Below are positions 1-59,755 of a stretch of DNA of 59,755 nucleotides, one piece after another (the first letter of the stretch is position 1; each line of letters begins with the position of its first letter). Below the pieces are notes generated by a model. It had not been told where the DNA came from and ran no database searches. It was given only the letters and a program-made list of their open reading frames with translations. Origin of the DNA: Patescibacteria group bacterium. GTDB taxonomy: Bacteria; Patescibacteriota; Minisyncoccia; Minisyncoccales; Staskawiczbacteraceae. The stretch spans positions 1-59,755 of the forward strand of contig JBBTQJ010000031.1 in assembly GCA_038065755.1 (NCBI GenBank), in the 5' to 3' direction. Made by a program: the position numbers and the translations under genes.

Positions 1-155
1 ACCTGTTGCGTAATAAGATTATAAGCGAAATGAAGCAATTTTGAGCGAAAATTTGGAAAAACGAGGAGGTTTATACAGAGTATAAGCCGACGAGTTTTTA
101 CAAATTTGCAGCCAAAATTGCAAATTGCAGCATAAATCCTTATTATGCAACAGGT
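1..155. repeat. 17-bp terminal inverted repeats (1-17 ACCTGTTGCGTAATAAG / 139-155 CTTATTATGCAACAGGT) enclosing ~120 nt of non-coding DNA at the window edge
   Basis: The arms are reverse complements with one G-T position (10/146). The interior has no ORF and contains repeated GCGAAA and ATTGCA(A/G) words. The left arm starts at base 1, so it may extend beyond the window. Confidence 0.5.
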
Positions 156-162
156 TTAATAA

Positions 163-885
163 ATGAAAGGGATAATATTGCAACCAACTTATTTGCCCTG
201 GCTTGGATATTTTGAAATGATAAATTCATCTGACATTTTTATTATTTTTGACCACGTGCAATTTGAAAGAAAATCCTGGCAAAACAGAAATAAAATAAAA
301 ACAGCTAGCGGCCAAGCTTATTTAACTGTTCCTATTCAGAAGTCGCCGCAAGATACCCCGATTTATAAAATTAAAATATCATATCAGCAAGATCGGCAAG
401 GAAATCCCTTAGAAAAACACTGGAAAACAATATCTTTAGCTTATAAAAAATCTCCTTCTTTTGATAAATATAAGCAGTTTTTTGAAAAAATTTATTATAA
501 AAAATATATTTTATTAAGAGACCTCAATGTAGATTTGATTAAATTGATTTGTGATATTTTAGGCATTAAAACAAGGATTGTTCTTTCTTCAGAGCTTAAT
601 TTAAAAGACGATAATATGGGAAAAACAGAAAAAGTGATTAATTTGTGTAAAAAACAAGGCATTGATATTTTATACGACGCCAAGGGGGCGGAAGAATTTT
701 TAGACAAAAATTTATTTGAAAAAGAAAACATTAAAATAATTTTTCAGAATTTTCAATGTAAAGAATATCCTCAATTATGGGGAAAATTTATTCCTTATCT
801 GTCAACAATAGATTTAATTTTTAATCAAGGAGAAAAATCATTATCAATAATTAAAAGCGGAACAGAGGCTAATCCTCAATGCTAA
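163..885 (+). CDS. WbqC-family protein (function unknown, typical of O-antigen/NDP-sugar clusters)
   Basis: 240-aa ORF. The N-terminus GIILQPTYLPWLGYFEMI matches the WbqC signature as I remember it. It lies 7 nt upstream of rfbF. Confidence 0.65.
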   Translation: MKGIILQPTYLPWLGYFEMINSSDIFIIFDHVQFERKSWQNRNKIKTASGQAYLTVPIQKSPQDTPIYKIKISYQQDRQGNPLEKHWKTISLAYKKSPSFDKYKQFFEKIYYKKYILLRDLNVDLIKLICDILGIKTRIVLSSELNLKDDNMGKTEKVINLCKKQGIDILYDAKGAEEFLDKNLFEKENIKIIFQNFQCKEYPQLWGKFIPYLSTIDLIFNQGEKSLSIIKSGTEANPQC

Positions 886-892
886 AAAAATT

Positions 893-1675
893 ATGCAAAA
901 CATTAAAACGATCATACTTTGCGGGGGAATGGGCACGCGGCTTAGAGAAGAAACAGAGTTTAAGCCAAAACCCTTGGTAGAGGTGGGCGGAAAGCCTATT
1001 TTGTGGCACATTATGAAAATTTACAGCCACTATGGGTTTAATGATTTTGTGCTGGCTTTGGGGTATAAGGGCAACCAGATAAAAGACTATTTTTTAAAAC
1101 AAAAATATTATACCCACGATTTTTTATTAAAGCCAAACGAGGGCAAAATCACTAATTTTTTTGAAAATAGCGGCCCCCAGGACGATTTTAATATAATATT
1201 TTCTGAAACAGGACTGGAAACTCCTCACGGAGAAAGGATTTTAAGAACGAAAAAACACATTCAAGACGATATTTTTATGGTAACTTATGGGGATGGCGTG
1301 GCAGATATTGATATTAAAAAAATAGTGGAATTTCACAGGGCCCATGGAAAAACAGGAACCATTACCGGGGTCCACCCCATATCAAGATGGGGATTTGTCA
1401 ATGTTGACCAAAACAATATGATTACGAATTTTGCTCAAAAACCCCAGCTTTACGATTATGTTAACGGCGGATTTATGGTGTTTAATAAAGAGTTTTTTAA
1501 TTATTTAAAAGAGGGCGATATGATAGAAGACGGCCTGGAAAGATTGATACAGCAAAAGCAACTGGCGCTTTATAAACACGAAAATTTTTGGTACGGAATG
1601 GATACTTACAGAGATTTTATGATTTTAAATGATCTTTGGGAAAAAGACCCAAAGTGGAAGATATGGCAAAACTAA
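893..1675 (+). CDS. rfbF: glucose-1-phosphate cytidylyltransferase
   Basis: 260 aa. It has the nucleotidyltransferase loop ILCGGMGTRLREETE, KPLVEVGGKPILWHIMKIY, and a C-terminal FWYGMDTYRD, which together are an RfbF/DdhA-like pattern. Confidence 0.9.
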   Translation: MQNIKTIILCGGMGTRLREETEFKPKPLVEVGGKPILWHIMKIYSHYGFNDFVLALGYKGNQIKDYFLKQKYYTHDFLLKPNEGKITNFFENSGPQDDFNIIFSETGLETPHGERILRTKKHIQDDIFMVTYGDGVADIDIKKIVEFHRAHGKTGTITGVHPISRWGFVNVDQNNMITNFAQKPQLYDYVNGGFMVFNKEFFNYLKEGDMIEDGLERLIQQKQLALYKHENFWYGMDTYRDFMILNDLWEKDPKWKIWQN

Positions 1676-1685
1676 TTTTAGCTAG

Positions 1686-1729
1686 CACGATTTTCTACGA
1701 TCGTAGAAAATTGTGATAGCTCGTTTTTT
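1686..1729 (+). repeat. copy A of a 44-nt palindromic intergenic element (30-nt palindrome + AGCTCG + T-run)
   Basis: CACGATTTTCTACGATCGTAGAAAATTGTGATAGCTCGTTTTTT lies directly after the rfbF stop. It is near-identical to 16077-16120. Confidence 0.85.
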
Positions 1730-1730
1730 T

Positions 1731-2681
1731 ATGATTAGTTTTAAAAATAAGAAAATTTTAATCACCGGCGGAGCGGGATTTATTGGCAGTCATTTGGCAA
1801 ATGAATTGATAAAACAGGGCAATAAAGTTGTTATAATTGACAACCTGTCTTCTGGCAGAAAAGAAGATATAAACAGAAAAGCCAAGTTTTATAAAACAGA
1901 TGTGAGGGATAAGAAAATTTATGAAATTTTTAAAAAAGAAAAACCAAAAATTGTTTTTCATTTGGCTGCCCAGCCACTTGTTGAAGATTGCTATAATAAT
2001 CCGTTTTCGGCAATAGAAACAAATGTGATGGGTACGGTGAATGTTTTGGAAACTTGCAGGAAATTAAGAAACACAGAATCAATCGTTGTGGTTTCTTCTG
2101 ATAAGGCTTATGGCAAGGCAGAAAAATTACCGTATAAAGAAGACTCTCCCCTAAGAGGAGACCATCCTTATGACGTCTCAAAATCAGCGGCTGACCTGAT
2201 AGCCAAGACATATTTTACGACTTACGGTCTGCCGGTTGTTATTACAAGATTCAGCAATGTTTTTGGACCGGGCGACCTTAATTTTTCCAGAATAATTCCC
2301 GGAGCCATAGAGTCAATTATAAAAAATAAAGAATTTTTAATAAGAAGCGACGGCAAAATGATAAGAGAATATACTTATATAAAAGACATAGTTGCAGGCT
2401 GTATAAAATTGGCTCAAAACACAAGCAAAGTAAAAGGCGAGGCGTTTAATTTTGGCTCAAAAAATATATTTTCAGTTATTGAAACAGCAGAAAAAATACA
2501 AGAAGCGTTGGGAATAAAAATTAATTACAAAATATTAAACATTGCCAAAAACGAAATACCAAACCAATATCTTGACTGGACAAAAGCAAATAAAATTTTA
2601 AACTGGCAGCCAGAAACAAATTTTGAACAAGGAATTAAGGAAACATATAACTGGTTTAAAATTAACAAGCTCATTTCATAA
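1731..2681 (+). CDS. extended SDR, putative CDP-glucose 4,6-dehydratase
   Basis: I prefer the ATG at 1731 (MISFKNKKILITGGAGFIGSH) over the track GTG at 1713, which lies inside the palindromic element. Motifs are GxxGxxG, SSDKAYG and YDVSK (YxxxK). The D-K pair resembles CDP-glucose 4,6-dehydratases rather than the D-E pair of dTDP-glucose dehydratases (from memory). Confidence 0.6.
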   Translation: MISFKNKKILITGGAGFIGSHLANELIKQGNKVVIIDNLSSGRKEDINRKAKFYKTDVRDKKIYEIFKKEKPKIVFHLAAQPLVEDCYNNPFSAIETNVMGTVNVLETCRKLRNTESIVVVSSDKAYGKAEKLPYKEDSPLRGDHPYDVSKSAADLIAKTYFTTYGLPVVITRFSNVFGPGDLNFSRIIPGAIESIIKNKEFLIRSDGKMIREYTYIKDIVAGCIKLAQNTSKVKGEAFNFGSKNIFSVIETAEKIQEALGIKINYKILNIAKNEIPNQYLDWTKANKILNWQPETNFEQGIKETYNWFKINKLIS

Positions 2682-2686
2682 AAAAT

Positions 2687-3436
2687 ATGAAAATTAAATT
2701 TTTAGGAACAAACGGTTGGTTTGACACCAAAACAGGAAATACTATTTGTACCCTTATCGAAACGAAAGATTATTTTATTGTCCTTGATGCTGGCAATGGT
2801 TTTTATAAATTAGACGAATACATTAAAGACGAAAGGCCAATTTATCTTTTTTTGAGTCATTTTCATCTTGATCATATTGTCGGGTTGCACTGTAAAAATA
2901 AATTTAATTTTAAGCAAGGGGTTTCTGTTTATGGGCAAAATGGTGTAAAAGACATTCTTAATAAAATAATCTGCCAGCCTTTCACGGTTCCCTTTAAGCA
3001 CGAATACATGTCTTTTAATATGGAAGTTTATGATTTATCCGAACAAAAAAATAACCCGCCGTTTTTGGCAGATTCAAAATCCCTGTCTCATTGGTCGCCA
3101 TGCATAGGTTTTAGGTTTAAGCTTGAAGATAAGATAGTCAGTTACTGCATTGATACTGCTCCCTGTGAAAATCTGATAAAATTGGCAGAAGACGCTGATT
3201 TGCTTATAACAGAATGTTCATTTAAGATTAACGAATATTATACCCCGCAAATCCATTTGAATCCCGGTCTTGCCGCCGAAACAGCAAAAAAAACGAAAGT
3301 AAAAAATTTAGCCTTGACACACTTTGACGCTTATAGATACAAAACATTGGAACAAAGGAAAGAAGCAGAGGAATTCGCAAAAAACATATTCAAAAACACC
3401 TTTATTGCGATAGACGATATGGAAATTGAAATTTGA
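2687..3436 (+). CDS. MBL-fold metallo-hydrolase
   Basis: 249 aa with the HxHxDH motif (SHFHLDHIVG) and a C-terminal LTHFD. Confidence 0.8.
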   Translation: MKIKFLGTNGWFDTKTGNTICTLIETKDYFIVLDAGNGFYKLDEYIKDERPIYLFLSHFHLDHIVGLHCKNKFNFKQGVSVYGQNGVKDILNKIICQPFTVPFKHEYMSFNMEVYDLSEQKNNPPFLADSKSLSHWSPCIGFRFKLEDKIVSYCIDTAPCENLIKLAEDADLLITECSFKINEYYTPQIHLNPGLAAETAKKTKVKNLALTHFDAYRYKTLEQRKEAEEFAKNIFKNTFIAIDDMEIEI

Positions 3437-3445
3437 AAATTTCAT

Positions 3446-3496
3446 AAAAAAAGCGCATGAATTGTTTTCACGCGCATGCGCAGTGTATTGTTTTTT
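3446..3496. terminator. hairpin between convergent genes, best read as the intrinsic terminator of the minus-strand Nudix gene (possibly bidirectional)
   Basis: The stem is GCGCATG (3453-3459) / CATGCGC (3475-3481). An A7 run on the left becomes a U-run immediately after the stem on the minus strand. A T6 run lies 9 nt to the right on the plus strand. Confidence 0.55.
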
Positions 3497-3516
3497 CCGC
3501 GTTGGCGGAATATAGA

Positions 3517-4062
3517 TTAGATATTGGGGTTGTCGGCTAAAAACGCGCCGAGAGCACAGGGAATAATCCTTTCGCGATGGCATTTTACGGTTTTTTCCGG
3601 CAAATTATTCACCGGGAACCACTTGCCCCGCAGTCCTTCTTTTTCTTCAAACACGCAGAGGTATACGACAGAGAGAAACGTCCCCCTGACCTCTGGTTCT
3701 AATTTTGAAGGGTTGATATTGGCAACAAATCTAGTTGAAACAAGATTTGCGCCGAATTCTTTTTCAGATAATCTTCTTAGAACATCTTCAAAACTTTCTC
3801 CCGGCCGCATTATAGAACCGGGGCAGTGCCACTCGCCAGGATAGGCGGTGTCGTCAGGCGAACGTTGAACAAGATAAACTTGAATTTCCATAAGGGTTGT
3901 TGCGTCAATTTCCGGAAGATATCGTTGCAGACGGAGACAAACTGCCTCCACTGCTACGGAAACCGTGAGTTTGGCAAGAGCATTAAAAAACTCTGTGCCG
4001 TAAGGTTGTAAAGGATCAATTTTTTTTAAACCATCAATCAATTCGGGCGTGCCTTGGGCCAT
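3517..4062 (-). CDS. Nudix-fold protein with degenerate NudD/GDP-mannose-mannosyl-hydrolase-like box
   Basis: 181 aa. WHCPGSIMRPGESFEDVLRRLSEKEFG is co-linear with WHLPGGIIRFKEKMETRLKKVSEKEIG of the ORF at 11744. It is the only minus-strand gene in the first 48 kb. Two 60-nt lines I counted inside it are 48-50% GC, which is visibly richer than the flanks. Confidence 0.6.
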   Translation of the reverse strand: MAQGTPELIDGLKKIDPLQPYGTEFFNALAKLTVSVAVEAVCLRLQRYLPEIDATTLMEIQVYLVQRSPDDTAYPGEWHCPGSIMRPGESFEDVLRRLSEKEFGANLVSTRFVANINPSKLEPEVRGTFLSVVYLCVFEEKEGLRGKWFPVNNLPEKTVKCHRERIIPCALGAFLADNPNI

Positions 4063-4172
4063 TTATGGTCTCCTTGTGAGATATTGAAATGTCAAACAAC
4101 TATTTAAGATTATATATTATAAATAAAAAATGTCAATAGTATTAAAATTTTTGTTATTAATTTAAAAAATAT

Positions 4173-5684
4173 ATGAAAAATATAAATCAAAGGCCATTGT
4201 TTATTTTTGAAATGGCAAATAATCATCAAGGGAATATTGAACATGGTTTAAGAATTATTAGGGAAATTTACGAAGTCAGTAAAGAATTTCCCTATAACTT
4301 TGCTTTTAAACTGCAAGCCAGAGATATTCCCACATTTATTCACCCTGATTTTCAAAACAGGACCGACTTAAAATATGTAAAAAGGTTTTTAGAAACAAAA
4401 TTAACAGAAGAGCAGTTTAAAATTTTAAAAGACGAAATAGATAAACTGGGTTTTATTTCAATTTGTACCCCTTTTGACGAAAAATCGGTTGACCTGATAG
4501 AACGACTCAATTTTGACATTATTAAAATAGCCAGCTGCTCTTTCACTGATTGGCCGCTGTTGGAAAGAATAGTAAAAACAGAAAAACCCATCATTGCCTC
4601 TACTTCAGGCGTTCCGTTAGAAGGCATAGACAGGGTGGTAAGTTTTTTAAGCCACAGAGAAAAGAAATTTACCTTAATGCATTGCGTTGGCGAATATCCG
4701 ACATTGCTAAAAAGCTTACAGCTAAACCAGATTGATTTATTAAAAAAACGCTACCCCGAAGTGGAAATAGGTTATTCCACCCACGAAGCGCCCGACAACT
4801 TTGATTCAATAAAAATGGCAATTGCAAAAGGTGTAACGGTTTTTGAAAAGCATGTCGGCGTAAAAGCGCCAGAAATTGAGCTTAATGCTTATTCGGCCGC
4901 GCCAGAACAAGTAAAAAATTGGCTGGCTTCAGCCAAAAACGCTTTTGAAAGCTGCGGGGTTTCAGGAAAAAGAGCTGAATTTTCAGAAAAAGAAATGGCC
5001 GATTTAAAGCAGTTTAGAAGAGGAGTTTTTGCAAAACAAATAATACAATCAGGCCAGAAAATTGATTCGGTTAATGTGTTCTTTGCCTGGCCAAGCCAGG
5101 AAAACCAGTTGCTGGCAAACAATATGTCAAAGTATGCCGACTATGCAAGCCAAAAGGACATAAATGAAAAAGAACCAATAATGATTTCTGATATAAAGCA
5201 GTCAAATAAAAGAGAAAAAGTTTATAAAATTGTGGCCCAAACAAGAAAATTATTGGAAGAGGCCAAAATAGCCCTTCCCGATAAACTGGAAATTGAAATT
5301 TCCCATCATTACGGAATAGATGATTTTTATAATCACGGAGCAGTTATTATCACCTGCGTTAACAGGGAATATTGCAAAAAGTTGATTGTTTTATTTCCCG
5401 GCCAAAGCCACCCCTCCCATCTTCACAAGCAAAAAGAAGAAACATTCCAGATTTTATACGGAGACCTTGCAATAAGCCTTGACGGCCAGGAAAAAGAATA
5501 CAAGCCCGGAGAAGTTATTTTGGTCCAGAGGGGAGTGAAGCACGATTTTAAAACAAAAACCGGCGCGATTCTTGAAGAAGTGTCAACTACACATTTTAAG
5601 AGTGATTCTTTTTACGAGGATGAAAAAATAACGGAAAACAAAGACAGAAAAACAAAATTAACCCACTGGCTTAACATAGACTAA
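4173..5684 (+). CDS. NeuB-family (PEP-dependent ulosonic-acid synthase-like) protein fused to SAF and C-terminal cupin domains
   Basis: 503 aa. The NeuB-like N-terminus is PLFIFEMANNHQGNIEHG. A SAF-like segment (RRGVFAKQIIQSGQKI) follows, and then a cupin motif (HPSHLHKQKEETFQILYGD...GEVILVQRGVKHDF). Confidence 0.7.
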   Translation: MKNINQRPLFIFEMANNHQGNIEHGLRIIREIYEVSKEFPYNFAFKLQARDIPTFIHPDFQNRTDLKYVKRFLETKLTEEQFKILKDEIDKLGFISICTPFDEKSVDLIERLNFDIIKIASCSFTDWPLLERIVKTEKPIIASTSGVPLEGIDRVVSFLSHREKKFTLMHCVGEYPTLLKSLQLNQIDLLKKRYPEVEIGYSTHEAPDNFDSIKMAIAKGVTVFEKHVGVKAPEIELNAYSAAPEQVKNWLASAKNAFESCGVSGKRAEFSEKEMADLKQFRRGVFAKQIIQSGQKIDSVNVFFAWPSQENQLLANNMSKYADYASQKDINEKEPIMISDIKQSNKREKVYKIVAQTRKLLEEAKIALPDKLEIEISHHYGIDDFYNHGAVIITCVNREYCKKLIVLFPGQSHPSHLHKQKEETFQILYGDLAISLDGQEKEYKPGEVILVQRGVKHDFKTKTGAILEEVSTTHFKSDSFYEDEKITENKDRKTKLTHWLNID

Positions 5685-5697
5685 ATTTTTTATTTTT

Positions 5698-6576
5698 ATG
5701 CAAAAAAAGATTTTAATAACCGGGGGAGACGGTTTTATAGCCAGAAATATTTTTGAGCAGCTGAATAAGGATTATAATATTATTTTCATTGATATTAAAG
5801 AGATCGATCTTTTAGATTTCTTGAAAGTTTTTAATTATTTGAAAGGCAGTAAGTTTGACGCAATAATACACGCGGCAAACTATGACGCTTCAACAAAATT
5901 TACAATAAATGACCCGGCAAAAGTTTTAGAAAACAATTTAAAAATGTTTTTTAACATTACAAGGTGTAAAGATTATTTTGGCAAAATGATTTACTTTGGC
6001 TCCGGAGCCGAATTTGGCCGTGAAAATTGGAGGCCCAAAATGAAAGAAACAGATTTTGATAAAAATGTTCCCCAAGACCAGTATGGTTTTTCAAAATATA
6101 TAATGACAAAATATGCCCAGGCAAATGAGGGCGTGCGCAATTTAAGGCTTTTTGGAGTTTTTGGCAAATACGAAGATTTCAGATATCGTTTTATTTCAAA
6201 TACCTGTTGCCGGGCGGTTATAAACATGCCTATTATTATCAATCAAAATACGCATTTTGATTATTTGCATATTGACGACTTGGCAAGGGTTGTTAAATGG
6301 TTTATTGATAACGAACCAAAAAACAAAGTTTATAATGTCTGCCCGGGACAAGTTTATGATTTAAAAACCATAGCAGAAAAAATTATTAAAATATCGGGTA
6401 AAGATTTAAATATAGAAATTAAAGAAAAAAAGCTTGGAAGAGAATACAGCGGAGACAATGCATTGTTAACGAATGAGCTGACCTGGTTTAAATTTAGTTC
6501 TACAAATGATAAAATCAGAGAATTGTATAATTGGTACGATTTAAATAAGGGTTTAATTAAAAAAGAAGAATTATGA
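5698..6576 (+). CDS. NAD(P)-dependent sugar epimerase/reductase (SDR)
   Basis: 292 aa with ILITGGDGFIARN and YGFSK (YxxxK). Confidence 0.7.
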   Translation: MQKKILITGGDGFIARNIFEQLNKDYNIIFIDIKEIDLLDFLKVFNYLKGSKFDAIIHAANYDASTKFTINDPAKVLENNLKMFFNITRCKDYFGKMIYFGSGAEFGRENWRPKMKETDFDKNVPQDQYGFSKYIMTKYAQANEGVRNLRLFGVFGKYEDFRYRFISNTCCRAVINMPIIINQNTHFDYLHIDDLARVVKWFIDNEPKNKVYNVCPGQVYDLKTIAEKIIKISGKDLNIEIKEKKLGREYSGDNALLTNELTWFKFSSTNDKIRELYNWYDLNKGLIKKEEL

Positions 6577-7574
6577 AGAAAACAAAAGCAAAATTAATAT
6601 CCCAGGTATCTCAGGAAAGACTAGAACTGGGCAAACACATTCCTTTTTTAACTCCGCTTGTAGTTTATGTAGAGCCGTCGGGATACTGTAATTTAAAATG
6701 CAGGTTTTGCATTCAAAAAACAAATGGAAAAATGTTAAAAAAAGACTTAATGTCAAAAGCTCTTTTTCTAAAAATGATTGACGACATAGCCGAGTTTCCT
6801 GAAAAAATAAAACTTTTGCGTGTTTGCGGAAATGGAGATCCATTAATAAACAGGGATATTATAAAAATGCTACAATACGCAAAAAAGAAAAAGGTTGCAG
6901 AAAAAATAGAACTGATTACCAATGGCATCATGCTTAATGAAAATTTAATTGAAAATTTGCCGAAATTTTTAAACAGATTGGTTATTTCCATAGAAGGGCT
7001 GTCTTCAGAAGATTATTGGCAGACCTCTATGGCAAAAATAAATTTTGATAATTTATTAAACAACATCAGCAGCTTAAATTTAAAAAAAGGCAAATGCGCT
7101 CTTCATATTAAAATTCACAACAAAGCGGTTTTTTCTGAAAATAAAAAGAAAAAATTTTTAGAGATATTTGACGACAAATGCGACCAAATTTACATTGAAA
7201 ATTTGGTTCCTATGTGGCCCCAACTTGATACAGATTATTTTGTTGACGAATTCAGGTGGGGAGGAGGAAAGGTTATAAAAAGGCAGGTTTGCGCGCAGAT
7301 ATTTAAAGGCGTACAGGTTCAGGCGGACGGAGATGTCGTTCCTTGCTGTGTTGACTGGAAAAGAATAAATATATTGGGAAACATTAATAAAAACTCTCTT
7401 TCTGAAATTTGGAAAGGTGAAAAGTTGAAAGAATTACAGATTAAACACTTGACGGGCAATAAAGGTAAAGTTGAACCATGCAAAGATTGTACTATGAACG
7501 ATTATTGTGAATTTGACAACATTGACCAATATACAGAAGAATGCATAAAACGTTTATGCGGTAAAATGTTATAA
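6573..7574 (+). CDS. radical SAM protein with SPASM/twitch-like C-terminal Cys cluster
   Basis: 333 aa with CNLKCRFC (CX3CX2C). The C-terminus has DGDVVPCC and CKDCTMNDYC. It is a paralogue of the ORF at 13362 and has an ATGA overlap with the upstream gene. Confidence 0.85.
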   Translation: MKKTKAKLISQVSQERLELGKHIPFLTPLVVYVEPSGYCNLKCRFCIQKTNGKMLKKDLMSKALFLKMIDDIAEFPEKIKLLRVCGNGDPLINRDIIKMLQYAKKKKVAEKIELITNGIMLNENLIENLPKFLNRLVISIEGLSSEDYWQTSMAKINFDNLLNNISSLNLKKGKCALHIKIHNKAVFSENKKKKFLEIFDDKCDQIYIENLVPMWPQLDTDYFVDEFRWGGGKVIKRQVCAQIFKGVQVQADGDVVPCCVDWKRINILGNINKNSLSEIWKGEKLKELQIKHLTGNKGKVEPCKDCTMNDYCEFDNIDQYTEECIKRLCGKML

Positions 7575-7579
7575 AAAAT

Positions 7580-9400
7580 ATGCAAAAGCTTAATTTTCTT
7601 CTTGTTATGCCGCGTCTTACGCAAAACGTTGGCGACGGTTATATTTTTCCATTGGGCGTTGCCTATATTTCTTCAAGTATGAAGAAGGCGGGATTTAATG
7701 TATTTACCCTGAATTTAAATCATCAAGGGGGAGATGTTTTTGATGTTATTAAAAATATAATTGAAAATAACAACATAGACGTGGTTGCAACTGGGGGAAT
7801 TTCTCCCCAATACCACCTTGTTAAAAGCATCATAGAGTCGGCAAGGCGGGTAAATAGTAACATTGTGACCATTGTTGGCGGAGGTATTATTACTACCGAG
7901 CCCGAAATAGCCATGGAAGCGTTAAAATTTGCTGATTTTGGCGTGATTGGCGAGGGTGAAATAACTATGTGCGAACTCGCTATCGCTTTGGAAAATAGCG
8001 GTAATTTTTCAGAAATTGAAGGAATTATATTTAAAGATGGCGCTAACCTTAAAAGAACGAATCCGCGCAAGGATATTGAAAATATTGGACTAATTCCCTG
8101 GCCGGATTATGAAGGGTTTGATATTGAAAAGTATATTGACGGCCCGTCGGCCGAATTTACAGGATTAAATAAAAAACGGGCAATTTCTATGATGGGGAGC
8201 CGTTCTTGTCCTTTTAACTGTACTTTTTGCTGTCATACAACCGGTAAAAAATATCGCCAGCGGCCTCTTGATGATTTTTTTGCCGAACTGGATCATCTGG
8301 TTTCTAAATATAAAATAGAATATGTTTTTATGGCTGACGAGCTATTCGTGCCAAATTTTGTCTGGGTAAAAGAATTTTGCGATCGCATTAAAGAATATAA
8401 TATTTCCTGGTATGCGAGCTATAGGGTAGATACCTTAAAGCCGGAATTTCTTTTAATGATGAAAGACAGCGGTCTTAATGTTTTGAACTTTGGTCTAGAA
8501 AGCGCTGACAACGGAATTTTAAAAAGTATGCGCAAAGGCATTACAATTGAACAAATTGAAAAAACCCTTAAAGCAGTTTATGGATCCGGAATAGTCGTTT
8601 ACGGCTCTTTTATATTCGGCGACATTGAAGAAACAATTGAAACAGCGCGCGCCACCTTGAAATGGTGGCGGGAGCATTCTGAGTATCATATTCACTTGTC
8701 GCTGATTAAGCCCTTTCCGGGTTCTTATATTTACAAATATGCCTGCCAAAAAGGAATTATAAAAGATCCAATACAATATCTTAAAGACGGCTGTCCTCAA
8801 GTTAATATTTCAAAAATGAACAATGCGGAGTTTGCAGAAGTTGTCCGTTATACCTCTGAATCTTCAAACTCATCAAGGTCGTTAGATTCAGTTGAGCTGT
8901 TGGAAATAAATCCGCAGATGGGGCGTGAAACAATATCCGCCGTTTGCCCTAAATGCCTGCAAAAAAACACCTGGGAAAATATCAAGTTGTTTGCCATCAA
9001 CTACATTTATTGCTCAAATTGCGGACAAAAATACGACATTCCCTATCCGATTCAGCTTCAGGATAACATAAACAAGAATATTTCTGTTTTATTGGAAAAA
9101 TACGGAAAGGTCGCTTTTTGGGGGATGACATTCCCGGTTATGAATCTGTTTAAACAATCAAAAATACTTCATAATAAAAATGTATTTGCAGTAGACATTT
9201 CAGAAAGTAAAAGGCAAATGGACTTGTACGGTAAAAAAATATACACTCCGGCCATATTGGGAAAAGAAGATATTCGGGTTGTGGTAATTGCCGTTCCATC
9301 ATCTGGCGGACAAATATCATGCCAGATTAAAGAAAATCACCCGGAAGTAACGGAAATAATTGATATTTGCCGGCTGGTAGATTTTAATTCGGTAGTTTAA
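7580..9400 (+). CDS. cobalamin-binding-domain (class B-like) radical SAM enzyme with C-terminal zinc-ribbon and small Rossmann-like domain
   Basis: 606 aa. The N-terminal B12-binding-like domain runs LLVMPRL...PLGVAYISS...VVATGG. The radical-SAM motif is CPFNCTFC. A CPKC...CSNC ribbon is followed by KVAFWGMT...VFAVDISESK...VVVIAVP. Confidence 0.8.
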   Translation: MQKLNFLLVMPRLTQNVGDGYIFPLGVAYISSSMKKAGFNVFTLNLNHQGGDVFDVIKNIIENNNIDVVATGGISPQYHLVKSIIESARRVNSNIVTIVGGGIITTEPEIAMEALKFADFGVIGEGEITMCELAIALENSGNFSEIEGIIFKDGANLKRTNPRKDIENIGLIPWPDYEGFDIEKYIDGPSAEFTGLNKKRAISMMGSRSCPFNCTFCCHTTGKKYRQRPLDDFFAELDHLVSKYKIEYVFMADELFVPNFVWVKEFCDRIKEYNISWYASYRVDTLKPEFLLMMKDSGLNVLNFGLESADNGILKSMRKGITIEQIEKTLKAVYGSGIVVYGSFIFGDIEETIETARATLKWWREHSEYHIHLSLIKPFPGSYIYKYACQKGIIKDPIQYLKDGCPQVNISKMNNAEFAEVVRYTSESSNSSRSLDSVELLEINPQMGRETISAVCPKCLQKNTWENIKLFAINYIYCSNCGQKYDIPYPIQLQDNINKNISVLLEKYGKVAFWGMTFPVMNLFKQSKILHNKNVFAVDISESKRQMDLYGKKIYTPAILGKEDIRVVVIAVPSSGGQISCQIKENHPEVTEIIDICRLVDFNSVV

Positions 9401-9410
9401 CTATAAATAT

Positions 9411-10526
9411 ATGAATAACAAATCAGCCGATGGCTTAATAAGCGTAATAATGCCTTTATACAATGCCGAAAAGTTTTTGGAGAGATCTATTGGAAGCGTG
9501 ATCAATCAGAGTTATAAGAATTTTGAACTCGTGCTTATTAATGATGGTTCAACTGACAATAGCAAGGCAATATGCGATAAGTGGGCGATTTCAGACCGAA
9601 GAATAAAAGTGATATCTCAAGAGCATAACGGGCCGTCAACAGCCAGAAATAATGGAATCAGACGCGCTATGGGAATGTTTGTATTTTTTATTGATGCAGA
9701 CGATTTTATTAATAAAAAAGCATTAGAAACATTAGTTGCAAAATATAATCAATATAACCAGCCCGATTTGGTAATAACAAATTTTTGTAAATTTGAAACC
9801 AATGGAACAATCGTAAACCAAAAAGCAACGCTTGCTTTGGGCGCAGACCCTTTTATAGGAGAAGAGAAGATATTATTAAAGGCAGACATTTCAGCTTATG
9901 TAAGGCATTATCTGAAATATCCAAGCAATCATACAATAAGTTACTGTTGGGGAAAATTATTCAAACTATCCATTATTAAAGACAACAACATCGTTATTAA
10001 TGAAGGCATGTATAGCCTTGAAGATACAATCTTTGTTTTAAAGTATCTTCAACATACTAACAATATTATATTTATCAATAAAGCGCTGTATATATATGTC
10101 TTATACGATAATTATATGTCTGCCAGCATGTTTATTGGTTCTGTAGATACTATGTTAAAAGATTTGGCAATGTTTAAGGCGGAAACGATTCAGTTTTTTA
10201 ATATAATAAACAGAAACACGCCAAATACGGCAAATACAGATATAACCAGGGAGGCAGGCCATGCGCTCACCAATTATTTTATTATTTTTATTGTTCGCGC
10301 CTGCCGAAATGTTACCAAAACCACCAGGAAAAAAACCTGTAATTATGTTTCCGACATCATTAATGCGCCGCTTTTCATAGAAAGCATGAAATGTTACACG
10401 CCCCTTAAGGGCAATAGTAGAATTTTGCCGTTATTATCGAGGCTTAGACTGGTTTATTTGACAGTTTTGTACTGCGAACACAGAGCCCGCAAAAGATACG
10501 GAAAATTAAAAATTAATATATGTTAA
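9411..10526 (+). CDS. family-2 glycosyltransferase
   Basis: 371 aa with ISVIMPLYNAEKFLERSIGSVINQSYKNFELVLINDGSTDNS and a DADD motif. Confidence 0.85.
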   Translation: MNNKSADGLISVIMPLYNAEKFLERSIGSVINQSYKNFELVLINDGSTDNSKAICDKWAISDRRIKVISQEHNGPSTARNNGIRRAMGMFVFFIDADDFINKKALETLVAKYNQYNQPDLVITNFCKFETNGTIVNQKATLALGADPFIGEEKILLKADISAYVRHYLKYPSNHTISYCWGKLFKLSIIKDNNIVINEGMYSLEDTIFVLKYLQHTNNIIFINKALYIYVLYDNYMSASMFIGSVDTMLKDLAMFKAETIQFFNIINRNTPNTANTDITREAGHALTNYFIIFIVRACRNVTKTTRKKTCNYVSDIINAPLFIESMKCYTPLKGNSRILPLLSRLRLVYLTVLYCEHRARKRYGKLKINIC

Positions 10527-11734
10527 AAAAAAATATTATCAATGAAATAAAAAATAAAAAAATGCCTGTTATTATATATGGCGCAGGTATCGTAGGTAAA
10601 GTTTTGCTGTCTATCTGCAAAGAGGAGGGGATTTTGGTTGAGTGTTTTTGCGACAGCAGTGAAAAAGCGATAAAAGAGAAATTTTGCGGCAAAGAAGTGA
10701 TTTTTGCTCCCGATTTAAAAACAAAATATAAAGAAGCAATTTTTTTAATATCTGTTGCCGCCATAAAAGATGCGGCAGATCTTCTTTATGAATTAGGATT
10801 TTCTAATTGGTATGCGGGCGGTTTGTTATTGAAAGAATTAGATATTTTTCAAAGCCATCCTGATGCCTTGATAGACTATCCCAAATATGCAATAAAAACA
10901 TGCATTTTATGCCATGACGGTTATTTAAATCCAGGCAAGTTATTTTTGAGAAGCGTTGATATTATTATCACAGAAAGATGTTCTTTAAAGTGTAAGGGCT
11001 GTTCTAATCTTATGCAATATTATGAAAAGCCCAAGAACTGCGACGCCAGCATGCTATTTAAATCAATAGATGCTTTTTGCGCAGTTTTTGACGAGGTGAT
11101 GGATTTTCGCGTTATTGGCGGGGAGCCGTTTATGAATATAGAGTGGCCGATAATAGTTAAAAAATTAACGGATAATTCCAAAACAAAAAGGGTTGTTATA
11201 TACACAAATGGAACTATTATTCCAAATGAAAAATATATTCCCTATTTAAAAAATGATAAAGCAGTTGTTGTTATTTCAGATTACGGCCCTTTATCAAGGA
11301 ACCTGGCCGGACTAAAACAAATGTTGGAAAAAAATAAAATTGCTCATTATGCGTTGGAAATAACCGATTGGCTTGATTGCTCGGCAATAACGCCGCATAA
11401 TCGCAGTATTGAGGAGAACAGGGAAATATTTAAAAAGTGTTGCGCTAAAAATATGTCTACTTTATCAGACGGGAAATTTTTCAGATGCCCTTATGCGGCC
11501 AATGCCGTAAGATTATCAGCGGTTCCGGACAACAAAAATGATTATATTGATTTATTTCAAGAACCGCTTGACGAAAAAGGCATTCTTATAACGAAGAATA
11601 AAATTAGAGAGTATCTTTCAAATAATAAATATATGCAGATATGTGATTTATGCAACGGAAGGCCATTGTCCGGTTCTTCAATACCGCCAAACATTCAAAC
11701 AGAAAAACCATTATCGTATCATAAATATAATTAA
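10520..11734 (+). CDS. radical SAM protein with N-terminal small Rossmann-like domain
   Basis: 404 aa. VIIYGAGIVGK...VECFCDSSEK at the N-terminus is followed by CSLKCKGC (CX3CX2C). The C-terminus has extra Cys pairs (CCAKN, FRCPY, CDLCNG). Confidence 0.8.
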   Translation: MLKKNIINEIKNKKMPVIIYGAGIVGKVLLSICKEEGILVECFCDSSEKAIKEKFCGKEVIFAPDLKTKYKEAIFLISVAAIKDAADLLYELGFSNWYAGGLLLKELDIFQSHPDALIDYPKYAIKTCILCHDGYLNPGKLFLRSVDIIITERCSLKCKGCSNLMQYYEKPKNCDASMLFKSIDAFCAVFDEVMDFRVIGGEPFMNIEWPIIVKKLTDNSKTKRVVIYTNGTIIPNEKYIPYLKNDKAVVVISDYGPLSRNLAGLKQMLEKNKIAHYALEITDWLDCSAITPHNRSIEENREIFKKCCAKNMSTLSDGKFFRCPYAANAVRLSAVPDNKNDYIDLFQEPLDEKGILITKNKIREYLSNNKYMQICDLCNGRPLSGSSIPPNIQTEKPLSYHKYN

Positions 11735-11743
11735 TAAATTATT

Positions 11744-12235
11744 ATGAATACAAAAGAAGCGATAAAATTTTTAGACAGACAAATTAAAAATCCCAAGCAA
11801 GGCCTGCCAAAAGATATTTTTCTTTTTGCCAGTAAGATTACCCCAATGGTAAATGTTGACCTATTAATTAAAGATGAAAAGGGGCGCACGCTTTTATCTT
11901 GGAGAGACGACGAATATGGTTGCAAGGGGTGGCATTTGCCTGGAGGAATTATAAGGTTTAAAGAAAAAATGGAAACAAGGCTTAAAAAAGTATCAGAAAA
12001 AGAAATTGGCGTTATGGTAAAATTTGACCCTGTCCCAATCGCCATTAATCAAATAATGTGGAAAAAAAATATAAGAGGACATTTTATATCAATATTATAC
12101 AAATGTTTTCTTCCCGGCGGTTTTATTCCTGAAAATAGGGGGCTTTCTAAAAAAAATCAGGGGTATCTTTTTTGGCACGATTCTTGTCCTGGAAATTTTT
12201 TAAAATGCCAAGATATATACAAAAAATATATATAA
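11744..12235 (+). CDS. Nudix-fold protein, NudD/GDP-mannose-mannosyl-hydrolase-like
   Basis: 163 aa. GWHLPGGIIRFKEKMETRLKKVSEKEIG resembles the GDPMH-type box. It is a paralogue of the minus-strand ORF at 3517. Confidence 0.6.
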   Translation: MNTKEAIKFLDRQIKNPKQGLPKDIFLFASKITPMVNVDLLIKDEKGRTLLSWRDDEYGCKGWHLPGGIIRFKEKMETRLKKVSEKEIGVMVKFDPVPIAINQIMWKKNIRGHFISILYKCFLPGGFIPENRGLSKKNQGYLFWHDSCPGNFLKCQDIYKKYI

Positions 12236-12262
12236 AAATAACATTATTAAAAAATAAAAAAT

Positions 12263-13351
12263 ATGCCGATTAATCAACAAAAATTAGAAGAAGAAAAGAG
12301 AAATCGTTTAAAAAGGGCGAAACCCTATGTTTTTGAAAAGATTTCCAAGTTTGTGGAAAAAAATAAGCGGGGAGAAAGCATTGCCATTATTCAATTTCAG
12401 TATAATTTTATTTGTAATTTTTTATGCCAGCATTGTTCCGTAAAAAGATTTCAAGGGAAAGAAAATAAACGGGAATTTACCATTGAAGACGTAAAAAATC
12501 TTTCTCGCCAGGCCGATGAAATAGGTTTGGCAAGATTTGTGATTACCGGCGGAGAGCCGCTTATTTTCAAAGATTTTGACGAATTAGTGGCGGCCATTGA
12601 CCCCCAAAAGTTTTATATCAATGTTGACACTAACGGATGGTTTTTAGACGACAAAAGAGCAAGGCGCTTAAAAGAAATAGGGGTTGACAGAATTCAACTA
12701 AGCTTAGACAGTCTTGACGCCAAAGAGCATGATGATTTTAGAAGGGCTAAAGGTTCTTACGAAAGGGCGATAAAAGCTGTTGATTCAGCTGTAAATGCGG
12801 GGCTGGGAATTTTTGTCCAGACCGTTGTTACAAAACAAAGGCTCCATTCGGAAGAATTTATAGAATTTATTGAGTATTTCAACAATAAGGGCATAGGCGT
12901 ATTTGTAACTTATGCCAAGCCCGTCGGTTCATGGGAGGGAAATTTTGACATTTTGGTTAATAAGGAAGACATAAATTATATGAGCAATGTGCTTGAAAAA
13001 AAATATAATGTTTATACTCACTTAACTCCGGCTTATGGGCTTGATATGGGATGTATAGCAGTTAAAGGAATGATATCTGTAACGCAATACGGAGATGTTT
13101 TGCCATGCCCGTATATTCATACCTCTATTGGAAATGTTTTTAAAGAGCCCTTAAAAGATATAATCAAAAGAGGATTAGATATTAAATACTTTGGCGAACA
13201 CATTGACACCTGCACCATTGCGGAAGACAGGGATTTTATTGATAAATATCTGGTAAAAAAGATTTACGGAAAACCGCTTCCGGTTCCATGCCGCGAAGTT
13301 TTTACAGAAGAAGACAAAACTAAAAATCCTTTTAACGTAAAAGAAATATAA
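12263..13351 (+). CDS. radical SAM protein
   Basis: 362 aa with CNFLCQHC (CX3CX2C), GGEPL, and YGDVLPCPY near the C-terminus. Confidence 0.85.
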   Translation: MPINQQKLEEEKRNRLKRAKPYVFEKISKFVEKNKRGESIAIIQFQYNFICNFLCQHCSVKRFQGKENKREFTIEDVKNLSRQADEIGLARFVITGGEPLIFKDFDELVAAIDPQKFYINVDTNGWFLDDKRARRLKEIGVDRIQLSLDSLDAKEHDDFRRAKGSYERAIKAVDSAVNAGLGIFVQTVVTKQRLHSEEFIEFIEYFNNKGIGVFVTYAKPVGSWEGNFDILVNKEDINYMSNVLEKKYNVYTHLTPAYGLDMGCIAVKGMISVTQYGDVLPCPYIHTSIGNVFKEPLKDIIKRGLDIKYFGEHIDTCTIAEDRDFIDKYLVKKIYGKPLPVPCREVFTEEDKTKNPFNVKEI

Positions 13352-13361
13352 ATTAAAAAAA

Positions 13362-14381
13362 ATGAAGGCAAAAAATGTTTCGGGACAGGCGCCGGGAGGC
13401 AAACGGGTAAAATTGGCGGAAGTTCTTCCTTTAGATACTCCGATATTAGCGCAAATATTTCCAATATATGCCTGCAATTTTAAATGCAATTATTGCACTT
13501 TTTCGGTTGGCTTGAAAGAACGAGGATTTATTTCAGACAAAGTTTCAATGGATTTTGAGTTGTTTAAAAAATGCATTGACGATATGACAAATTTTCCGAA
13601 CAAAATTAAAACTCTGCGTTTTGTGGGAATGGGCGAGCCTCTTTTACATAAAGACATAGCAAAAATGATAGAATACGCGGTTTCAAAAAACATTGCCGAT
13701 AAAGTGGAAATTTTAACAAACGGTTCGCTCCTAACCAGAGAAATATCAGATTCTCTTATAAAAAACGGGCTTTCAAGGCTCCTCATATCTATACAGGGAA
13801 CAACAAAAGAAAAATATAAAGAAGTGAGTAAAATAGATATTGATTTTGATAAATTTGTTGAAAATTTAAGATATTTTTTTGAACAAAGCAGGGGGAAAGC
13901 CCAACTGCATATAAAAATTATAGATTACGCCATAGAGAGCGAAGAAGACGAAAAAAAATTCTACGAAATTTTTGGAGACATTTGCGACACCATAGGCGTA
14001 GAGCATGCTGGCCCCATATTTCCAGGCGTAAATTATGACAGCGTATTAGAAGGGAAAAAATCTGACACCACTCAATTCGGTCTGCCCATTTTTGATGTTA
14101 AAATATGCCCTCAGCCCTTTTTCCATATGCAGATAAATCCAGACGGAAAAGTGGTGCCGTGTTATTCGCTTTATTACCCCATAATTCTGGGAGATTGCAA
14201 TAAAGAGTCGGTATATGGAATATGGAACAGCAAAAAATATAAAGATTTCAGAAGAAAGATGCTTGAGGGCACAGAAAATGTATCTGAAATATGCAAAAAT
14301 TGCGAAATTATCAAGCACAGATTATTTTCAGAAGACCTTTTAAATAATGATGCCGAGCGCCTTAAAAAATTCTACGAATAA
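13362..14381 (+). CDS. radical SAM protein with twitch/SPASM-like tail (paralogue of 6573)
   Basis: 339 aa with CNFKCNYC. KIKTLRFVGMGEPLL parallels KIKLLRVCGNGDPLI of the ORF at 6573. The tail has DGKVVPC and CKNC. Confidence 0.85.
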   Translation: MKAKNVSGQAPGGKRVKLAEVLPLDTPILAQIFPIYACNFKCNYCTFSVGLKERGFISDKVSMDFELFKKCIDDMTNFPNKIKTLRFVGMGEPLLHKDIAKMIEYAVSKNIADKVEILTNGSLLTREISDSLIKNGLSRLLISIQGTTKEKYKEVSKIDIDFDKFVENLRYFFEQSRGKAQLHIKIIDYAIESEEDEKKFYEIFGDICDTIGVEHAGPIFPGVNYDSVLEGKKSDTTQFGLPIFDVKICPQPFFHMQINPDGKVVPCYSLYYPIILGDCNKESVYGIWNSKKYKDFRRKMLEGTENVSEICKNCEIIKHRLFSEDLLNNDAERLKKFYE

Positions 14382-14394
14382 GATTATTAAAATC

Positions 14395-16056
14395 ATGAAA
14401 CTAAGCGATTATTTAGTTAAATATTTGGAAGAAATTACAGACAGCGTTTTTTTGGTTTCAGGAGGAGGCCATATGCATACAGTTGACTCTATTGGAAAAT
14501 CAAAATTAAATGCTTATTGCTGTCACCACGAACAGGCTTGCGCTCTGGCGGCTGAAGGATATTCCAGAATAAACAATGATAAAATCGGAGTGGCGGCTGT
14601 TACTTCGGGCCCTGGAGGAACAAACGCCATTACCGGAGTCGGGTCTGCTTGGGTTGATGGGATTCCCATAATGGTTATTTCAGGGCAAGTAAGAAAAGAA
14701 ATAAAACTTACAAGAGAAGATATACAAATAGGTTTGAGAAGATTGGGCGAGCCTCAGGAAATAAATTTATTAGACTGCGTAAAACCTATTACAAAATATG
14801 CAGTATGCATAGAAAATCCCGATGAAATAAAATATCATCTTGATAAAGCATATTATCTGGCAAAAGAAGGAAAGCCCGGGCCGGTTTGGCTGGAAATTCC
14901 CTTAGACATACAGGCAGCTGAAATCGACGAAAATAATTTAAAAGAATTTGAAGCGCCCAAAAAACAAGTATACGAAATTCCTTTTGAAAAAATTACAGAA
15001 CAGCTTAACAAAGCAAAAAAGCCGCTGATGATTGTGGGAAACGGAATAAGATTGGCCGGCGCAATTCCTCAGTTATGGGAATTTATTGAAAAAACAAAAA
15101 TCAATGTGGTTTCTGCAATGAGCGGAACAGATTTGGTTAATGACGACTATCCTTATTATTTGGGCGAGCAGGGGCTGTCTGGAGTGGAAACCGCCAATTA
15201 CGCAGCTGACAACTGCGACTTATTATTGATAGCAGGAACAAGAATGCAAATCAGAAACACTTCTTTTGAATATAAAAAATTCGCTGAAAACGCCGTAAAA
15301 ATAATGGTTGATATAGACCCGGCTGAATTTTCTAAAAAAACATTAAAAATTGATATTCCCATTATAGCTAATGCCAAAGATTTTTTAGAGGGGCTGTTAA
15401 AGCAGGATATTAAATTAAAAAGATGGGATGTAGAAAAAAAGTCTATTTCTTATGAAGTTAACGATAAATATATTGATATTTATCAGTTTTTGGAAGCTTT
15501 AAGCAACAAGTGCGATTATCCGGTTGTCACTGCAAACGGCATGGCAGCTGAAACCCCTCACCAAGCCTTAAAATTAAAAAAAGGCCAAAGGTTGATTACC
15601 AACACCGCTTTTGGAGAAATGGGTAAGGGCTTGCCAATGGCAATTGGCGCCTCTGTTGCCCTAAATAAAAAATCGGTAATATGTATAGAAGGTGATGGCT
15701 CTATTATGATGAATATGCAGGAACTTCAGACAATAATTTTTCACAAGCTCCCGATAAAAATATTTTTATTAAACAATGATGGATATTATTCCATAAGAAA
15801 TACTCATTTGAAATTTTTTAACAAAATATTTGCCGCAGACGAAAATTCGGGAGTAGGGCTGCCTAACTGGAGCAAGTTAGCCCCTGCCTTTTCAATAAAA
15901 TACGAATCAATAAAAGAAGAAAAAGATTTATATAAAATAAAAGACGTTTTAGATTTTTCAGGTCCTGTTTTTTGCGAGGTCTTTATTGACCCCTATCAAA
16001 AAAAGCTCCCCAAATGGGAAGCCGGCCTTTTAACAAAATTATTAAAAGAGCCATAA
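14395..16056 (+). CDS. thiamine-diphosphate-dependent enzyme of the acetolactate-synthase large-subunit family (YerE-like candidate)
   Basis: I chose the ATG at 14395 (MKLSDYLVKYLEE) because the track start at 14347 overlaps the upstream CDS. The ThDP motif GDG-X24-NN is read directly (GDGSIMMNMQELQTIIFHKLPIKIFLLNN). Confidence 0.8.
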   Translation: MKLSDYLVKYLEEITDSVFLVSGGGHMHTVDSIGKSKLNAYCCHHEQACALAAEGYSRINNDKIGVAAVTSGPGGTNAITGVGSAWVDGIPIMVISGQVRKEIKLTREDIQIGLRRLGEPQEINLLDCVKPITKYAVCIENPDEIKYHLDKAYYLAKEGKPGPVWLEIPLDIQAAEIDENNLKEFEAPKKQVYEIPFEKITEQLNKAKKPLMIVGNGIRLAGAIPQLWEFIEKTKINVVSAMSGTDLVNDDYPYYLGEQGLSGVETANYAADNCDLLLIAGTRMQIRNTSFEYKKFAENAVKIMVDIDPAEFSKKTLKIDIPIIANAKDFLEGLLKQDIKLKRWDVEKKSISYEVNDKYIDIYQFLEALSNKCDYPVVTANGMAAETPHQALKLKKGQRLITNTAFGEMGKGLPMAIGASVALNKKSVICIEGDGSIMMNMQELQTIIFHKLPIKIFLLNNDGYYSIRNTHLKFFNKIFAADENSGVGLPNWSKLAPAFSIKYESIKEEKDLYKIKDVLDFSGPVFCEVFIDPYQKKLPKWEAGLLTKLLKEP

Positions 16057-16076
16057 GTTTTTATTATTTTAGATAT

Positions 16077-16120
16077 CACGATTTTCTACGATCGTAGAAA
16101 ATCGTGACAGCTCGTTTTTT
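16077..16120 (+). repeat. copy B of the 44-nt palindromic intergenic element
   Basis: CACGATTTTCTACGATCGTAGAAAATCGTGACAGCTCGTTTTTT lies 21 nt after the ThDP-enzyme stop. The palindrome is a perfect 30 nt, and there are 2 substitutions relative to copy A. Confidence 0.85.
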
Positions 16121-16152
16121 GAAATATTTTTGAATAAAAATAAAAAAATAAA

Positions 16153-16803
16153 ATGATAAAAAATATTATTTTTGATTTTGACGGAACGCTGGTTGATTCC
16201 AGTCCGGGAATTGTTAAAACTTTCGGACAAATTGCAAAAGAATTAACAACAAACGAAATTACAGAACAGCAAATAACGCAATTAATTGGTTTGCCCTTGG
16301 CAAAGTTTTTAAGCATTCTTTTAAATACAGACGACCATGAAATAATTAACAAGGGCAGTGTTTTGTTTCGGGAATATTACAGCAAAGACGGAATCAATCA
16401 TAATGTCGTTTACCCGGGAATTGAAGAGATGTTAATTTCTCTGAAAAATTTATCTTGCCGGCTTTTTATAGTAAGCAATAGAATAGAATTATTTTTGAAA
16501 AAAATATTAAAACAGCACGGCCTGGAAAAATATTTTGTTTTTGTGCGCGGCACAGACGGAACAGACGCGCAATCTAAAAAAGCAGATTATGTCAAAGACA
16601 TTATTGCAAAATATCAATTAAATAAAGAAGAAACAATTATTGTCGGCGATACAGATGGAGATATTGCAGCCGGAAAAGAAAATTCTATTTATAGCGTCGG
16701 AATAACATGGGGATATGGGGCAGAAGCCGGTCTGATTAAAGCCAAAGCAGATATGATTTGCCGCGCGCCCCAAGAATTGCAACAATTTATTGAAAAAACA
16801 TGA
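16153..16803 (+). CDS. HAD-superfamily phosphatase (phosphoglycolate-phosphatase-like)
   Basis: 216 aa with the FDFDGTLVDS motif I and GDTDGD motif. Confidence 0.8.
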   Translation: MIKNIIFDFDGTLVDSSPGIVKTFGQIAKELTTNEITEQQITQLIGLPLAKFLSILLNTDDHEIINKGSVLFREYYSKDGINHNVVYPGIEEMLISLKNLSCRLFIVSNRIELFLKKILKQHGLEKYFVFVRGTDGTDAQSKKADYVKDIIAKYQLNKEETIIVGDTDGDIAAGKENSIYSVGITWGYGAEAGLIKAKADMICRAPQELQQFIEKT

Positions 16804-18152
16804 GAACAGAAAAAAATATCAGGAAAGAAATTTTAAATAAAGTTAAAGAGTTTTATAAATTCAGAAAAAAGGGGGAGGAAGTTTTTGTTGCCGGGAAAAG
16901 CCGAGTAAATTATGCCGGACGGGTTTACGATGAAAAAGAAATGATAAATTTGATTGATTCATCCTTGGATTTTTGGCTTACTTCAGGAAGATATGCCAAA
17001 CAGTTTGAAAAAGAATTTGCCGGGTTTCTGGGCGTAAAATACTGTCTCTTAACCAATTCCGGCTCTTCGGCTAATCTTTTGGCAGTTTCTGCTTTGACTT
17101 CGCCCTTGCTTGGAAAAAAGCAATTGAGGTCCGGCGACGAAGTTATTACCACTGCCTGCGGTTTTCCCACTACCTTAAATCCAATTCTACAAAATAATTT
17201 AGCTCCGGTTTTTGTTGATATTGAATTAGGAAGTTATAATATAGATGTTTCTAAAATAGAAAAAGCCATTTCTAAAAAAACAAAAGCCATTTTTATCGCC
17301 CACACCTTGGGGAATCCGGCTGATTTAGATAAAATTTTAAAAATAGCAAAAAAATATAATCTATGGCTAATTGAAGACGCGTGTGACGCATTGGGTTCAA
17401 AATATAATAATAAATATATCGGTTCTTTCGGAGATATAAGCACCTTTAGTTTTTTTCCGGCTCATCATATTACAATGGGCGAGGGCGGGGCTGTTTTAAC
17501 AAACAATCTATTGCTTAAAAAAATAGTCGCTTCTTTTCGCGACTGGGGCAGAGATTGCCGGTGTGAGCCCGGCAGTGACGATACTTGTAAAAAAAGATTT
17601 TTTTGGCAAATGGGAAAACTGCCAAAAGGGTATGACCATAAATATATTTATTCCCATATTGGCTATAATTTAAAAATCACCGATATGCAGGCGGCAATCG
17701 GGCTGGCTCAGCTTCAAAAATTACTCGGATTTATTGAAATGAGAAAAAATAATTTTAATGCAATTTATAAATTTTTTTCCGCCAAAGGTGGATCCGCTTC
17801 GGGCGGGAAAAAATACGAAAAATATTTTATTCTGCCAAAAACAGAAGAAAATTCAGAGCCGTCGTGGTTTGGCTTTTCGGTTTTAATAAAAGAAACAGCT
17901 CCATTTAAAAGAAGCGAAATTGTAAACTATCTTGAAGAAAACAAAATTAGCACCCGTATGCTTTTTGGCGGAAATCTGTTAAAACAGCCGGCTTATCAAA
18001 ATGTAAAACACAGGATTGTTGGAAACTTAAAAAATACAGATTTAGTTATGGAAAACCTTTTTTGGATTGGCGTGTATCCCGGCATAACAAAAGAAAAGTT
18101 AAATTATATGACAGCCGTTTTAGGCGATTTTTTAAAAAAATATGATAGATAA
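16800..18152 (+). CDS. rfbH: CDP-6-deoxy-L-threo-D-glycero-4-hexulose-3-dehydrase (E1, RfbH/DdhC type)
   Basis: 450 aa with a DegT-fold. His replaces the Schiff-base Lys: FFPAHHITMGEGG here versus FFPNKQITTGEGG in the aminotransferase at 38125. The spacing C-X57-C-X1-C-X7-C is exact (EDAC...DCRCEPGSDDTC). Confidence 0.85.
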   Translation: MRTEKNIRKEILNKVKEFYKFRKKGEEVFVAGKSRVNYAGRVYDEKEMINLIDSSLDFWLTSGRYAKQFEKEFAGFLGVKYCLLTNSGSSANLLAVSALTSPLLGKKQLRSGDEVITTACGFPTTLNPILQNNLAPVFVDIELGSYNIDVSKIEKAISKKTKAIFIAHTLGNPADLDKILKIAKKYNLWLIEDACDALGSKYNNKYIGSFGDISTFSFFPAHHITMGEGGAVLTNNLLLKKIVASFRDWGRDCRCEPGSDDTCKKRFFWQMGKLPKGYDHKYIYSHIGYNLKITDMQAAIGLAQLQKLLGFIEMRKNNFNAIYKFFSAKGGSASGGKKYEKYFILPKTEENSEPSWFGFSVLIKETAPFKRSEIVNYLEENKISTRMLFGGNLLKQPAYQNVKHRIVGNLKNTDLVMENLFWIGVYPGITKEKLNYMTAVLGDFLKKYDR

Positions 18153-19266
18153 AGAAAATAGTAAAATTTTATTGAGCGTCGCTATTTTAACTTACAACAG
18201 GGCCCAATGTTTGGAAAATCTTTTAGAAAGCGTTATGCCCCAGGCGGAAAAACTTAAAAAAGAAGTTGAAATATGCATTTCAAACAACAATTCACAAGAT
18301 AATACAGAAGAAGTTATAAATAGGTTTAAAGAAAAATACCCCGGACTTATAAATTACAATAAAAATAAAGAAAATTTGGGTTTTGACAGAAATTTTCTTT
18401 TAGCCGCAGAAATGTCAAAAGGGGATTTTGTGTGGACTTTTGGCGACGACGATTTAATGGCAGAAAACGCTTTAAACGAAATTATTGATTTTATTAAAAA
18501 AAATAGAAAAGAAGAAATAGGAATGATTTTTTCAAAAACAGAGTCTTATTTTATAAACAAAGGAACCGGGCAAAAAATAATCCATAGCGCAGGTGTGGAT
18601 AAAAATAAGCCGGAAATTTTTAAAATAGATAAAGAAGATATTATTTCAATGTCTTTTCCGGAGGTCTCTTTTATATCGTCATTAATTTTTAATAATAAAT
18701 TTCTTAAAGGGTTTTTTAAAGAAGACAGAGAAATAATTGAAAAAGCAGCCGGTAACCTTCATATTCATATGACATTAATAGTTTTAATGTTTTTAAAGTA
18801 TCCCAATATCAACGGTTTTTTTATGAATAAACGGCCATTAATCTGCCAGGAGATATATTTATACAAATCGCTTATTGAAAACAAATTTGCAGTGCATTAT
18901 AAAGAGCAAAAAGTATTAGACAGTTTTTTATTATCTTGCAAGTATATGAATGGCAGATACGATTATTTAATAATTAAAAGAGATAAAAAATTGAAGCAGG
19001 AATTTATTATAGATATGATAACAATGAGAGCTTTTAAAAGATTTGAGTATATTTCTTTTTTTGGCTGTTTAAAATTATTTTTCAAGAAAACAATATTTAT
19101 AGACGCTTTATTATTTTCTTTTATTTTTTTGATTCTTTTTTTAATTCCGCCGATAGTCTTGACCTCTTTGTATAAAATTTTATTAATAATCAAATACGGA
19201 AAAAAATGGAGATTTAAATGGAATATTGCAAGCTATATGTCTTCTTTCCCAGCTAAAGTTGTTTAA
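18142..19266 (+). CDS. family-2 glycosyltransferase with C-terminal membrane segments
   Basis: 374 aa with LSVAILTYNRAQCLENLL, FGDDD, and a hydrophobic C-terminus. Confidence 0.75.
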   Translation: MIDKENSKILLSVAILTYNRAQCLENLLESVMPQAEKLKKEVEICISNNNSQDNTEEVINRFKEKYPGLINYNKNKENLGFDRNFLLAAEMSKGDFVWTFGDDDLMAENALNEIIDFIKKNRKEEIGMIFSKTESYFINKGTGQKIIHSAGVDKNKPEIFKIDKEDIISMSFPEVSFISSLIFNNKFLKGFFKEDREIIEKAAGNLHIHMTLIVLMFLKYPNINGFFMNKRPLICQEIYLYKSLIENKFAVHYKEQKVLDSFLLSCKYMNGRYDYLIIKRDKKLKQEFIIDMITMRAFKRFEYISFFGCLKLFFKKTIFIDALLFSFIFLILFLIPPIVLTSLYKILLIIKYGKKWRFKWNIASYMSSFPAKVV

Positions 19267-19296
19267 TTTTAACAGGTAAAAGATAAAAGTATTAAC

Positions 19297-20742
19297 ATGT
19301 CTTCATATCAAAAATTTACAAAAAATGTTTTTATTATAGGGGCTACTTATGTTATGGGAGCTTTATCGGGAATGATTTTGTTGCCCGTAATTACAAAGAT
19401 TTTGGGGCCAAAAGACTATGGGGTGTGGGTTCAGCTTAAAGGAACAATTAATTTAATAATTCCCTTTATTCTTTTGGGCCTACCCTCTGCCATAGTGAGG
19501 TTTCTGGCTGTTGAAAAAGACAAAAAACAGATTCGGGAAGGAGTTTATTCTGTTTTGTTTCTGGTATTTTTTATTTCTTTAATCGTTTCCCTGTTTTTGG
19601 TATTTTTTGCAGGATCTGTTGCAAGTTTTTTTCAAACAAGCCCCCTTTTGGTTAAAATTCTTTCTTTGGTTATTATTTTAGAATGCTTGAACCTGGTGAT
19701 AACAGACGCATTAGTGGCATTTCAGGAGCTTAAAAAATATTCCTTGCTTTCTATTTTTCAAACAGTGGGAGAAATATTATTGATTATCGGATTTGTTTTT
19801 TTGGGATACGGGCTATTTGGGGCGGTTTTGTCGCTTGTGTTTATACGGCTGATTGTTTTTTCTATTTTGTTTATTTATATTTTCAGAAGAATAGGAATAA
19901 AAATTCCAAATTTTTTCCCAATTAAAAAATATCTTGCTTTTAGCTTGCCAACCTTGGGGGCAATTGTTTCTTATTGGGTGATTGCCTCTTCAGACAGGTA
20001 TTTAATCAACCTGTTTATGGGAGTAATTTTTGTAGGATATTACGCGCCAGCTTATGCTATAGGCAGTATTTTAAACTTTTTTATTTATCCTCTTACCTTT
20101 GCGCTAAGCGCGGTATTGCCTAAATTGTTTGATGAAAAGAGAATAGACGAAACAAAAAACTTTTTAAAATATTCCGTAAAATATTTTTTATTGATAACTA
20201 TTCCGGCGGCATTCGGCCTGTCTGTTTTATCTCGCCAGTTGCTTTCAATTTTTTCCACCAAAGAAATTGCCGATAATGCCTATTTTGTCACTCCGTTTAT
20301 AGCATTGAGCATTTTATTGTACGGGCTTTCTAATTTTTTCGGCAACAATTTGGTTCTTGCCAAAAAAACAAAAATTTTAGGATTCATATGGGCTGTAGCC
20401 GCAGCCATAAACCTTGTGTTAAATATTGTATTTATTCCTATGTTTGGAATTTTAGCAGCGGCTATTACCACTTTTTTAGCCTATCTTGTTTCTTTCCTTT
20501 TAATCCGCCACTTTGCCCTGAAAGAATTTAAATTTGAAATCGACCGGCAGTTTATCGTAAAAAGCGTTATTGCCTCAATTATTATGGTTTTGTTTATATT
20601 GTGGTTTGATCCTATAGGGTTTTCAAAAACCATGCAGGCCATTTTAATATCGGTTGTTATTTATGGAATTTTAATATTATTATTTAAAGGAATCAATAAA
20701 AAAGAAATTTATTTTTTTATTAATTCATCTAAAAAAATATGA
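19297..20742 (+). CDS. polysaccharide/oligosaccharide flippase (Wzx/MOP-type)
   Basis: 481 aa, multi-spanning and hydrophobic throughout. Its architecture is typical of Wzx-like proteins in glycan clusters. Confidence 0.7.
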   Translation: MSSYQKFTKNVFIIGATYVMGALSGMILLPVITKILGPKDYGVWVQLKGTINLIIPFILLGLPSAIVRFLAVEKDKKQIREGVYSVLFLVFFISLIVSLFLVFFAGSVASFFQTSPLLVKILSLVIILECLNLVITDALVAFQELKKYSLLSIFQTVGEILLIIGFVFLGYGLFGAVLSLVFIRLIVFSILFIYIFRRIGIKIPNFFPIKKYLAFSLPTLGAIVSYWVIASSDRYLINLFMGVIFVGYYAPAYAIGSILNFFIYPLTFALSAVLPKLFDEKRIDETKNFLKYSVKYFLLITIPAAFGLSVLSRQLLSIFSTKEIADNAYFVTPFIALSILLYGLSNFFGNNLVLAKKTKILGFIWAVAAAINLVLNIVFIPMFGILAAAITTFLAYLVSFLLIRHFALKEFKFEIDRQFIVKSVIASIIMVLFILWFDPIGFSKTMQAILISVVIYGILILLFKGINKKEIYFFINSSKKI

Positions 20743-20787
20743 ACCCCGTTAGAAATTACGGGGCAAAAAATAATATTTTTATTAATT

Positions 20788-22266
20788 ATGACTAAAACAA
20801 TAAATCAAAAACAAAAAATTTCTAACGGGGTGAAATGGCTAATTTTGGTGAGCGACGCGCCTTTTTTGACGGAATTTCTGGGAAAATTCGCTCAAGAGCT
20901 GGTAAAACAGGGGGAAGATTGCTTGGTGGTTTTCAACAGTAAAATAGCTGAATACAAAAGAAAGCAGTTTTTTCCCAAAGATGCAAAGTTTATTTCCAAA
21001 GTTGACTGGTGTGTTGAAAATTATAATCCAAACCAAAAAGAATTCAGCAATTTGTCTTGGAAAGAATTGTTTCCCATTTTTGACAGGTATAAGGCGCTGA
21101 ATTTCAGCTATGAAAACTCTTTTTCAATGCTTTCTCAGGCATTTCAATTTTTTGAATTTATTTTCAAGACTGAGGCCGTAGATGTCGCGGTTTCCGAGCC
21201 CCCGGCAGATTTCTTCCATTTGATTGCCCGAAATTTTTGCAAAAAAGGCAATATTCTATACTTGGGATTTGGCAGTTCCCGTTTTAAAAACAGAATAGAT
21301 GTTTATGACCAAGAATCAACTTGCTCAAATTACGAAAAAACTTTCAAAGAATTGAAAACCGCCGATTTGTCAAAAGAAGAAAAGGATTTTGCCAAAGATT
21401 TTACAAATAATTTTATAACCCACAAGCAATTGCCTTCATATATGAAATTTATCAAAACAGATTTCAGCCAGACTGAAATTGCCGGGCACTATATTAAAAA
21501 AGCCAAGGAATCTTATTCTCTTTTGCGTAAATATTCAAAAAACAGAAAGCGTTTTAAAGATTTTGACTACGAATCGGAAACCATATTCAAAAACAGCTTT
21601 TTTTCTCCTTTTAAAATGGAAAGAAGAAAGTTTAAAATCTTATCTGACAGAAAGTTTTTTGAAAGCTACAAAAAAAGCGAGAACTTTTTTCTTTTTCCTT
21701 TGCATTATCAATCCGAGGCCTCAACTTCTGTTTATGCCACTTATTACTGCGACCAATTAAATACCATAAATAATATTGCCTTTTCCCTTCCTTTCCCATA
21801 CAAACTATATGTAAAAGAGCATCCGGCGGCTGTTGGTATGAGACAAAAAGATTATTACAAAAAGCTAAAAGAAATCCCCAATGTAGTTTTAATTTCACCT
21901 TATGAAAATGTACAAGAAATTGTTAAAGATTCTTCGGGTGTTATCACTCTGACCAGCACAGTCGGACTGGAAGCTGCGCTGTCGGGCAAGCTGGTGTATG
22001 TTTTAGGAAATGTATTTTATTCGTACCACCCTATGTGCAGAACCCCGAAAAACTTTGAAGAATTAAAAACCCAATTGGAAAACGACACGGCAAAAAGCCA
22101 AAACGAGCACGAGCAGGACGTTGCTAACTTGGAAGAAATTAATATTCGTTTTATTATTTCGTATTTTAGAAATACAATAGAGGGCTCCATTGCCGCTTCA
22201 AGTTTCGGGGAGGATATAAATAACTATGGTTTAATTTATCAGGCTTTAAAAGAAATAAAAAAATGA
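20788..22266 (+). CDS. capsule-synthesis family (KpsS/KpsC-like) glycosyltransferase candidate
   Basis: 492 aa. PLHYQSEASTSVY...YKLYVKEHPAAVG resembles the Capsule_synth family core as I remember it. Confidence 0.5.
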   Translation: MTKTINQKQKISNGVKWLILVSDAPFLTEFLGKFAQELVKQGEDCLVVFNSKIAEYKRKQFFPKDAKFISKVDWCVENYNPNQKEFSNLSWKELFPIFDRYKALNFSYENSFSMLSQAFQFFEFIFKTEAVDVAVSEPPADFFHLIARNFCKKGNILYLGFGSSRFKNRIDVYDQESTCSNYEKTFKELKTADLSKEEKDFAKDFTNNFITHKQLPSYMKFIKTDFSQTEIAGHYIKKAKESYSLLRKYSKNRKRFKDFDYESETIFKNSFFSPFKMERRKFKILSDRKFFESYKKSENFFLFPLHYQSEASTSVYATYYCDQLNTINNIAFSLPFPYKLYVKEHPAAVGMRQKDYYKKLKEIPNVVLISPYENVQEIVKDSSGVITLTSTVGLEAALSGKLVYVLGNVFYSYHPMCRTPKNFEELKTQLENDTAKSQNEHEQDVANLEEINIRFIISYFRNTIEGSIAASSFGEDINNYGLIYQALKEIKK

Positions 22267-22559
22267 TTACATTAAAAAATTACATTGAATATCAAAAAGA
22301 AGCGGTGGTTAGCAAAGAAATTTTAAAAACAGAAAACGGAACAATAACTATTTTTGCTTTTGACGTCGGCCAGGGATTGAGCGAACACACAACCCCACTT
22401 AACGCTTTTGTTCAAATTATAGAAGGCCAAGCCGATATTGTCATAGACAAAGTTTTACACATTGTTGCAGAGGGGCAGGCAATTGAATTTCCGGCAAACA
22501 AACCCCATTCTTTAAAAGCAACAAAACCATTTAAAATGGTTTTAACAATGATAAAATAA
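22263..22559 (+). CDS. small cupin-domain protein
   Basis: 98 aa with GLSEHTTP...AIEFPANKPHSL (cupin motifs). It has an ATGA overlap with the upstream gene. Confidence 0.6.
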   Translation: MITLKNYIEYQKEAVVSKEILKTENGTITIFAFDVGQGLSEHTTPLNAFVQIIEGQADIVIDKVLHIVAEGQAIEFPANKPHSLKATKPFKMVLTMIK

Positions 22560-22562
22560 AAA

Positions 22563-22591
22563 TTGACTGACCGGGTTTAGTATGGATTATA
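22563..22591 (+). promoter_or_regulatory. possible sigma70-type promoter (TTGACT-N17-ATTATA)
   Basis: It sits in the 75-nt gap before the 22635 CDS. The hexamers and spacing are read directly. Confidence 0.35.
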
Positions 22592-22634
22592 GAAAAGCAA
22601 TTGATGTGTTAATTAAAATATTAAACATAAAATT

Positions 22635-23582
22635 ATGGTAATACAGGAAAATCAGAAAATTTGCCCGGTTTGCCTTGAAGGGAAAGAACTTGGCTTTATC
22701 AGAGACTATAAGCTGAAAGAAGGGGATTTTTCTTTATATCAATGCAAAAAATGCCAAGCGCAGTTTTATGATCCCTTTTTAAAGATTAAAGGAAAAAACT
22801 ACCAGGAAAAAAACAGCTATGAAATAAACGAGGCCATAAAGCCGAAAATTTTTCGCAAGTATCATAAAAAATTTTTAGAAAGGAATAAAAGCTTCAAACC
22901 AGGAGCCAATGTTTTGGATTTAGGATGTGGAACAGGGGAGTTTTTAAATGAGCTGAAAAAAAGAGGGTGCAATGTTTTTGGAGCCGATTTTGACCAAAAC
23001 GCTGTTTTTTATGCTAAAAAATATTTTAACTTAAAAAATGTTTATGCCGAGCCCTTTGAAGAATTTTTCAACAGAAAAAATTTGCCGAAATTTGATTTTA
23101 TTTTTATGTTTGAAGTTTTGCAGTATATAGACAATCCAAAAGATATTGCTGAAAAAATTAAACAGGCCATGGGGAATAAGGGAAAACTTGTTTTGTCTGC
23201 GCCTTCCAGAAAAAGGGCTCTGGCCAATATGGATATTTTTGACTATCCTTCGCGCTGTCTTACAAAATGGGACAAAGGATCTATTTTAAATTTGTTTTTA
23301 AAGCAAGGATTTAAAGCGTCTTATATTACATATGTGGAACAATTAAAAATTCTTATAGGGGCCATAAACAGCAAAGCAAGATTCGGATTGGTTTCAAAAG
23401 CGATAAATATGTCAAAAAAAAATAAATCGGGAAATTTTTTAAATATAAAGCTTGTTTATTTTTTAGGCCGGGCCAAAGGATTTATCATTGCTTTTATGCC
23501 AGCTGTTATTTTATGGATTTTCGGCAAGATAACCAAAAGAGAAAACGGCATTATATATGTAGAATTTGAAAAAAAGATATGA
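22635..23582 (+). CDS. class I SAM-dependent methyltransferase with N-terminal zinc ribbon and C-terminal membrane helix
   Basis: 315 aa with CPVC...CKKC, VLDLGCGTGEF, and a hydrophobic tail AFMPAVILWIFG. Confidence 0.75.
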   Translation: MVIQENQKICPVCLEGKELGFIRDYKLKEGDFSLYQCKKCQAQFYDPFLKIKGKNYQEKNSYEINEAIKPKIFRKYHKKFLERNKSFKPGANVLDLGCGTGEFLNELKKRGCNVFGADFDQNAVFYAKKYFNLKNVYAEPFEEFFNRKNLPKFDFIFMFEVLQYIDNPKDIAEKIKQAMGNKGKLVLSAPSRKRALANMDIFDYPSRCLTKWDKGSILNLFLKQGFKASYITYVEQLKILIGAINSKARFGLVSKAINMSKKNKSGNFLNIKLVYFLGRAKGFIIAFMPAVILWIFGKITKRENGIIYVEFEKKI

Positions 23583-24745
23583 AGAAAAAAATTATTTTTT
23601 TTATACCCACCCTAAACGAAGGCGGGGGGGAAAGGGTGGTGTCGGAATTGTCTTTAAATTTGCCTGATTCCGTTGAAAGAATTATTCTTTTGTTTAAGAA
23701 CGAAGTTTTTTATCCATATAAGGGAAAATTGATTTCTTTAAATATTCCGCTTTTTAATAATGTTTTTTTTCGCATTTATTATTTTTTTGTCGCTGTTTGG
23801 CGTTTTAAAAAAATAATAAAAAAAGAAAGTCCGGATTTGGTTATAAGCTTCGGGGCGCCGGCAAACATTATTAATGTTTTGTTTAATAAAAAAGCAATAC
23901 TGAGAATTGACACCTTTTTGTCTTCTTTGCCGAGCAAAACATATAAAATATTGGCTAAAATTTTATTTAAAAAAGCGTTAAATATAATCTGCGTCTCTAA
24001 GGTGTCGGCTAAAGATTTAGCTGAAAATTTTAACGTAAAAAAAGAAAAAATTAAAGTGATTTATAATTTGATAGACACTAAAAAAATTAAAGAGCTGTCT
24101 TTAGCGCCAATTAAAGCCGATTTTGAAAAAATTTTTAATAATCCGGCAATAATTACCATAGGAAGGCTGGCAAACGGAAAAAATCATTTAAGGCTGGTTA
24201 AAATTTTTAAGGAAATAAAAAAAGACATAAAAAACGCAAAATTGGTAATTTTAGGAACAGGAAAATTAGAGCCGGAAATTAAGAAAGCCATTAAAGATTT
24301 TGGGCTTAAAGAAGACATTCATCTTTTGGGCTGGCAGAAAAACCCGTTTAATTTTTTGGCAAAAGCTAAATTATTCGTTTTGCCCTCTTCCCGCGAGGGT
24401 TTGCCTTGCTCAATTTTAGAAGCAATGGCGTGCGGGCTTCCGGTTATATCAGCAGATTGCAAGGCGGGTCCAAGAGAAATTTTAGCTCCAGACACCAGCA
24501 TTGCAGAAGAAGCAGATAATATTGAATATGCAGAATTTGGCATTTTGACCCCGGTTTTTGAAAAAGAAAATAGCCAAGACGAAAATTATTTAACAAAGAA
24601 CGAAGAAATTTTTAAAAAAGCTATTACAGAGGTTTTAATTAATAAAAATTTATCTGATAATTTGAATAAAAAATCTTTGCAAAGAGCAAACGATTTTGAT
24701 ATTATAAAAATTATTAAAGAATGGTCTTTTTTGTATGATAAATAA
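23579..24745 (+). CDS. GT4-family (GT-B) glycosyltransferase
   Basis: 388 aa with IPTLNEGGGERVV and REGLPCSILEAMACGLPVIS. Confidence 0.85.
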   Translation: MKKKIIFFIPTLNEGGGERVVSELSLNLPDSVERIILLFKNEVFYPYKGKLISLNIPLFNNVFFRIYYFFVAVWRFKKIIKKESPDLVISFGAPANIINVLFNKKAILRIDTFLSSLPSKTYKILAKILFKKALNIICVSKVSAKDLAENFNVKKEKIKVIYNLIDTKKIKELSLAPIKADFEKIFNNPAIITIGRLANGKNHLRLVKIFKEIKKDIKNAKLVILGTGKLEPEIKKAIKDFGLKEDIHLLGWQKNPFNFLAKAKLFVLPSSREGLPCSILEAMACGLPVISADCKAGPREILAPDTSIAEEADNIEYAEFGILTPVFEKENSQDENYLTKNEEIFKKAITEVLINKNLSDNLNKKSLQRANDFDIIKIIKEWSFLYDK

Positions 24746-25499
24746 ATTAAAAAACATAATTAAAAATAATGAAAGTTTGTATGATTTGCATAAAAAGATA
24801 AGATTTTATAAAAATATCTCTTTGAGAGATATTTTTGATTTTGAAAAATTACGGCTGTTTTTAAGGGTTTACCCGTATACAATGGTTGGCTGGCAGAGAT
24901 TATCTAATGCATATGAGTTGGCAAAATTAATTGAAAAAGAAAAAACACAAGGGGCTTTTGTTGAGTGCGGGGTTTGGAAAGGAGGGTGCGCCGGCGTTAT
25001 GGCTTTTGTTGCAAAAAAAGAAGGGGCTGGGAGAAAAATATGGCTGTTTGATTCTTTTGAAGGCCTGCCAGAGCCAACAGAAGAAGATGGAAAAATGGCT
25101 CAAGATTATGCAGAAAACAAATCAAGCGGAAAATTGGAAACAATTAATAAATGCGTAGGGCTGTTAGACGAAGTTAAAAAAATATTATTTGAAATATTAA
25201 AAATAAATCAAGAAAATGTATTTATTGAAAAGGGGTGGTTCCAGGATACCTTACCTTTGGCAAAAAATAAAATTGGCAAAATTTCTATTTTGCGATTAGA
25301 TGGCGATTGGTATGAATCAACTAAATGCTGTTTAGAAAACTTATACGACAATGTTGTTGGCGGAGGATATATTATTATTGACGACTACAGTTATTGGGAG
25401 GGGGCGAAAAAAGCCTTAGATGAATTTTTTTTAAAAAGAAGCGCAAAACCCGATTTAATAAAAATAGACGAGGCCGGCATATACTTTAAAAAACCATGA
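24735..25499 (+). CDS. TylF/MycF-family sugar O-methyltransferase
   Basis: 254 aa with FVECGVWKGG and LRLDGDWYEST. Confidence 0.8.
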   Translation: MINKLKNIIKNNESLYDLHKKIRFYKNISLRDIFDFEKLRLFLRVYPYTMVGWQRLSNAYELAKLIEKEKTQGAFVECGVWKGGCAGVMAFVAKKEGAGRKIWLFDSFEGLPEPTEEDGKMAQDYAENKSSGKLETINKCVGLLDEVKKILFEILKINQENVFIEKGWFQDTLPLAKNKIGKISILRLDGDWYESTKCCLENLYDNVVGGGYIIIDDYSYWEGAKKALDEFFLKRSAKPDLIKIDEAGIYFKKP

Positions 25500-26335
25500 A
25501 AAAACAGATTAATTTTAATTTTTTTTTAAAAACTATTGCATATTTGAGGTATTTGCCTGCCATTGTTTTTAAAATAAAAAATTGGCAGGAATTTTTATTA
25601 AGCTATGCCGGGCTTAAAAAAGGGGGAGGGGTTTTTGAATTTAGAAATGGTTTGAAAATAAAAACCAATGACGCCGTAAGCTCGGCCACCATTGCCGTAA
25701 TTTTTATCAAAAAAGATTACGGAGAGGTAAGAGATAGTTCTTTAATAATTGATATAGGGGCAAATATAGGCGTTTATTCGCTGTTTGCCAGCCAATCAAA
25801 AAACACAATTGTTTATGCTTTAGAGCCAATGCCCGACAATTATAATTTGCTAAAAGAAAATATTGAATTAAACAAGTTAGAAAAAGTTGTTATTCCGTTT
25901 AACCTGGCGGTAGGGGCGAAAGAAGAAAAGAGAAAGCTTTTTTTAGGGGAGTCTCCGTTTCCTTCTTTTCTTCCCATAAGCAGTTCGCCGTTTAACGCTT
26001 CATACGGCGACCAGCAAAAAGAACAATCACAAAAATACATTGAAATAAACTGCATATCCCTAAAAGATGTTTTTGATAAAAATAACATAGAAAAATGCGA
26101 TATTTTAAAAATGGACTGCGAAGGCGCAGAATATGAAATTTTGTATAATTTGCCCGATGAATATTTCAAGAAAATAAAAGAAATCAGAATGGAATACCAC
26201 AACCATTTATCAAATGAAAAAAATAACGCAGAATATTTAATTAAGTTTTTAAAGCAAAAAGGATTTATAATAAAAAAATTTAAAAAATCCTCTAACCACC
26301 AAGGTGACCTCTGGCTGAAGCGACAGGAAATATAA
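25496..26335 (+). CDS. FkbM-family methyltransferase
   Basis: 279 aa with IIDIGANIGVYSL and LKMDCEGAEYEIL. Confidence 0.8.
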   Translation: MKKQINFNFFLKTIAYLRYLPAIVFKIKNWQEFLLSYAGLKKGGGVFEFRNGLKIKTNDAVSSATIAVIFIKKDYGEVRDSSLIIDIGANIGVYSLFASQSKNTIVYALEPMPDNYNLLKENIELNKLEKVVIPFNLAVGAKEEKRKLFLGESPFPSFLPISSSPFNASYGDQQKEQSQKYIEINCISLKDVFDKNNIEKCDILKMDCEGAEYEILYNLPDEYFKKIKEIRMEYHNHLSNEKNNAEYLIKFLKQKGFIIKKFKKSSNHQGDLWLKRQEI

Positions 26336-26356
26336 ATTTTTTTAAAAAAATTATAA

Positions 26357-26392
26357 AAAACAGCAGAAAAGATGCTGCTGTTTTATTTTTTT
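26357..26392 (+). terminator. rho-independent terminator
   Basis: The stem is AAAACAGCAG / CTGCTGTTTT with an 8-nt loop, followed by a T-rich run. It lies 22 nt after the stop at 26335. Confidence 0.75.
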
Positions 26393-26398
26393 ATAATC

Positions 26399-26427
26399 TT
26401 GATAAATGGCAAAATTAGTGATATGCT
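26399..26427 (+). promoter_or_regulatory. possible promoter (TTGATA-N17-TATGCT)
   Basis: It sits in the 131-nt gap after the terminator and before the 26467 CDS. Confidence 0.35.
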
Positions 26428-26466
26428 TAAAGAAATTATGAGAGGTTTTTCAGTATTTTTTAATTT

Positions 26467-27810
26467 ATGGAAGAGAAAGAAATAAAAAATATTTGCGTGA
26501 TGGGGATGGGGTTTATTGGCACCACCTTGGCTGTTGTTTTAGCAGAAGCCGGTTTTTTGGTTTTTGGCATTGAAAAAGACAAGGAAAAATTAGAGAAGTT
26601 GAAACAGGCAAAGCCCCACTTTCATGAAAACGGGTTGCCTGAAGCCTTGGCTGACCAGCTTTTAAAAAACCTTTTTTTATTTGACAAAATACCCCAAGAT
26701 AAAAAAATTGACGCTTTTGTTATTTCGGTTGCCACGCCTGTTGACCAAAAAACAAAACAGCCCAATTTAGAATATGTGAAACAGGCGGTAAACGATTTGC
26801 TGCCACATTTAAAAAATGGCCAGCTCGTTATTTTAAGAAGCACGGTTCCCGTTGGAACATCCAGAAAAGTGGTTTTACCTATGCTTCAAGAAAAATGCCA
26901 AAATGTTTATTTAAGCTTTTGCCCAGAAAGAACCGTAGAGGGCAAAGCTTTGGAAGAATTAAAAACTTTGCCTCAAATTATAGGCGGGTTTAACGAAGAA
27001 TCGTCAGAGTTTTCAGCCCAGATTTTTTCCCAGATTACTCCGGCCATAGTAAAAACCGGCTCTTTGGAATCAGCAGAAATAATAAAACTGATAAACAACA
27101 GCTATAGGGATTTTAATTTTGCTTTTGCCAATCAGGTGGCCTTAATTTGCAAAACCCTCGGATTAGACGCAAAAGAAGTAGTTGAGTCAGCCAACTTTGG
27201 CTATAAAAGGAGCAATGTTTTGCATCCTGGATTTGTAGCTTCGGGAAAAGCGGGGTTTGTGGGAGGGTTTTGCCTAGAAAAAGACCCCTATATATTAATT
27301 AATTCGTCCGGCCTGAACGGAGGGTTAATTAAGGCAGTAAGAGAAATAAACGAAGGCCTGCCAGAAAATGTTTTTAAAATAGTTATAGACCACTTAAAAG
27401 AAAAAAACATACCCATAGAAGAATCTAAAATATTTATTTCCGGATTTGCTTTCAAGGGTCATCCGGAAACAGATGATATGAGAGGTTCTCCGGCTTTGCA
27501 GCTTTTAGAATTTTTTAAAAAAAACCAGATTAAAAATTTATGCGGACACGACTTTATTGTGAAACCGGAAGAAATTGAAAAATTGGGCGTGGCTTTCTGC
27601 CCCATAGAGGAAGCCTTTGAAACAGCAGATGTTTTAATATTTATGAATAATCACAAAAAATACAACGACATTGCAATTGGCAGCTTGGCTGTAAAAATGA
27701 AAAAAGACGCGATGATATTTGACGGCTGGCAAATGTTTTCAGATAAATTAAAAAATATTGATATAAATTATGAATCAATCGGATACAAGAAAAAAAATAG
27801 GGTGGATTGA
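26467..27810 (+). CDS. nucleotide-sugar 6-dehydrogenase (UDP-glucose/GDP-mannose dehydrogenase family)
   Basis: 447 aa with ICVMGMGFIGTTLAVVLA and the catalytic-Cys region GGFCLEKDP. Confidence 0.85.
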   Translation: MEEKEIKNICVMGMGFIGTTLAVVLAEAGFLVFGIEKDKEKLEKLKQAKPHFHENGLPEALADQLLKNLFLFDKIPQDKKIDAFVISVATPVDQKTKQPNLEYVKQAVNDLLPHLKNGQLVILRSTVPVGTSRKVVLPMLQEKCQNVYLSFCPERTVEGKALEELKTLPQIIGGFNEESSEFSAQIFSQITPAIVKTGSLESAEIIKLINNSYRDFNFAFANQVALICKTLGLDAKEVVESANFGYKRSNVLHPGFVASGKAGFVGGFCLEKDPYILINSSGLNGGLIKAVREINEGLPENVFKIVIDHLKEKNIPIEESKIFISGFAFKGHPETDDMRGSPALQLLEFFKKNQIKNLCGHDFIVKPEEIEKLGVAFCPIEEAFETADVLIFMNNHKKYNDIAIGSLAVKMKKDAMIFDGWQMFSDKLKNIDINYESIGYKKKNRVD

Positions 27811-28783
27811 GATTTTTTTTAAAAGATACGGCGGAGTGATTCATAGAGAGTATGCAAGAAACGCCCTGGCAGAGATTTTTGACGTAGAATTATTGAATCT
27901 GGAAGCGAGGCGTTTTAAAAAATTCAGGTATTTAAAGTTTTTTGAATCGTTTTTTTATCTTTTGGCCATGAAAGGAGAAAAAGATTTATGGGTGAGGGGA
28001 TTTTTTGAAACTGTTTTTATGAGGACCAAAAGAACAAAAGGGAAAAATTTGGTTTGGATACACCACCTTGATTTTTCCGGCTATTCTTTGGTTTCTAGGC
28101 CATTTTTAAATTTTTTAAACAGGTTTTTCTTTTTTAGCAACCTTAAAAAAGCCGATTATATTGTTACAATATCTGAATATTGGAGAAAATATTTTTCTGA
28201 CAAGGGTTATAAAAATGTTTATAAAATATACGGAGGGTTTGAGCTGGAAAAATATAATATTTCAGAACAAGAGGTTTTTTTGTTTAAAAAAGAGCATAAG
28301 TTAGAAGGAAAACCCATAATATATTTGGGGAACTGCCAAAAAGGTAAAGGAGTGGTTGAGTCATACGAGGCCTTAAAGAACATAAACGCATATTTGGTTA
28401 CTTCGGGCGAACAAAAAGTAAAAATTCCGGCTTTAAATTTTAATTTAGATTATAAAGGATATTTAAAACTGCTTAAAGCGTCTTCAATTGTTTTAACTAT
28501 GTCAAAATTTAAAGAGGGCTGGTGCAGGACGGCCCATGAAGCAATGCTGTTGAGAACTCCGGTGATTGGGTCTGGGTCCGGGGGAATGAAAGAATTATTA
28601 GAGGGCGGAGAGCAGATAGTTTGCGAAGATTTTAAAGATTTAAGAAAAAAAGCGGAATATTTATTAAGCGACCAAGATGCAAGAAAAAAAATAGGGGAAG
28701 CAGGATATAGGTTTGCTGAAAATTTTTCCATAAAAAAGACGCAAAAAAACTGGCAGAATCTTATAGGTTTACTGCTTAACTAA
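27770..28783 (+). CDS. glycosyltransferase (GT-B, GT4-like C-terminal half)
   Basis: 337 aa with EGWCRTAHEAMLLRTPVIGSGSGGMKELLEGG. It overlaps the upstream gene by 41 nt. Confidence 0.65.
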   Translation: MNQSDTRKKIGWIEIFFKRYGGVIHREYARNALAEIFDVELLNLEARRFKKFRYLKFFESFFYLLAMKGEKDLWVRGFFETVFMRTKRTKGKNLVWIHHLDFSGYSLVSRPFLNFLNRFFFFSNLKKADYIVTISEYWRKYFSDKGYKNVYKIYGGFELEKYNISEQEVFLFKKEHKLEGKPIIYLGNCQKGKGVVESYEALKNINAYLVTSGEQKVKIPALNFNLDYKGYLKLLKASSIVLTMSKFKEGWCRTAHEAMLLRTPVIGSGSGGMKELLEGGEQIVCEDFKDLRKKAEYLLSDQDARKKIGEAGYRFAENFSIKKTQKNWQNLIGLLLN

Positions 28784-28785
28784 AA

Positions 28786-29661
28786 ATGGATTATTTAAAA
28801 ACGGCGAAACATTTATTTCATATATTTTTGATAAATCCGAATTTTTTTTTAAAAAGAGTTTTTTTTGAAATAGCGGCCGCTATTTCGCCTTTTCCAGAGC
28901 AACCCGTTTTCAAAAATATAAACGGAGTGATGATTAACTTTGATTTTAAAGATGAAGACAAAGCTAGAAAAATGTATTTTGGAACTTTTCAGCCGGCGAT
29001 TGCTGATATTTTAAAAAAATATTTAAAAAAGGGCGATACTTTTATTGACGCCGGGGCGAATGTTGGTTATTTTACGGCAGTGGCGGCCGGATTAGTCGGA
29101 CAATCGGGACAGGTTCACAGTTTTGAGCCGGTGCAAGAATATTTTCAAAAATTAAAAAATCTTAAAGATAAAAACAGCCGGTATAAAATAACAACAAATC
29201 AGCTTGCCCTGGGAGACAAAGAAAAAACAGAAAAAATTTATATCGGAGGCCCCTCCCATATCGGAGACAATACTTTTTTTCTTGATTTTTTAGAGGGCAT
29301 AAGCGAAGTAAAAAGCGCAGAGGTTAAAGTTGTCCGCCTTGATAAATATATTAAAGATAATGACCTTTGCAATATAAAATTAATAAAAATAGATGTGGAA
29401 GGTTTTGAGTTCCCTTTGCTTTTAGGGATGGAAGAATATTTTTTAGAGTGTTCTAAAACAGGAAATTACCCTAAAATTATATGCGAAATATGCCCCAAGG
29501 CCTATTCTTATTTAGGCAAAAAATTAGAAGACCTTTTTGATTATATGAAAAATTTTTCATACGAGCCGTTTGAAACTATAAATGAAAACATAGGGGTTAA
29601 TATAAATAAATTAAAAGAAAGAGACGTGGCAGATGTGCTTTTTAAACCCGCAGGCAATTAA
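28786..29661 (+). CDS. FkbM-family methyltransferase
   Basis: 291 aa with FIDAGANVGYFT and IKIDVEGFEFPLL. Confidence 0.8.
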   Translation: MDYLKTAKHLFHIFLINPNFFLKRVFFEIAAAISPFPEQPVFKNINGVMINFDFKDEDKARKMYFGTFQPAIADILKKYLKKGDTFIDAGANVGYFTAVAAGLVGQSGQVHSFEPVQEYFQKLKNLKDKNSRYKITTNQLALGDKEKTEKIYIGGPSHIGDNTFFLDFLEGISEVKSAEVKVVRLDKYIKDNDLCNIKLIKIDVEGFEFPLLLGMEEYFLECSKTGNYPKIICEICPKAYSYLGKKLEDLFDYMKNFSYEPFETINENIGVNINKLKERDVADVLFKPAGN

Positions 29662-29664
29662 ATT

Positions 29665-31101
29665 ATGGACATTATAAAAAATATAATTAATTCCAGCCAA
29701 AAATATCAAAAATTTATAATATTTGGCGCCTTATTCTTGGCGGCGGTTTCTTTCTTTGATAAAATACTGTTTACGGCATTTATATTTATCGCTTTTTTAA
29801 CAGCCATTTCGTTTTCTTTTATTAAAAAAAATAATGTTTTGAGCAGACTTTTTTTAATTGCTTTTTTAATCCATATATCAGTTGTTTTTTTTATATATTA
29901 TGCCCATTTTGAACCCTTTGGCGGGGCCGGAGATTATATAGAGTATAATCTCGTGGCTCAAAAATTGGCAGAAAGAATTCATCAGGGAAACTTTTCTTTA
30001 AAGGGAATAGAATTAAGCCACAATTTCCCTGTTTTTATAGGATATATTTATGCCTTTTCATACAGTAATATGCTTTTGGGCCAGATTTTCAACGCCTGGA
30101 TTGTCGCTATCTCGGTTATTTTTGTTTATTTGATAGTTGTGGAAATAGGGGGTTCTGAAAAACAGGGTTTTATTGCAGGATTGGTTGCTAATTTTTATCC
30201 GAGTTTGCTTTTTTTTGGAAGCTTGTTATTGAAAGACGCCCTGGTTGTTTTGCTGTCTTTAATCGCGTTGTTTTTTATTTTAAAAATTATTAAAAACTTT
30301 TCTTTTGGGAGGTTTTTAATTTTTTATTTGAGTTTAGGCAGTTTAATTCACTTTCGCATTTATATTGGATACGCCGTCCTTTTGACGTTTATTATTTGCT
30401 GGATGATGTTTTCAAATTTAAAATTGAAAAAGAGAATAATTTATTTTATTATAATAATTCCTTTTCTCGGTTTTTTACCGCAGATTTTTGCCGGCCAATC
30501 ATATTTTGCAATTAGTTTTTTAAACAGATATCTTAGCAAAGAAACAATTACTTATTATAGAGAAACTGTTTATGCGCCTCCTCCACCCTCTCAGCCAACT
30601 CCACTCTCTCAGCCAACTCCACCCTCCCAGCCAACTCCACCCTCCCAGCCAACTCCACCCTCCCAGCCAACTAAATTTTCATCAAAAGGCAGGGGCTCTT
30701 CAACGCTGATAAAAACAGGCTTTGAAAACCCTTTTACATTTTTAAAAAACACTTTATTATCTTTTACTCATGCCTTTTTCGGCCCGTTTTTTTGGCAAAT
30801 AAAACAACCTAAATACATTTTTGTTTTTATAGAAACAATATCATGGTATTTTTTATTATTTTTTATAATGAAGGGAATAATAAAAAATATCAGAAAACAA
30901 TATAAATATTTTTTACCGTTAATTATTTTCAGTATTTTTGTTTTTGGAATATTGGCTGTTTTTATAACTAATTTTGGCATAATAGCCAGAATAAGAATGC
31001 CGGCCTTCTTAGCCTTGCTGTGTTTGTTTCCGTTTGGATTTAAAAAAATAAATGATATTAAAATTCCATTTTTAGAAAAGTATTTTTTAAAAAAAATATG
31101 A
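29665..31101 (+). CDS. polytopic membrane protein, GT-C-like glycosyltransferase candidate, carrying a (PPSQPT)5 repeat
   Basis: 478 aa and multi-TM. The loop motif FGGAGDYIEY is present. It is paralogous to residues 1-440 of the ORF at 32013 (QGNFS.KG, RIRMPAFLALL). Confidence 0.5.
   Translation: MDIIKNIINSSQKYQKFIIFGALFLAAVSFFDKILFTAFIFIAFLTAISFSFIKKNNVLSRLFLIAFLIHISVVFFIYYAHFEPFGGAGDYIEYNLVAQKLAERIHQGNFSLKGIELSHNFPVFIGYIYAFSYSNMLLGQIFNAWIVAISVIFVYLIVVEIGGSEKQGFIAGLVANFYPSLLFFGSLLLKDALVVLLSLIALFFILKIIKNFSFGRFLIFYLSLGSLIHFRIYIGYAVLLTFIICWMMFSNLKLKKRIIYFIIIIPFLGFLPQIFAGQSYFAISFLNRYLSKETITYYRETVYAPPPPSQPTPLSQPTPPSQPTPPSQPTPPSQPTKFSSKGRGSSTLIKTGFENPFTFLKNTLLSFTHAFFGPFFWQIKQPKYIFVFIETISWYFLLFFIMKGIIKNIRKQYKYFLPLIIFSIFVFGILAVFITNFGIIARIRMPAFLALLCLFPFGFKKINDIKIPFLEKYFLKKI
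30583..30672 (+). repeat. in-frame tandem repeat, 5 x 18 nt (CCACCCTCCCAGCCAACT), encoding PPSQPT x5
   Basis: Units 3-5 are identical. Units 1 and 2 differ by 1-2 nt. The repeat is GC-rich relative to its surroundings. Confidence 0.9.
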
Positions 31102-32009
31102 AATGTTTAGTAACCGGCGGAGCAGGGTTTATTGGCAGTCACCTTGTTGACAAATTAATAGAAAAAAAATACAAGGTTGTTGTTGTTGATGATCTTTCTG
31201 CCGGAAAAAAAGAAAATTTAAATCAAAAAGCAGTTTTTTATAAAGTAGATATCTGCGACTTTGAAAAAATAAAGCCCCTTTTTAAAGGAGTTGATTTTGT
31301 TTTTCATTTGGCGGCTATTCCCAAGGTTTCTTCTTCTGTTGAAGACCCGGCAGGAACGTCAAAGATAAATATTTTAGGGACAATAAATGTTTTTAAAGCA
31401 GCCCTAGACAACGGCGTAAAGAGAGTTGTTTTTGCTTCTTCTTCGGCTGTGTACGGCAACCAAAAGAAACTGCCCTTGAAAGAAGATTTGAAGCTAAATC
31501 CTTTAAGTCCTTACGGATTGCAAAAATTAACAGGAGAGCAGTTTGCAAAATTATTTACAGACCTTTATAAACTGCCCGTAGTATCTTTAAGATATTTTAA
31601 TGTATACGGCCCAAGGATTGATTTTAATTCTGACTATAGCCTTGTAATAGGAAAATTTTTGCGCCAAAAAGCCCAAAAAAAACCTCTTACAATTTTTGGT
31701 TTAGGCAACCAAACCAGGGCATTTTGTTATGTTGCAGATGTGGTTTCAGCCAACATCAAGGCAGCTGAAAGCAAAAAATTAAAAGGTGGAGAAATAATCA
31801 ATATAGGCCAGAAAAAATCTTTTTCAATCAATTATTTAAGCCGGTTGGTTGGCGGTAAAGTCCAACATCTTCAAGAAAGAGCCGGAGACCTTGTTTATTC
31901 TTTATCAGATATTTCTTTAGCTAAAAAACTTTTGAAATGGGAGCCGAAGTACAGTTTAAAGCAGGGATTAGAAGAAACAAAAAAATGGTTTAACACTCAC
32001 AAACAATAA
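31098..32009 (+). CDS. NAD-dependent nucleotide-sugar epimerase (GalE/WbpP-like SDR)
   Basis: 303 aa with VTGGAGFIGSHL, SSSAVYG and YGLQK. Confidence 0.8.
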   Translation: MKCLVTGGAGFIGSHLVDKLIEKKYKVVVVDDLSAGKKENLNQKAVFYKVDICDFEKIKPLFKGVDFVFHLAAIPKVSSSVEDPAGTSKINILGTINVFKAALDNGVKRVVFASSSAVYGNQKKLPLKEDLKLNPLSPYGLQKLTGEQFAKLFTDLYKLPVVSLRYFNVYGPRIDFNSDYSLVIGKFLRQKAQKKPLTIFGLGNQTRAFCYVADVVSANIKAAESKKLKGGEIINIGQKKSFSINYLSRLVGGKVQHLQERAGDLVYSLSDISLAKKLLKWEPKYSLKQGLEETKKWFNTHKQ

Positions 32010-32012
32010 AGT

Positions 32013-35000
32013 ATGAATTTTTTTGAATTATTTTCAAAATACCAAAAACCTATAATATGGGGGGCCCTGTCTTTGGCGCTGATTGCCTTTTTTGACCAGG
32101 CGCTGGCAGTTGGTATTTTTTTGCTGACATTTTTTGTTGTAATAACCGTTGCAACGGCCATTAAAGTTGGCATTAAAGAAAAAGAATTTTATGCGCTTTT
32201 TTTAATTGTTATTTCAATTCATTTGCTGGCTGTGATGTTTATTTATTTTTACAATTTTTATCCTTTTGGAGGAGGGGAGGGCGACCAGTTTTATTATCAT
32301 AAAACAGCCGTTGAATTGTCTGAAAGATTCAGGCAGGGAAATTTTTCCATAAAAGGATTTGACGAAAATTATCCTTATTATTATGTGTCCCACTCTTATC
32401 CGGTTATAATAGGGGCCTTATATGCAATAACCGCTCCCCAAATAATTATAGGGCAGATATTAAATGTTTGGATTGTCGCCCTTTCATTATTATTTTTATA
32501 TTTGATAGTTGTTGAAATTTCCGGCTCTGTAAAAAAGGCTTTTTTAATTGGGATGATAGCTAATACATATCCGAGCTATATTTATTTTGGGAGTCTTTTA
32601 ATAAGAGACGCCATAATTGTTTTTTTGTCCTTATTTTTATTGCTGATGATTATAAGGCTTATTAAAAAGTTCTCTCGGAAAAATTTCATTTTTCTTTTTA
32701 TAATTCTCGGATTTTTAACGCATTTTCGTTTTTATGTCGGTTTTATTGGATTTTTAACTATTATTTTTTCTTTATTGTTTTCTTTTTCATTAAATTTAAA
32801 AAAGAAGCTTATTTTTATAATTACAGCCATTATTTTTCTAGCTGTTATTCCGCAGTTATTTGCCGGGCAGGGGTGGTTTGGCATTGATTTTTTCAATAAA
32901 TTTATTAATCAGGAAACTATCACCTCATTAAGAGAAAAAGAATATAAAAAAAATACTGTCAGCGACAGCCTTGCTTTGCCCGGGTCTGATGTGGTGGTGG
33001 AAACAGGTTTTGGAAATCCTGCTCTGTTTTTAAAAAATTCTTTGAAATCTTTTGCCTATATTTCGCTGGGGCCTTTGCCTTGGCAGATAAAATATTTCCG
33101 TCAGCTTTTTGCTTTGGCCGAAACCTTTCTCTGGTATTTTTCACTCTTTTTTATTCTCAGGGGTATTTTAAAATCATTTAAAAAATATAAAATTATTCTT
33201 CCCCTGGTTTTTTTCAGCATTGTGACATTTTTGGCGATAAGTTTGTTTACAAGCAATTTTGGCACATATATGAGAATAAGAATGCCGGCTTTTTTGGCTC
33301 TTTTGGCGCTGGCGGATTTCAATTTTAATAATAATATTTTTTGGCCGTCCTTTTTTCAAAGATTAAAAAAATCAGCAATTATAAAAAAAATTGGAGAATT
33401 ATCGGTTAAGGTTTATGAAAAAATAATGAGAGAGAAAATGACTCCGAATGTTTATGCTTTTTTAAAAAATCTCAGGTACACGATTTTTGGCTACAGCTTT
33501 GCGGCTTTTTGCGTTTTTGCTTTTGAAATAATGGCCGGGAGGATATTGGGAGCGGAAAATTACGGAAAATATGTTTTAAGCTCTATTATTGCTTTGTTTT
33601 TGTCGCTCTTGACAACCATAGGAACAACAATAGCCGTCATAAAATATATTGCCCGAGAGAAAAATGGGTCGGTTCATAAAAAAATTATCACATCAGCCTA
33701 TTTAATCGTGTTTTTTTTGATTTTTTTTGTAAGCTTTTTACTTTTTACTTTTTCGTCTTTTATATCTAAATTATTTTTTGTTCCTTTGGATATTTTTTAC
33801 TTAGCTATTTTATTTGCCGCCTGTTTTTCACTTTACAGCCTGGCAGCCGACATTCTTCGCGGGCTTTCTGAAATAAAAAAGCTGTCCTTTCTTAGAATGG
33901 CATACGGAGTTTTGATTATTTTATTTTTTATTGTCTTTTCTGCGGCAGGAAACGTTTCTTTCAAAACAGCCGTATATGTCATAAGTATTTCTTATTTTAT
34001 TGTATTTTTAGCTGTTACAAAAAATTTGCAAAGTTACATATCTTTTAAAATAGACAAACAGTGGGTAAAAAAACTTTTAAAGTACGGAATATATGCCATG
34101 GTGGGCGGGCCTTTATTCACTTTTTTACCAAGGATAGGGCAGATATTTGTGAATAAATACCTGACAGTTTCAGACGTGGGCATTTACAACGCATATTATC
34201 TTTCCTCTGTAAGCGTTATGGTGTTTTTTTATACGACGTTTGTAGTGGTGTTTTTTCCGACAGCTTCAAAATATAAAGAAAAAGGGCCGATTCTTAGAAA
34301 AATAAAAAAAATAATCCCTACTTTATTTTTAACAGGAACGCCTTTTTTATTTTTAACCCAATTAATTATTTTAAAACTTTACGGACGAGAATACCCTATT
34401 GATTATTTTTTAATGTTTTTATTTGCGGTTTCCGGAATTTTAATTTCAATATACGGGGTAATGGGCTGGCTTTTTTACTCAAAAAATATTTCCGGAGCCA
34501 AGCTTATTACAGGCTTAACAATTCTTGTGGCGGTTGCAAGCGTTCTTTTTAATATTTTTCTGATACCGTTATTTTCTTTGCAAGGAGCAGTTTTGGCGAT
34601 TATCTTTGCATACGTTATCGGAATAGCTTTTTTGTTCCTATTTGAAAAAAAACTTACAAGCGACGAAACAGCTGAAAAATATTCTGAAAAAATTAAAATC
34701 TGCTATGTGGCTTCTGTTGATACGACTTTTAAGTTTATATTGTTTAATCATCTTAAATTTTTAAAAAACGAAGGATATAATGTTTATGCAGTTTGTTCTG
34801 ACGGAAAATGGGTTGAGGAAATTGAAAAAGAGGGGATAAAAGTGAAAACCATAAGAATAAAAAGGAAAATAAGCCCCTTTTCAGATGCGATTGCTTTTTG
34901 GAAACTGTTTTTTTATTTCAAAAAAGAAAAATTTCATATTGTTCATACCCATACCTTAAAGCCTGCCTTTTGGGCGCAGATGGCGGCCAGGGCAGCTAAG

Positions 35001-35858
35001 GTTCCCATTGTTGTGAGCACCATGCACGGATTTGACTTTGGCAAGGAGTCTTCGTTTTTGAAGACTAATTTTTTCCTTTTTTTGGAAAAAATTGCGGCCA
35101 GACAATCAGATATTATTTTTTCTGTCAGTAAAAAAATTATTGAGGATTCTGTTAAAATCGGCATTTGCAAAAGAGATTCAATAAAATATTTAGGTGACGG
35201 AGTTGACCTTTCCAGGTTTGACCCCGCCAGGTTTTCAGAAGAATTTGTTGCCAAAAAAAAGAAAGAACTGGGGATTGGCAATTCAAAAAAAGTTATCGGT
35301 ATTGTAGCCAGATTGGTTGAAGAAAAAGGATATCTGGATTTATTCTCGGCGCTTGATATGGTTCTTAAAAAATTTCCGGAAACTTTATTGCTGGTGATAG
35401 GACAGGAAGAGCCGGAAAAAAAAGATGCCGTTAAAAAAGATATTTTTAAAAAATACAGGATAGAAAATAACGTAATATATTTGGGAGAAAGAACAGATAT
35501 GGAAGAAATTTATCCCTTAATGGATGTTTTTGTTTTGCCTTCGCATAGAGAGGGATTGGGTGTTGCGACAATAGAGGCCTCGGCAATGGAAAAACCAGCG
35601 ATAGTCACTAATACCGGAGGATGTCCTGAAACGGTTGATGATGGGAAAACGGGTATTTTGGTTCCTGTAAAAAATCCCGTTAAATTAGCAGAAGCCATAA
35701 TTTATATTTTTGAAAACCCAGAAAAAGTAAAAGAAATGGGCAAGGCAGGAAGAGAAAAAATTATTAAAGAATTTGACGAACAGCTGGTTTTTGACAGAAT
35801 TAATAAAGAATATCAGAACTTTATAGAAAAGAAATTAAAAAAAGAAAACAATGAATAA
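32013..35858 (+). CDS. three-module fusion of a GT-C-like membrane domain, a Wzx/MOP-flippase-like domain and a GT4 glycosyltransferase
   Basis: 1281 aa. Residues 1-~440 are paralogous to the ORF at 29665. Residues ~472-880 are a second multi-TM block starting at an internal Met (33426). Residues ~893-1281 are GT4 (KICYVASVDTT..., REGLGVATIEASAMEKPAIVTNTGG). Confidence 0.7.
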   Translation: MNFFELFSKYQKPIIWGALSLALIAFFDQALAVGIFLLTFFVVITVATAIKVGIKEKEFYALFLIVISIHLLAVMFIYFYNFYPFGGGEGDQFYYHKTAVELSERFRQGNFSIKGFDENYPYYYVSHSYPVIIGALYAITAPQIIIGQILNVWIVALSLLFLYLIVVEISGSVKKAFLIGMIANTYPSYIYFGSLLIRDAIIVFLSLFLLLMIIRLIKKFSRKNFIFLFIILGFLTHFRFYVGFIGFLTIIFSLLFSFSLNLKKKLIFIITAIIFLAVIPQLFAGQGWFGIDFFNKFINQETITSLREKEYKKNTVSDSLALPGSDVVVETGFGNPALFLKNSLKSFAYISLGPLPWQIKYFRQLFALAETFLWYFSLFFILRGILKSFKKYKIILPLVFFSIVTFLAISLFTSNFGTYMRIRMPAFLALLALADFNFNNNIFWPSFFQRLKKSAIIKKIGELSVKVYEKIMREKMTPNVYAFLKNLRYTIFGYSFAAFCVFAFEIMAGRILGAENYGKYVLSSIIALFLSLLTTIGTTIAVIKYIAREKNGSVHKKIITSAYLIVFFLIFFVSFLLFTFSSFISKLFFVPLDIFYLAILFAACFSLYSLAADILRGLSEIKKLSFLRMAYGVLIILFFIVFSAAGNVSFKTAVYVISISYFIVFLAVTKNLQSYISFKIDKQWVKKLLKYGIYAMVGGPLFTFLPRIGQIFVNKYLTVSDVGIYNAYYLSSVSVMVFFYTTFVVVFFPTASKYKEKGPILRKIKKIIPTLFLTGTPFLFLTQLIILKLYGREYPIDYFLMFLFAVSGILISIYGVMGWLFYSKNISGAKLITGLTILVAVASVLFNIFLIPLFSLQGAVLAIIFAYVIGIAFLFLFEKKLTSDETAEKYSEKIKICYVASVDTTFKFILFNHLKFLKNEGYNVYAVCSDGKWVEEIEKEGIKVKTIRIKRKISPFSDAIAFWKLFFYFKKEKFHIVHTHTLKPAFWAQMAARAAKVPIVVSTMHGFDFGKESSFLKTNFFLFLEKIAARQSDIIFSVSKKIIEDSVKIGICKRDSIKYLGDGVDLSRFDPARFSEEFVAKKKKELGIGNSKKVIGIVARLVEEKGYLDLFSALDMVLKKFPETLLLVIGQEEPEKKDAVKKDIFKKYRIENNVIYLGERTDMEEIYPLMDVFVLPSHREGLGVATIEASAMEKPAIVTNTGGCPETVDDGKTGILVPVKNPVKLAEAIIYIFENPEKVKEMGKAGREKIIKEFDEQLVFDRINKEYQNFIEKKLKKENNE

Positions 35859-36462
35859 TATGCAAATAATTTTAAAAAGAATTTTCGATTTTATAGTTTC
35901 TTTAACAGTTATTATTCTGCTTTTTCCTTTGTTTTTAATAACAGTTGTTTTGATAAAAATTGACTCTCATGGCCCGATTTTTTTCATTCATGAAAGAGCA
36001 GGAAAGAATGGCAAGCCATTTTATCCTCTTAAATTTAGAACCATGGAAGAAGGGTCTATTGAAAAGGGGCTTGGTTATAATGTTTCTGAAAAAGATGAAA
36101 GAATCACAAGAACGGGAAAATTTTTAAGAAAATGGGGCATAGACGAATTTCCTCAGCTTATAAATGTTTTAAAAGGGGAAATGAGTTTAGTCGGGCCTCG
36201 ACCTGCTTTTTTGCATCACATAAAGAAATACAGCGATTTCCAGAAAAAAAGGCTTTTAATGAAGCCCGGTATCGTGGGATGGGCATTGATCCACGGCAGA
36301 AACTCTTTGTCTTGGGAAGAAAGGATAAAGCACGATGTTTTTTATGTTGAAAATTGGTCTTTCTGGCTGGACATTAAAATTATATTTAAATCATTTTATT
36401 TGATTTTAATAAAACAGGAAGGGGTTTATGGCAAAGGCGGGGTAAACGACCCGTTTGATTGA
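35851..36462 (+). CDS. small monotopic phosphoglycosyl transferase (PglC/WbaP C-terminal type sugar transferase)
   Basis: 203 aa with KRIFDFIVSL..., a single N-terminal helix, and IDEFPQLINVLKGEMSLVGPRP. Confidence 0.9.
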   Translation: MNNMQIILKRIFDFIVSLTVIILLFPLFLITVVLIKIDSHGPIFFIHERAGKNGKPFYPLKFRTMEEGSIEKGLGYNVSEKDERITRTGKFLRKWGIDEFPQLINVLKGEMSLVGPRPAFLHHIKKYSDFQKKRLLMKPGIVGWALIHGRNSLSWEERIKHDVFYVENWSFWLDIKIIFKSFYLILIKQEGVYGKGGVNDPFD

Positions 36463-36496
36463 AAAAATATCTAAAAAGTAATAATGTTAATTAAAT

Positions 36497-37180
36497 ATGA
36501 TTACAACTATATTTTTTGATCTAGACGGCACGCTTTATCCAGAAGAGGAATTTGTAATAAGCGGATTTTTTGCGGTTTCAGAATATATTTCAAAAAAATA
36601 TAAAATCAGCCGCGGCAAGGTTTTTGGCATTTTGGCTGATGATTTTAAAAAAGGGCTTCGCAAAAAAAACTTTAATGTTTTGTTAAAAAAACTCGGCCTT
36701 AAAAAAGAAACCGTTGAAAAATTAATAAAAATTTACAGAAGCCATTATCCTAAAGAAATTTCACTTTATCCCGATGCCTCAAAAACTTTAAAAGCCCTTA
36801 ATGAAAATTTTAAATTAGGATTGATTACCAATGGTTATAAAAACTCGCAGGCAAATAAAATTTCATCTTTAAAAATTAAAAAATATTTTAAGGCTATATT
36901 TATTGCCACAGAGTTTGAAGACGATAATTGGAAAAAGAGCGTTGTTTCTTTTAATATTTTGCTGAAAAAATTAAAAAGCAAGCCAGAAGAAACAGCATAT
37001 GTGGGAGATAACCCCAAAAGAGATTTTATGGGGGCTAAAAAGATGGGTATTTTATCTATAAGAATAAAAAGGAAGGGGGGCGATTGCTTTAATATTTTGT
37101 CAGGCAAAAAAAATAAGGCAGATTATAATATTTCAAGCCTGCAAAGCGTAGAAAAAATTATAAAAAAAAATGAAAAATAA
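36497..37180 (+). CDS. HAD-superfamily hydrolase
   Basis: 227 aa with FFDLDGTLY, ITNG and VGDNPKRD. Confidence 0.75.
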   Translation: MITTIFFDLDGTLYPEEEFVISGFFAVSEYISKKYKISRGKVFGILADDFKKGLRKKNFNVLLKKLGLKKETVEKLIKIYRSHYPKEISLYPDASKTLKALNENFKLGLITNGYKNSQANKISSLKIKKYFKAIFIATEFEDDNWKKSVVSFNILLKKLKSKPEETAYVGDNPKRDFMGAKKMGILSIRIKRKGGDCFNILSGKKNKADYNISSLQSVEKIIKKNEK

Positions 37181-38135
37181 TATTTTAATTGCGCCAGGGG
37201 GGTCGGGAATGGCAATATCTGCCATAAAGGCGTTAAAACAGGACAAAAATATCCGCATTGTTTCGATCGATTCAGATAAGCTGTCGCCAGGTTTGTATCT
37301 TTCTCATAAGGGATATATTGTGCCCGCCTTTGAAGACAATAAATTTATTCCAGCCATTGAAAAAATAATCAAAAAAGAAAAAATAAATTTAATAATTCCC
37401 GCCTTAGATACGATTTTATTAAGATTTTCAGAGCTAAAATTATTTTTTAAAGAAAAGGGAGCAGACGTATTGGTATCAGAGCAAGAAACAATAAAAATTA
37501 CCCGCGACAAATGGAAAACTTACAACAAACTAAAAGATATCATTCCATTTCCTAAGTCGTTTATAGAAAAAGACAAAACAGATGCTATGTTTCCCCTTTT
37601 TATAAAACCGAGAGAGGGGTCCGGCTCGCAAAATGTTTATAAGGTTGATTCAAAGGAAGATATGGATTTTTATTATAAAAAAATTAAAAATCCGATTATT
37701 CAGGAATATTTAAGCGGGAAAGAGCATACCGTTGACTGTCTGGCAGATAATAAAAATAAGCTTGTTTTAATAATATGCCGGGAAAGAATTGAAACAAAAG
37801 CCGGCATTTCAACAAAGGGCAAAATAGTTAAAAATAAAAAAATTGAAGACATGGCTGTTAAAATTTCAGAGAGTTTAAAATTTTACGGACCTTTCTTTTT
37901 CCAGACAAAAGAAGACAGAAACAGAAACCCGAAACTAACGGAAATTAATGCCAGAATATCTGGAACGATGTCTTTGTCCAGTTTTGCCGGGCCAAATATC
38001 CATATTTTATCCGCAAAAATAAGCAGGGGGGAAAAAATAAAAAAAACAAAAATAAAATACGGAACATATGTTACAAGATATTTAGAGGATATTTATTTGA
38101 CAGAGCAAAAAATAAAAAAAATTCATGAAATATAA
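37170..38135 (+). CDS. ATP-grasp domain ligase
   Basis: 321 aa with FIKPREGSGSQNVYKV, EYLSGKEHTVD and LTEINARISGT. Confidence 0.75.
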   Translation: MKNNILIAPGGSGMAISAIKALKQDKNIRIVSIDSDKLSPGLYLSHKGYIVPAFEDNKFIPAIEKIIKKEKINLIIPALDTILLRFSELKLFFKEKGADVLVSEQETIKITRDKWKTYNKLKDIIPFPKSFIEKDKTDAMFPLFIKPREGSGSQNVYKVDSKEDMDFYYKKIKNPIIQEYLSGKEHTVDCLADNKNKLVLIICRERIETKAGISTKGKIVKNKKIEDMAVKISESLKFYGPFFFQTKEDRNRNPKLTEINARISGTMSLSSFAGPNIHILSAKISRGEKIKKTKIKYGTYVTRYLEDIYLTEQKIKKIHEI

Positions 38136-39252
38136 AATTCCGCTTTCTAGGCCGGATATAAAAGAAAAAGACATAAAAGAAGTAATAAAGGTTTTAAAAA
38201 CCCCATATTTAAGTTTGGGAAAAAAGTATTTGGAATTTGAAAAAATAATAGCTGGGTATGCGGGCGTAAAATATGCGGTGGCTGTAAATTCGGGAACCAG
38301 CGGACTGCACCTTATTATAAAAGCATTAGGCATTAGCGAGGGCGACAAAGTTATTACCACTCCTTTTTCATTTATTGCCTCTTCAAACTGTATTTTATAT
38401 GAAAGAGCCAAGCCGGTTTTTACTGACATAGACGAAAAAACTTTTAATATTGATGTTTCAAAAATTGAAGAAAAAATTACCGGAAAAACTAAGGCGATTT
38501 TAGCGGTAGATGTTTTTTCACAGCCGGCAGACTGGCAGAAATTGGAAAAGACAGCTAAAAAACATAAACTTTTTTTAATTGAAGATTCGGCCGAAGCGCT
38601 GGGTTCTGATTATAAAAATAAAAAATGCGGAAGCTTTGGAGACGCCGCGGTTTTTGCTTTTTTTCCGAACAAGCAAATTACTACGGGCGAGGGAGGGGTT
38701 GTTTTAACCAATAATAAAAATATTTATGAATTGTGCCGCAGTATGGCAAATCAGGGCAGAAAATTAGAAAACGGAAAATGGTTAGAACACATCCGGCTTG
38801 GCTATAATTATCGTTTAGATGAAATGAGTTGCGCCTTGGGAATTTCTCAAATGAAACATTTGGGGGAAATTTTGAAAAAAAGAGCAAGGGTGGCTGAATT
38901 ATATAATAGAAAATTAAAAAATATAAAAGAATTAGAAATTCCTTATATAAAACAGGGAAACAAAATCAGCTGGTTTGTTTATGTGGTAAAATTATCAGAA
39001 AACTTGGCAGGAGAGAAAAGAGATAAAATTATAAAAAAAATGGCAGAAAAAGGAATACAATGCTCAAACTATTTTCAGCCCATTCATTTACAGCCGTTTT
39101 ACAGAAAAGAGTTTCTATATAAAAATGGCGATTTTCCGGTTGCGGAAAATATCAGCAAAAGAACCCTGGCCTTGCCCTTTTTTAATAATTTAACAGAAAA
39201 AGAAATAGATTTTGTCGTTAAAAATTTAAAAGAAATAATTAAAAATGCTTAA
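38125..39252 (+). CDS. DegT/DnrJ/EryC1/StrS-family sugar aminotransferase (PglE-like)
   Basis: 375 aa. The Schiff-base Lys is present (FFPNKQITTGEGG), along with AVNSGTSGLHL. Confidence 0.9.
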   Translation: MKYKIPLSRPDIKEKDIKEVIKVLKTPYLSLGKKYLEFEKIIAGYAGVKYAVAVNSGTSGLHLIIKALGISEGDKVITTPFSFIASSNCILYERAKPVFTDIDEKTFNIDVSKIEEKITGKTKAILAVDVFSQPADWQKLEKTAKKHKLFLIEDSAEALGSDYKNKKCGSFGDAAVFAFFPNKQITTGEGGVVLTNNKNIYELCRSMANQGRKLENGKWLEHIRLGYNYRLDEMSCALGISQMKHLGEILKKRARVAELYNRKLKNIKELEIPYIKQGNKISWFVYVVKLSENLAGEKRDKIIKKMAEKGIQCSNYFQPIHLQPFYRKEFLYKNGDFPVAENISKRTLALPFFNNLTEKEIDFVVKNLKEIIKNA

Positions 39253-41110
39253 ATTTATTTTTAGAAAAACGGCGCTGACTAAAACCATATTTTTTGCAAC
39301 GGGTGATGTTTTTTTGATATCTTTAGCTGTGTGGCTGTCTTTTTTAACAAGGTTTGACGCCAAAATACCTTCTCAGTATTTTCCTTTTATTTTTAGAATG
39401 ATTATTTTGGCAATAGTTTTTACCGTTCCGACATTTTATTTCCAAAAGCTTTATTCTTTTTCCTGGTCTTACGTGTCGGCGTCAGAGGCGATTTATTTAT
39501 TTCGGGCTACAACCATTTCTTTTTTGTTTTTAGGAATTGCCATTTATATATCTGATTATTTCCCGCATTTTATCAATTTTCCCAGGGCAACTATTTTTAT
39601 AAGTTATTTTTTAGTTTTATTTTTTTGCGGAGGGCTTCGTTTTTCCAAAAGAATTTATTTGCATATTAAAGGGTCTAATAGAATGGCAGATAAAGAAAAG
39701 GCTTTGATAGTGGGGGCCGGAGACTCGGGAGAGCAAATTTTAAGAAGCATAATATCTTCTAACGACACCCCTTATTTTCCGGTTGGATTTATTGACGACA
39801 GCCCCATAAAACAAGGAGCAACAATTCACGGCCTAAAAGTATTTGGAAAAATTTTGGATATTCCGAAAATTGTAGAAAAAAACCAGATAAAACAAATAAT
39901 TATTGCCCTGCCTTCGGCCGGCAATAAAATAATCAAGAAAACAATTGAGCTGGCAAGATCGGCTGGTGTTAAAAAAATTAAAATTGCGCCGTCTTTGGAA
40001 AAGATTATAAGCGGCAAAGTTTCTTTTAAAAATCTTAAAAACGTTGAGGCAGAAGATTTGTTGGGAAGAGAAGAGGTTATTTTAAATATGAAGGAAATAG
40101 AAAATTTTATAAAAAACAAGCCTATTTTAATTACCGGAGCGGCTGGTTCTATAGGATCAGAACTTTCAAGGCAGGTATCAAAGTTCAATCCCTCTCTGCT
40201 TTTATTGCTTGACCAGGATGAAACCGGTATTTTCAATATTTCAAAAGAGCTGGAAAATAAATTTTCAGATGTTAAAATTGTGTCTTTGGTGGCAGATATA
40301 AGAGACAGGCCGGAAATTGATTATATTTTTAAAAAATTTCAGCCTAAAATTATTTTTCACGCGGCGGCTTACAAACACGTCCCTTTAATGGAAAAAAATA
40401 TTGCAGAGGCTGTAAAAAATAATATTTTTGGCGTAAAAACACTGGCCGAAGCCAGTTTGGCTTCGGGGGCAGAAAAATTTATTTTAATTTCTACCGACAA
40501 AGCGGTAAATCCCGCTTCTGTGATGGGAGCCACAAAAAGAGCCGGAGAAATGATTTGCCAGGCCTATAACCAAAAAAATAACACAAAATTTATTTCCGTA
40601 AGATTTGGCAATGTTTTAGACAGCAGGGGGAGCGTCATACCCTCATTTCGCGAACAGATAAAAAAAGGGGGGCCGGTAGAAGTGACCCATCCTGATATGA
40701 AAAGATATTTTATGTTAATTCCAGAGGCCTGTTTGTTGGTTATGCAAGCAGGAGCTATGGGCAAGGGCGGAGAAGTATTTGTTTTAGATATGGGAAAACC
40801 GATTAAAATTTTAGATCTGGCCAAAGAAATGATAAAATTATCCGGATTTGAACCAGACAAAGATATGCCTATTGTTTTTGTGGGGACAAGGCCGGGGGAA
40901 AAATTATTTGAAGAAATTTTAACCGCAAAAGAAGGAGTTGTCGCCACCTGCAACCAAAAAATTTTTATGGCAAAGCTTTCCGATATTGCCCTAAAAGATT
41001 TTGAAGAAAAATTAAAAAAATTAGAGGAGGCGGTTCAAAATTTTGAAAAAGAAAAAATAACAAACTGCCTTAAAGAGCTGGTTCCCTATTACAACCCCCA
41101 AAAATTATAA
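39245..41110 (+). CDS. membrane-anchored UDP-HexNAc 4,6-dehydratase (PglF/CapD family)
   Basis: 621 aa. N-terminal TM helices are followed by VGAGDSGEQ, LITGAAGSIGSEL, STDKAVNP and MGATKRAGE. Confidence 0.85.
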   Translation: MLKFIFRKTALTKTIFFATGDVFLISLAVWLSFLTRFDAKIPSQYFPFIFRMIILAIVFTVPTFYFQKLYSFSWSYVSASEAIYLFRATTISFLFLGIAIYISDYFPHFINFPRATIFISYFLVLFFCGGLRFSKRIYLHIKGSNRMADKEKALIVGAGDSGEQILRSIISSNDTPYFPVGFIDDSPIKQGATIHGLKVFGKILDIPKIVEKNQIKQIIIALPSAGNKIIKKTIELARSAGVKKIKIAPSLEKIISGKVSFKNLKNVEAEDLLGREEVILNMKEIENFIKNKPILITGAAGSIGSELSRQVSKFNPSLLLLLDQDETGIFNISKELENKFSDVKIVSLVADIRDRPEIDYIFKKFQPKIIFHAAAYKHVPLMEKNIAEAVKNNIFGVKTLAEASLASGAEKFILISTDKAVNPASVMGATKRAGEMICQAYNQKNNTKFISVRFGNVLDSRGSVIPSFREQIKKGGPVEVTHPDMKRYFMLIPEACLLVMQAGAMGKGGEVFVLDMGKPIKILDLAKEMIKLSGFEPDKDMPIVFVGTRPGEKLFEEILTAKEGVVATCNQKIFMAKLSDIALKDFEEKLKKLEEAVQNFEKEKITNCLKELVPYYNPQKL

Positions 41111-41175
41111 TATTTATTATAATTACAATGTATGATATAATGAAAAAATCTAATATAGATTTTTTTATTTGTTTT

Positions 41176-42933
41176 ATGAAAACCAAAAAGAAATTTAAAA
41201 ACCTGCCATCTGCTATCGGTATTTGTAGGAGAAAAATCATATTTATTGCAACGGCGTTTTTTTGCTTGTTTGCGGCTTTTGGCGCGTTGGCAACAAACCA
41301 AAACGAGGTTATTAATTTTTACATAGATAAAAGTTTTGATTCTTCCGAAAGAACACAAGTTTCAGCCGTTATGGTTGGAAACACCAAAAATCTTTATTTT
41401 TATATTGAAGAAAACTGGTGGAATTTGCAACTGCCAGATAAAAAGAGTGAAATTTTGGCTAATTTAAATAATCTGTCAAAAGAATTTGACAGCAAAATTT
41501 ATCCAATACTGACCTCTGTTTTTGGATATGAATGGAAGCCTGGCGTTGACGGAGATGAAAAAATTACAATTTTATTCCATTCAATGAAAGAGGATTCAGC
41601 CGGCTATTTTAGGACAGCCGATGAATACATAAAACTTCAATTGCCAAACTCCAACGAAAGAGAAATGTTGTATTTGTCTTTGTCTTTTATCAACAGCCCG
41701 CAGTTAAAAGGTTTTCTGAGCCACGAGTTTTTGCACCTAATAAGTTTTAATCAAAAAGAAAGAGCTTTTAATATAGAAGAAGAAATATGGCTAAACGAAG
41801 CCAGGGCGGATTATTCTTTAAACATTTTAGGATACGACGACCAATATGAAGGAAGCAACCTTCAAAGAAGAGTTAGGGCTTTTTTGGAAAAGCCCACAGA
41901 TTCTTTAACCGAGTGGCAGGGCAAGAAATATGATTATGGAGTTGTAAGCCTTTTTACGTATTATATGGCAGACCACTATGGAATAAACATTTTAACAGAT
42001 TCTTTAAAATCAAAAACAGTTGGAGTTTCCAGCATAAACGAAGCTCTGCAAAAAAATGGAATAAAAGAAACATTCTCGCAAATTTTTACCAACTGGACAA
42101 TAACTGTTGCTTTAAACGATTGTTCTTTGGGTCCAAAATATTGTTATTTGAATAAAAATCTTAAAAATTTTAAAATAAGTTCAAATATTAATTTTTTACC
42201 GCTGTCTGGAAATAGTTTTTTATCTGTTACCAACGTTACAAAAAATTGGTCGGGAAATTGGCAAAAAATAATTGGGGGAAACGGCAAGCTCAAACTGGAA
42301 TTTTCCAGCCTGACCGGGCTTGATTTTAAACTGCCATATATTATTGAAGATAAAAATAATAATTATTCAATAAATTTTTTAGACCTTGATAAAAATGAAA
42401 AAGGAGAAATCAATATTGAAAAATTTGGCGCAGACGTCAAATCTTTGATTATCATTCCCTCTTTGCAGACAAAAATGTCCGGCTTTGACGACTTGGAATT
42501 TACTTATCCGTATACAATTAATATTTCTGTTGCAGGAGCTGTGTCGCCCGACGAGCAGGCAACCATTCAAAAACTTTTAGAGCAAATAGATTATTTAAAA
42601 AAAGAAATCGCTAAAATTTTAGCTCAAAAAAACAACGGTCCCGAAAATCAAAATCAAGCTGTCTGCCGTCAGTTAAACAATAATCTTTATTTTGGCATAA
42701 AAAACAGCGAGGAAGTAAAATGCCTGCAAAGTTTTTTAAAATCAGAAGGAGAAGATATTTATAAAGAAGGGTTTGTTACCGGAAATTTTGGCAATTTAAC
42801 AAAATTAGCCGTAATTCGCTTTCAGGAAAAATACGCTTCTGAAATTTTAAACTCCATAGGGCTGCAAAAAGGCACGGGTTTTGTCGGCCCAAAAACAAGA
42901 CTAAAAATTAACAGCATTTTAACAGCCAGATAA
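41176..42933 (+). CDS. secreted HExxH (gluzincin-like) protein with C-terminal peptidoglycan-binding domain
   Basis: I chose the start at MKTKKKFKNL..., which has a signal-like hydrophobic stretch FFCLFAAFGALA. Motifs are HEFLH...WLNEARADY and a C-terminal PG_binding_1-like LQSFLKSEG...GNFGNLTKLAVIRFQEKY. Confidence 0.6.
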   Translation: MKTKKKFKNLPSAIGICRRKIIFIATAFFCLFAAFGALATNQNEVINFYIDKSFDSSERTQVSAVMVGNTKNLYFYIEENWWNLQLPDKKSEILANLNNLSKEFDSKIYPILTSVFGYEWKPGVDGDEKITILFHSMKEDSAGYFRTADEYIKLQLPNSNEREMLYLSLSFINSPQLKGFLSHEFLHLISFNQKERAFNIEEEIWLNEARADYSLNILGYDDQYEGSNLQRRVRAFLEKPTDSLTEWQGKKYDYGVVSLFTYYMADHYGINILTDSLKSKTVGVSSINEALQKNGIKETFSQIFTNWTITVALNDCSLGPKYCYLNKNLKNFKISSNINFLPLSGNSFLSVTNVTKNWSGNWQKIIGGNGKLKLEFSSLTGLDFKLPYIIEDKNNNYSINFLDLDKNEKGEINIEKFGADVKSLIIIPSLQTKMSGFDDLEFTYPYTINISVAGAVSPDEQATIQKLLEQIDYLKKEIAKILAQKNNGPENQNQAVCRQLNNNLYFGIKNSEEVKCLQSFLKSEGEDIYKEGFVTGNFGNLTKLAVIRFQEKYASEILNSIGLQKGTGFVGPKTRLKINSILTAR

Positions 42934-43865
42934 TGAATTTTCAAAAAAATGTTTTACTTAAAAATTATACTACCTTTAAAATCGGAGGGCCTGCTGAATA
43001 TTTTTTAATTATAAAGAAAATAGAAGATTTTTTTGAAGCCGTAAAATTTGCAAAAAAAAATAAATTAATAATAACAGTTGTGGGAGGAGGAAGTAATTTG
43101 TTAGTTTCTGACAAAGGGCTAAAGGGGCTGGTTGTTAAAATTGAAAACACAAACATTGAGGTTAAAAAAAAATTAGTTTTAGCCGGGGCTGGAACAAGAC
43201 TGGAAAACTTGGTTAACTTTTGCAAAAGCAATAATTTAAAGGGATTTGAGTGGGCCTCTGGCATACCGGGGACAATTGGAGGCGCTGTTTATGGAAATGC
43301 TCAGGCTTTTGGAACAAAAATGGCTGATTTAATAAAAAATATAGAAGCCATAGATATAAAAACTTTAAAAATTATAAATTTGTCAAAAGAGAGATGCGAG
43401 TTTCGCCTGAAAAATAGCATTTTTAAAAAAAATAAAAACCTGGTAATTATTTCAGCCTCTTTTCTTTTGAAAAAAGGAAACAAAGAAGAAATTAGAGCAA
43501 AAATTAAAGAATATAAAGATTACAGAAAAAAAAGACATCCCACAAACTTTCCTTCGGCCGGCTCTGTTTTCGTAAATCCCGAAATAATTATTAAAAATAA
43601 AAAGTTATTAAAAAAATTTACAGAGTTAAAAGATTTTAATAAAAAAGGGGCAATTCATACGGGATATTTGATTGAAAAATCTGGCCTTAAAGGAAAAAAA
43701 ATAGGCAGGGCCCAGATTTCAGAAAAGCATGCTAATTTTATAATAAACCTCGGAGGAGCCAAAGCAAAAGATGTTTTAAAACTTATAATAACAGCAAAAC
43801 AAAAAGTTAAAAAAACATTTGGCATTGATTTGGTTCAGGAGGTGCAATTAATAGGTTTTAATTAA
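42933..43865 (+). CDS. murB: UDP-N-acetylenolpyruvoylglucosamine reductase
   Basis: 310 aa with LKNYTTFKIGGPAEYF and GGGSNLLVSDKG. It has a TAATG overlap with the upstream gene. Confidence 0.9.
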   Translation: MNFQKNVLLKNYTTFKIGGPAEYFLIIKKIEDFFEAVKFAKKNKLIITVVGGGSNLLVSDKGLKGLVVKIENTNIEVKKKLVLAGAGTRLENLVNFCKSNNLKGFEWASGIPGTIGGAVYGNAQAFGTKMADLIKNIEAIDIKTLKIINLSKERCEFRLKNSIFKKNKNLVIISASFLLKKGNKEEIRAKIKEYKDYRKKRHPTNFPSAGSVFVNPEIIIKNKKLLKKFTELKDFNKKGAIHTGYLIEKSGLKGKKIGRAQISEKHANFIINLGGAKAKDVLKLIITAKQKVKKTFGIDLVQEVQLIGFN

Positions 43866-43885
43866 AATTGAATATATTAATATAT

Positions 43886-44263
43886 ATGAAAATAATAATT
43901 ACAACCAAAAACTTAGAGCTTACAGAGGATTTTAAAGATTTTATTGAAGAAAAAATAGGCAGCCTTGAAAAATTTATAAAGCCGTTTGAAAAAGAAAACG
44001 GTTTTGAAAAAGGCAAAGACGCGGTGGAGTTTTTAGTAGAGGCCGAAAAAGAAACAAAACACCATAAAAATGGCCAGATTTTTAAAATTAAGGCAAAAGC
44101 CAATTTACAAGGAAAATTATTGATAGCAAGTTCAAAAAATAATGATTTAAGCCGGGCCTTGATTGAAGTTAAAGATGAACTGCAACAGGAAATTAAAAAA
44201 TATAAATTAAAGAAAAAAGATTTGGCAATAAGGAAACAAAGAAAAATTAGAAATAAAATTTAA
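43886..44263 (+). CDS. hpf: ribosome hibernation-promoting factor / RaiA family
   Basis: MKIIITTKNLELTEDFKDFIEEKIGSLEKF. I chose the internal ATG at 43886. Confidence 0.75.
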   Translation: MKIIITTKNLELTEDFKDFIEEKIGSLEKFIKPFEKENGFEKGKDAVEFLVEAEKETKHHKNGQIFKIKAKANLQGKLLIASSKNNDLSRALIEVKDELQQEIKKYKLKKKDLAIRKQRKIRNKI

Positions 44264-44283
44264 TACAAAAAAATACAACTTGT

Positions 44284-44312
44284 AAAACCGCATTGAATAA
44301 ATGCGGTTTTTT
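44284..44312 (+). terminator. rho-independent terminator after hpf
   Basis: The stem is AAAACCGCAT / ATGCGGTTTT with a 7-nt loop, followed by a T6 run. Confidence 0.75.
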
Positions 44313-44329
44313 GTATAAGATTAACAATT

Positions 44330-46819
44330 ATGAGTATATTTTCTAATATTTTTGGAGACGCTAATAAAAAATATATAAAAGACCTTGGGCCTGCGATAGA
44401 AGAAATAAATCTTTTAGAAAAAGACTTTGAAAAATTATCTGGCAACGAATTAAAAGAAAAGACAGAAGAATTAAAAAAAGAACTAGCCCTAGGAAAAACA
44501 TTAGAAGATATTTTATCTCCTGCTTTTGCTTTGGTCAGAGAGGCCTCAAAAAGAAATTTAAACCAAAGGCACTTTGACGCGCAAATAATAGGCGGAATTG
44601 TTTTACACCAGGGAAAAGTTGCTGAAATGAAAACCGGAGAAGGAAAAACTTTAGCTGCCACCTTGCCCGCATATTTAAATGCGTTAGATGGCAAGGGGGC
44701 GCATATTATTACGGTTAACGATTATTTAGCCAAAAGAGACACGGTTTGGATGGGGCAAATTTATGATGCGCTTGGACTAAAAACAGGATGCATAACTCAC
44801 GAGGGAGGGTATGTTTATGACTCAAATTTTAAAATAGAAAACGACAAAGAGAGAGATATAGTAGGGGGATTTAAGGTGGTGCAGGAATTTTTAAGGCCCT
44901 GCTCAAAAAAAGAAGCATATTCATCCGATATTACATATGGCACAAACCATGAATTTGGTTTTGATTATTTGAGAGACAATATGATTTATGATTTGCAGGA
45001 AAAGTCTCAGCGCGGATTTAATTTTGCCATTGTTGACGAAGTGGATTCAATTTTAATTGACGAGGCAAGGGTGCCCTTGATAATTTCCGGCCAAAGCGAT
45101 GAATCAACGGAAAAATATTATCAGTTTGCTAAAATTGTAAGTTTTTTGAAAGAAAAAGAAGATTATGAAATTGACGAGAAAATGAAAACAGCGGTTTTCA
45201 CAGAGCAAGGCCAAGACAAAGCTGTAAAAAGCCTGGGTTTTGACCCTTGGCAGGATAACGATATTAATTCAACCCATCAGTTAGAGTCTGCTTTAAGGGC
45301 AAAGGCGTTGTTTTTAAAAGACAGAGATTATGTTGTAAAATCAGGAGAAGTAATAATTATTGACGAATTTACAGGAAGAATGCTTCCGGGCCGCCGTTGG
45401 TCTTCCGGGCTTCACCAGGCAGTAGAAGCAAAAGAAGGGGCCTTGATAAAACCAGAATCAAAAACTTTGGCAACCATTACTTTTCAAAATTATTTTAGGC
45501 TTTATAAGAAAATAGCTGGTATGACGGGCACTGCCCAGACTTCGGCCGAAGAGCTTGATAAGGTGTATAAGTTAGACGTTGTTTCAATCCCCACAAACAA
45601 ACCAATGCAAAGGCAGGATTTTCCAGACAGCATTTATAAAACAGAAGCAGGAAAATTAAAAGCCGCAATAAAAGACATAAAAGAGCTTAATAAAAAAGGC
45701 CAGCCGGTTTTAGTGGGAACAAGATCGGTTGAAAAAAATGAATATCTTGGAAAATTATTAGAGATTGAGGGAATTCCCCATCAAGTTTTAAACGCCAAAA
45801 ACCACGAAAAAGAAGGAGAAATTATTGCCCAAGCAGGGAGAGAGGGAGCTGTAACCATTGCCACAAATATGGCAGGCAGGGGAGTAGACATAATTCTTGG
45901 AGGCAATCCAAAAGACGAAGAAAAGAGCAAAAAAGTTTGCAAACTTGGAGGTTTGTTTGTTATTGGAACGGAAAGGCATGAGGCAAGAAGAATAGATAAC
46001 CAGCTAAGGGGAAGGTCGGGCAGGCAGGGAGATCCGGGGGCTTCGCAGTTTTATGTTTCTTTAGAAGACGATTTAATGCGTATTTTCGGCGGAGATAAAA
46101 TAAAGTCTGTAATGACGGCCTTAAATATGCCAGAAGACCAGCCTATTCAGGCCAATATGATTTCAGGGGCGCTTGAATCGGCCCAGCAAAAAATTGAAGG
46201 ATTTAACTTTGACGCCAGGCACCATCTTTTGGAATACGACGACGTAATGAACAAGCACAGGGAAGTTATTTATAAAAAAAGAAATGAAATTTTGGGACGT
46301 CAGACATACCAAAATATTGGGATGTCTGACGTCACAATGCCTGATGGTCAAAATAGTTTAAGGGAATATATTTTAAACATTATTAAAAAGGCAGGATATA
46401 AAGAAGAAGATTATTTAAAGAAAGAAAAAGAATTAGGAGAACAAAATATGCGTCAGCTTGAAAAATTTGTAAGTTTGCAAATAATAGACAATCTTTGGCA
46501 GGAGCACCTTTCAAATATGGAACATGTAAGGGATTCGGTCCGGCTAAGGGCATATGGCGGAAAAGATCCTTTGGTAGAATATAAAAATGAAGGCAGAAAA
46601 ATGTTTTACCAGCTTTTAGAAGAAATTGACACAAACATCGCCAACAACATTTTGAAAGCCAGTTTGCCTCAACAAAATACAGCATCGCGGAAATATATTG
46701 ATGGTAATGCGCGCGGAAAAAATAATAGTGCGACATCGGATGTCGCACAAACTATCGGCCGCAACGATCCCTGCCCTTGCGGTTCCGGCAAAAAATACAA
46801 AAAATGCCATGGGAAATAA
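44330..46819 (+). CDS. secA: preprotein translocase ATPase SecA
   Basis: 829 aa with MKTGEGKTLAATLPAYLNAL, the DEAD-like VDEVDSILIDEA, and the C-terminal zinc motif CPCGSGKKYKKCHG. Confidence 0.97.
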   Translation: MSIFSNIFGDANKKYIKDLGPAIEEINLLEKDFEKLSGNELKEKTEELKKELALGKTLEDILSPAFALVREASKRNLNQRHFDAQIIGGIVLHQGKVAEMKTGEGKTLAATLPAYLNALDGKGAHIITVNDYLAKRDTVWMGQIYDALGLKTGCITHEGGYVYDSNFKIENDKERDIVGGFKVVQEFLRPCSKKEAYSSDITYGTNHEFGFDYLRDNMIYDLQEKSQRGFNFAIVDEVDSILIDEARVPLIISGQSDESTEKYYQFAKIVSFLKEKEDYEIDEKMKTAVFTEQGQDKAVKSLGFDPWQDNDINSTHQLESALRAKALFLKDRDYVVKSGEVIIIDEFTGRMLPGRRWSSGLHQAVEAKEGALIKPESKTLATITFQNYFRLYKKIAGMTGTAQTSAEELDKVYKLDVVSIPTNKPMQRQDFPDSIYKTEAGKLKAAIKDIKELNKKGQPVLVGTRSVEKNEYLGKLLEIEGIPHQVLNAKNHEKEGEIIAQAGREGAVTIATNMAGRGVDIILGGNPKDEEKSKKVCKLGGLFVIGTERHEARRIDNQLRGRSGRQGDPGASQFYVSLEDDLMRIFGGDKIKSVMTALNMPEDQPIQANMISGALESAQQKIEGFNFDARHHLLEYDDVMNKHREVIYKKRNEILGRQTYQNIGMSDVTMPDGQNSLREYILNIIKKAGYKEEDYLKKEKELGEQNMRQLEKFVSLQIIDNLWQEHLSNMEHVRDSVRLRAYGGKDPLVEYKNEGRKMFYQLLEEIDTNIANNILKASLPQQNTASRKYIDGNARGKNNSATSDVAQTIGRNDPCPCGSGKKYKKCHGK

Positions 46820-46820
46820 T

Positions 46821-47285
46821 ATGAAAAAATTATTGACGCTTGTTATAATCTATCAGCATCCAAAAGTTCTGCTGGGAATGAAGAAGCGGGGATTTGGCCG
46901 AGGCAGGTGGAATGGTTTTGGCGGCAAGGTTTTGCGGGGAGAAACAATAGAAGATGCGGCAAAAAGAGAAATAAAAGAAGAAGCGGAAGTAGAGCCGGTT
47001 TATTTGGCAAAATCCGGAATCATAGAGTTTGAATTTCAGGGAAATCAGGAAATTTTTGAAGTGCATATTTTTAAGTCGGAAGATTTTTTGGGAAATCCAG
47101 TTGAAACAGAAGAAATGAGACCCCGGTGGTTTCATATTGATGAGATTCCATTCAAAGAAATGTGGCCGGATGATATATACTGGATGCCGTTATTTTTAAG
47201 CGGAAAGAAATTCAAAGGCAAATTTCTTTTTAGAGAACAAGATATTATTTTAAAACAAGAGCTGTTTTTAGTGAACGAAATTTAG
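46821..47285 (+). CDS. Nudix hydrolase, MutT/MTH1-like
   Basis: I chose the ATG at 46821, since the track start at 46698 overlaps secA. The Nudix box is GGKVLRGETIEDAAKREIKEEAEV. Confidence 0.8.
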   Translation: MKKLLTLVIIYQHPKVLLGMKKRGFGRGRWNGFGGKVLRGETIEDAAKREIKEEAEVEPVYLAKSGIIEFEFQGNQEIFEVHIFKSEDFLGNPVETEEMRPRWFHIDEIPFKEMWPDDIYWMPLFLSGKKFKGKFLFREQDIILKQELFLVNEI

Positions 47286-47362
47286 TCTTTTTTATAAAAA
47301 TATATAAAAATAAGAGTAATAAAAAAAATAGTCAATACTTTTTGTCCACAACTTGAAAAAAT

Positions 47363-47863
47363 ATGAAAATTGCAATTATTTCAGATACGCATGGGAATAT
47401 AGCGAATTTTAAAAAAATCGCAAGCTGGCTGAATAAAAATAATATCAGCTTGATTTTGCATTGCGGGGATATTGGCAATCCTGAAAGTTTGAGAGAGTCG
47501 TTGGCAGATTTTGAAGGAGAGCTTTGCGGGGTTTTTGGAAATATGGACAGAGATTTTAAAATTTTGATTGCAGAATATAATAAAATTCCTAACGCCAAGA
47601 TAAGTGAAATTATTTTAGAGACAAAAATTGAAAATAAAAATATAGCAATAACTCATTTTCCAAACGAAGCCAAAGAATTAGCAAAAACCGGCAAATACGA
47701 AATTGTTTTTTACGGCCATACCCATAAGCCCTGGGAAGAAAAAATAGGGAACTGCAAAATGATAAACCCCGGCGAACTGGCTGGCCAATTTAACAAGCCA
47801 ACCTTTGCAGTATACGACACGGACACCGACGAGTCAGAGCTTAAAATTTTAGAGAAAATTTAA
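47363..47863 (+). CDS. YfcE/MJ0936-family metallophosphoesterase
   Basis: 166 aa with IISDTHGN, HCGDIG, GNMD and GHTHKP. Confidence 0.85.
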   Translation: MKIAIISDTHGNIANFKKIASWLNKNNISLILHCGDIGNPESLRESLADFEGELCGVFGNMDRDFKILIAEYNKIPNAKISEIILETKIENKNIAITHFPNEAKELAKTGKYEIVFYGHTHKPWEEKIGNCKMINPGELAGQFNKPTFAVYDTDTDESELKILEKI

Positions 47864-47914
47864 AAATTTGATAGAGAAATAAATTTGTGGTTTAATTAAA
47901 GAAAATATAAGAAT

Positions 47915-48584
47915 ATGGCAAAAAAAATTTCTAAACAGGTTAATATCTTAATTGGATCTAAAAAGATTATTTCAAGCTGTTTAAAAAGAGTTATAAAAAA
48001 TAACTCTTTTAATTATAGAACTTTTGGCGTGGACATTGAACCTCATATATCTTCTATATTGGTGGAAATTTTTAAGAAAAAAGGTCTTATAAAATCAGAA
48101 AAAGACTATGTTCTAGCCCCAGACAAAAACTATTTTTCCAGATTTTGAATTAAGATTGCCGCCATTTTTAGCTATAGAATATAAGTCGGGGAATAAAGTT
48201 AAATTGTCGGGAGGAAGATGGGTTAGTTGTAAAAATAGTAATAACGATATGGGTACTTTGAATACTTGGTTAAAGAAAATAAAAAGATTTGGAGACGAAA
48301 ATATTTATTATATTTTCGTTATTTATAAAATAAATAGCATAGATAAAAAACTCGTAGATGTGCAGATAGCCCCATTTTATAAATTTATAGGATTAAACAA
48401 GGTCGGATTACTTAGATATAGAGAAAAAGACGGAAATTTAAGGCCCAAAGATTTTGATGAGCCTTCTCCTGTTAAATCATTTAATCAATTCAAAAATTTG
48501 TTTGAAAAAACGATTATTTACCGTTCCACGAGAATAATTAAAAAACATCAGGCTATTTTAAAATCAATTAAATTTAAAAAATAG
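47915..48584 (+). pseudogene. probable PD-(D/E)xK restriction-endonuclease gene split by a 1-nt frameshift (track ORFs 47915-48148 and 48156-48584)
   Basis: The two ORFs are in different frames. The frame of ORF2 is open back to 48117 and there reads PQTKTIFPDFELRLPPFLAIEYK, which is PD-X13-E-Y-K. It converges on and overlaps the methyltransferase gene. A5 and T5 runs lie at the junction. Confidence 0.45.
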
Positions 48585-50075
48585 GGGATTGTCAAGCGGA
48601 TATACTCCTTCCTTTTCAGAAATAGTCAAATTTTTTAAATATTTAGATGTTTTACCGTTATGGTTATAAACATAGCCATTAGTGAGCCTATAGCTCACAT
48701 TTTTTATTTTATTTTCTATTATTGATTTATATTTAGGATCTATATCAATTCCTATAAAATGTCGTCCTAATCTTTTTGCAGCTGACGCCGTTGTTCCAGC
48801 CCCGATAAAAGGATCTAATACTATATCTTTTTCGTTTGTTGTCATCAATATTAATCTTTCCAACAATGGTTCAGGGAGTTGGCAAGGGTGTTCGTCTCTT
48901 CTATTTTTATGTCTTATTCTATGGATATCAGTCCAAACATCGCTCAATAATGCGCCAAGTGGATTTATTTGGCTTTTTTTTCCACCGTAATCTTTTATCA
49001 TTCCATTACAATGAGGGCATTTTTTATGCGGCGACCTGAGTTCATTAAATTTAAAACCTTTTTGGCTTTTTGTATAAAATAAGATTCCATAGTGTGCTGG
49101 AAGTAATGTTTTTCCAAGGGGTATGCTCATAGAGTCCCATGTAACCCAATGTTTAAAAAACGCAATTTTATTGAGATGATTAGCATAATAAATAAGCCAT
49201 TTAGGGATGTTGTGCACCAATATAGACCCTGTGGGTTTTGTTATTCTAACCATTTCGGTTAACCATTGTTCGCACCACTTAATATATTCTTCTTCGCTCT
49301 TTTTATCTTTGTAGTTGCCGTATTTTTTATTTAGGTTGAACGGGGGGTCTGCAAAAGTTATATCTACTGAATTATCTGGTATTTTTTTCATTATTTCTAT
49401 GGCGTCTCCACAAATAATTTGATCTATTGGTAATTCGGGGAATTTTTCGTTTTGATTAACTTTTCCTTTTTGTTCTGTATTTATACTGTTAATCACATCT
49501 ATAACAATTCCCTGTATATCAAATTTCCTGTTTTTATTTATAATTATTGGTTCAAATTTTTTATTTGCCGGCTGTAATCTGATGAAATTTCGTTCTCTGT
49601 AAAATTTTTTAAGCGTAGTCTCGCTATTATCAATAAGCGCCACAACCTTTTGTCCATTTTCTGCTGTATTTTGTTTTTTTATTAAAACAATATCTCCATT
49701 GTTTATATTTTCATCTACCATGCTGTTTCCAACCACCCTTAAAGCAAAAATTTCACCAGACTTTGGAAGTTTGTTGTCTGGCACGGCAATTGTTTCTTTT
49801 TGCTCAAACATTTCAAGCGGCTTGCCTGCAATTATTTCTCCCAAGAGGGGAATTTGAAACATTATTTGACCGATATTTAACTTAATTGATCTTGCTTTAT
49901 AATCATCTTTTTTTAAATACCCCTTTTCTATTAACGTTTCTACGTATTGATAAACTGTGGGCTTTTTTATTTTAAAATGTTTTGCCACTTCTTCATAAGA
50001 AGGGGAATAATCTTTTTCTTTAATATATTTTTTAATATAATCTAAAATTTGTTTTTGCTTAGGAGTTAATAACAT
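48564..50075 (-). CDS. fusion of a complete LexA-type repressor (wHTH + S24 autopeptidase) with a beta-class N6/N4 DNA methyltransferase
   Basis: 503 aa. Residues 1-~200 are LexA-like, with Ala83-Gly84 (EIIAGKP), Ser118 (GNSM) and Lys156 (TLKKF). Residues ~215-503 are methyltransferase-like, with DPPF at 243-246 and DPFIGAGTT near the C-terminus. Confidence 0.8.
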   Translation of the reverse strand: MLLTPKQKQILDYIKKYIKEKDYSPSYEEVAKHFKIKKPTVYQYVETLIEKGYLKKDDYKARSIKLNIGQIMFQIPLLGEIIAGKPLEMFEQKETIAVPDNKLPKSGEIFALRVVGNSMVDENINNGDIVLIKKQNTAENGQKVVALIDNSETTLKKFYRERNFIRLQPANKKFEPIIINKNRKFDIQGIVIDVINSINTEQKGKVNQNEKFPELPIDQIICGDAIEIMKKIPDNSVDITFADPPFNLNKKYGNYKDKKSEEEYIKWCEQWLTEMVRITKPTGSILVHNIPKWLIYYANHLNKIAFFKHWVTWDSMSIPLGKTLLPAHYGILFYTKSQKGFKFNELRSPHKKCPHCNGMIKDYGGKKSQINPLGALLSDVWTDIHRIRHKNRRDEHPCQLPEPLLERLILMTTNEKDIVLDPFIGAGTTASAAKRLGRHFIGIDIDPKYKSIIENKIKNVSYRLTNGYVYNHNGKTSKYLKNLTISEKEGVYPLDNPLFFKFN

Positions 50076-50208
50076 ATTGACAAGGTTTTTATTAATACTA
50101 TTATTATATTATACTAACATTTTACTAACCTTAAAAGATGTCAACCTGTGGATAACTTAAAATTAGTTGAAAAATAGAAATTGCTAACGGCGGTTTTTTG
50201 TTGCGCAG

Positions 50209-50237
50209 TTGACTATTTTTAAAAGCAGGGATATAAT
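50209..50237 (+). promoter_or_regulatory. near-consensus sigma70 promoter for secDF (TTGACT-N17-TATAAT)
   Basis: The hexamers and 17-nt spacer are read directly. The -10 ends 11 nt before the secD ATG at 50249, implying a very short leader. Confidence 0.6.
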
Positions 50238-50248
50238 AGTTTTATTAT

Positions 50249-51664
50249 ATGCAACAAAAACATTACATATTTATTGTGGTTTTAATCTTGGCGCTTTTTG
50301 CCGGGATTTTTTCATATCCTGTTTATTTTAACAAAGGGGTTGATTTTTTAAACAATAAATTTTCTTGGAACTTGCCTCATTTTTGGGACAGGCCCTATGT
50401 TTTAGGCCTTGATCTGCAGGGCGGGGTTAACCTTGTTTATCAGGCAGATTTGAGCGAAGTTCAAGATAAGGCGGGAGCAATGTCTGGATTAAGAGATGTG
50501 ATAGAAAGAAGAATAAATATATTTGGAGTGTCAGAACCCGTAGTTCAAATACGGGGAGAAAACAGATTAGTTGTTGAATTGCCCGGAGTAAAAGATGTTG
50601 AAAGCGCCATAAAAATGATAGGAGAAACGCCCTACCTTGAATTTTCAGAACAGAGAACAGAAGAAGAAACACAAAAGATTTTAGATAAAATAAACGAAGT
50701 TCAGGGGAAAACAGCAGAAGAGCTTCAAAACATACAAGACTGGCAATTGGCCTTGCAAAATCCTTATTTTAAATCAACAGAATTAACCGGAAAATATTTG
50801 ACAAAAGCCAATGTTGTTTTTGACCAAACAACTTATAAGCCCCAAATTCAGCTTAAATTTAACGACGAGGGCGCTAAAATTTTTGAAGAAATAACGGCAA
50901 GAAACATTCAAAAGCCAATAGCCATTTTTTTAGATGGAGCTTCTATTATTGATACAACCGCTGATAATAAAATAGACGGCCAAGACTTATATGCCCCTAT
51001 TGTTCAAGATAAAATTTCAGGCGGCGAGGCGGTGATTACAGGCAGTATAAACACAAAAACAGCTAACGATATTGCAAGACGGTTAAACTCGGGGGCTTTG
51101 CCCGTAAAAATAGGCCAGCCGATTTCTCAGGAAAAAGTGGGTCCTACATTAGGAGCCGTTTCTTTACAAAAATCATTTTTAGCAGGCGTATACGGGCTTT
51201 TAGCGGTAATTTTATTTATGTTAATAGTTTACAGATTGCCCGGCCTTTTAGCCTCTGTGGCTTTAATAATTTATGTTGCGTTGGTTCTTTCTTTGTTTAA
51301 ACTTGTTCCGGTTACTTTAACTTTAGCCGGAATTGGCGGAGTTATATTATCAATAGGAATGGCGGTTGACGCAAATATTCTTATTTTTGCCAGAATGAAA
51401 GAAGAAATCAAACAAGGAAAGGGAATGTCTTTGGCAATTCAAGAGGGTTTTTCGCGCGCTTGGCCGTCTATTCGCGACAGCAATTTTAATTCTCTGATTG
51501 TTTGCGCAATTTTATTTACATTTGCCACTTCTTTTATAAAAGGGTTTGCCTTAACGCTTTCTTTGGGTATTTTGGTAAGTTTGTTTTCGGCTATTTTTAT
51601 TACAAGAATTTTATTAATGGTATTCTTGGGCCCAAAATTAGAAAAATTTAAGTGGCTGTTTTGA
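50249..51664 (+). CDS. secD: protein-export membrane protein SecD
   Basis: 471 aa with LGLDLQGGVNLVYQAD and C-terminal TM bundle motifs. Confidence 0.93.
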   Translation: MQQKHYIFIVVLILALFAGIFSYPVYFNKGVDFLNNKFSWNLPHFWDRPYVLGLDLQGGVNLVYQADLSEVQDKAGAMSGLRDVIERRINIFGVSEPVVQIRGENRLVVELPGVKDVESAIKMIGETPYLEFSEQRTEEETQKILDKINEVQGKTAEELQNIQDWQLALQNPYFKSTELTGKYLTKANVVFDQTTYKPQIQLKFNDEGAKIFEEITARNIQKPIAIFLDGASIIDTTADNKIDGQDLYAPIVQDKISGGEAVITGSINTKTANDIARRLNSGALPVKIGQPISQEKVGPTLGAVSLQKSFLAGVYGLLAVILFMLIVYRLPGLLASVALIIYVALVLSLFKLVPVTLTLAGIGGVILSIGMAVDANILIFARMKEEIKQGKGMSLAIQEGFSRAWPSIRDSNFNSLIVCAILFTFATSFIKGFALTLSLGILVSLFSAIFITRILLMVFLGPKLEKFKWLF

Positions 51665-51674
51665 TCAATTATAT

Positions 51675-52586
51675 ATGAATTTTCCATTTACAAAATATTC
51701 AATTGTTTATTATGTTTTTTCCGGCATTTTAATTGCGGGAGCTGTGGCTTCATTGGTTTTGTTTGGACTGAAGTTCGGCATTGAGTTTTTGGGGGGCAGT
51801 AATATGGAGATAGAATTTTTAGAACAAAGACCCTCAAACGAAGAAATTTCAAAAACGCTTTCTCAATTTAATCTTGGCGAAATAATCATTCAGCCCACAG
51901 GAGAAAAGGGAATTCTTTTAAAATTTTCCGGAGTTGAAGAAACTGTTCACCAGCAAATTACTCAAAAGATTAACGAACTGTCAAAAGCAGAAGAAAAGAG
52001 CTTTCAATATATTGGCCCCTCTATAGGGCAAGAGCTTAAAAACAAAACAGAGATGTCTGTGGCTTTGGCCTTGCTGGCAATAACCATATATATTGCATTT
52101 GCTTTTAGAAAAGTTTCAAAGCCAGTTTCTTCATGGAAATACGGAGTCACTTCTTTGATTGCTCTTTTTCACGACATCTTAATACCTTTGGGTATTTTTT
52201 CTATTTTAGGAAAACTTTACAATGTGGAAATAACTATTCCTATTGTTGCGGCCCTGTTAACCGTGCTTGGTTTTTCGGTTCACGACACTATAATTATTTT
52301 TGACAGAATAAGGGAAAATATTTTAAGGAAAGGAATGGGCCAGTTTAGAGAAACCGTAGACAAAAGCTTAAACCAGACATTGGGCAGGTCGGTTGGCACG
52401 GTATTTACCACCATGCTTGCGCTTTTTTCTATATTCTTTTTTGGAGGCCAAACTCTTAAATATTTTTCTTTTGCTTTGATAATTGGAATAATATCTGGCG
52501 CATATTCTTCAATATTTATTGCCGCCCCTCTTTTGGTAACCTGGCTTGGTTTTGACCAAAAAAGAAGGAAAACAACTGGGGGTTGA
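51675..52586 (+). CDS. secF: protein-export membrane protein SecF
   Basis: 303 aa with GIEFLGGSNMEIEF and HDTIIIFDRIRE. Confidence 0.93.
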   Translation: MNFPFTKYSIVYYVFSGILIAGAVASLVLFGLKFGIEFLGGSNMEIEFLEQRPSNEEISKTLSQFNLGEIIIQPTGEKGILLKFSGVEETVHQQITQKINELSKAEEKSFQYIGPSIGQELKNKTEMSVALALLAITIYIAFAFRKVSKPVSSWKYGVTSLIALFHDILIPLGIFSILGKLYNVEITIPIVAALLTVLGFSVHDTIIIFDRIRENILRKGMGQFRETVDKSLNQTLGRSVGTVFTTMLALFSIFFFGGQTLKYFSFALIIGIISGAYSSIFIAAPLLVTWLGFDQKRRKTTGG

Positions 52587-52639
52587 CGCATCTTTTTTAA
52601 TATGGTAGGCTGTAATAATTAACCAACAATGCATAAAAC

Positions 52640-53668
52640 ATGAACAAATTAAATTATCCACAAATTTACACAAAACTTACAAAAGGCCTTTCTGAAAAAA
52701 CGAAAGGTATTTTTGAGCGCAGATTCGGTATAAAATCTAAAAACCCCGAAACTTTGGAAATGATCGGAAAAAGTATGGGGATTACAAGGGAAAGAGTGCG
52801 CCAAATAGAAGAGGCCGGTTTTAATTTTGTGAAAAAAAATAATAAAGAAACATTAGATGGCGTTTTTGCGGAATTCGCGGATTATTTTAAAAATAACGGA
52901 GAATTTAAAAAAGAAGAAGCTGTTTTAGAAGAACTGGGAGGAAAAAACCACAAGCCCTATGTTTTATTTTTGCTAACCTTGGGAGAGCAGTTTTCTAAAG
53001 TTTGCGAGAAAAAGGATTTTTATTATTTTTGGTCAACAATGCAAGACGCCAAAAACAAAGTAAGCCAAACATTAAAATCATTGGTTTTGGCTTTGCAAAA
53101 AATAGGCAAGCCTATATTTAAAGAAGAATTTTTAACAGAAATATCTTCAAGCCAAAATTTACCAGAGCCTGCTTTGTTTTCTTATCTTGAAGTTTCAAAA
53201 AAAATTCAAAACAACAGCGAAGGAAAAATTGGCTTGATTGACTGGCCGGAAATAAAGCCAAGGGGAGTAAAAGACAAGGCGTTTTTAGTTTTTAAAAAAC
53301 ATCAAAAGCCCTTGCATTTTACCAAGGTGGCAGAATTGATAGACCAATTGGGATGCAACGAGCCCAACAAAAAAACTTATCCGCAAACAGTTCATAATGA
53401 GCTTATTAAAGACCAAAGGTTTGTTTTGGTGGGCAGGGGAACATATGCTTTGAAAGAATGGGGATATGAGGAAGGAACCATAAAAGATGTTATCAAAAAA
53501 GTTTTAGAATCAAAAACCCAGCCGGCAAACAAAGAAGAAATTATAAAAGAAGTTTTAACCCAAAGATTAGTTGCCTCCAACACAGTGTTAATGAACCTAA
53601 ACAATAAAAAATATTTTGGAAAAGACGAACAAGGGAAATATTTTTTAAGAAAAACCCAAACAGCATAA
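52640..53668 (+). CDS. sigma-70 region-4-like HTH protein with C-terminal HARE-HTH-like domain
   Basis: 342 aa. LEMIGKSMGITRERVRQIEEAGF is sigma region 4.2-like. The C-terminal segment is FTKVAELI...VLVGRGTYALKEWG. Confidence 0.6.
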   Translation: MNKLNYPQIYTKLTKGLSEKTKGIFERRFGIKSKNPETLEMIGKSMGITRERVRQIEEAGFNFVKKNNKETLDGVFAEFADYFKNNGEFKKEEAVLEELGGKNHKPYVLFLLTLGEQFSKVCEKKDFYYFWSTMQDAKNKVSQTLKSLVLALQKIGKPIFKEEFLTEISSSQNLPEPALFSYLEVSKKIQNNSEGKIGLIDWPEIKPRGVKDKAFLVFKKHQKPLHFTKVAELIDQLGCNEPNKKTYPQTVHNELIKDQRFVLVGRGTYALKEWGYEEGTIKDVIKKVLESKTQPANKEEIIKEVLTQRLVASNTVLMNLNNKKYFGKDEQGKYFLRKTQTA

Positions 53669-53697
53669 ATTGCAGAATAATTGCAAATTAACTAAAG

Positions 53698-53727
53698 CAA
53701 AAAAATACCCGCTCGGGTATTTTTTTG
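53698..53727 (+). terminator. rho-independent terminator
   Basis: The stem is AAAAATACCC / GGGTATTTTT with a GCTC loop, followed by a T7 run. It lies 30 nt after the stop at 53668. Confidence 0.8.
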
Positions 53728-53742
53728 CTGTGTTGCGCGTTG

Positions 53743-53772
53743 TTGATTTCAAATAAATAGGGGGGTATAATA
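53743..53772 (+). promoter_or_regulatory. sigma70-type promoter (TTGATT-N18-TATAAT)
   Basis: Read directly. It is followed by the AT-rich inverted repeat and the 53866 operon. Confidence 0.5.
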
Positions 53773-53782
53773 AAGAAAGTTA

Positions 53783-53848
53783 AAAATTAAAAGTCAAAAG
53801 TTAAAAATATAATGACGCGCCAGCAATACTTTTAACTTTTAATTTTTG
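53783..53848 (+). repeat. 20-bp inverted repeat (1 mismatch) with a ~26-nt GC-containing loop in the leader of the 53866 operon
   Basis: The arms are AAAAATTAAAAGTCAAAAGT and ACTTTTAACTTTTAATTTTT. The loop contains GACGCGCCAGC. Confidence 0.6.
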
Positions 53849-53865
53849 ACTTTCAACTTGAAAAT

Positions 53866-54090
53866 ATGTCTTATTTTTATTTAGGAATTATTATTTTGTT
53901 TATTGCCACGGTTATTTATTATATAGGGATTTTCTCTTTAATTTTTTATTGGCACTTAAAAAAAATATCTTATATTATAGTTCCTCTTCTTTTTACCTTT
54001 AGATTCTTTTTTATGGGTTTTTTAATTGTATCAGCGGTTTCTCTTATATTGGAAAATTTGCCGAAATTAATAAGCTTAATGCAACGTTAA
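53866..54090 (+). CDS. small hydrophobic membrane protein
   Basis: 74 aa with two to three predicted TM stretches. It is the first gene after the promoter and inverted repeat. Confidence 0.55.
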   Translation: MSYFYLGIIILFIATVIYYIGIFSLIFYWHLKKISYIIVPLLFTFRFFFMGFLIVSAVSLILENLPKLISLMQR

Positions 54091-54098
54091 TATCTATT

Positions 54099-55508
54099 AT
54101 GGCAAAAGGCCTTCCTTCGTATTTATTTTGGCTAGACTGGGTTAAAAAAATTGTATGGGATTCTTTTTGGTGGGTAATTTTAATGCTCTTTGTTTTTTGG
54201 GTTCCTTTTTTAAGGGTGTGGTGGTGGTTTTTTGCTCCGTTTTTTCTTTCTATACAATTAAAAATTCTTTATTTATGGTGGATTGAATGGGATTACGATT
54301 ATCAAAATGCAAAATGGGCGCTTTTAGATATAGTTCCTCCCAGAGAAGTTTTAGCTCCTTTCAAAGCAATGGAAGACGTATTTTCAGCTGTTTGGCCCAT
54401 AATAGATGTGGCCAACTTTAGAGAAGCGTGGTGCGACGGCGAATTAACTAACGGCCCTTATTGGTGCTCTTGGGAAATTGCCAGCATTGAAGGAAAAATA
54501 CATTTTTATGTAAGGTGCCGAGAAGAGCATCGTCTAGTTATTGAATCCTCTCTTTATGCCCACTATCCCGACATAGAAGTTCATCAAGTGTCTGACTATA
54601 CCAAACTTGTTCCCCCAACGGTGCCCAACGAAGATTGGGATATGTATGGAGAAGATTGGGACCTGCACCGAAGCGATATTTTTCCCATAAAAACATACGA
54701 GAAGTTTTTTGAACCGCAGGGAGAAAAAATTTCAGCCGAAGAAAAAAGAATGGATCCTGTAATTGCTTTATTGGAAGGAATGTCAAGGCTTGGGCAAGGA
54801 GAACATTATTGGGTTCAGTTTATTACGGTTCCTATACAAGATCACGACGAACCAGATTGGAGGAAAGAAGGCGAGAGGGTAATTAATAAAATATCCAAGC
54901 GATCGGAAAAAAGAGAGTCAACTCTTTTTGAAGATTTAAGTTATATAGCCAAACAGGTTATTTTTGGTCCGGAAAAAGAAGGCAAGGGAGAGTCGGCGTC
55001 ATATTCTTGGGCGCCAACCCAAATAGACGAAGAAACTGGCGAGAGAGAGATGGCTATTACCCCCGGCGAAAGAGAAATTATTACCGAAATAGAAAATAAA
55101 TTAAAAAAGCCCGTTTACAGAACAACTATCAGGGGTGTTTATGTTGCAAGGCGGGAAAATTGGAAATCTCCCCATAAGGTGATTATGAGGTCTTATATGG
55201 GGCATTTTTCTACTATCAATTTAAACCATTTTAGATTTTCAGGAAAAACAAGGCCGAAAGTTCATTACCTCTGGAGAAAAAGAAGAGTTTTTCAAAGAGC
55301 CAGAAAAATGTTTAGAATGACCGTTTTAAGATTTCCTCCTTTGTTTCCCCAAAGAATGTCAGATGATTTGAATCCTATTTTAAGCACAGAAGAGATGGCA
55401 ACCCTGTTTCACTTCCCATTAAGAGTGACGGGAATGGTGACCCCGACAATGGTTAAAGTTGAGTCAAAAAAATCCGGACCTCCTCCAAATCTACCGGTTG
55501 ATGAATAA
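54099..55508 (+). CDS. membrane-anchored protein of unknown function (Trp-rich N-terminal TM hairpin plus a large soluble domain)
   Basis: 469 aa with WWVILMLFVFWVPFLRVWWWFFAPFFL. I recognise no domain. It is tightly linked to the downstream ATPase. Confidence 0.5.
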   Translation: MAKGLPSYLFWLDWVKKIVWDSFWWVILMLFVFWVPFLRVWWWFFAPFFLSIQLKILYLWWIEWDYDYQNAKWALLDIVPPREVLAPFKAMEDVFSAVWPIIDVANFREAWCDGELTNGPYWCSWEIASIEGKIHFYVRCREEHRLVIESSLYAHYPDIEVHQVSDYTKLVPPTVPNEDWDMYGEDWDLHRSDIFPIKTYEKFFEPQGEKISAEEKRMDPVIALLEGMSRLGQGEHYWVQFITVPIQDHDEPDWRKEGERVINKISKRSEKRESTLFEDLSYIAKQVIFGPEKEGKGESASYSWAPTQIDEETGEREMAITPGEREIITEIENKLKKPVYRTTIRGVYVARRENWKSPHKVIMRSYMGHFSTINLNHFRFSGKTRPKVHYLWRKRRVFQRARKMFRMTVLRFPPLFPQRMSDDLNPILSTEEMATLFHFPLRVTGMVTPTMVKVESKKSGPPPNLPVDE

Positions 55509-55525
55509 CATAATTAAATTTATTT

Positions 55526-57364
55526 ATGTCAAAAGATCTAACTTATATTGCTAAAACAAATTTTCGCAATAAGGAACAAAAATTCGGAATTAAAAGAACT
55601 GATCGGCGTCAGCACACGTACGTAATCGGAAAGACTGGAACTGGTAAGACTCAGTTTTTAAAAAATATGGCCTTGCAGGATATCAACAATGGGCAAGGGC
55701 TTGCTATTATTGATCCTCACGGAGAGTTTGTTGAAGAAATTTTAGACAATATCCCTCCTCACAGAATCAATGATGTGGTTTATTTTAATCCAGCGGATAT
55801 GGAATATCCTATTAGTTTTAATATTATGGAAGTGCAAGATCCAAGGTATAAGCATTTAATCGCATCGGGATTGATTGGCATTTTTACCAAAATATGGGCC
55901 AATGTATGGTCGGCTCGTATGGAATATATTCTTGCCAATTGTATTTTAGCTTTGCTGGATACTCCCGGCACCACGCTCTTGGGCATACCAAGAATGCTGG
56001 TTGATAGAGATTACAGGCAAAAAATAATTAATAACCTTAAAGACCCGGTGGTAAAATCATTTTGGATTAACGAATATGAAGAGTGGGAATCACGCTATCG
56101 CAACGAAGCCATTGCTCCCGTTCAAAATAAGGTTGGGCAGTTTCTGAATGTTTCTTTTGTAAGGAATATTGTCGGCCAAGCAAAGAACACTATTGATATT
56201 GATGAAATAATGAATAACCAAAAAATTCTGTTAGTTAATGTTTCTAAGGGAAGAATTGGCGAGGATAATTCAGCTATTTTGGGAGCTATGATCATTACTA
56301 AAATACAGTTGGTGGCAATGGAGCGCGTTAGAATTCCAGAAGATGAAAGAAAAGATTTTTATCTTTATGTTGACGAATTTCAAAATTTTGCCACAGATTC
56401 TTTCGTGAATATTTTATCAGAGGCCCGTAAATACCGCTTGAATCTGATTATTGCCCATCAATACGTTGGGCAGTTAGTCACCGACACAAGCACAGCTGTC
56501 AGGGATGCTGTTTTTGGCAACGTGGGCACTATGATTTCTTTCCGAATAGGAGCAGCTGACGCGGAATTTTTAGAGCCGGAGTTTACCCCGGAATTTTTGC
56601 AGAATGATTTAATTCGCTTAGATAACCGCAATATTTATATAAAACTTATGATAGACGGCATTACTTCCAGGCCATTCTCTGCCACAACTATTACTCTTGA
56701 CCCCGTTGTTAAAGATGATAAAAAACGAGAAAAAATAATTGAAACTTCCAGATTAAAGTATGCCCACAAGCTAAATATCGTTGAAAAAGAAATTAATCGT
56801 TGGGCAACAAACCAAGACGTTTCTGGCGCTCAAAACCCCTCTGATTTTTCTAACCCTCATAATTATTCCAAGCCTCCATATCAGCCGAAAATTCTTAGAT
56901 CTTCTGATTCTACAAAATTATACGATGTTAAATGTTCAAATTGCGGAAAAGACACCAAGGTTATTTTTGAGCCGATTGCCGGGAGGCCTGTTTACTGCAA
57001 ATCTTGTTTAAAAAAAAATTACCCGGTTAAATCTGCCGAAAGCGGTATTTCATCAGAGAAAAAACAATTTAATCGGATAAGAGCAGATCAACAGCAAAGA
57101 ACAGAGGCGGACTTGGGCAGAACAGGGAAAAATCCCGAGGAATCTGCGGCCTTAGGAGAATTAGGTATAGAATTTGAGCCTCAAGCAAAGATAGAAAATG
57201 TTTCTTTTTATAATCCGAAAAAAAAACAAGACGAACAGAAGCATGATAGTTTAAAAAGAAAAGAAATCAATTTGTCGGAATTAAGGCAAGCATTGGAGGA
57301 GTCTTTAAAGAGCGGTTTAGATTATAAAGAAAAAAGCTCAAAAGAAAAACTAGAAAACAAATAG
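55526..57364 (+). CDS. VirD4/TraG/TraD-like (type IV coupling-protein-like) P-loop ATPase with C-terminal CxxC-x17-CxxC zinc ribbon
   Basis: 612 aa with Walker A GKTGTGKT, Walker B LYVDEFQNF, IIAHQYVGQL, and the ribbon CSNC-X17-CKSC at 56933-57007. It has no TM segment of its own. Confidence 0.6.
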   Translation: MSKDLTYIAKTNFRNKEQKFGIKRTDRRQHTYVIGKTGTGKTQFLKNMALQDINNGQGLAIIDPHGEFVEEILDNIPPHRINDVVYFNPADMEYPISFNIMEVQDPRYKHLIASGLIGIFTKIWANVWSARMEYILANCILALLDTPGTTLLGIPRMLVDRDYRQKIINNLKDPVVKSFWINEYEEWESRYRNEAIAPVQNKVGQFLNVSFVRNIVGQAKNTIDIDEIMNNQKILLVNVSKGRIGEDNSAILGAMIITKIQLVAMERVRIPEDERKDFYLYVDEFQNFATDSFVNILSEARKYRLNLIIAHQYVGQLVTDTSTAVRDAVFGNVGTMISFRIGAADAEFLEPEFTPEFLQNDLIRLDNRNIYIKLMIDGITSRPFSATTITLDPVVKDDKKREKIIETSRLKYAHKLNIVEKEINRWATNQDVSGAQNPSDFSNPHNYSKPPYQPKILRSSDSTKLYDVKCSNCGKDTKVIFEPIAGRPVYCKSCLKKNYPVKSAESGISSEKKQFNRIRADQQQRTEADLGRTGKNPEESAALGELGIEFEPQAKIENVSFYNPKKKQDEQKHDSLKRKEINLSELRQALEESLKSGLDYKEKSSKEKLENK

Positions 57365-57367
57365 AAT

Positions 57368-59068
57368 ATGACTAAAATATGCCAAAATTGCAAACAGGAC
57401 TTTATCATAGAGCTTGACGACTTTGCGTTTTACGAAAAAATAAAAGTCCCGCCACCGACTTTTTGTCCCGAGTGCAGAATTGTCCGGCGCATGAGTTGGA
57501 GAAATGAACGCGCTCTTTACCGCAGAAAGTGCGACGCTACCGGCAAAGATATTATTACAATGTTCTCTCCCGAACAGCCTCTTTTGGTTTATGAAAGAGA
57601 TTATTGGTGGTCTGACAAATGGGATCAGCTTGCCTCGGGGCGTGATTATGATTTTTCAAAACCCTTTTTTCAGCAGTTCCGCGAATTATTTGAAAAAGCC
57701 CCCCTTCCCAATCTTGCCAATTCTAATGTTGTAAATTCTGATTATGGTAACCACAGCCTTGATATTAAGAATTGCTATCTTTTTTATGCCAGCAAAGGAT
57801 GCGAAGATACATTATATTGCGCCGGAGCTATAGATTGTAAAAATTCTCTTGATTTATACAAGACTCTCAATACAACTCAGTGCTACGACAATACTTTGTG
57901 CGGCGATTTAAACCGCGTTTTTTTCTCATATGACAGTGATGAAAGCGTCAGTTGCGACTTTCTTCATGCGTGTAAAAATATGATAGATTCTTTGGGTTGC
58001 ATAAATTTACGCAATAAATCAAACTGCATTTTAAACCAGCAATATACAAAAGAAGAATATAAAAAAGAACGGGCCAAGTATGATTTTGGAAGTTATAAGG
58101 CGCTTTGTGAATTTAGAAAAAAGTTTGCTGAATTTATAAAGGAATATCCAAGACGTTACGGTTTTATTTATAAATCGAAAAACTGCATTGGCGACAATAT
58201 TCTAAATTCTAAAAACGTGTATATGGGTTTTGATCTGTTTGGTGAAATTGAGGATAGTAAATATGTTATACATGGTTTTAGCGGCAAGGATTATTATGAT
58301 GCATATGGTTTTGGAGCAAACGCGAATAATTCTTATGAAGTCGTGGATACCGGAGATAACGCCACCCTTAATCTTTTTGCCGTTTTCACTCATTCCTGCC
58401 AGAATACAAACTATACTTATGCCTGCAAAAATTGCGCTAATTTATTTGGGTGCGTGGGGCTGCGCAGTAAAAAATATTGCATTTTAAATAAGCAATATAC
58501 CAAAGAAGAATATGAAACTCTTGCGCCAAAAATTATTGCTCATATGAAAAATATGCCTTATGTAGATAAACGGGGCAGAGCTTACAAATACGGCGAATTT
58601 TTCCCTACAGAACTTTCTCCTTTTGCTTATAACGAAACAATAGCCCAGGAATATTATCCAAAAACTAAATCAGAAGTTTTTGAAGCAGGGTATAAGTGGA
58701 GAGAGCCCGATGCAAAACAGCATGCCATTACTCTTCAACCAGCTGATCTGCCAGACCACATAAAAGATGTTCAAGATGACATTTTAAATCAAGTGATAGC
58801 GTGCGAACACAGAGGAAATTGCAATGAACAGTGTATGGGGGCGTTTAAAATTATTCCTTCTGAGCTTCAGTTTTACCGGGCAATGAACCTTGCTCTGCCA
58901 CGGTTGTGCTCTAACTGCAGGCACTATCATCGGCTTAGCCAGCGCACCCCGTTTAAGTTATGGGATAGAACTTGCGCAAAATGCGGAAAGGAAATTAAAA
59001 CATCATACGCTCCCGATCGCGAAGAAATTATTTACTGCGAGGCCTGCTACAATAGCGAAGTTGCATAA
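57368..59068 (+). CDS. Cys-rich protein with N-terminal CxxC...CxxC ribbon, two internal repeat modules and C-terminal CxxC-x17-CxxC ribbon
   Basis: 566 aa with CQNC-X24-CPEC. The duplicated motif is GC(I/V).LR.K..CILN.QYTKEEY at ~57971-58066 and ~58424-58516. The C-terminal ribbon is CAKC-X17-CEAC. Confidence 0.55.
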   Translation: MTKICQNCKQDFIIELDDFAFYEKIKVPPPTFCPECRIVRRMSWRNERALYRRKCDATGKDIITMFSPEQPLLVYERDYWWSDKWDQLASGRDYDFSKPFFQQFRELFEKAPLPNLANSNVVNSDYGNHSLDIKNCYLFYASKGCEDTLYCAGAIDCKNSLDLYKTLNTTQCYDNTLCGDLNRVFFSYDSDESVSCDFLHACKNMIDSLGCINLRNKSNCILNQQYTKEEYKKERAKYDFGSYKALCEFRKKFAEFIKEYPRRYGFIYKSKNCIGDNILNSKNVYMGFDLFGEIEDSKYVIHGFSGKDYYDAYGFGANANNSYEVVDTGDNATLNLFAVFTHSCQNTNYTYACKNCANLFGCVGLRSKKYCILNKQYTKEEYETLAPKIIAHMKNMPYVDKRGRAYKYGEFFPTELSPFAYNETIAQEYYPKTKSEVFEAGYKWREPDAKQHAITLQPADLPDHIKDVQDDILNQVIACEHRGNCNEQCMGAFKIIPSELQFYRAMNLALPRLCSNCRHYHRLSQRTPFKLWDRTCAKCGKEIKTSYAPDREEIIYCEACYNSEVA

Positions 59069-59095
59069 TTCGGCGTAAGATGATATTATAAAACC

Positions 59096-59290
59096 ATGAA
59101 CAAAACATCACCAAAAAATTATATCAAGATAAGACGCGACGAGTATCTGCGTCTCAAAAAACTTCAAGAGCGCTTTGAATCGTTTTTGAACTATTTCATG
59201 CACCTAAAAGATATTAAAGAGGCGAGGCAAGATATTAAAATGGGGAATATAATGTCCCAAGAAAAGCTTTTTAAGAAAATGGGACTATAA
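59096..59290 (+). CDS. putative antitoxin of the adjacent RelE/ParE toxin
   Basis: 64 aa, charged and helical-looking. It lies 16 nt upstream of the toxin gene. The call is based on position only. Confidence 0.5.
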   Translation: MNKTSPKNYIKIRRDEYLRLKKLQERFESFLNYFMHLKDIKEARQDIKMGNIMSQEKLFKKMGL

Positions 59291-59306
59291 TTTTTCTTGG
59301 TAAATT

Positions 59307-59555
59307 ATGGAAATTTACTACACCCTTAAAGCGCAAAGTGATTTAGAAAATCTTTCTAGAAATGCACAAGAACGCATCGCTCATAAGATGCGTTTTTACG
59401 TGTCTCAAAAAGATCCGATTAAGTTTGCCAAAAAACTTATTGATTCGCGTGAAGGAGAATTTCGTTTTCGCGTAGGCGATTGGCGCATCTTCTTTGATGT
59501 GAAAGGAAATAAAATTTTTATTCTTAGTATTAAACATCGTTCAAAAGCGTATTAG
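59307..59555 (+). CDS. RelE/ParE-family type II toxin
   Basis: 82 aa. GEFRFRVGDWRIFFDVKGNKIFILSIKHRSKAY is a classic RelE/ParE C-terminal pattern. Confidence 0.8.
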   Translation: MEIYYTLKAQSDLENLSRNAQERIAHKMRFYVSQKDPIKFAKKLIDSREGEFRFRVGDWRIFFDVKGNKIFILSIKHRSKAY

Positions 59556-59557
59556 CT

Positions 59558-59755
59558 ATGTTAAGCGAAACAAAAAATTGCCAAAACTGTAAACAGGACT
59601 TTGTAATTGAGCCCGACGATTTTGCGTTTTACGAGAAAGTTAAAGTTCTAGCACCAACAATGTGTCCGGAATGTAGATATCAGCGACGTGCCGCGAATCG
59701 AAATGGGAGGTACCCATTTCTTCGGACACTTATTCTACAAGTAATTTCGACCTTT
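59558..59755 (+). CDS. 5' part of a second Cys-rich protein (paralogue of 57368), truncated by the window end
   Basis: MLSETKNCQNCKQDFVIEPDDFAFYEKVKVLAPTMCPECRYQRR parallels MTKICQNCKQDFIIELDDFAFYEKIKVPPPTFCPECRIVRR. Confidence 0.7.
   Translation, partial: MLSETKNCQNCKQDFVIEPDDFAFYEKVKVLAPTMCPECRYQRRAANRNGRYPFLRTLILQVISTF

Follow-up and report, generated by a model that had tools for sequence, protein, structure and literature searches.

The block at positions 893–18152 of the window (the whole 59,755-nucleotide stretch of DNA that was analysed), from an ultra-small groundwater bacterium, is a member of a modular cassette that is widespread and horizontally shared. At least 79 species-level genomes have a copy, among them genomes of Patescibacteria, Deltaproteobacteria and Lachnospiraceae as well as archaeal MAGs, and metagenomic homologues of the key enzymes number in the thousands; the block is thus not unique. 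The proposed product of the cassette is a 3,6-dideoxyhexose that is nucleotide-activated, carries a long-chain branch at C-4 and is destined for a surface glycan; radical-SAM (rSAM) enzymes would remodel this sugar. We lean, although not strongly, towards this reading.

The base module and its surroundings

The conserved part of the cassette is a base module consisting of RfbF, a dehydratase, RfbH, a NeuB-cupin fusion, a phosphatase, a YerE-like ThDP carboligase and an SDR. One locus (L094) displays this module in the order RfbF-SDR-RfbH-NeuBcupin-phosphatase-ThDP-SDR, with no rSAM gene. The preliminary description saw a deoxysugar core "interrupted" by other genes; the ThDP enzyme, the NeuB-cupin, an SDR (SDR292) and a HAD phosphatase instead form the base module together with that core. 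Nor are five rSAM genes exceptional, as related loci carry 2–7 (mode 4). A literature search yielded no published characterisation of the cassette and no described pathway covering the rSAM steps. The earlier statement that no pathway has been described stands for the rSAM steps; the base module follows the logic of a known kind of pathway, that of the YerE-type acyl-branched sugars (PMC9306805).

All of the open reading frames listed earlier are present, and Pfam and NCBIfam profiles confirm their domains, including a GT2 (9411), an MBL hydrolase (2687), the ThDP enzyme (14347) and the NeuB-cupin (4173). The two NudD-like (GDP-mannose-mannosyl-hydrolase-like) Nudix proteins are present as well. 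The genes are packed as described, with five start/stop overlaps and intergenic gaps of 110 nt or less. Accessory and neighbouring genes are:

2687–3436, plus strand: MBL-fold hydrolase, accessory (Pfam Lactamase_B_2)
3517–4062, minus strand: divergent Nudix protein, a distant paralogue of Nudix163, accessory (weak NUDIX match)
18142–19266, plus strand: GT2 glycosyltransferase, export/assembly context (Pfam Glycos_transf_2)
19297–20742: Wzx flippase following this GT2, export/assembly context (Pfam Polysacc_synt)

Of 79 related loci, only two have a homologue of the MBL protein. The divergent Nudix protein, whose minus strand had not been mentioned before, is rare among related loci and has 28% identity to the Nudix163 orthologue of locus L093. 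On the source contig a sixth rSAM gene, of the B12 type, lies immediately upstream of the window.

Acceptor sugar and proposed branching

Three genes would supply the acceptor:

893–1675, plus strand: RfbF-like glucose-1-phosphate cytidylyltransferase, proposed step 1 (NTP_transferase; TIGR02623)
1713–2681, plus strand: CDP-glucose 4,6-dehydratase-like SDR, proposed step 2 (TIGR02622 is the best NCBIfam match)
16800–18152, plus strand: RfbH/E1, a PMP- and [2Fe-2S]-dependent CDP-4-keto-6-deoxyglucose 3-dehydrase, proposed step 3 (NF011936)

The 893 product aligns over its full length with TIGR02623 (257.6 bits, below the cut-off of 300.25), and in 28–30 loci the conserved cassette begins with an RfbF-like gene. 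The SDR also scores below its cut-off (TIGR02622, 207.7 bits against 278). It displays the motifs SSDK and YxxxK (YDVSK) and has an alternative ATG start at 1731, the start used previously; other loci have in this slot a canonical 360-aa CDP-glucose dehydratase-like protein (f19). RfbH passes the NF011936 equivalog model with 710 bits (cut-off 423) and matches the Yersinia E1 enzyme (3bcx) with E = 3e-159. It has the His motif PAHHITMGEGG at residue 220 and the Fe-S ligands C195-X57-C253-X1-C255-X7-C263. Judged by sequence, this is a genuine E1-type RfbH, and the CDP-4-keto-3,6-dideoxyhexose core first read from these three genes is real. By homology they would yield CDP-4-keto-3,6-dideoxy-D-glucose. 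A motif test, which is a weak one, found no E3/AscD partner for E1 locally; because no local E3 reductase is encoded, a general cellular reductase would have to feed electrons to E1.

The remaining genes of the base module are:

4173–5684, plus strand: NeuB-type synthase fused to a lyxose/mannose-isomerase-like cupin (Pfam NeuB and Cupin_2)
5698–6576, plus strand: SDR292, proposed YerF-like branch-carbonyl reductase (Pfam Epimerase)
14347–16056, plus strand: YerE-like ThDP-dependent carboligase, proposed branching enzyme (three TPP domains)
16153–16803, plus strand: HAD phosphatase, proposed to dephosphorylate an ulosonic-acid precursor or product (Pfam HAD_2)

SDR292 and the HAD phosphatase were absent from the preliminary description; both belong to the pathway.

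The NeuB-cupin belongs to a family of at least 7,947 clusters. It matches PDB 3g8r with 376 bits, as against ~75 bits for true NeuB enzymes, and its cupin part matches D-lyxose isomerase (2y0o). The ThDP enzyme has a GDG-X26-NN motif at residue 449, and its top PDB match is the YerE-like JanthE (8rph, 328 bits). An identity as acetolactate synthase was rejected, the best such match (229 bits) being below that to JanthE. SDR292 shows 51%–58% identity to the SDR found immediately after the ThDP gene in L093 and L094. In Geobacter sp. SVR a HAD gene likewise comes after the ThDP gene; other loci have an NT5C-like protein of ~200 aa (f8) between the NeuB-cupin and the ThDP enzyme, and the HAD phosphatase is proposed to be its analogue.

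In the characterised scheme, CDP-4-keto-3,6-dideoxyglucose and an alpha-keto acid are joined by a YerE-type enzyme and a reductase then acts, giving acyl-branched sugars (PMC9306805). The base module matches this yersiniose/caryophyllose scheme, except that the alpha-keto acid apparently comes from a NeuB-type synthase and not from a pyruvate aldolase. The NeuB-cupin would condense PEP with an aldose, which its cupin part may supply, to a 3-deoxy-2-ulosonic acid, i.e. an alpha-keto acid, and the HAD phosphatase may remove a phosphate. The ThDP enzyme, whose family is clear and whose substrates are predicted, would decarboxylate the keto acid and add the acyl-anion equivalent to the C-4 ketone. 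SDR292 would then reduce the branch carbonyl, as YerF does.

YerE itself takes pyruvate (PMC9306805), and for this reason the ThDP enzyme could install a C2 branch, with the NeuB-cupin serving another purpose. The block might then make two or more sugars: a C2-branched (yersiniose-like) or unbranched 3,6-dideoxyhexose by way of pyruvate, and a separate, CMP-activated KDN/KDO-like ulosonic acid. The glycan would incorporate the latter independently, and the rSAM enzymes would tailor one sugar or the other. We regard this as unlikely, although it is the most credible of the alternatives. Products of NeuB-family enzymes are normally CMP-activated, and a CMP-transferase gene (CTP_transf_3-DUF218) lies ~6 kb upstream on the source contig; however, it is part of another module, one that has a canonical NeuB-SAF of its own. 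Locus L071 has a CMP-transferase and no ThDP gene. Overall, only 2 of 83 loci have a homologue of a CMP-sugar synthetase, compared with 60 that have a NeuB-cupin, and in most cases the ulosonic acid itself therefore does not serve as a glycosyl donor. In addition, the ThDP gene never occurs without the NeuB-cupin in 50 full loci. The two are found together in 42 of these, in 31 of the 42 only 1–2 genes apart, and three independently sampled NeuB-cupin contexts all had a ThDP gene inside the 21-kb locus.

Radical-SAM enzymes and their substrates

The genes proposed to tailor the branched sugar lie between SDR292 and the ThDP enzyme:

6573–7574, plus strand: rSAM_A, radical-SAM/SPASM enzyme, an optional rSAM_B paralogue (Pfam Radical_SAM and SPASM)
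7580–9400, plus strand: B12-binding radical-SAM enzyme, B12-rSAM (Pfam B12-binding and Radical_SAM)
9411–10526, plus strand: GT2 glycosyltransferase, GT2a (Pfam Glycos_transf_2)
10520–11734, plus strand: rSAM404, NDP-sugar-binding-like N-domain fused to a radical-SAM core (shared domain and triad)
11744–12235, plus strand: Nudix163, GDP-mannose-mannosyl-hydrolase (GDPMH)-like, trio member (family profile against PDB)
12263–13351, plus strand: rSAM362, MoaA/AhbD-like, trio member (Radical_SAM and a conserved auxiliary Cys set)
13362–14381, plus strand: rSAM_B, BtrN-like "twitch" radical-SAM enzyme (Radical_SAM and SPASM; BtrN match)

Pfam/NCBIfam profiles place Radical_SAM domains in the 6573, 7580, 10520, 12263 and 13362 products. 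The five intact CX3CX2C triads noted earlier are conserved in every member of each family alignment: CNLKCRFC (6573, 13/13), CPFNCTFC (7580, 28/28), CSLKCKGC (10520, 21/21), CNFLCQHC (12263, 66/66) and CNFKCNYC (13362, 77/77). They also survive re-sequencing, because independent assemblies from this groundwater site contain identical proteins on at least eight contigs.

rSAM_A has its triad at residue 39 and eight further conserved Cys. It is a paralogue of rSAM_B, as had been proposed (38% identity, E = 2e-64; SPASM tails of 59 and 60 bits), and is present in 12 of 79 loci. rSAM_B, the anchor for the comparative analysis of loci, has its triad at residue 38 and conserved C249, C267, C311 and C314, with 1,396 clusters matching at E ≤ 1e-10. 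A PDB sequence search gave the BtrN auxiliary-cluster domain (5e-13), and a fold search ranked BtrN first, DesII second to sixth and BlsE seventh, with modest TM-scores (0.46–0.61; model pLDDT 72). rSAM362 (triad at residue 51) matches MoaA (9e-19), SkfB and BlsE. It is present in 74 of 79 loci, and its family has 2,985 clusters, the top 120 at 74%–92% identity. Nudix163, found in 65 of 79 loci adjoining rSAM362 or rSAM_B, has GDPMH (1rya/2gt4) as the best PDB match of its family profile (E = 1e-9); the modified Nudix box is common to both. Such a protein has no role in a purely CDP-level pathway and may instead free a sugar for NeuB.

The cobalamin-binding-like N-domain of the 7580 product was upheld (Pfam B12-binding, 62 bits). 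The best PDB match of this enzyme is AprD4 (1.8e-13), and it has a Zn-ribbon-like 2xCxxC segment with conserved C456/459/478/481. Its C-terminal region (residues 510–586, E = 1.7e-12) is an NDP-sugar-binding-like domain that rSAM404 has at residues 16–94 (E = 1.1e-22; Pfam C2185-like_N is recorded for this product), ahead of its triad at residue 154 and ten further conserved Cys. This ~80-aa domain is found in ~184 proteins, fused to at least ten catalytic (tailoring) families across the cassette. Its profile matches PglF/WbpM-N (1e-11), VioB-N (1e-4), the TcaB9 C-domain (2e-4) and PglD-N. In VioB, the N-domain residues Gly11 and Asp32 bind dTDP (PMC9271549); the only nearly invariant residues of the shared domain, G9 and D33, correspond to these by approximate alignment positions.

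The nearest solved relatives of the rSAM enzymes in the window, BtrN, DesII, BlsE and AprD4, act on sugars. These relatives, the lack of room for a precursor gene and the NDP-sugar-binding-like domain on two of the enzymes suggest that sugars, not peptides, are most likely the substrates, in line with the preliminary description.

Instead of CDP-sugars, the substrates of the rSAM enzymes might be the lipid carrier or a glycan that is already lipid-linked or polymerised, with the enzymes acting after glycosyl transfer. This comes next in credibility and is also thought unlikely. It would suit the pairing of rSAM404 with the adjoining GT2a (both in 13 full loci, rSAM404 only in 2, GT2a only in none), the GDPMH-like Nudix, which has no evident function at the level of CDP-sugars, and a Pseudothauera glycan locus that has the trio and no NDP-sugar genes within 10 kb. 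Against it, the NDP-sugar-binding-like domain is fused to rSAM404, B12-rSAM, r487 and some rSAM_B paralogues, and the closest folds include DesII, whose substrate is a TDP-sugar. Moreover, in L044 the rSAM genes are directly linked to those for RfbF, RfbH and the dehydratase-like SDR.

Modular organisation and proposed tailoring

RfbH lies within 10 kb in 28 of the 42 loci having both NeuB-cupin and ThDP genes, a looser link than that between the latter two. The ThDP enzyme might merely decarboxylate the ulosonic acid to a 2-deoxy-aldose, a two-carbon homologation, with the CDP-dideoxyhexose as a separate product; many ThDP enzymes of its superfamily, as in its list of PDB matches, are plain alpha-keto-acid decarboxylases. 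This is improbable, as its closest relative is a YerE-like carboligase, no sugar kinase able to re-activate a free 2-deoxy-aldose was seen, and L094 has RfbF-SDR-RfbH directly upstream in the same gene string. Maturation of a nearby-encoded ribosomal peptide, to which SPASM domains and weak NCBIfam matches to peptide maturases might point, is largely refuted: the gaps leave no room for a precursor gene (the preliminary description had noted that no small precursor ORF is present), all of the maturase models score far below cut-off, the best fold matches are sugar enzymes, and in at least 79 genomes the genes are always within nucleotide-sugar/glycan loci.

For the branched dideoxyhexose pathway, the tailoring add-ons would be the Nudix163/rSAM362/rSAM_B trio with rSAM_A, the B12-rSAM, and the GT2a-rSAM404 pair. 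For the BtrN/DesII-like enzymes, the probable chemistry is hydrogen abstraction from a carbinol carbon, leading to oxidation, epimerisation or deoxygenation; for the B12 enzyme it is methylation or rearrangement of an unactivated carbon. B12-rSAM and rSAM404 may dock on the CDP moiety by means of their shared VioB/PglD-N-domain-like module.

The trio is independent of branching, since five of 50 full loci have it with no NeuB-cupin or ThDP gene within 10 kb. Modules are recombined between loci (M1+M2 in L094, M1+M3 in L044, M3+M4 in Rhodocyclales), and both the window and Geobacter sp. SVR carry all of them. The rSAM genes are thus optional tailoring modules added to the base module.

Gene content of the block and its surroundings

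The block at window positions 893–18152 belongs to a glycan locus that exceeds 50 kb and takes up the entire window. The gene list is based on an open reading frame map of window positions 1–22000 together with Pfam and NCBIfam domain searches. All the elements that had been listed for the block in the preliminary description are present.

Genes in and beside the block, by position in the window
163: WbqC
893: RfbF-like NTP-transferase
1713 (alternative start 1731): 4,6-dehydratase-like SDR
2687: MBL hydrolase
3517–4062, minus strand: Nudix protein
4173: NeuB-cupin fusion
5698: SDR (termed SDR292)
6573: radical-SAM/SPASM protein (rSAM_A)
7580: B12-binding radical-SAM protein (B12-rSAM)
9411: GT2 glycosyltransferase (GT2a)
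10520: radical-SAM protein (rSAM404)
11744: Nudix protein (Nudix163)
12263: radical-SAM protein (rSAM362)
13362: radical-SAM/SPASM protein (rSAM_B)
14347: ThDP enzyme
16153: HAD protein
16800: RfbH
18142: GT2 glycosyltransferase
19297: Wzx

The close packing of these genes is borne out by five start/stop overlaps, and rSAM_A and rSAM_B are paralogues, as had been proposed, with 38% identity. The five CX3CX2C motifs are as previously read, and each is 100% conserved in the alignment of its own family. The cysteine triads also survive re-sequencing, as at least eight contigs from independent assemblies of the 0.1-µm filter fraction of Hainich groundwater well H43 encode identical proteins; one of these contigs is included in MAG GCA_964362995.1. 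The closest relatives in database searches bear the label Candidatus Staskawiczbacteria, and the presence of SecA, SecDF and MurB elsewhere in the window indicates a bacterial organism.

Several other loci on the contig are of note. Upstream of the window (L007:663–9835) there is a separate module of nonulosonic acid type with genes for an SDR, DegT, DUF4430, DUF6580, a methyltransferase, NeuB-SAF, a second DegT, a CTP_transf_3-DUF218 fusion and a 564-aa B12-binding radical-SAM protein. The source contig thus has a sixth radical-SAM gene adjoining the block. This protein is not considered a member of the cassette, as it is only 25%–28% identical to the cassette family B12b and sits in the separate module. 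Positions 32013–35858 (+) encode a 1,281-aa protein with an unannotated N-terminal region of ~480 residues, a Wzx-like Polysacc_synt domain (484–754) and a GT4 domain (895–1248). A second sugar module at 35851–41110 (+) encodes a Bac_transf initiating transferase, a HAD protein, a PylC-like ATP-grasp protein, a DegT aminotransferase and a PglF-like dehydratase; this gene content suggests an acylated di-amino or bacillosamine-type sugar. A third Nudix gene, with a canonical domain (53.8 bits), is outside the sugar block and adjoins SecA (46698–47285, +). An open reading frame of unusual architecture at 48564–50075 (–) combines a LexA DNA-binding domain, an S24 peptidase and an N6/N4 DNA methyltransferase. 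Positions 55526–59068 (+) encode a TrwB/TraG-like coupling ATPase and, after it, a second protein, both with the same treble-clef zinc finger, and may represent a DNA-transfer or uptake system.

The probable CDP-dideoxyhexose core and branching module

It is very likely that the block encodes a CDP-3,6-dideoxyhexose core. The hallmarks of the E1 3-dehydrase are a DegT fold, a His in place of the Schiff-base Lys and a C-X57-C-X1-C-X7-C [2Fe-2S] motif. RfbH scores 710 bits against NF011936 (cut-off 423) and matches the Yersinia E1 structures 3bcx/3bb8 with E = 3e-159. It displays the catalytic-His motif PAHHITMGEGG at residue 220 and the ligand spacing C195-X57-C253-X1-C255-X7-C263. The RfbF-like protein and the dehydratase-like SDR both align over their full length with the right NCBIfam families, glucose-1-phosphate cytidylyltransferase and CDP-glucose 4,6-dehydratase, which are their best matches, at scores below the cut-offs (257.6 bits against 300.25 and 207.7 bits against 278.45, respectively). 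The SDR has S-D-K and YxxxK motifs. In other loci its slot is occupied by a canonical CDP-glucose-dehydratase-like protein of ~360 aa (family f19), which supports the putative assignment of the SDR as a CDP-glucose 4,6-dehydratase.

A search by regular expression, of weak sensitivity, for plant-type 2Fe-2S plus FNR motifs in the window and in 79 related loci gave no open reading frame for the E3 reductase (AscD/RfbI). The E1-type enzyme SpnQ works with general cellular reductases, and the absence of E3 therefore does not disqualify the function. Replacement of E3 by a radical-SAM or other local Fe-S protein finds no support, as locus L094, which is free of radical-SAM genes, is also without E3.

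The best PDB match of the ThDP enzyme is 8rph (328 bits), which is JanthE, described as a YerE-like enzyme; the best acetolactate synthase gives 229 bits. This placement rests on the JanthE entry as compared with acetolactate synthase and decarboxylase entries. The GDG-X26-NN motif is intact. In the window the carboligase, the genes for CDP-4-keto-3,6-dideoxyglucose and a reductase form one operon, and the same gene string is conserved in loci L012, L093, L094 and L095. A YerE-type branching step is considered probable. The reductase gene, SDR292, is orthologous to the ThDP-adjacent SDR of related loci (51%–58% identity), and on this basis it is assigned a putative YerF-like role.

The NeuB-cupin fusion is the candidate supplier of the donor. 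Its NeuB domain scores 376 bits with the uncharacterised protein 3g8r and 75 bits with true NeuB enzymes. The scores against TIGR03569 (136.5, cut-off 399.65) and TIGR03586 (125.7, cut-off 340.25) are below cut-off, and its C-terminal domain is of cupin and not of SAF type. By these sequence characteristics the protein is of a predicted NeuB fold but of a distinct subfamily. The NeuB-cupin family comprises at least 7,947 clusters. The cupin part resembles D-lyxose/mannose isomerases, which suggests that it may deliver an aldose to the NeuB domain. The products of NeuB-family enzymes are 3-deoxy-2-ulosonic acids, a type of alpha-keto acid.

NeuB-cupin and the ThDP enzyme occur together in 42 of the 50 full loci, at a distance of one or two genes in 31 of these 42, and in the 50 full loci the ThDP gene is never present without NeuB-cupin. 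Three NeuB-cupin contexts were also chosen without regard to the radical-SAM anchor, and in each of them the 21-kb locus includes a ThDP gene. One of these, L094, has the whole base module, without any radical-SAM gene: RfbF, SDR, RfbH, NeuB-cupin, an NT5C-like protein, ThDP and SDR294 (a further SDR family). Among the conserved cassette families there is no aldolase of the BphI, HpaI or citrate-lyase pyruvate aldolase type; NeuB-cupin holds the neighboring position. The chance that NeuB-cupin is the donor supplier is put at about even.

A CMP-sugar synthetase homologue is found in only two of 83 loci, at L071:3902–4585 and L054:1333–2016. L071 is without a ThDP gene, and its NeuB-cupin product may be CMP-activated instead of serving as a ThDP donor.

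A HAD gene directly follows the ThDP gene in the window and likewise in Geobacter sp. SVR. The window protein has no detectable similarity to the NT5C-like family f8 (~200 aa) or to family f21, and is not regarded as an orthologue of either. Because of its position it is treated as their putative functional analogue.

In the proposed pathway the YerE-like ThDP enzyme would join a NeuB-derived ulosonic acid to CDP-4-keto-3,6-dideoxyglucose, and SDR292 would then reduce the product.

Radical-SAM enzymes and the shared NDP-binding-like domain

All five radical-SAM open reading frames score above the cut-off of Pfam PF04055, the weakest being rSAM404 (33.1, cut-off 29.5), which also gives a weak PDB match to 7wzv. 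Sequence searches show the nearest solved structures to be the BtrN auxiliary-cluster domain for both rSAM_A and rSAM_B, together with DesII for rSAM_A and BlsE for rSAM_B. The nearest solved relatives of rSAM362 are MoaA, SkfB and BlsE, and that of B12-rSAM is AprD4.

rSAM_B matches the C-terminal domain of BtrN with E = 5e-13. Four additional cysteines C-terminal to the core (C249, C267, C311 and C314) are conserved in a BtrN-like pattern. In a fold search with the AlphaFold model (pLDDT 72, pTM 0.78), BtrN ranks first, DesII second to sixth and BlsE seventh, ahead of peptide-modifying enzymes, with TM-scores of only 0.46–0.61. The auxiliary [4Fe-4S] cysteine set and the fold likeness of the model fit a predicted twitch/SPASM protein of BtrN-like type.

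B12-rSAM scores 62.3 against PF02310 (cut-off 32.1) and 69.8 against PF04055. It reaches no NCBIfam equivalog, the best being BchE (144 against 481). It is a predicted cobalamin-dependent radical-SAM protein with a class B methylase-like architecture; AprD4, its closest solved structure, is not a methylase.

rSAM362 (12263–13351) is 74%–92% identical to its top 120 homologues (P0241–P0360), which come from many phyla, including Patescibacteria, Omnitrophota, Deltaproteobacteria, Nitrospirae and Kiritimatiellaeota. None of these 120 carries a functional name. This conservation is unusually strong for a tailoring enzyme and implies frequent horizontal transfer together with tight constraint. The gene lies next to Nudix163, whose family profile has GDP-mannose mannosyl hydrolase as its best PDB match (E = 1e-9), with the same modified Nudix box. 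GDP-mannose mannosyl hydrolase releases free sugar and NDP.

rSAM_B is found in 1,396 database clusters at E ≤ 1e-10, and MAGs with the labels Omnitrophica, Desantisbacteria, Syntrophobacteraceae and Bathyarchaeia have homologues with 63%–70% identity. When one genome per GTDB species was scanned with rSAM_B as anchor, 79 loci were obtained. They include loci of the isolates Telmatospirillum siberiense, Pseudothauera nasutitermitis and two Butyrivibrio strains; the cassette of Geobacter sp. SVR (AP024469.1, at about 4.56–4.58 Mb) was found separately. Occurrence was counted from a tblastn presence matrix, with the best assignment per interval, and from all-versus-all clustering of 1,233 open reading frames.

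Occurrence of cassette families in the 79 loci (lower bounds, as many loci are cut by contig ends)
rSAM362: 74
Nudix163: 65
NeuB-cupin: 57
ThDP: 57
RfbH: 42
4,6-dehydratase-like SDR: 42
B12-rSAM: 35
RfbF: 30
rSAM404: 26
rSAM_A: 12

The canonical gene order is RfbF, dehydratase, RfbH, NeuB-cupin, small phosphatase, ThDP, (B12b), Nudix, rSAM362, rSAM_B, then SDR318 (a further SDR family), a double GT2, SDR(adh), rSAM487, two B12a genes and an FkbM methyltransferase. GT2a adjoins rSAM404 nearly always. A full locus has two to seven genes of radical-SAM families, most often four, and the window has five.

The trio of Nudix163, rSAM362 and rSAM_B is not strictly dependent on the branching module, as L044, L063, L064, L070 and L085 have the trio without it. 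L044, from a Patescibacteria MAG (SCQK01000002.1), has RfbF, the dehydratase-like SDR and RfbH together with rSAM362, B12b and two rSAM_B genes, and is without NeuB-cupin and ThDP. Here the radical-SAM enzymes may tailor an unbranched CDP-dideoxyhexose. In three Rhodocyclales glycan loci the trio and the GT2a-rSAM404 pair are present and CDP-sugar genes are absent within 10 kb, and L093 has rSAM362 and the Nudix gene without rSAM_B. The radical-SAM enzymes are probably optional sugar-tailoring add-ons. Assignment of specific chemistries to them is doubtful at best. A role as RiPP maturases is rejected: the gaps between genes are 110 nt or less and leave no space for a precursor-peptide gene, in agreement with the preliminary description, and the context is one of sugar/glycan genes in all loci.

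The cassette is also present in an archaeal-labelled MAG (Nanoarchaeota, GCA_043814905.1). At L092:3919–4935 its rSAM_B orthologue is split into a 150-aa Radical_SAM and a 184-aa SPASM open reading frame, and a LAGLIDADG/NUMOD3 homing-endonuclease gene is found at the edge of the locus.

An iterated HMM seeded on residues 11–105 of rSAM404 detects a Rossmann-like domain of ~80 aa (Pfam C2185-like_N) in about 184 proteins of related loci. In the window it is present in rSAM404 (residues 16–94) and B12-rSAM (residues 510–586). It is fused at the N- or C-terminus to at least ten catalytic families; carriers include B12a-rSAM, rSAM404, rSAM487, some rSAM_B paralogues, SDR, FkbM methyltransferase and pyruvyl-transferase-like proteins, and class-I methyltransferases as well. 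The profile matches the PglF/WbpM-type N-domain 3nkl (1.4e-11), the VioB N-domain (1.2e-4), the C-terminal domain of the dTDP-sugar C-methyltransferase TcaB9 (2.3e-4), PglD (0.03) and also the NAD-binding domain of Rex. G9 and D33 are the only nearly invariant residues.

The VioB N-domain grips dTDP via Gly11/Gly67 and Asp32/Lys37 (PMC9271549). The shared domain likewise has a GxG and an Asp ~24 residues on, which in VioB are the pyrophosphate and ribose contacts (PMC9271549). From these contacts and the near invariance of G9 and D33, it may be inferred that the domain binds the nucleotide handle, and that the tailoring enzymes that carry it would act on NDP-sugars. In profile match and in size (~80–90 residues) it is similar to the N-domains of VioB/PglD/PerB-type NDP-sugar N-acetyltransferases and of PglF/WbpM (C2185-like_N/CoA_binding_3). 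Unlike these, it is here a predicted portable module, found at either terminus on radical-SAM, B12-rSAM, SDR, methyltransferase and pyruvyl-transferase-like domains.

Relation to known pathways and significance

In yersiniose, erwiniose, caryophyllose and "gastriose", a YerE-type enzyme joins CDP-4-keto-3,6-dideoxyglucose with an alpha-keto acid, and a reductase follows (Steitz et al. 2022, PMC9306805). The keto acid is supplied by a neighboring pyruvate aldolase of BphI, HpaI or citrate-lyase type, and members of the "unifying scheme" are YerE/YerF, ErwE/F/I/J, MMAR_2331/2332 (caryophyllose) and MyGE ("gastriose") (PMC9306805). A surrogate for the CDP-ketosugar in that study was dihydro-2H-pyran-3(4H)-one. 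The cassette is similar in its predicted acceptor route (RfbF-like cytidylyltransferase, 4,6-dehydratase-like SDR and E1 3-dehydrase), in its YerE-like ThDP carboligase with an adjacent SDR-type reductase, and in its location in a surface-glycan locus. It also has, beside the carboligase, a dedicated enzyme that would be able to make a hydroxylated alpha-keto acid. Of those YerE-type features that can be examined in this way, the predicted cassette has all except an aldolase-type supplier and E3. The putative supplier is instead a PEP-dependent NeuB-type synthase-cupin fusion with a phosphatase, so that a C8–C9 ulosonic donor is predicted. Other differences are that no E3 was detected in the cassette, that two to seven radical-SAM genes and other tailoring enzymes with the shared domain are added, none of them reported for the YerE-type pathways, and that the cassette is found mainly in uncultured anaerobes, CPR bacteria and archaeal MAGs.

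BtrN, DesII, BlsE, AprD4 (with AprD3) and the B12 methylases of GenK/Fom3 type have a radical-SAM core and an auxiliary-cluster (twitch/SPASM) cysteine set, as seen here, and the first four are the closest sequence and fold matches of the cassette enzymes. The substrate of DesII is an NDP-deoxysugar. An SDR reductase is the partner of AprD4, as SDR318/f20 is of the trio. However, identities with the sugar-acting enzymes are 13%–18% in fold alignments, and no cassette enzyme approaches an NCBIfam equivalog cut-off. The characterised sugar-acting enzymes work singly in antibiotic pathways, whereas in the cassette several such enzymes are found together in a glycan locus. The NDP-binding-like domain, fused to some of them, is present on none of the characterised sugar radical-SAM enzymes.

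Nonulosonic acid pathways (NeuB/PseI/LegI; KDN-9-P synthase) share with the cassette a NeuB fold and a HAD phosphatase partner. PseG/LegG and GDP-mannose mannosyl hydrolase (NudD/Gmm) give free sugar from an NDP-sugar, a candidate likeness for the GDPMH-like Nudix163. In contrast to these pathways, the NeuB domain of the cassette is only distantly similar to true NeuB enzymes, a cupin takes the place of SAF, and 81 of the 83 loci have no CMP-synthetase.

A literature search for radical-SAM enzymes with CDP-glucose, YerE, O-antigen or nucleotide sugars gave nothing relevant; its coverage did not extend to an in silico survey of >200 YerE-like clusters. None of the papers found mentions the predicted PEP-dependent donor route, the portable NDP-binding-like domain or the layer of radical-SAM tailoring. 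The earlier pathway interpretation is upheld in part, in its dideoxyhexose core. Five radical-SAM genes, regarded there as exceptional, are typical of the family, and the base logic was already known. The cassette is widespread and chemically rich.

As an overall explanation, a cassette for a long 4-C-branched 3,6-dideoxyhexose is given slightly better than even chances. A wider and rather improbable reading is that thousands of uncultured anaerobes, including CPR bacteria and DPANN-type archaea, make C13–C15 "composite" sugars. The YerE-like ThDP enzyme would fuse the 3,6-dideoxyhexose to the NeuB-derived ulosonic acid. Two to seven radical-SAM enzymes, acting as a team, would next remodel the fused sugar through deoxygenation, epimerisation and C-methylation, and perhaps also through radical C-C cyclisation, which would give carbocyclic or bicyclic sugars of caryose/bradyrhizose type. 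The portable NDP-binding domain would recruit these enzymes to the CDP handle, and would in this be the carbohydrate analogue of the RiPP recognition element.

Cultured hosts (Geobacter sp. SVR, Telmatospirillum siberiense 26-4b1, Butyrivibrio spp. such as INlla16 and NC2002) make these proposals directly testable. rSAM362 and its partners are attractive targets for new radical chemistry, and the candidate NDP-sugar docking domain could be used for mining tailoring enzymes. If the proposals are true, the sugars would exceed in size all branched monosaccharides reported to date, and PEP-derived ulosonic acids would join the ThDP acyl-branched sugar scheme as a new source of donors. Radical-SAM chemistry on nucleotide sugars would be common and modular, not confined to a few antibiotic pathways, and surface glycans would be diversified in a modular way in anaerobes and in the ultra-small CPR/DPANN organisms, whose envelopes are almost unstudied.

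Follow-up and report, generated by a model that had tools for sequence, protein, structure and literature searches.

The gene at 48564..50075 (minus strand) of the 59.7-kb stretch of DNA analysed here, hereafter the window, is the methylase gene (M) of a two-gene mobile Type II restriction-modification (R-M) cassette, and the methylase it encodes carries a complete and apparently self-cleaving LexA at its N terminus. Judged from its sequence and surroundings, this LexA module looks like a cis-acting, damage-sensitive repressor of the cassette.

The LexA-methyltransferase fusion

The fusion gene and its parts are as follows.

48564..50075, minus strand: LexA-S24-methyltransferase fusion gene, an intact ORF of 503 aa, M subunit of the cassette
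49890..50069, minus strand: LexA winged-HTH (wHTH) DNA-binding domain, residues 3-62 (PF01726 LexA_DNA_bind, E 7.5e-12)
49824..49829, minus strand: codons of Ala83-Gly84, the predicted autocleavage bond, aligned to E. coli A84-G85
49500..49850, minus strand: Peptidase S24 domain, residues 76-192 (PF00717, E 6.5e-27)
49722-49724, minus strand: codon of Ser118, in a catalytic column
49608-49610, minus strand: codon of Lys156, in a catalytic column
49431..49484, minus strand: flexible linker, residues 198-215, predicted disordered (pLDDT ~31, AF2 model)
48714..49367, minus strand: beta-class N6/N4 DNA methyltransferase core, residues 237-454 (PF01555, E 1e-52)
48567..48698, minus strand: conserved C-terminal tail, residues 460-503, YR..NGY.Y...SKYL.NLT.SE.EG.YP.DN

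A preliminary description of this DNA had proposed an uninterrupted, in-frame LexA-methyltransferase fusion. The frame is indeed open for all 503 codons, with neither a stop nor a frameshift at the junction of the S24 and methyltransferase parts; the identical 503-aa protein occurs in at least four independently assembled samples, and the DNA of the locus is the same in four independent assemblies (L084-L087). The gene is also, as had been described, one of two on the minus strand of the window, the other real one being a NUDIX gene at 3517-4062.

The LexA part matches both LexA_DNA_bind and Peptidase_S24 and scores 168.9 bits against the NCBIfam lexA equivalog TIGR00498 (cutoff 110.95), which bears out the earlier reading of LexA hallmarks at nearly E. 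coli numbering. Its recognition helix lies at about residues 38-50 (sequence PTVYQYVETL) and has a pLDDT of 86-92 in the AF2 model, in which the wHTH helices overall reach 81-92. In pairwise alignments, Ala83-Gly84, Ser118 and Lys156 occupy the columns of E. coli A84-G85 and S119/K156, and the bond and the dyad align equally with those of T. maritima LexA (3k2z); Ser118 and Lys156 thus fall in the catalytic columns of both proteins. The Ala-Gly, Ser and Lys are invariant in the family alignment of 38 close homologues and in 46 distant fusions (representatives at 50% identity) whose methyltransferase partners are of different classes. On the strength of these alignments, all LexA autocleavage residues are present and are evidently under strong purifying selection.

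The disordered linker is the stretch with most variation and gaps in the 38-member alignment. Beyond it the match to N6_N4_Mtase spans model positions 1-220 of 221, so that the proposed succession of a linker and a beta-class N6_N4 methyltransferase stands. DPPF (243-246), CPHC (353-356) and DPFIGAGTT (421-429) were all found where they had been placed and are invariant across the 38 family members, with DPPF N-terminal to the FxGxG motif at 423-427 (F423-G425-G427); a C353/C356...H396/C398 set in the core is invariant as well. The nearest PDB relatives of the methyltransferase part are M.MboIIA, CcrM and M.RsrI, and its PADLOC class is MTase_II. The AF2 model of the full fusion is poor in this half (mean pLDDT 64.6). 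In the C-terminal tail, which has low pLDDT, columns 462-493 are invariant in the 38-member alignment; the tail is limited to the Patescibacteria cassette type, and relatives from other phyla mostly align only to about residues 457-489.

The restriction-modification cassette and its relatives

The second gene of the cassette runs towards the fusion gene from the opposite strand.

47915..48584, plus strand: frameshifted restriction endonuclease gene R (EcoRV/SwaI-like PD-ExK fold), from tblastn and predicted fold
48133..48137, plus strand: T5 run with a +1 frameshift, immediately before the catalytic PD motif, from reading of the sequence

R is convergent with M and overlaps it by 21 nt (48564-48584). 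An intact 225-aa partner from a related locus (L001) matched the window by tblastn in two frames, at 59% and 69% identity. Intact relatives imply a T4 run where R of the window has T5, and the frameshift is identical in the four independent assemblies L084-L087. From its reading frame, R is inactivated in this genome and the cassette survives as a remnant in which M is an orphan. All 17 other loci checked have an intact partner gene (one intact R orthologue, P0121, shows 88% identity), and all 23 related loci with a CPR-type methyltransferase have, like the window, a partner that converges on M and overlaps it. Within the partner family (~225 aa), E42, P75-D76 and K90 are invariant and E88 is conserved in at least 90% of members. 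Pfam and PADLOC profile searches with the partner protein gave no match, and its identification as a restriction endonuclease comes solely from structure prediction: the AF2 model (pLDDT 92.8) gave 57 Foldseek matches at E <= 0.001, all 50 listed being Type II restriction endonucleases, with R.SwaI the best (E 1.7e-6, TM 0.54-0.61), followed by EcoRV, HincII and NlaIV.

GATATC was considered as the recognition site and rejected. It is the most depleted palindromic 6-mer in the cassette loci (48 observed vs 77.6 expected; ratio 0.62), and the window with its dead R (0.67) and unrelated methyltransferase-only loci (0.68) show the same degree of depletion, which is therefore non-specific.

The regions upstream of R contain no repeat and show no relationship from one locus to another. 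In the window, 51 nt separate R from a phosphoesterase gene, with no small XRE-type HTH (C) gene there; some related cassettes (L013, L015, L016, L022, L091 and L093) do have one, immediately before R. Fusions with other methyltransferase classes adjoin RE_AccI and RE_Alw26IDE, some together with an HTH_3 C-protein gene. Each genome has its own set of flanking genes, tRNA or defence genes lying close by, and the identity of the methyltransferase core reaches 60-70% across phyla; by such comparisons the cassette is horizontally mobile and typical of Patescibacteria. The preliminary description had offered a degraded mobile R-M or prophage element. The first half of that proposal holds, in the form of an R-M cassette with a frameshifted endonuclease, and combines with the description's other reading, a putative damage response through LexA, in a single system. 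The second half is not supported: the neighbours are housekeeping genes (SecA, NUDIX, phosphoesterase and SecDF), and a scan of viral contigs found bare methyltransferase cores only and no LexA fusion, which speaks against a prophage or CI-like origin.

The fusion architecture occurs in at least 109 full-length homologous clusters, and every named one comes from Patescibacteria. At least four further methyltransferase classes (making at least five in all, with beta, gamma, alpha and C5 enzymes among them) carry related LexA modules. In a neighbour-joining tree, unbootstrapped and built from the 150 best hits only, a single clade takes in 41 of 43 fusion modules and only 3 of 79 standalone-length LexAs, suggesting that the fusion modules are essentially one clade, a dedicated lineage. 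Family members are annotated automatically in NCBI, JGI and UniProt, for example as 'LexA repressor' or 'site-specific DNA-methyltransferase', and a PADLOC Type II methyltransferase profile already extends over a portion of the S24 region. The fusion had been taken for an undescribed one. Our literature search found no publication describing a LexA-methyltransferase fusion family, and to that extent the claim survives; its uniqueness does not, in view of the number of clusters and their database entries. Among the entries named 'transcriptional repressor LexA' in these phyla, hundreds probably stand for R-M methylases instead of SOS master regulators, a misannotation that would distort reconstructions of SOS regulons.

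The promoter region and a proposed model of regulation

Four elements lie upstream of the fusion gene.

50112..50129, minus strand: putative operator of the LexA module, a pair of direct repeats at an 11-bp period, GTTAGTAAAAT|GTTAGTA, that extends into the -10
50108..50113, minus strand: TATAAT, -10-like hexamer of the putative M promoter, overlapped by repeat 2
50139-50144, minus strand: TTGACA, after TTATCCACA, from the sequence
50147..50155, minus strand: invariant DnaA-box-like 9-mer TTATCCACA

Exact repeats of 6 nt or more with a period of 11 were found in 22 of 24 promoters vs 2.0% of control windows, and among repeat periods only period 11 is enriched in the related promoters. A TATAAT/TATACT-like -10 abuts or overlaps repeat 2 in most, not all, related loci. 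The operator unit differs even between close relatives, and it tracks the recognition helix (TTCGG with HEH/HQH, TTCGA with HYH, TTCTA with HFH and TTAG with 'PTV' helices), these classes being partly phylogenetically non-independent. TTGACA and TATAAT are 25 nt apart, a non-canonical -35/-10 geometry; a promoter scan called no minus-strand promoter at the M promoter and found no canonical sigma-70 geometry there. A promoter-like site facing the opposite way is located at 50077-50104. With up to two mismatches allowed, the window contains this one operator-like site only, and the earlier idea that LexA guides the targeting of methylation finds no support in a single copy per 60 kb.

Three copies of TTATCCACA are present in the window (0.42 expected). 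The cassette loci, 258 kb in total, contain 21 copies, of which 16 are located between -43 and -86 relative to the start of the fusion, and the box also precedes fusions with other methyltransferase classes. As a target of the methyltransferase or endonuclease it was rejected, being shared by fusions of unrelated methyltransferase class and having no palindrome inside.

We lean, if slightly, towards a model in which the LexA module represses its own gene, M, and self-cleavage upon DNA damage raises methylation, the module being the cassette's own repressor and not a global SOS regulator. Binding at the repeat, RecA-dependent cleavage, the direction of regulation and a purpose in autoimmunity feedback are all elements of this model that we infer. 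A dimer held by S24 would set two wHTH domains on the 11-bp-spaced direct repeats, over the -10 of the M promoter, and occupancy of the operator would keep M at a maintenance level. DNA damage, including the double-strand breaks that R of the same cassette would introduce where methylation is incomplete, would give rise to RecA-ssDNA filaments, and these would promote self-cleavage at Ala83-Gly84 through the Ser118/Lys156 dyad. With the wHTH cut off, the M promoter would be derepressed and more methylase made, and an S24-methyltransferase fragment would be freed too; protective methylation would then recover, while convergent transcription of M may concurrently dampen R. On entry into a naive host, this circuit would allow M an initial burst, followed by repression. 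In this genome, with R dead, what remains would be a regulated orphan methylase. The model leaves the invariant TTATCCACA box unexplained.

It is unlikely, in our estimate, that the LexA module is a mere dimeric DNA-binding autorepressor of the M.SsoII/M.Ecl18kI kind, in which S24 would serve dimerisation and cleavage on damage would not occur or would have a trigger other than RecA. Methyltransferases with fused repressors do function without proteolysis (PMC12707154). One lineage (L094) has lost S24, and its wHTH-methyltransferase retains the operator repeat and R; another (L095) has lost the whole LexA module and still keeps R, so that the damage input is dispensable. Against this reading stands the invariance of Ala-Gly, Ser and Lys across the 38 and 46 sequences, which have otherwise diverged to ~30-40% identity; such invariance is hard to explain without catalysis because dimerisation needs none of these residues.

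Cleavage might instead act chiefly on the enzyme, with loss of the wHTH turning a tethered, inactive or dimeric fusion into a genome-wide S24-methyltransferase, or altering its stability through new degrons. The cleavage site does separate the DNA-binding domain from all the rest, the linker to the methyltransferase is flexible, and the cleavage fragments of E. coli LexA become protease substrates. One high-affinity site, however, cannot hold many enzyme molecules, and the placement of the operator over the -10 favours transcriptional control. We regard this reading as quite unlikely to be the principal one, although it is compatible with autorepression and derepression of M and does not exclude them.

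That the fusion is the cell's sole LexA, a master SOS repressor that gained a methylase, we consider very unlikely. Such a repressor would be expected to have operators before recA, uvr and other SOS genes. Its score above the curated lexA equivalog cutoff and its NCBI name, LexA, fit this possibility, as do the small genomes of Patescibacteria and our failure to find a second lexA either in the window or within the 3-10 kb flanking each side of the related loci; neither recA nor any other SOS gene was found in the window. But the linkage to the endonuclease is invariant while the genomic context changes in every genome, the same LexA clade is fused to five or more methyltransferase classes, and the lone operator of the window has a sequence that varies between close relatives, unlike a conserved regulon motif. 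Variants lacking S24 or LexA also argue against a master regulator. An assembly or gene-calling artefact uniting two adjacent genes, conceivable for a metagenome-assembled genome, is already refuted by the continuous ORF, the identical DNA of the independent assemblies and more than 100 full-length homologous clusters from many samples and sources.

Extending autorepression by a cleavable LexA module to the family as a whole gives a broader reading, which we put forward tentatively and rate somewhat short of an even chance. Patescibacteria R-M systems may have domesticated a dedicated LexA lineage as a covalent damage sensor and shuffled it, with its promoter cassette of direct-repeat operator and perfect DnaA box, onto at least five methyltransferase classes; an R-M system of this type would sense its own breaks, and possibly replication status through DnaA, and adjust methylation. 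If true, this would constitute a previously unrecognised, proteolysis-based form of R-M homeostasis and establishment control.

Relation to known systems

R-M systems kill their host unless methylation stays ahead of restriction, a problem known to be solved by C proteins, fused HTH repressors, antisense RNAs and promoter methylation. A complete self-cleaving LexA on the methylase would add DNA-damage feedback, linking the SOS signal directly to epigenetic self-protection. R-M and defence islands abound in the ultra-small Patescibacteria, and the family may also be relevant to how these bacteria tolerate the frequent gain and loss of cassettes. Since the family is large and diverse, it provides a natural set of orthogonal repressor/operator pairs, and the helix-to-operator code observed in it is directly testable.

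Mobile elements use S24 repressors such as lambda CI and SetR of SXT, and LexA controls integron integrases and colicins. In those cases, as proposed for the fusion, the element reads the SOS state of the host through RecA-stimulated autocleavage. Those repressors are free-standing and govern genes for lysis, transfer or toxins, whereas the fusion has its sensor in one polypeptide with the enzyme under its presumed control, within an R-M system. C proteins (C.PvuII and others) share the role of timing transcription and balancing R against M; each is a small XRE-family HTH protein in its own right, transcribed together with R and without damage sensing, and the cassette of the window lacks a C gene.

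With LexA itself (E. coli and T. maritima 3k2z) the fusion shares the two-domain fold, at 32% identity to E. coli LexA over 195 residues, and a putative operator at the promoter of its own gene; boxes made of direct repeats occur with alphaproteobacterial LexA, GTTC-N7-GTTC being a documented example (PMC8565304). Unlike LexA, the fusion has a 300-aa C-terminal DNA methylase and is tied to an endonuclease gene on a mobile cassette, not to SOS genes; its operator varies among close relatives, and no regulon was detected in the available sequence, the 59.7-kb window.

The closest parallel is with methyltransferases whose fused repressor domains govern R-M transcription, such as those of SsoII, Ecl18kI and EcoRII (PMC12707154, PMC2760811, PMC3978073). 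M.SsoII, M.Ecl18kI, M.EcoRII and M.MspI, like the fusion, have a DNA-binding domain N-terminal to the methyltransferase and connected through a flexible linker. SsoII-type enzymes are thought to bind an operator in their own promoter, thereby setting the level of M (and R), the same logic as that of the putative repeat here. They differ in having a short HTH of ~70 aa on C5 methyltransferases and no protease, whereas the fusion has a whole LexA, wHTH and S24 autoprotease with an intact cleavage site, and the LexA module is found on beta, gamma, alpha and C5 enzymes. Their operators are palindromic and their R and M promoters divergent; the putative operator of the fusion is a direct repeat, and the genes of its cassette are convergent with a 3' overlap. 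The fusion is, in our judgement, a variant of the fused-repressor methylases.

The fusion protein and its distribution

The minus-strand ORF at 48564-50075 comprises 503 open codons and encodes three Pfam domains, LexA_DNA_bind (residues 3-62, E 7.5e-12), Peptidase_S24 (residues 76-192, E 6.5e-27) and N6_N4_Mtase (residues 237-454, E 1e-52, whole model covered), which bears out in every detail the in-frame LexA-methyltransferase fusion proposed in the preliminary description. The protein scored 168.9 bits against the NCBIfam lexA equivalog (cutoff 110.95). The best solved relative of residues 2-195 is T. maritima LexA (3k2z, E 4e-32); those of residues 218-458 are M.MboIIA, the unnamed methyltransferases 9c3u and 8urk, and CcrM. 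Alignment to T. maritima and E. coli LexA placed A83-G84 in the column of the E. coli cleavage bond and S118 and K156 in those of the catalytic dyad, confirming the earlier assignment, and the methylase motifs DPPF (243-246), CPHC (353-356) and FxGxG (423-427) also lie where they had been placed. In the AF2 model the LexA half is confident (pLDDT 81-93), the linker 198-215 is predicted to be disordered and the methylase half is poor. Among 38 aligned fusions the methylase hardly varies and the winged-HTH DNA-binding domain (wHTH) varies most, with A83, G84, S118 and K156 the same in all. H350, C353, C356, H385, H389, H396 and C398, in the insert that separates motifs IV and I (residues 350-398, about 48882-49028 in the window), are likewise invariant in 38/38 and may bind zinc within the target-recognition region, for which the AF2 model is not reliable (pLDDT 35-48).

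The fusion protein and its DNA are identical in four independently assembled samples (L084-L087), ruling out an assembly artefact. In a word-indexed search, full-length proteins sharing all three domains made up at least 109 clusters (90% identity level), with identities of 63-91%; they go under the names 'transcriptional repressor LexA [Patescibacteria group bacterium]', 'Candidatus Tagabacteria' or 'site-specific DNA-methyltransferase'. The fusion is neither an artefact nor unique. It occurs in full in about 20 species-representative genomes, all but one labelled as Patescibacteria lineages (Nealson-, Falkow-, Doudna- and Giovannonibacteria, Parcubacteria). On its own, the methylase core (residues about 215-470, 60-70% identity) turns up sporadically in many bacterial and archaeal phyla, and also on viral contigs.

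A convergent partner gene and a mobile cassette

The window flanks are housekeeping genes, with SecA, NUDIX and metallophosphoesterase on one side and SecD and SecF on the other. Two small plus-strand ORFs, both without a Pfam match and both convergent with the fusion, separate it from the phosphoesterase gene:

47915-48148 (+), small ORF between the phosphoesterase gene and the fusion
48156-48584 (+), small ORF convergent with the fusion, 21-nt overlap

The surroundings of the fusion are unrelated on an 804-kb contig of another organism, where a convergent, overlapping gene of 225 aa again comes after it; the product of this gene matches the two small ORFs in two frames (59% and 69% identity). 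The frame switches at a T5 run (48133-48137) directly ahead of a PD...ExK motif; the window reads 'AAC TAT TTT TCC AGA' where 'AAC TAT TTT CCA GAT' is expected, identically in the four assemblies. This partner (R) is a pseudogene in this genome and the methylase (M) an orphan.

The partner is present in 23/23 loci with the Patescibacteria-type methylase and intact (222-247 aa) in all 17 examined. Its family of 273 clusters, all named 'hypothetical', had no match in Pfam or PADLOC; E42, P75-D76 and K90 are invariant and E88 is kept in at least 90% of members. AF2 modelled the partner with confidence (pLDDT 92.8, pTM 0.87), and the model gave 57 PDB matches in Foldseek at E <= 0.001; the matches listed (50 of 57) are all Type II blunt-cutting endonucleases, including R.SwaI (E 1.7e-6, TM 0.54-0.61), EcoRV, HincII and NlaIV. 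Given a convergent partner that has a predicted endonuclease fold and is present in all 23 loci, the fusion is M in a Type II R-M cassette of two genes. At 48682-48698 (+), about 100 nt beyond the R stop, a hairpin that resembles a terminator and has a T-tract lies antisense in the 3' portion of the methylase gene; R transcription may stop there, inside the convergent overlap.

Each genome has different genes around the cassette, and several loci have a tRNA-like sequence or defence genes (AIPR, AbiEii, HicA) close by, which marks the cassette as mobile. Among the related loci fetched (L-numbers), the tRNA-like sequence adjoins the R side in L009 and L026, and defence/toxin genes (AIPR abortive infection, AbiEii, HicA/UPF0150) adjoin the cassette in L001 (8040-9866) and L092 (529-941 and 6918-7646), as would be expected if cassettes insert into defence islands or at hot spots of integration.

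Elsewhere in the window, a glycan/polysaccharide biosynthesis cluster of about 42 kb (163-42933), nearly all on one strand, encodes WbqC, NeuB-cupin, several epimerases/dehydratases, two DegT aminotransferases, FkbM/TylF-type methyltransferases, GT1/GT2/GT4 enzymes, a 1281-aa flippase-glycosyltransferase fusion, a TPP enzyme, an ATP-grasp enzyme and six radical-SAM proteins (two with SPASM, one B12-binding), and is unusually elaborate for a reduced genome. The NUDIX mechanical ORF at 46698-47285 (+) begins at a TTG within the secA 3' end; public gene calls (L084 table) start further downstream and give 158 aa, and the 195-aa form has therefore probably been extended too far. Downstream of SecDF, 52640-59068 encodes a sigma70_r4 and HARE-HTH protein, a 469-aa protein without a Pfam match, a TrwB/VirD4-like coupling ATPase with a treble-clef zinc finger (55526-57364) and a 566-aa protein with the same finger; these may be part of a patescibacterial type IV secretion or DNA-uptake machinery.

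The LexA module and its promoter across methylase classes

An exhaustive phmmer search with residues 1-205 against 1.84 billion representatives returned 279 matches at E <= 1e-30. The best (44-60% identity) are mostly 378-841-aa proteins with an N-terminal LexA module; standalone LexAs of about 200 aa appear from roughly 46% identity downward. All 46 long representatives carry LexA_DNA_bind and Peptidase_S24 with the cleavage bond and dyad invariant, and C-terminally match N6_N4_Mtase (30 members), Eco57I (6), N6_Mtase (4), MethyltransfD12 (4), C5 DNA_methylase (3) or MmeI_Mtase (3), one protein sometimes matching several families. In an unbootstrapped neighbour-joining tree of LexA modules from the top 150 matches only, 41/43 fusion modules fall in one clade holding only 3 of the 79 standalone-length LexAs. 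The LexA module is thus a recurrent add-on to R-M methylases. Fusions that carry a name are from Patescibacteria, and UniProt lists one of them as a 615-aa 'LexA repressor'; among named standalone LexAs, the closest come from Gemmatimonadales and Deltaproteobacteria.

M and R are again convergent in the loci of five long representatives, where RE_AccI and RE_Alw26IDE genes are among the partners; in two of these loci R is preceded by an XRE-type HTH (C-protein-like) gene. Such a small gene ends right at the R start codon in L013, L015, L016, L022, L091 and L093; the window cassette has none. Some cassettes show the classic layout of C-protein R-M systems besides a LexA-fused M and would have two regulators.

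Since L094 (P0114) lost S24 and L095 (P0120) the entire module and both keep the convergent R gene, the proposed damage sensor is an accessory layer on the cassette. Deletion variants are of two forms, wHTH-MTase without S24 (about 392-399 aa) and MTase alone without a LexA remnant (about 305 aa); P0113 and P0116 are also natural variants of this kind. L094, the one S24-less locus inspected, keeps an 11-bp direct repeat, TTTAGGTTATC followed by TTTAGGT.

The promoter region and related elements comprise:

50077-50104 (+), near-consensus sigma-70-like promoter, TTGACA-16-TATTAT (11/12), opposite strand to the fusion
50108-50113, TATAAT, overlapping the end of the window repeat
50112-50129, putative operator, GTTAGTAAAAT followed by GTTAGTA
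50147-50155, perfect DnaA-box consensus, TTATCCACA
18594-18602 (-), exact copy of the DnaA-box consensus inside a GT2 glycosyltransferase gene
52654-52662 (+), exact copy 14 nt into the sigma70_r4/HARE-HTH ORF

A two-copy direct repeat with a period of 11 bp, running into a TATAAT-like hexamer, lies 25-66 nt upstream of the fusion start in 18/18 Patescibacteria-type loci. When six fusions of other methylase classes are added, 22/24 promoters contain a perfect period-11 repeat (at least 6 nt), compared with 2.0% of 4568 control windows, and enrichment was confined to this period. Changes in the predicted recognition helix go together with changes in the repeat unit.

Recognition-helix residues (positions aligned to E. 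coli LexA residues 43-45) and repeat units
H-E/Q-H: TTCGG
H-Y-H: TTCGA (2/2)
H-F-H: TTCTA (4/4)
H-H-H: GTTCTA
Y-Q-Y (window): GTTAGTA

Helices starting 'PTV' pair with TTAG and those starting 'STV/STI' with TTCG. LexA direct-repeat boxes of such geometry, GTTC-N7-GTTC, are known in Alphaproteobacteria (PMC8565304). From conservation, position and covariation, we infer that the repeat is the operator of the fused LexA module.

The DnaA-box-like element occurs three times in the window against 0.42 expected, and in 258 kb of cassette-bearing DNA 16 of 21 copies lie at -43 to -86 of the fusion start, in either orientation. It also precedes C5, Eco57I-type and gamma-class fusions, which rules it out as a methylase target and makes it part of the LexA-module promoter. 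Its invariance, set against the variation of the wHTH and repeat, makes a conserved host factor, with DnaA the most obvious, a natural candidate for recognising it, though this is speculation. The copy at 52654-52662, so near the ORF start, may belong to the real promoter or 5' region of that gene. The -35 of the plus-strand promoter overlaps the fusion start codon, and the promoter is directed through the operator and DnaA-like box toward secD; 'GTCAA' beside the ATG is kept in many related loci (L001, L004, L005, L008, L088-L091, L093). This plus-strand element may serve the cassette as a promoter that faces outward or competes with that of the fusion.

Proposed regulation and relation to known systems

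We propose that the fused LexA dimer would autorepress M at the direct repeat, that RecA-stimulated self-cleavage at A83-G84 would derepress M upon DNA damage, including self-restriction, and that protective methylation would thereby be restored; in a naive host, with no repressor yet, an early burst of M would be expected. Cleavage acting post-translationally is compatible with this model. A non-cleaving S24 serving dimerisation is disfavoured by the invariance of its catalytic residues. The changing genomic context, strict linkage to R, lineage-specific putative operators and the single operator copy, no second one being found in the window at up to two mismatches, speak against a master SOS LexA with an incidental methylase.

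The preliminary description was aware of no published LexA-methyltransferase fusion. Full-text searches found no description either, and a 2025 review of R-M biology (270,000 characters) covers fused-repressor methylases and nowhere mentions LexA or S24; the architecture is, however, already in public protein databases under automatic names and partly embedded in the PADLOC Type II MTase profile PDLC03238, which matches residues 119-470. Specialists in R-M and the SOS response should find the fusion worth their attention, and it is directly testable. The closest documented logic is that of SsoII, Ecl18kI and EcoRII, each a 'dual function MTase repressor' (PMC12707154, section 11; PMC2760811; PMC3978073). 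The present cassette differs in its convergent genes, its putative direct-repeat operator and its use of a whole LexA, on several methylase classes. It would be a fused-repressor methylase with an SOS-type autoproteolytic switch, combining MTase-repressor logic with the S24 switch of LexA/CI-type repressors.

Follow-up and report, generated by a model that had tools for sequence, protein, structure and literature searches.

What is the role of a VirD4-like ATPase whose gene sits in a Patescibacteria genome with no other type IV secretion system (T4SS) or conjugation gene beside it? Much of bacterial diversity belongs to the Patescibacteria, whose genomes are tiny and which depend on hosts. Genes similar to those of type IV coupling proteins (T4CPs) are present in 2,918 of 3,035 Patescibacteria genomes (96%), against 2,417 with VirB4, and only 148 of the 5,713 T4CP-like genes lie near virB4; the survey that reported these figures left the role of the VirD4-like genes open (PMC12102498). 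One such gene was followed up here in a 59,755-nt stretch from a Patescibacteria group bacterium (GCA_038065755.1, JBBTQJ010000031.1), referred to below as the window.

Layout of the locus

The four ORFs that a preliminary description had recognized at this locus, together with the motifs quoted for them, are all real according to the ORF calls and the sequence (Table 1). All are on the + strand, with intergenic gaps of 8, 17, and 3 nt. The same description had given the unit its own promoter, and a terminator-like hairpin followed by a promoter-like site is indeed present upstream, which fits that claim at the level of consensus matches. The terminator follows the gene of the HTH protein f1, making f1 a separate transcript in the window, and the adjacency of f1 to the downstream genes could be plain synteny.

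The end that had been proposed for the unit, at 59068, did not hold as the array of Cys-rich genes continues. A ParE-type toxin-antitoxin pair is inserted after the 566-aa Cys-rich gene and is followed by a second Cys-rich paralogue, whose translation starts MLSETKNCQNCKQDFVIEPDDFAFYEK and which is truncated by the end of the contig. An assembly break thus interrupts this array at the edge of the window, where the three assemblies listed end as well. The remaining window genes specify nonulosonic-acid and polysaccharide synthesis, radical-SAM enzymes, glycosyltransferases, MurB, SecA, SecDF, and a LexA-methyltransferase fusion. As previously stated, no other T4SS, conjugation, relaxase, or integrase gene was found in the 59.7-kb window by annotation and library checks covering all but ORFs 14347-16056 and 16153-16803; an exact-match look-up of ORF 14347-16056 came back empty.

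Table 1. Positions of the genes and sequence signals at the locus, counted from the first nucleotide of the window.
Feature	Coordinates	Strand	Basis
f1, 342-aa HTH protein	52640..53668	+	Pfam; upstream neighbour in relatives
Terminator-like hairpin closing the f1 gene	53696..53729	+	16-nt perfect arms, A and T runs on either side
Promoter-like site TTGATT-17-TATAAT	53743..53771	+	Consensus scan, 10/12 matches; consensus match only
Leader hairpin, long AT-rich inverted repeat	53775..53854	+	RNA fold and repeat search
74-aa hydrophobic protein	53866..54090	+	ORF call and hydropathy, two TM-like stretches
DUF8128 (PF26449) protein, 469 aa	54099..55508	+	ORF call, PF26449 match (weak), AF2, hhalign
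T4CP (VirD4/TrwB)-type P-loop ATPase, soluble, 612 aa	55526..57364	+	ORF call, Pfam, hhalign
Cys/Zn-rich protein, 566 aa, 31 Cys	57368..59068	+	ORF call, Pfam, AF2
Second Cys-rich paralogue, start only	59558..59755	+	Equivalent ORF of L004-L006, phmmer 8e-19

An ATPase of the coupling protein type

Judged by its profile matches, the 612-aa protein is a hexamer-type P-loop ATPase of the T4CP (VirD4/TrwB) branch of the FtsK-HerA superfamily. It matches TrwB_AAD_bind (PF10412) at 1.1e-15 over residues 26-341 (57.9 bits against a cut-off of 20.5), as well as TraG-D_C and DUF87. TrwB was its only sequence match in the PDB, and hhalign placed ATPase residues 23-319 on TrwB 118-393 with 93.6% probability (E = 2e-7). 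The motifs GKTGTGKT, LYVDEFQNF, and IIAHQYVGQL were borne out, with Walker A at residues 35-42 and the DE of Walker B at 283-284, as was the lack of a TM segment by hydropathy; the family alignment (A3) shows no variation in the catalytic motifs. An insertion between Walker A and Walker B has a size like that of the T4CP all-alpha domain, to which it aligns in TrwB with low confidence. Further downstream are a zinc ribbon (CxxC-x17-CxxC at 464-497, zf_Tbcl_2 in Pfam), absent from 22 of 68 ATPases, and a charged tail that closes in a INLSELRQALEESL motif (581-594).

By Pfam and hhalign the protein groups with the T4CPs, through TrwB, and not with a non-translocase family. When tested as a VirB4 it gave no AAA_10 or CagE_TrbE_VirB match in Pfam, and hhalign with the VirB4 proteins TrwK and TrsE aligned the Walker A region only. 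Its FtsK_SpoIIIE score in Pfam was only 0.098, and an NCBIfam match to CedD was weak (5e-7) and confined to the Walker region.

The order of motifs in the nucleotide-binding domain is that of VirD4, TrwB, and TraD, and a long C-terminal tail is also found in F TraD; in the window ATPase this tail may be a partner-binding segment. Canonical T4CPs, however, carry their N-terminal TM region in the same polypeptide, whereas the window ATPase has none and aligns with TrwB only from residue 118. Canonical T4CPs also lack DUF8128, while the anchor predicted here is a separate 469-aa DUF8128 protein. The zinc ribbon, the absence of adjacent relaxase or mating pair formation (MPF) genes, and the chromosomal housekeeping site are further differences.

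The DUF8128 protein

The 469-aa protein contains 24 Trp and, by hydropathy, a hydrophobic stretch at residues 17-46, in agreement with the Trp-rich N-terminal membrane segment already described for it. It consists of this membrane segment or hairpin (~residues 17-60) and an alpha/beta domain of ~400 aa that is predicted to be cytoplasmic. Precomputed annotation assigns PF26449, marked "weak," to the protein and to many of its homologues; a local Pfam copy gave no match even at E = 10. For DUF8128, 1,349 clusters at 50% identity were counted.

The AF2 model (pLDDT 89, pTM 0.84) retrieved proteins of phage G (gp156, 1e-16), phage JL (5e-14), and Slash (1e-13) with Foldseek, and hhalign aligned the DUF8128 profile with residues 28-323 of gp156 at 98.4% probability (E = 9e-15). 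Among PDB entries the sole probable Foldseek matches were TrwK/VirB4 chains, at E ~1e-3 and TM-scores of only 0.30-0.34, with match probabilities of 0.87-1.0 for 13 chains and 0.69 for one; gp155 of phage G, a true VirB4 homologue, was matched at 5e-6. The modeled DUF8128 fold appears to resemble the VirB4 N-domain weakly. The DUF8128 profile has no detectable sequence similarity to the VirB4 N-domain, TrwK, TrsD, TrsE, or gp155.

VirB3 plus VirB4 (TrwM/TrwK of R388, or VirB3-VirB4 fusions) present the same layout as the window pair, that is, a membrane hairpin, an alpha/beta N-domain of ~400 aa without ATPase function, and a RecA-like ATPase from the same superfamily. They differ in that the window pair has no VirB6 or VirB8 neighbours and in that its ATPase matches VirB4 at Walker A only. 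The results also suggest that T4CPs, VirB4, and the DUF8128-ATPase proteins share a common ancestral layout of N-domain and motor.

Two genes corresponding to one phage protein

The profile of the phage family phrog_5156 (824 positions; Bacillus and Geobacillus phages) is covered by both window proteins, DUF8128 on positions 80-287 (6e-8) and the ATPase on 398-806 (2e-59). A tblastn search likewise placed the ATPase on about residues 381-761 of phage G gp156 (2e-32). Natural fusions exist on both sides, gp156 being one and a 795-aa CPR protein another; in the CPR fusion, L110_4944_7331 from a CPR-type contig, a single N-terminal TM segment is followed by KRR, DUF8128, and then a Walker A at residue 399. 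Because one phage family covers both proteins and natural fusions occur, there is strong sequence evidence that DUF8128 and the ATPase form one machine, in which DUF8128 would be the cytoplasmic N-terminal domain and membrane anchor.

The phage 0305phi8-36 carries a "DNA translocation operon," of which a similar one is found in SPO1, and this operon is dispensable in the laboratory (PMC3357382). Pathria et al. 2012 related the "coupling ATPase" gp27.4 of SPO1 to orf201 of 0305phi8-36 (PMC3357382). CampHawk_129, a phrog_5156 member, is likely the counterpart of SPO1 gp27.4, a link made through the shared genus only. The CampHawk homologue is flanked by ParM-like and Replic_Relax genes and that of vB_BceS-M2 by SSAP, Gam-like, and replication genes; ParA-like partition genes also adjoin phage relatives. 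The phrog_5156 proteins are single polypeptides, without a TM segment in the N-termini inspected (PMC3357382), and their genes adjoin MobC/Replic_Relax relaxase-like and ParM-like genes. In contrast, the CPR version is divided between two chromosomal genes, is anchored in the membrane, and has no relaxase.

A conserved pair at a housekeeping site

The four genes had been taken for one conserved unit. In 80 GTDB loci, however, only the 469-aa and 612-aa genes proved widely conserved: the DUF8128 gene is directly followed by the T4CP-like ATPase gene in 69 of the 80 species-level genomes, with a median gap of 16 nt. DUF8128 has no adjacent ATPase in 10 of the 80 loci, and in one clade a long ATPase lies beside Cys-rich arrays with no DUF8128 nearby. 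This adjacency, the two halves of phrog_5156, gp156, and the CPR fusion all argue for the earlier suggestion that the upstream membrane protein anchors the ATPase, and also for its being an obligate partner. The 74-aa and Cys-rich genes are accessories of this two-gene core. The 74-aa product is hydrophobic, as described. Its gene is clade-specific: among the 80 GTDB loci similar ORFs were seen only at L008-L011, with phmmer matches to L001 and L008 plus L099, L101, L103, and L149 (a few close contigs), the small hydrophobic ORFs at the same position in L009-L011 giving no phmmer match.

The pair occupies a fixed order of housekeeping genes (secDF, f1, DUF8128-ATPase, pgk, with recJ-like and RNase H genes also syntenic) in genomes named for more than 12 Patescibacteria candidate phyla. 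None of the recurrent neighbour families inspected in the 80 related loci was a T4SS or relaxase family. The Pfam domains of f1 are a sigma-70 region 4 HTH (residues 16-62) and a HARE-HTH (210-274), and in 63 of 78 loci, some of them without secDF, an f1 homologue is found immediately 5' of DUF8128. By these domains and this position, f1 is a candidate DNA-binding partner of the pair.

Alternatively, the locus could mark the edge of a mobile element, conjugative or integrative, or what remains of one, or it could serve anti-phage defence as a module whose ATPase is HerA/mad8-like. The nearby ParE toxin-antitoxin pair, the closeness of the contig end, and partial PADLOC matches to mad8 (4e-14), HerA, and DndH would fit such an origin. 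We consider it highly improbable, as the same housekeeping synteny recurs in the 80 genomes and across many candidate phyla, the window has no relaxase, integrase, tRNA, or MPF gene, and the GC content shifts only slightly (0.38 at the locus, 0.30-0.37 elsewhere in the window). Moreover, the PADLOC matches cover the generic P-loop core only, the other three proteins had none, and no relative of DUF8128 was found in viral contigs. Going by its sequence and synteny, the pair probably makes up a translocation motor complete in itself rather than a piece of a conjugative element.

A fixed housekeeping site would also suit a pump that handles chromosomal DNA (in segregation, in clearing dimers at division, or in connection with replication), similar to FtsK, SpoIIIE, or SftA, and not a transfer device. 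The near-universal presence of the gene, the ATPase identities of 45-54% between distant lineages and 75-82% within the clade, and the ParM- and ParA-like partition genes beside phage relatives agree with this. It is nonetheless quite unlikely as T4CPs are closer relatives of the ATPase than FtsK is, and literature on the TM7x transcriptome mentions FtsK, hinting at a canonical FtsK in some Patescibacteria. In addition, the t4cp homologue of Ca. Southlakia epibionticum, assumed here to be of the same family as the window ATPase, is non-essential, while the T4SS of this organism is essential (PMC12102498).

The Cys-rich family

The 566-aa protein is Cys-rich, as had been noted, and its gene is the first member of a tandem array of paralogues. 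Treble-clef zinc fingers cap the protein at its two ends, and between them lie two repeats with many short beta strands; the AF2 model of the protein (pLDDT 70) gave no fold match. The family is large and multi-copy, with no ATPase anywhere near many of its arrays and single copies. Of 38 loci centred on a Cys-rich gene and 12 kb or longer, 19 have a T4CP-like ATPase within 10 kb. Tandem arrays of 1-8 paralogues are found beside or between T4CP-like ATPases (e.g., L095 and L001), and the order long ATPase, Cys-rich genes, second short ATPase is recurrent. In most genomes that carry the DUF8128-ATPase pair, no Cys-rich gene adjoins it.

This arrangement raises the possibility of dedicated protein export, in which the long and short ATPases would recognize the Cys/Zn-rich paralogues and push them through a pore of the DUF8128 membrane segments and the 74-aa protein. 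In the T7SS, EssC likewise recognizes arrays of paralogous substrates, and here too translocase ATPase genes flank tandem arrays of paralogues, an analogy in which homology is at the superfamily level only. High Cys content is typical of extracellular proteins, and the ATPase and the Cys-rich proteins have a C-terminal zf_Tbcl_2 ribbon in common. The window Cys-rich proteins, however, look cytoplasmic and zinc-binding: hydropathy gave no TM segment, they start with a zinc finger, and their zinc-ribbon motifs point to cytoplasmic folding. Orthologues are 72-83% identical across close relatives, unlike secreted host-interaction proteins, and at ~80% identity the family looks more housekeeping than secreted cargo. 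With so many copies remote from an ATPase and so many pairs without a Cys-rich neighbour, we regard export of these proteins as unlikely.

Proposed role of the pair

The explanation that we favour, with slightly more confidence than doubt, is a membrane-tethered two-gene motor of T4CP type, most likely acting on DNA. The globular domain of DUF8128 would be cytoplasmic and dock on the ATPase ring, and its Trp-rich membrane segments would tether the ring, a task that canonical T4CPs leave to their N-terminal TM domain. Powered by ATP hydrolysis, the ring would then move a polymer along or through itself at the membrane. DNA would be the likeliest substrate because of the known activity of the family, the nucleic-acid-type zinc ribbon, the replication, partition, and relaxase modules of the phages, and the HTH neighbour. 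FtsK/SpoIIIE, Streptomyces TraB, and the archaeal Ced DNA-import ATPase belong to the same superfamily and follow the same concept of a single membrane-tethered hexameric DNA motor without a full T4SS, but their matches to the window ATPase are marginal and their anchor architecture differs. In the lineage of the window, the module may have been extended by the small two-TM protein and by the Cys/Zn-rich arrays, often bracketed by a second short T4CP-like ATPase, with the Cys/Zn-rich proteins as candidate adaptors or cargo. Points that weigh against the favoured explanation are the 10 of 80 loci where DUF8128 lacks a neighbouring ATPase, the clade whose long ATPase has no DUF8128 close by, the ATPases without the zinc ribbon, the non-essential Southlakia homologue, the dispensable phage operon, the chance that f1 is merely syntenic, and the high conservation of the Cys-rich proteins.

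A different reading, rather doubtful in our opinion, is that the ATPase is the ordinary coupling protein of a Patescibacterial MPF-FATA-like T4SS encoded elsewhere, with DUF8128 as an adaptor docking on VirB4/VirB6 and recruiting effectors or DNA. Its T4CP homology is as expected for this role, T4SS genes occur in ~80% of Patescibacteria, and t4cp may sit far from virB4 (PMC12102498). Also in agreement is the weak likeness of the DUF8128 fold to the N-domain of VirB4, a domain in contact with VirB3 and VirB8 in R388. The excess of T4CP-like genes over VirB4 in the survey and their rarity beside virB4 speak against it, as does the Southlakia case, where the T4SS is essential and the t4cp homologue is not, and where the T4SS cluster has no recognizable coupling protein (Wang et al.). 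The homologous fused proteins, moreover, occur in phages without a full T4SS.

Starting from the tethered motor, a bolder version can be drawn, which we put forward only tentatively: a self-sufficient, T4SS-independent minimal translocon with a ring of DUF8128 membrane segments under a T4CP-like hexamer, assisted by the short ATPase and by Cys/Zn-rich adaptors or cargo, moving DNA or the Cys/Zn-rich proteins across the single membrane. If true, this would add a new class to the machines for uptake or secretion, one related to the "DNA translocation" proteins of phages and of central importance to host-dependent life. On the favoured explanation, the orphan VirD4-like ATPase would gain an obligate partner in DUF8128, with a membrane anchor and a predicted topology. 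Its phage counterpart, a fused protein, has earlier been read as a coupling ATPase for DNA translocation, and genome context also links the ATPase to a large Cys/Zn-rich family that is highly conserved and uncharacterized. What was an orphan T4CP becomes a defined system of two to four components that is open to experiment.

A last observation concerns the leader hairpin. Stretches upstream of the homologous gene were sampled in five relatives, and none contained a comparable inverted repeat. In the window the hairpin comes after the promoter-like site and ahead of the first start codon, with 27-nt arms that are 93% complementary and a folding energy of -25.2 kcal/mol (z = -6.6).

Gene content of the window

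Translation of the window recovered the four plus-strand ORFs of the preliminary description at the same coordinates (see the table), with spacings of 8, 17 and 3 nt, and the motifs quoted for the ATPase were present in the translated sequence. Hydropathy analysis indicated two transmembrane-like stretches in the hydrophobic 74-aa product, a hydrophobic stretch at residues 17-46 of the 469-aa product, which contains 24 Trp, and no transmembrane segment in the 612-aa ATPase. The 566-aa product contains 31 Cys. The remainder of the window consists of a cluster for nonulosonic-acid/polysaccharide biosynthesis and, after it, murB, secA, a LexA-methyltransferase fusion, secD, secF and the gene of an HTH protein, here called f1. 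GC content shifts only slightly at the locus, and the window contains zero tRNA genes.

In agreement with the preliminary description, no type IV secretion system (T4SS), relaxase, pilin or integrase gene was detected among the ORFs of the window other than 14347-16056 and 16153-16803. An exact-match database look-up of the product of ORF 14347-16056 returned no record.

The surface-glycan cluster is very large relative to the small genome size; it encodes two NeuB-like enzymes, at least six radical-SAM/B12-binding/SPASM proteins and many glycosyltransferases and methyltransferases. The joining of a LexA-like repressor to a methyltransferase is also an unusual architecture.

Features of the locus and of the rest of the window
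Feature	Position	Strand	Remarks
Surface-glycan cluster	1-43900		
Flippase-glycosyltransferase fusion	32013-35858		1,281 aa; within the glycan cluster
LexA DNA-binding domain + S24 peptidase + N6/N4 DNA methyltransferase fusion	48564-50075	-	503 aa
f1	52640-53668		342 aa; sigma-70 region 4 + HARE-HTH
Terminator-like hairpin	53696-53729		perfect 16-nt arms; ends the preceding gene
Promoter-like site	53743-53771		TTGATT-17-TATAAT; consensus match
AT-rich leader hairpin	53775-53854		27-nt arms, 93% complementary; between promoter-like site and 74-aa gene
Small hydrophobic protein	53866-54090	+	74 aa
DUF8128 protein	54099-55508	+	469 aa
T4CP-like ATPase	55526-57364	+	612 aa
Cys-rich protein, first paralogue	57368-59068	+	566 aa
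ParE-type toxin (PF05016) + upstream partner	59096-59555		82 aa and 64 aa; between Cys-rich paralogues 1 and 2
Cys-rich protein, second paralogue	59558-59755		partial, to contig end

The ATPase and its relationship to coupling proteins

The ATPase matched the Pfam families TrwB_AAD_bind (1.1e-15, exceeding the gathering score), TraG-D_C and DUF87, and a CxxC-x17-CxxC zinc ribbon was found by Pfam at residues 464-497. NCBIfam gave partial matches only, to TraD, VirD4 and CedD, and TrwB was the sole protein matched in a PDB sequence search. With NC_028464 as the R388 reference record, hhalign aligned the ATPase family profile to TrwB residues 118-393 (93.6% probability), whereas its alignment to the VirB4 proteins TrwK and TrsE was confined to Walker A. 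Catalytic residues are invariant across the family alignment, in which homologues share 70-80% identity inside the clade and 45-54% in distant Patescibacteria. Because of the TrwB matches, the restriction of VirB4 similarity to Walker A and the invariant catalytic residues, the 612-aa protein can be assigned by sequence to the type IV coupling protein (T4CP) branch of motors, as a member with a T4CP-type catalytic core and no N-terminal transmembrane domain. The coupling protein-like character proposed earlier thus stands.

DUF8128 and its fused homologues

The 469-aa protein was assigned to DUF8128 (PF26449), a family of 1,349 clusters at 50% identity, by a weak precomputed match; it had no match in local Pfam and NCBIfam searches. 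PDB sequence searches with the single protein and with the family profile gave nothing useful, and our literature search found no mention of DUF8128 or PF26449. AlphaFold, supplied with 137 diverse sequences, returned a confident model (pLDDT 89, pTM 0.84) in which a long helical membrane segment at the N-terminus leads into alpha/beta domains.

A Foldseek search of viral models with the DUF8128 model recovered gp156 of Bacillus phage G (1e-16) and proteins of phages JL (5e-14) and Slash (1e-13). When the window ATPase was searched against phages by tblastn, several of the proteins found were shared with the Foldseek result, among them gp156, matched over about residues 381-761 (2e-32), and those of SPO1-like phages, D6E and PBC5. 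The DUF8128 profile aligned by hhalign to gp156 residues 28-323 (98.4% probability, E 9e-15) and to CampHawk_129 (70%). Both proteins belong to the PHROGs family phrog_5156, whose 824-position profile is matched by the 469-aa protein at positions 80-287 and by the ATPase at 398-806. The two halves of the pair are therefore each homologous, by sequence profile, to parts of one fused protein. A 795-aa fusion encoded on a CPR-type metagenome contig carries one N-terminal transmembrane helix, KRR, a DUF8128 domain and the ATPase. A tblastn search of the phage collection with DUF8128 gave no match; the link between DUF8128 and phages is visible to profile and structure methods only. A viral-contig scan for DUF8128 returned no relatives.

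On this Rosetta-stone evidence, the two genes probably form one machine. The phage fusion proteins inspected have no N-terminal transmembrane segment; the DUF8128 globular domain would therefore lie in the cytoplasm, immediately preceding the motor. For the split CPR version, the anchor built into canonical T4CPs would then be provided by the Trp-rich membrane segment. The earlier proposal that the upstream membrane protein anchors the ATPase is well supported by fused homologues that combine DUF8128 and ATPase.

CampHawk_129, which has ParM-like and Replic_Relax genes on its flanks, comes from an Okubovirus, the genus of SPO1. This neighbourhood resembles the “DNA translocation operon” of phage 0305phi8-36, whose products are a relaxase resembling MobC, a coupling ATPase of VirD4 type that has no transmembrane domain, and proteins similar to VirB6 and to MreB/ParM (Pathria et al. 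2012, PMC3357382). Its authors related the coupling ATPase to SPO1 gp27.4 and found the operon dispensable in the laboratory (PMC3357382). A 620-aa ATPase relative (1e-25) adjoins a ParA-like gene in Microcystis phage Mwe-JY31 (phage record L096, 6533-8395), a 22-kb record labelled as phage although the element may be plasmid-like.

Comparison with VirB4

When the DUF8128 model was compared with the PDB, the sole probable matches were TrwK/VirB4 chains (E about 1e-3, probability mostly 0.87-1.0, TM-score 0.30-0.34). Phage G gp155 was also matched (5e-6); this protein is a true VirB4 homologue, with similarity to pGO1 TrsE (1e-19, BLASTP), to the VirB4 structure 4ag5 (5e-13) and to AAA_10 and P-loop_TraG. 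For this reason the label “terminase large subunit” of phrog_2666, which matches gp155 (phage record L091, 3196-4845) end to end, is probably wrong. No sequence link was found by hhalign between the DUF8128 profile and TrwK, pGO1 TrsD, TrsE or gp155, nor any BLASTP match of gp156 to the N-domains of gp155 and TrsE, so the likeness of DUF8128 to the VirB4 N-domain comes from Foldseek alone. The layout of VirB3 + VirB4 (membrane hairpin, N-domain, motor) resembles that of DUF8128 + ATPase, a likeness of models that is suggestive only.

Conservation and gene order of the pair

Scanning GTDB species genomes with a profile yielded at least 563 loci, of which 80 were analysed. In this phylogenetic profiling, proposed in the preliminary description for the four genes as one unit, the conserved entity proved to be the DUF8128 + ATPase pair: the ATPase lay directly 3' of DUF8128 on the same strand in 69 of the 80 loci, the median distance between the two genes being 16 nt. 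The loci were titled Nealson-, Moran-, Magasanik-, Uhr-, Lipton-, Terry-, Wolfe-, Portnoy-, Gribaldo- and Niyogibacteria, Spechtbacterales, Paceibacterota and others, and secD, secF, f1, DUF8128, ATPase, pgk, a recJ-like gene, RNase H and murJ recurred in that order. In 63 of 78 Patescibacteria loci, some of them without secDF, DUF8128 was directly preceded by f1. This synteny is vertical, chromosomal and of housekeeping type.

The idea that the locus is a remnant of a mobile element or a defence system is largely refuted. The edge of a conjugative or mobile element was dropped on the core synteny and on the lack of T4SS, relaxase and integrase genes among the window ORFs covered; PADLOC did return matches to defence systems, which were partial, and that reading was also dropped given the core synteny.

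The leader hairpin folds strongly (-25.2 kcal/mol, z = -6.6); no comparable inverted repeat was present in the stretches sampled from five relatives 5' of the corresponding gene.

Proposed function

We infer from these comparisons that the locus encodes a split, DUF8128-anchored, T4SS-independent T4CP-like motor, a variant of known coupling-protein motors. DUF8128 would tether a hexameric motor to the membrane, and the tethered motor would translocate a polymer. DNA would be its most likely substrate, given what the family is known to do, the presence of a zinc ribbon, the replication, partition and relaxase contexts of the phage relatives and the HTH protein conserved beside the pair. The Cys-rich proteins could act as adaptors or be cargo.

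The ATPase could instead be a conventional T4CP serving a T4SS encoded elsewhere. VirD4-type homologues (5,713) occur in 2,918 of 3,035 Patescibacteria genomes and VirB4 in 2,417, and only 148 of the former lie close to virB4 (PMC12102498). In the essential T4SS cluster of Southlakia no recognisable coupling protein was found (Wang et al. 2023); exaptation of the VirD4-type homologues was not excluded by the authors of the survey, the Southlakia homologue being non-essential (PMC12102498). A housekeeping chromosome pump is another alternative. The pair as a substitute for an absent FtsK was set aside on the weak ground that TM7x papers mention FtsK.

Accessory genes and the right-hand border

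The 74-aa gene had phmmer matches in close relatives only (contigs L001, L008, L099, L101, L103 and L149), and similar small hydrophobic ORFs occupy its position in relatives L009-L011. The Cys-rich protein shares 72-83% identity among close relatives and carries treble-clef zinc fingers at its N- and C-terminal ends, the C-terminal one of the ATPase ribbon type. These were the sole recurrent meaningful Pfam matches over 46 members, a weak, low-complexity-type match to Med15_N appearing in 11 of them. In its medium-quality model two repeats contain many short beta strands; no PDB fold matched it, left-handed beta-helix enzymes being best at probability <0.05.

The Cys-rich family is very large and occurs in tandem arrays, with five copies after the ATPase on an 845-kb Staskawiczbacteria contig and at least nine in L094 (GCA_040384425.1, 287-17776). 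The recurrent order is f1 and the 74-aa gene (both optional), DUF8128, the long ATPase of the window type, one to five Cys-rich genes, a short ATPase and further Cys-rich genes. The short ATPase (485-512 aa) is without the ribbon and 47% identical to the window ATPase. Another clade has DnaK, long ATPase, Cys-rich genes and short ATPase, with no DUF8128 nearby. A T4CP-like ATPase was present in 26 of 80 metagenome loci centred on the Cys-rich family, and in 19 of the 38 that are at least 12 kb long. A dedicated exporter of Cys-rich proteins is a further alternative to the DNA motor.

The border placed at 59068 in the preliminary description did not hold, as a second Cys-rich paralogue begins downstream. 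It runs into the contig end, so the window contains only the beginning of a larger locus. The three assemblies listed (L004, L005 and L006, which are independent) all end within this paralogue, suggesting that a repeat caused the assembly gap shared at 59755. Over its last ~20 residues the partial ORF departs from the family sequence, which may reflect misassembly. The toxin-antitoxin pair looks like a recent insertion, since the related contigs L099, L101, L103 and L149 are without interruption there, their first Cys-rich gene being followed by another or by the short ATPase.

In L094, L136 and L153, arrays of up to at least nine Cys/Zn-rich paralogues of ~570 aa each occur with no ATPase in the locus; such arrays would make up several percent of a ~1 Mb genome for a single uncharacterised family. 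Single copies were also seen, one close to ftsAZ and, in two Nomurabacteria loci (L002/L003, 10001-11716), a lone member inside a polyamine-biosynthesis cluster with saccharopine-dehydrogenase-like, Orn/DAP decarboxylase, CN hydrolase and agmatine deiminase genes.
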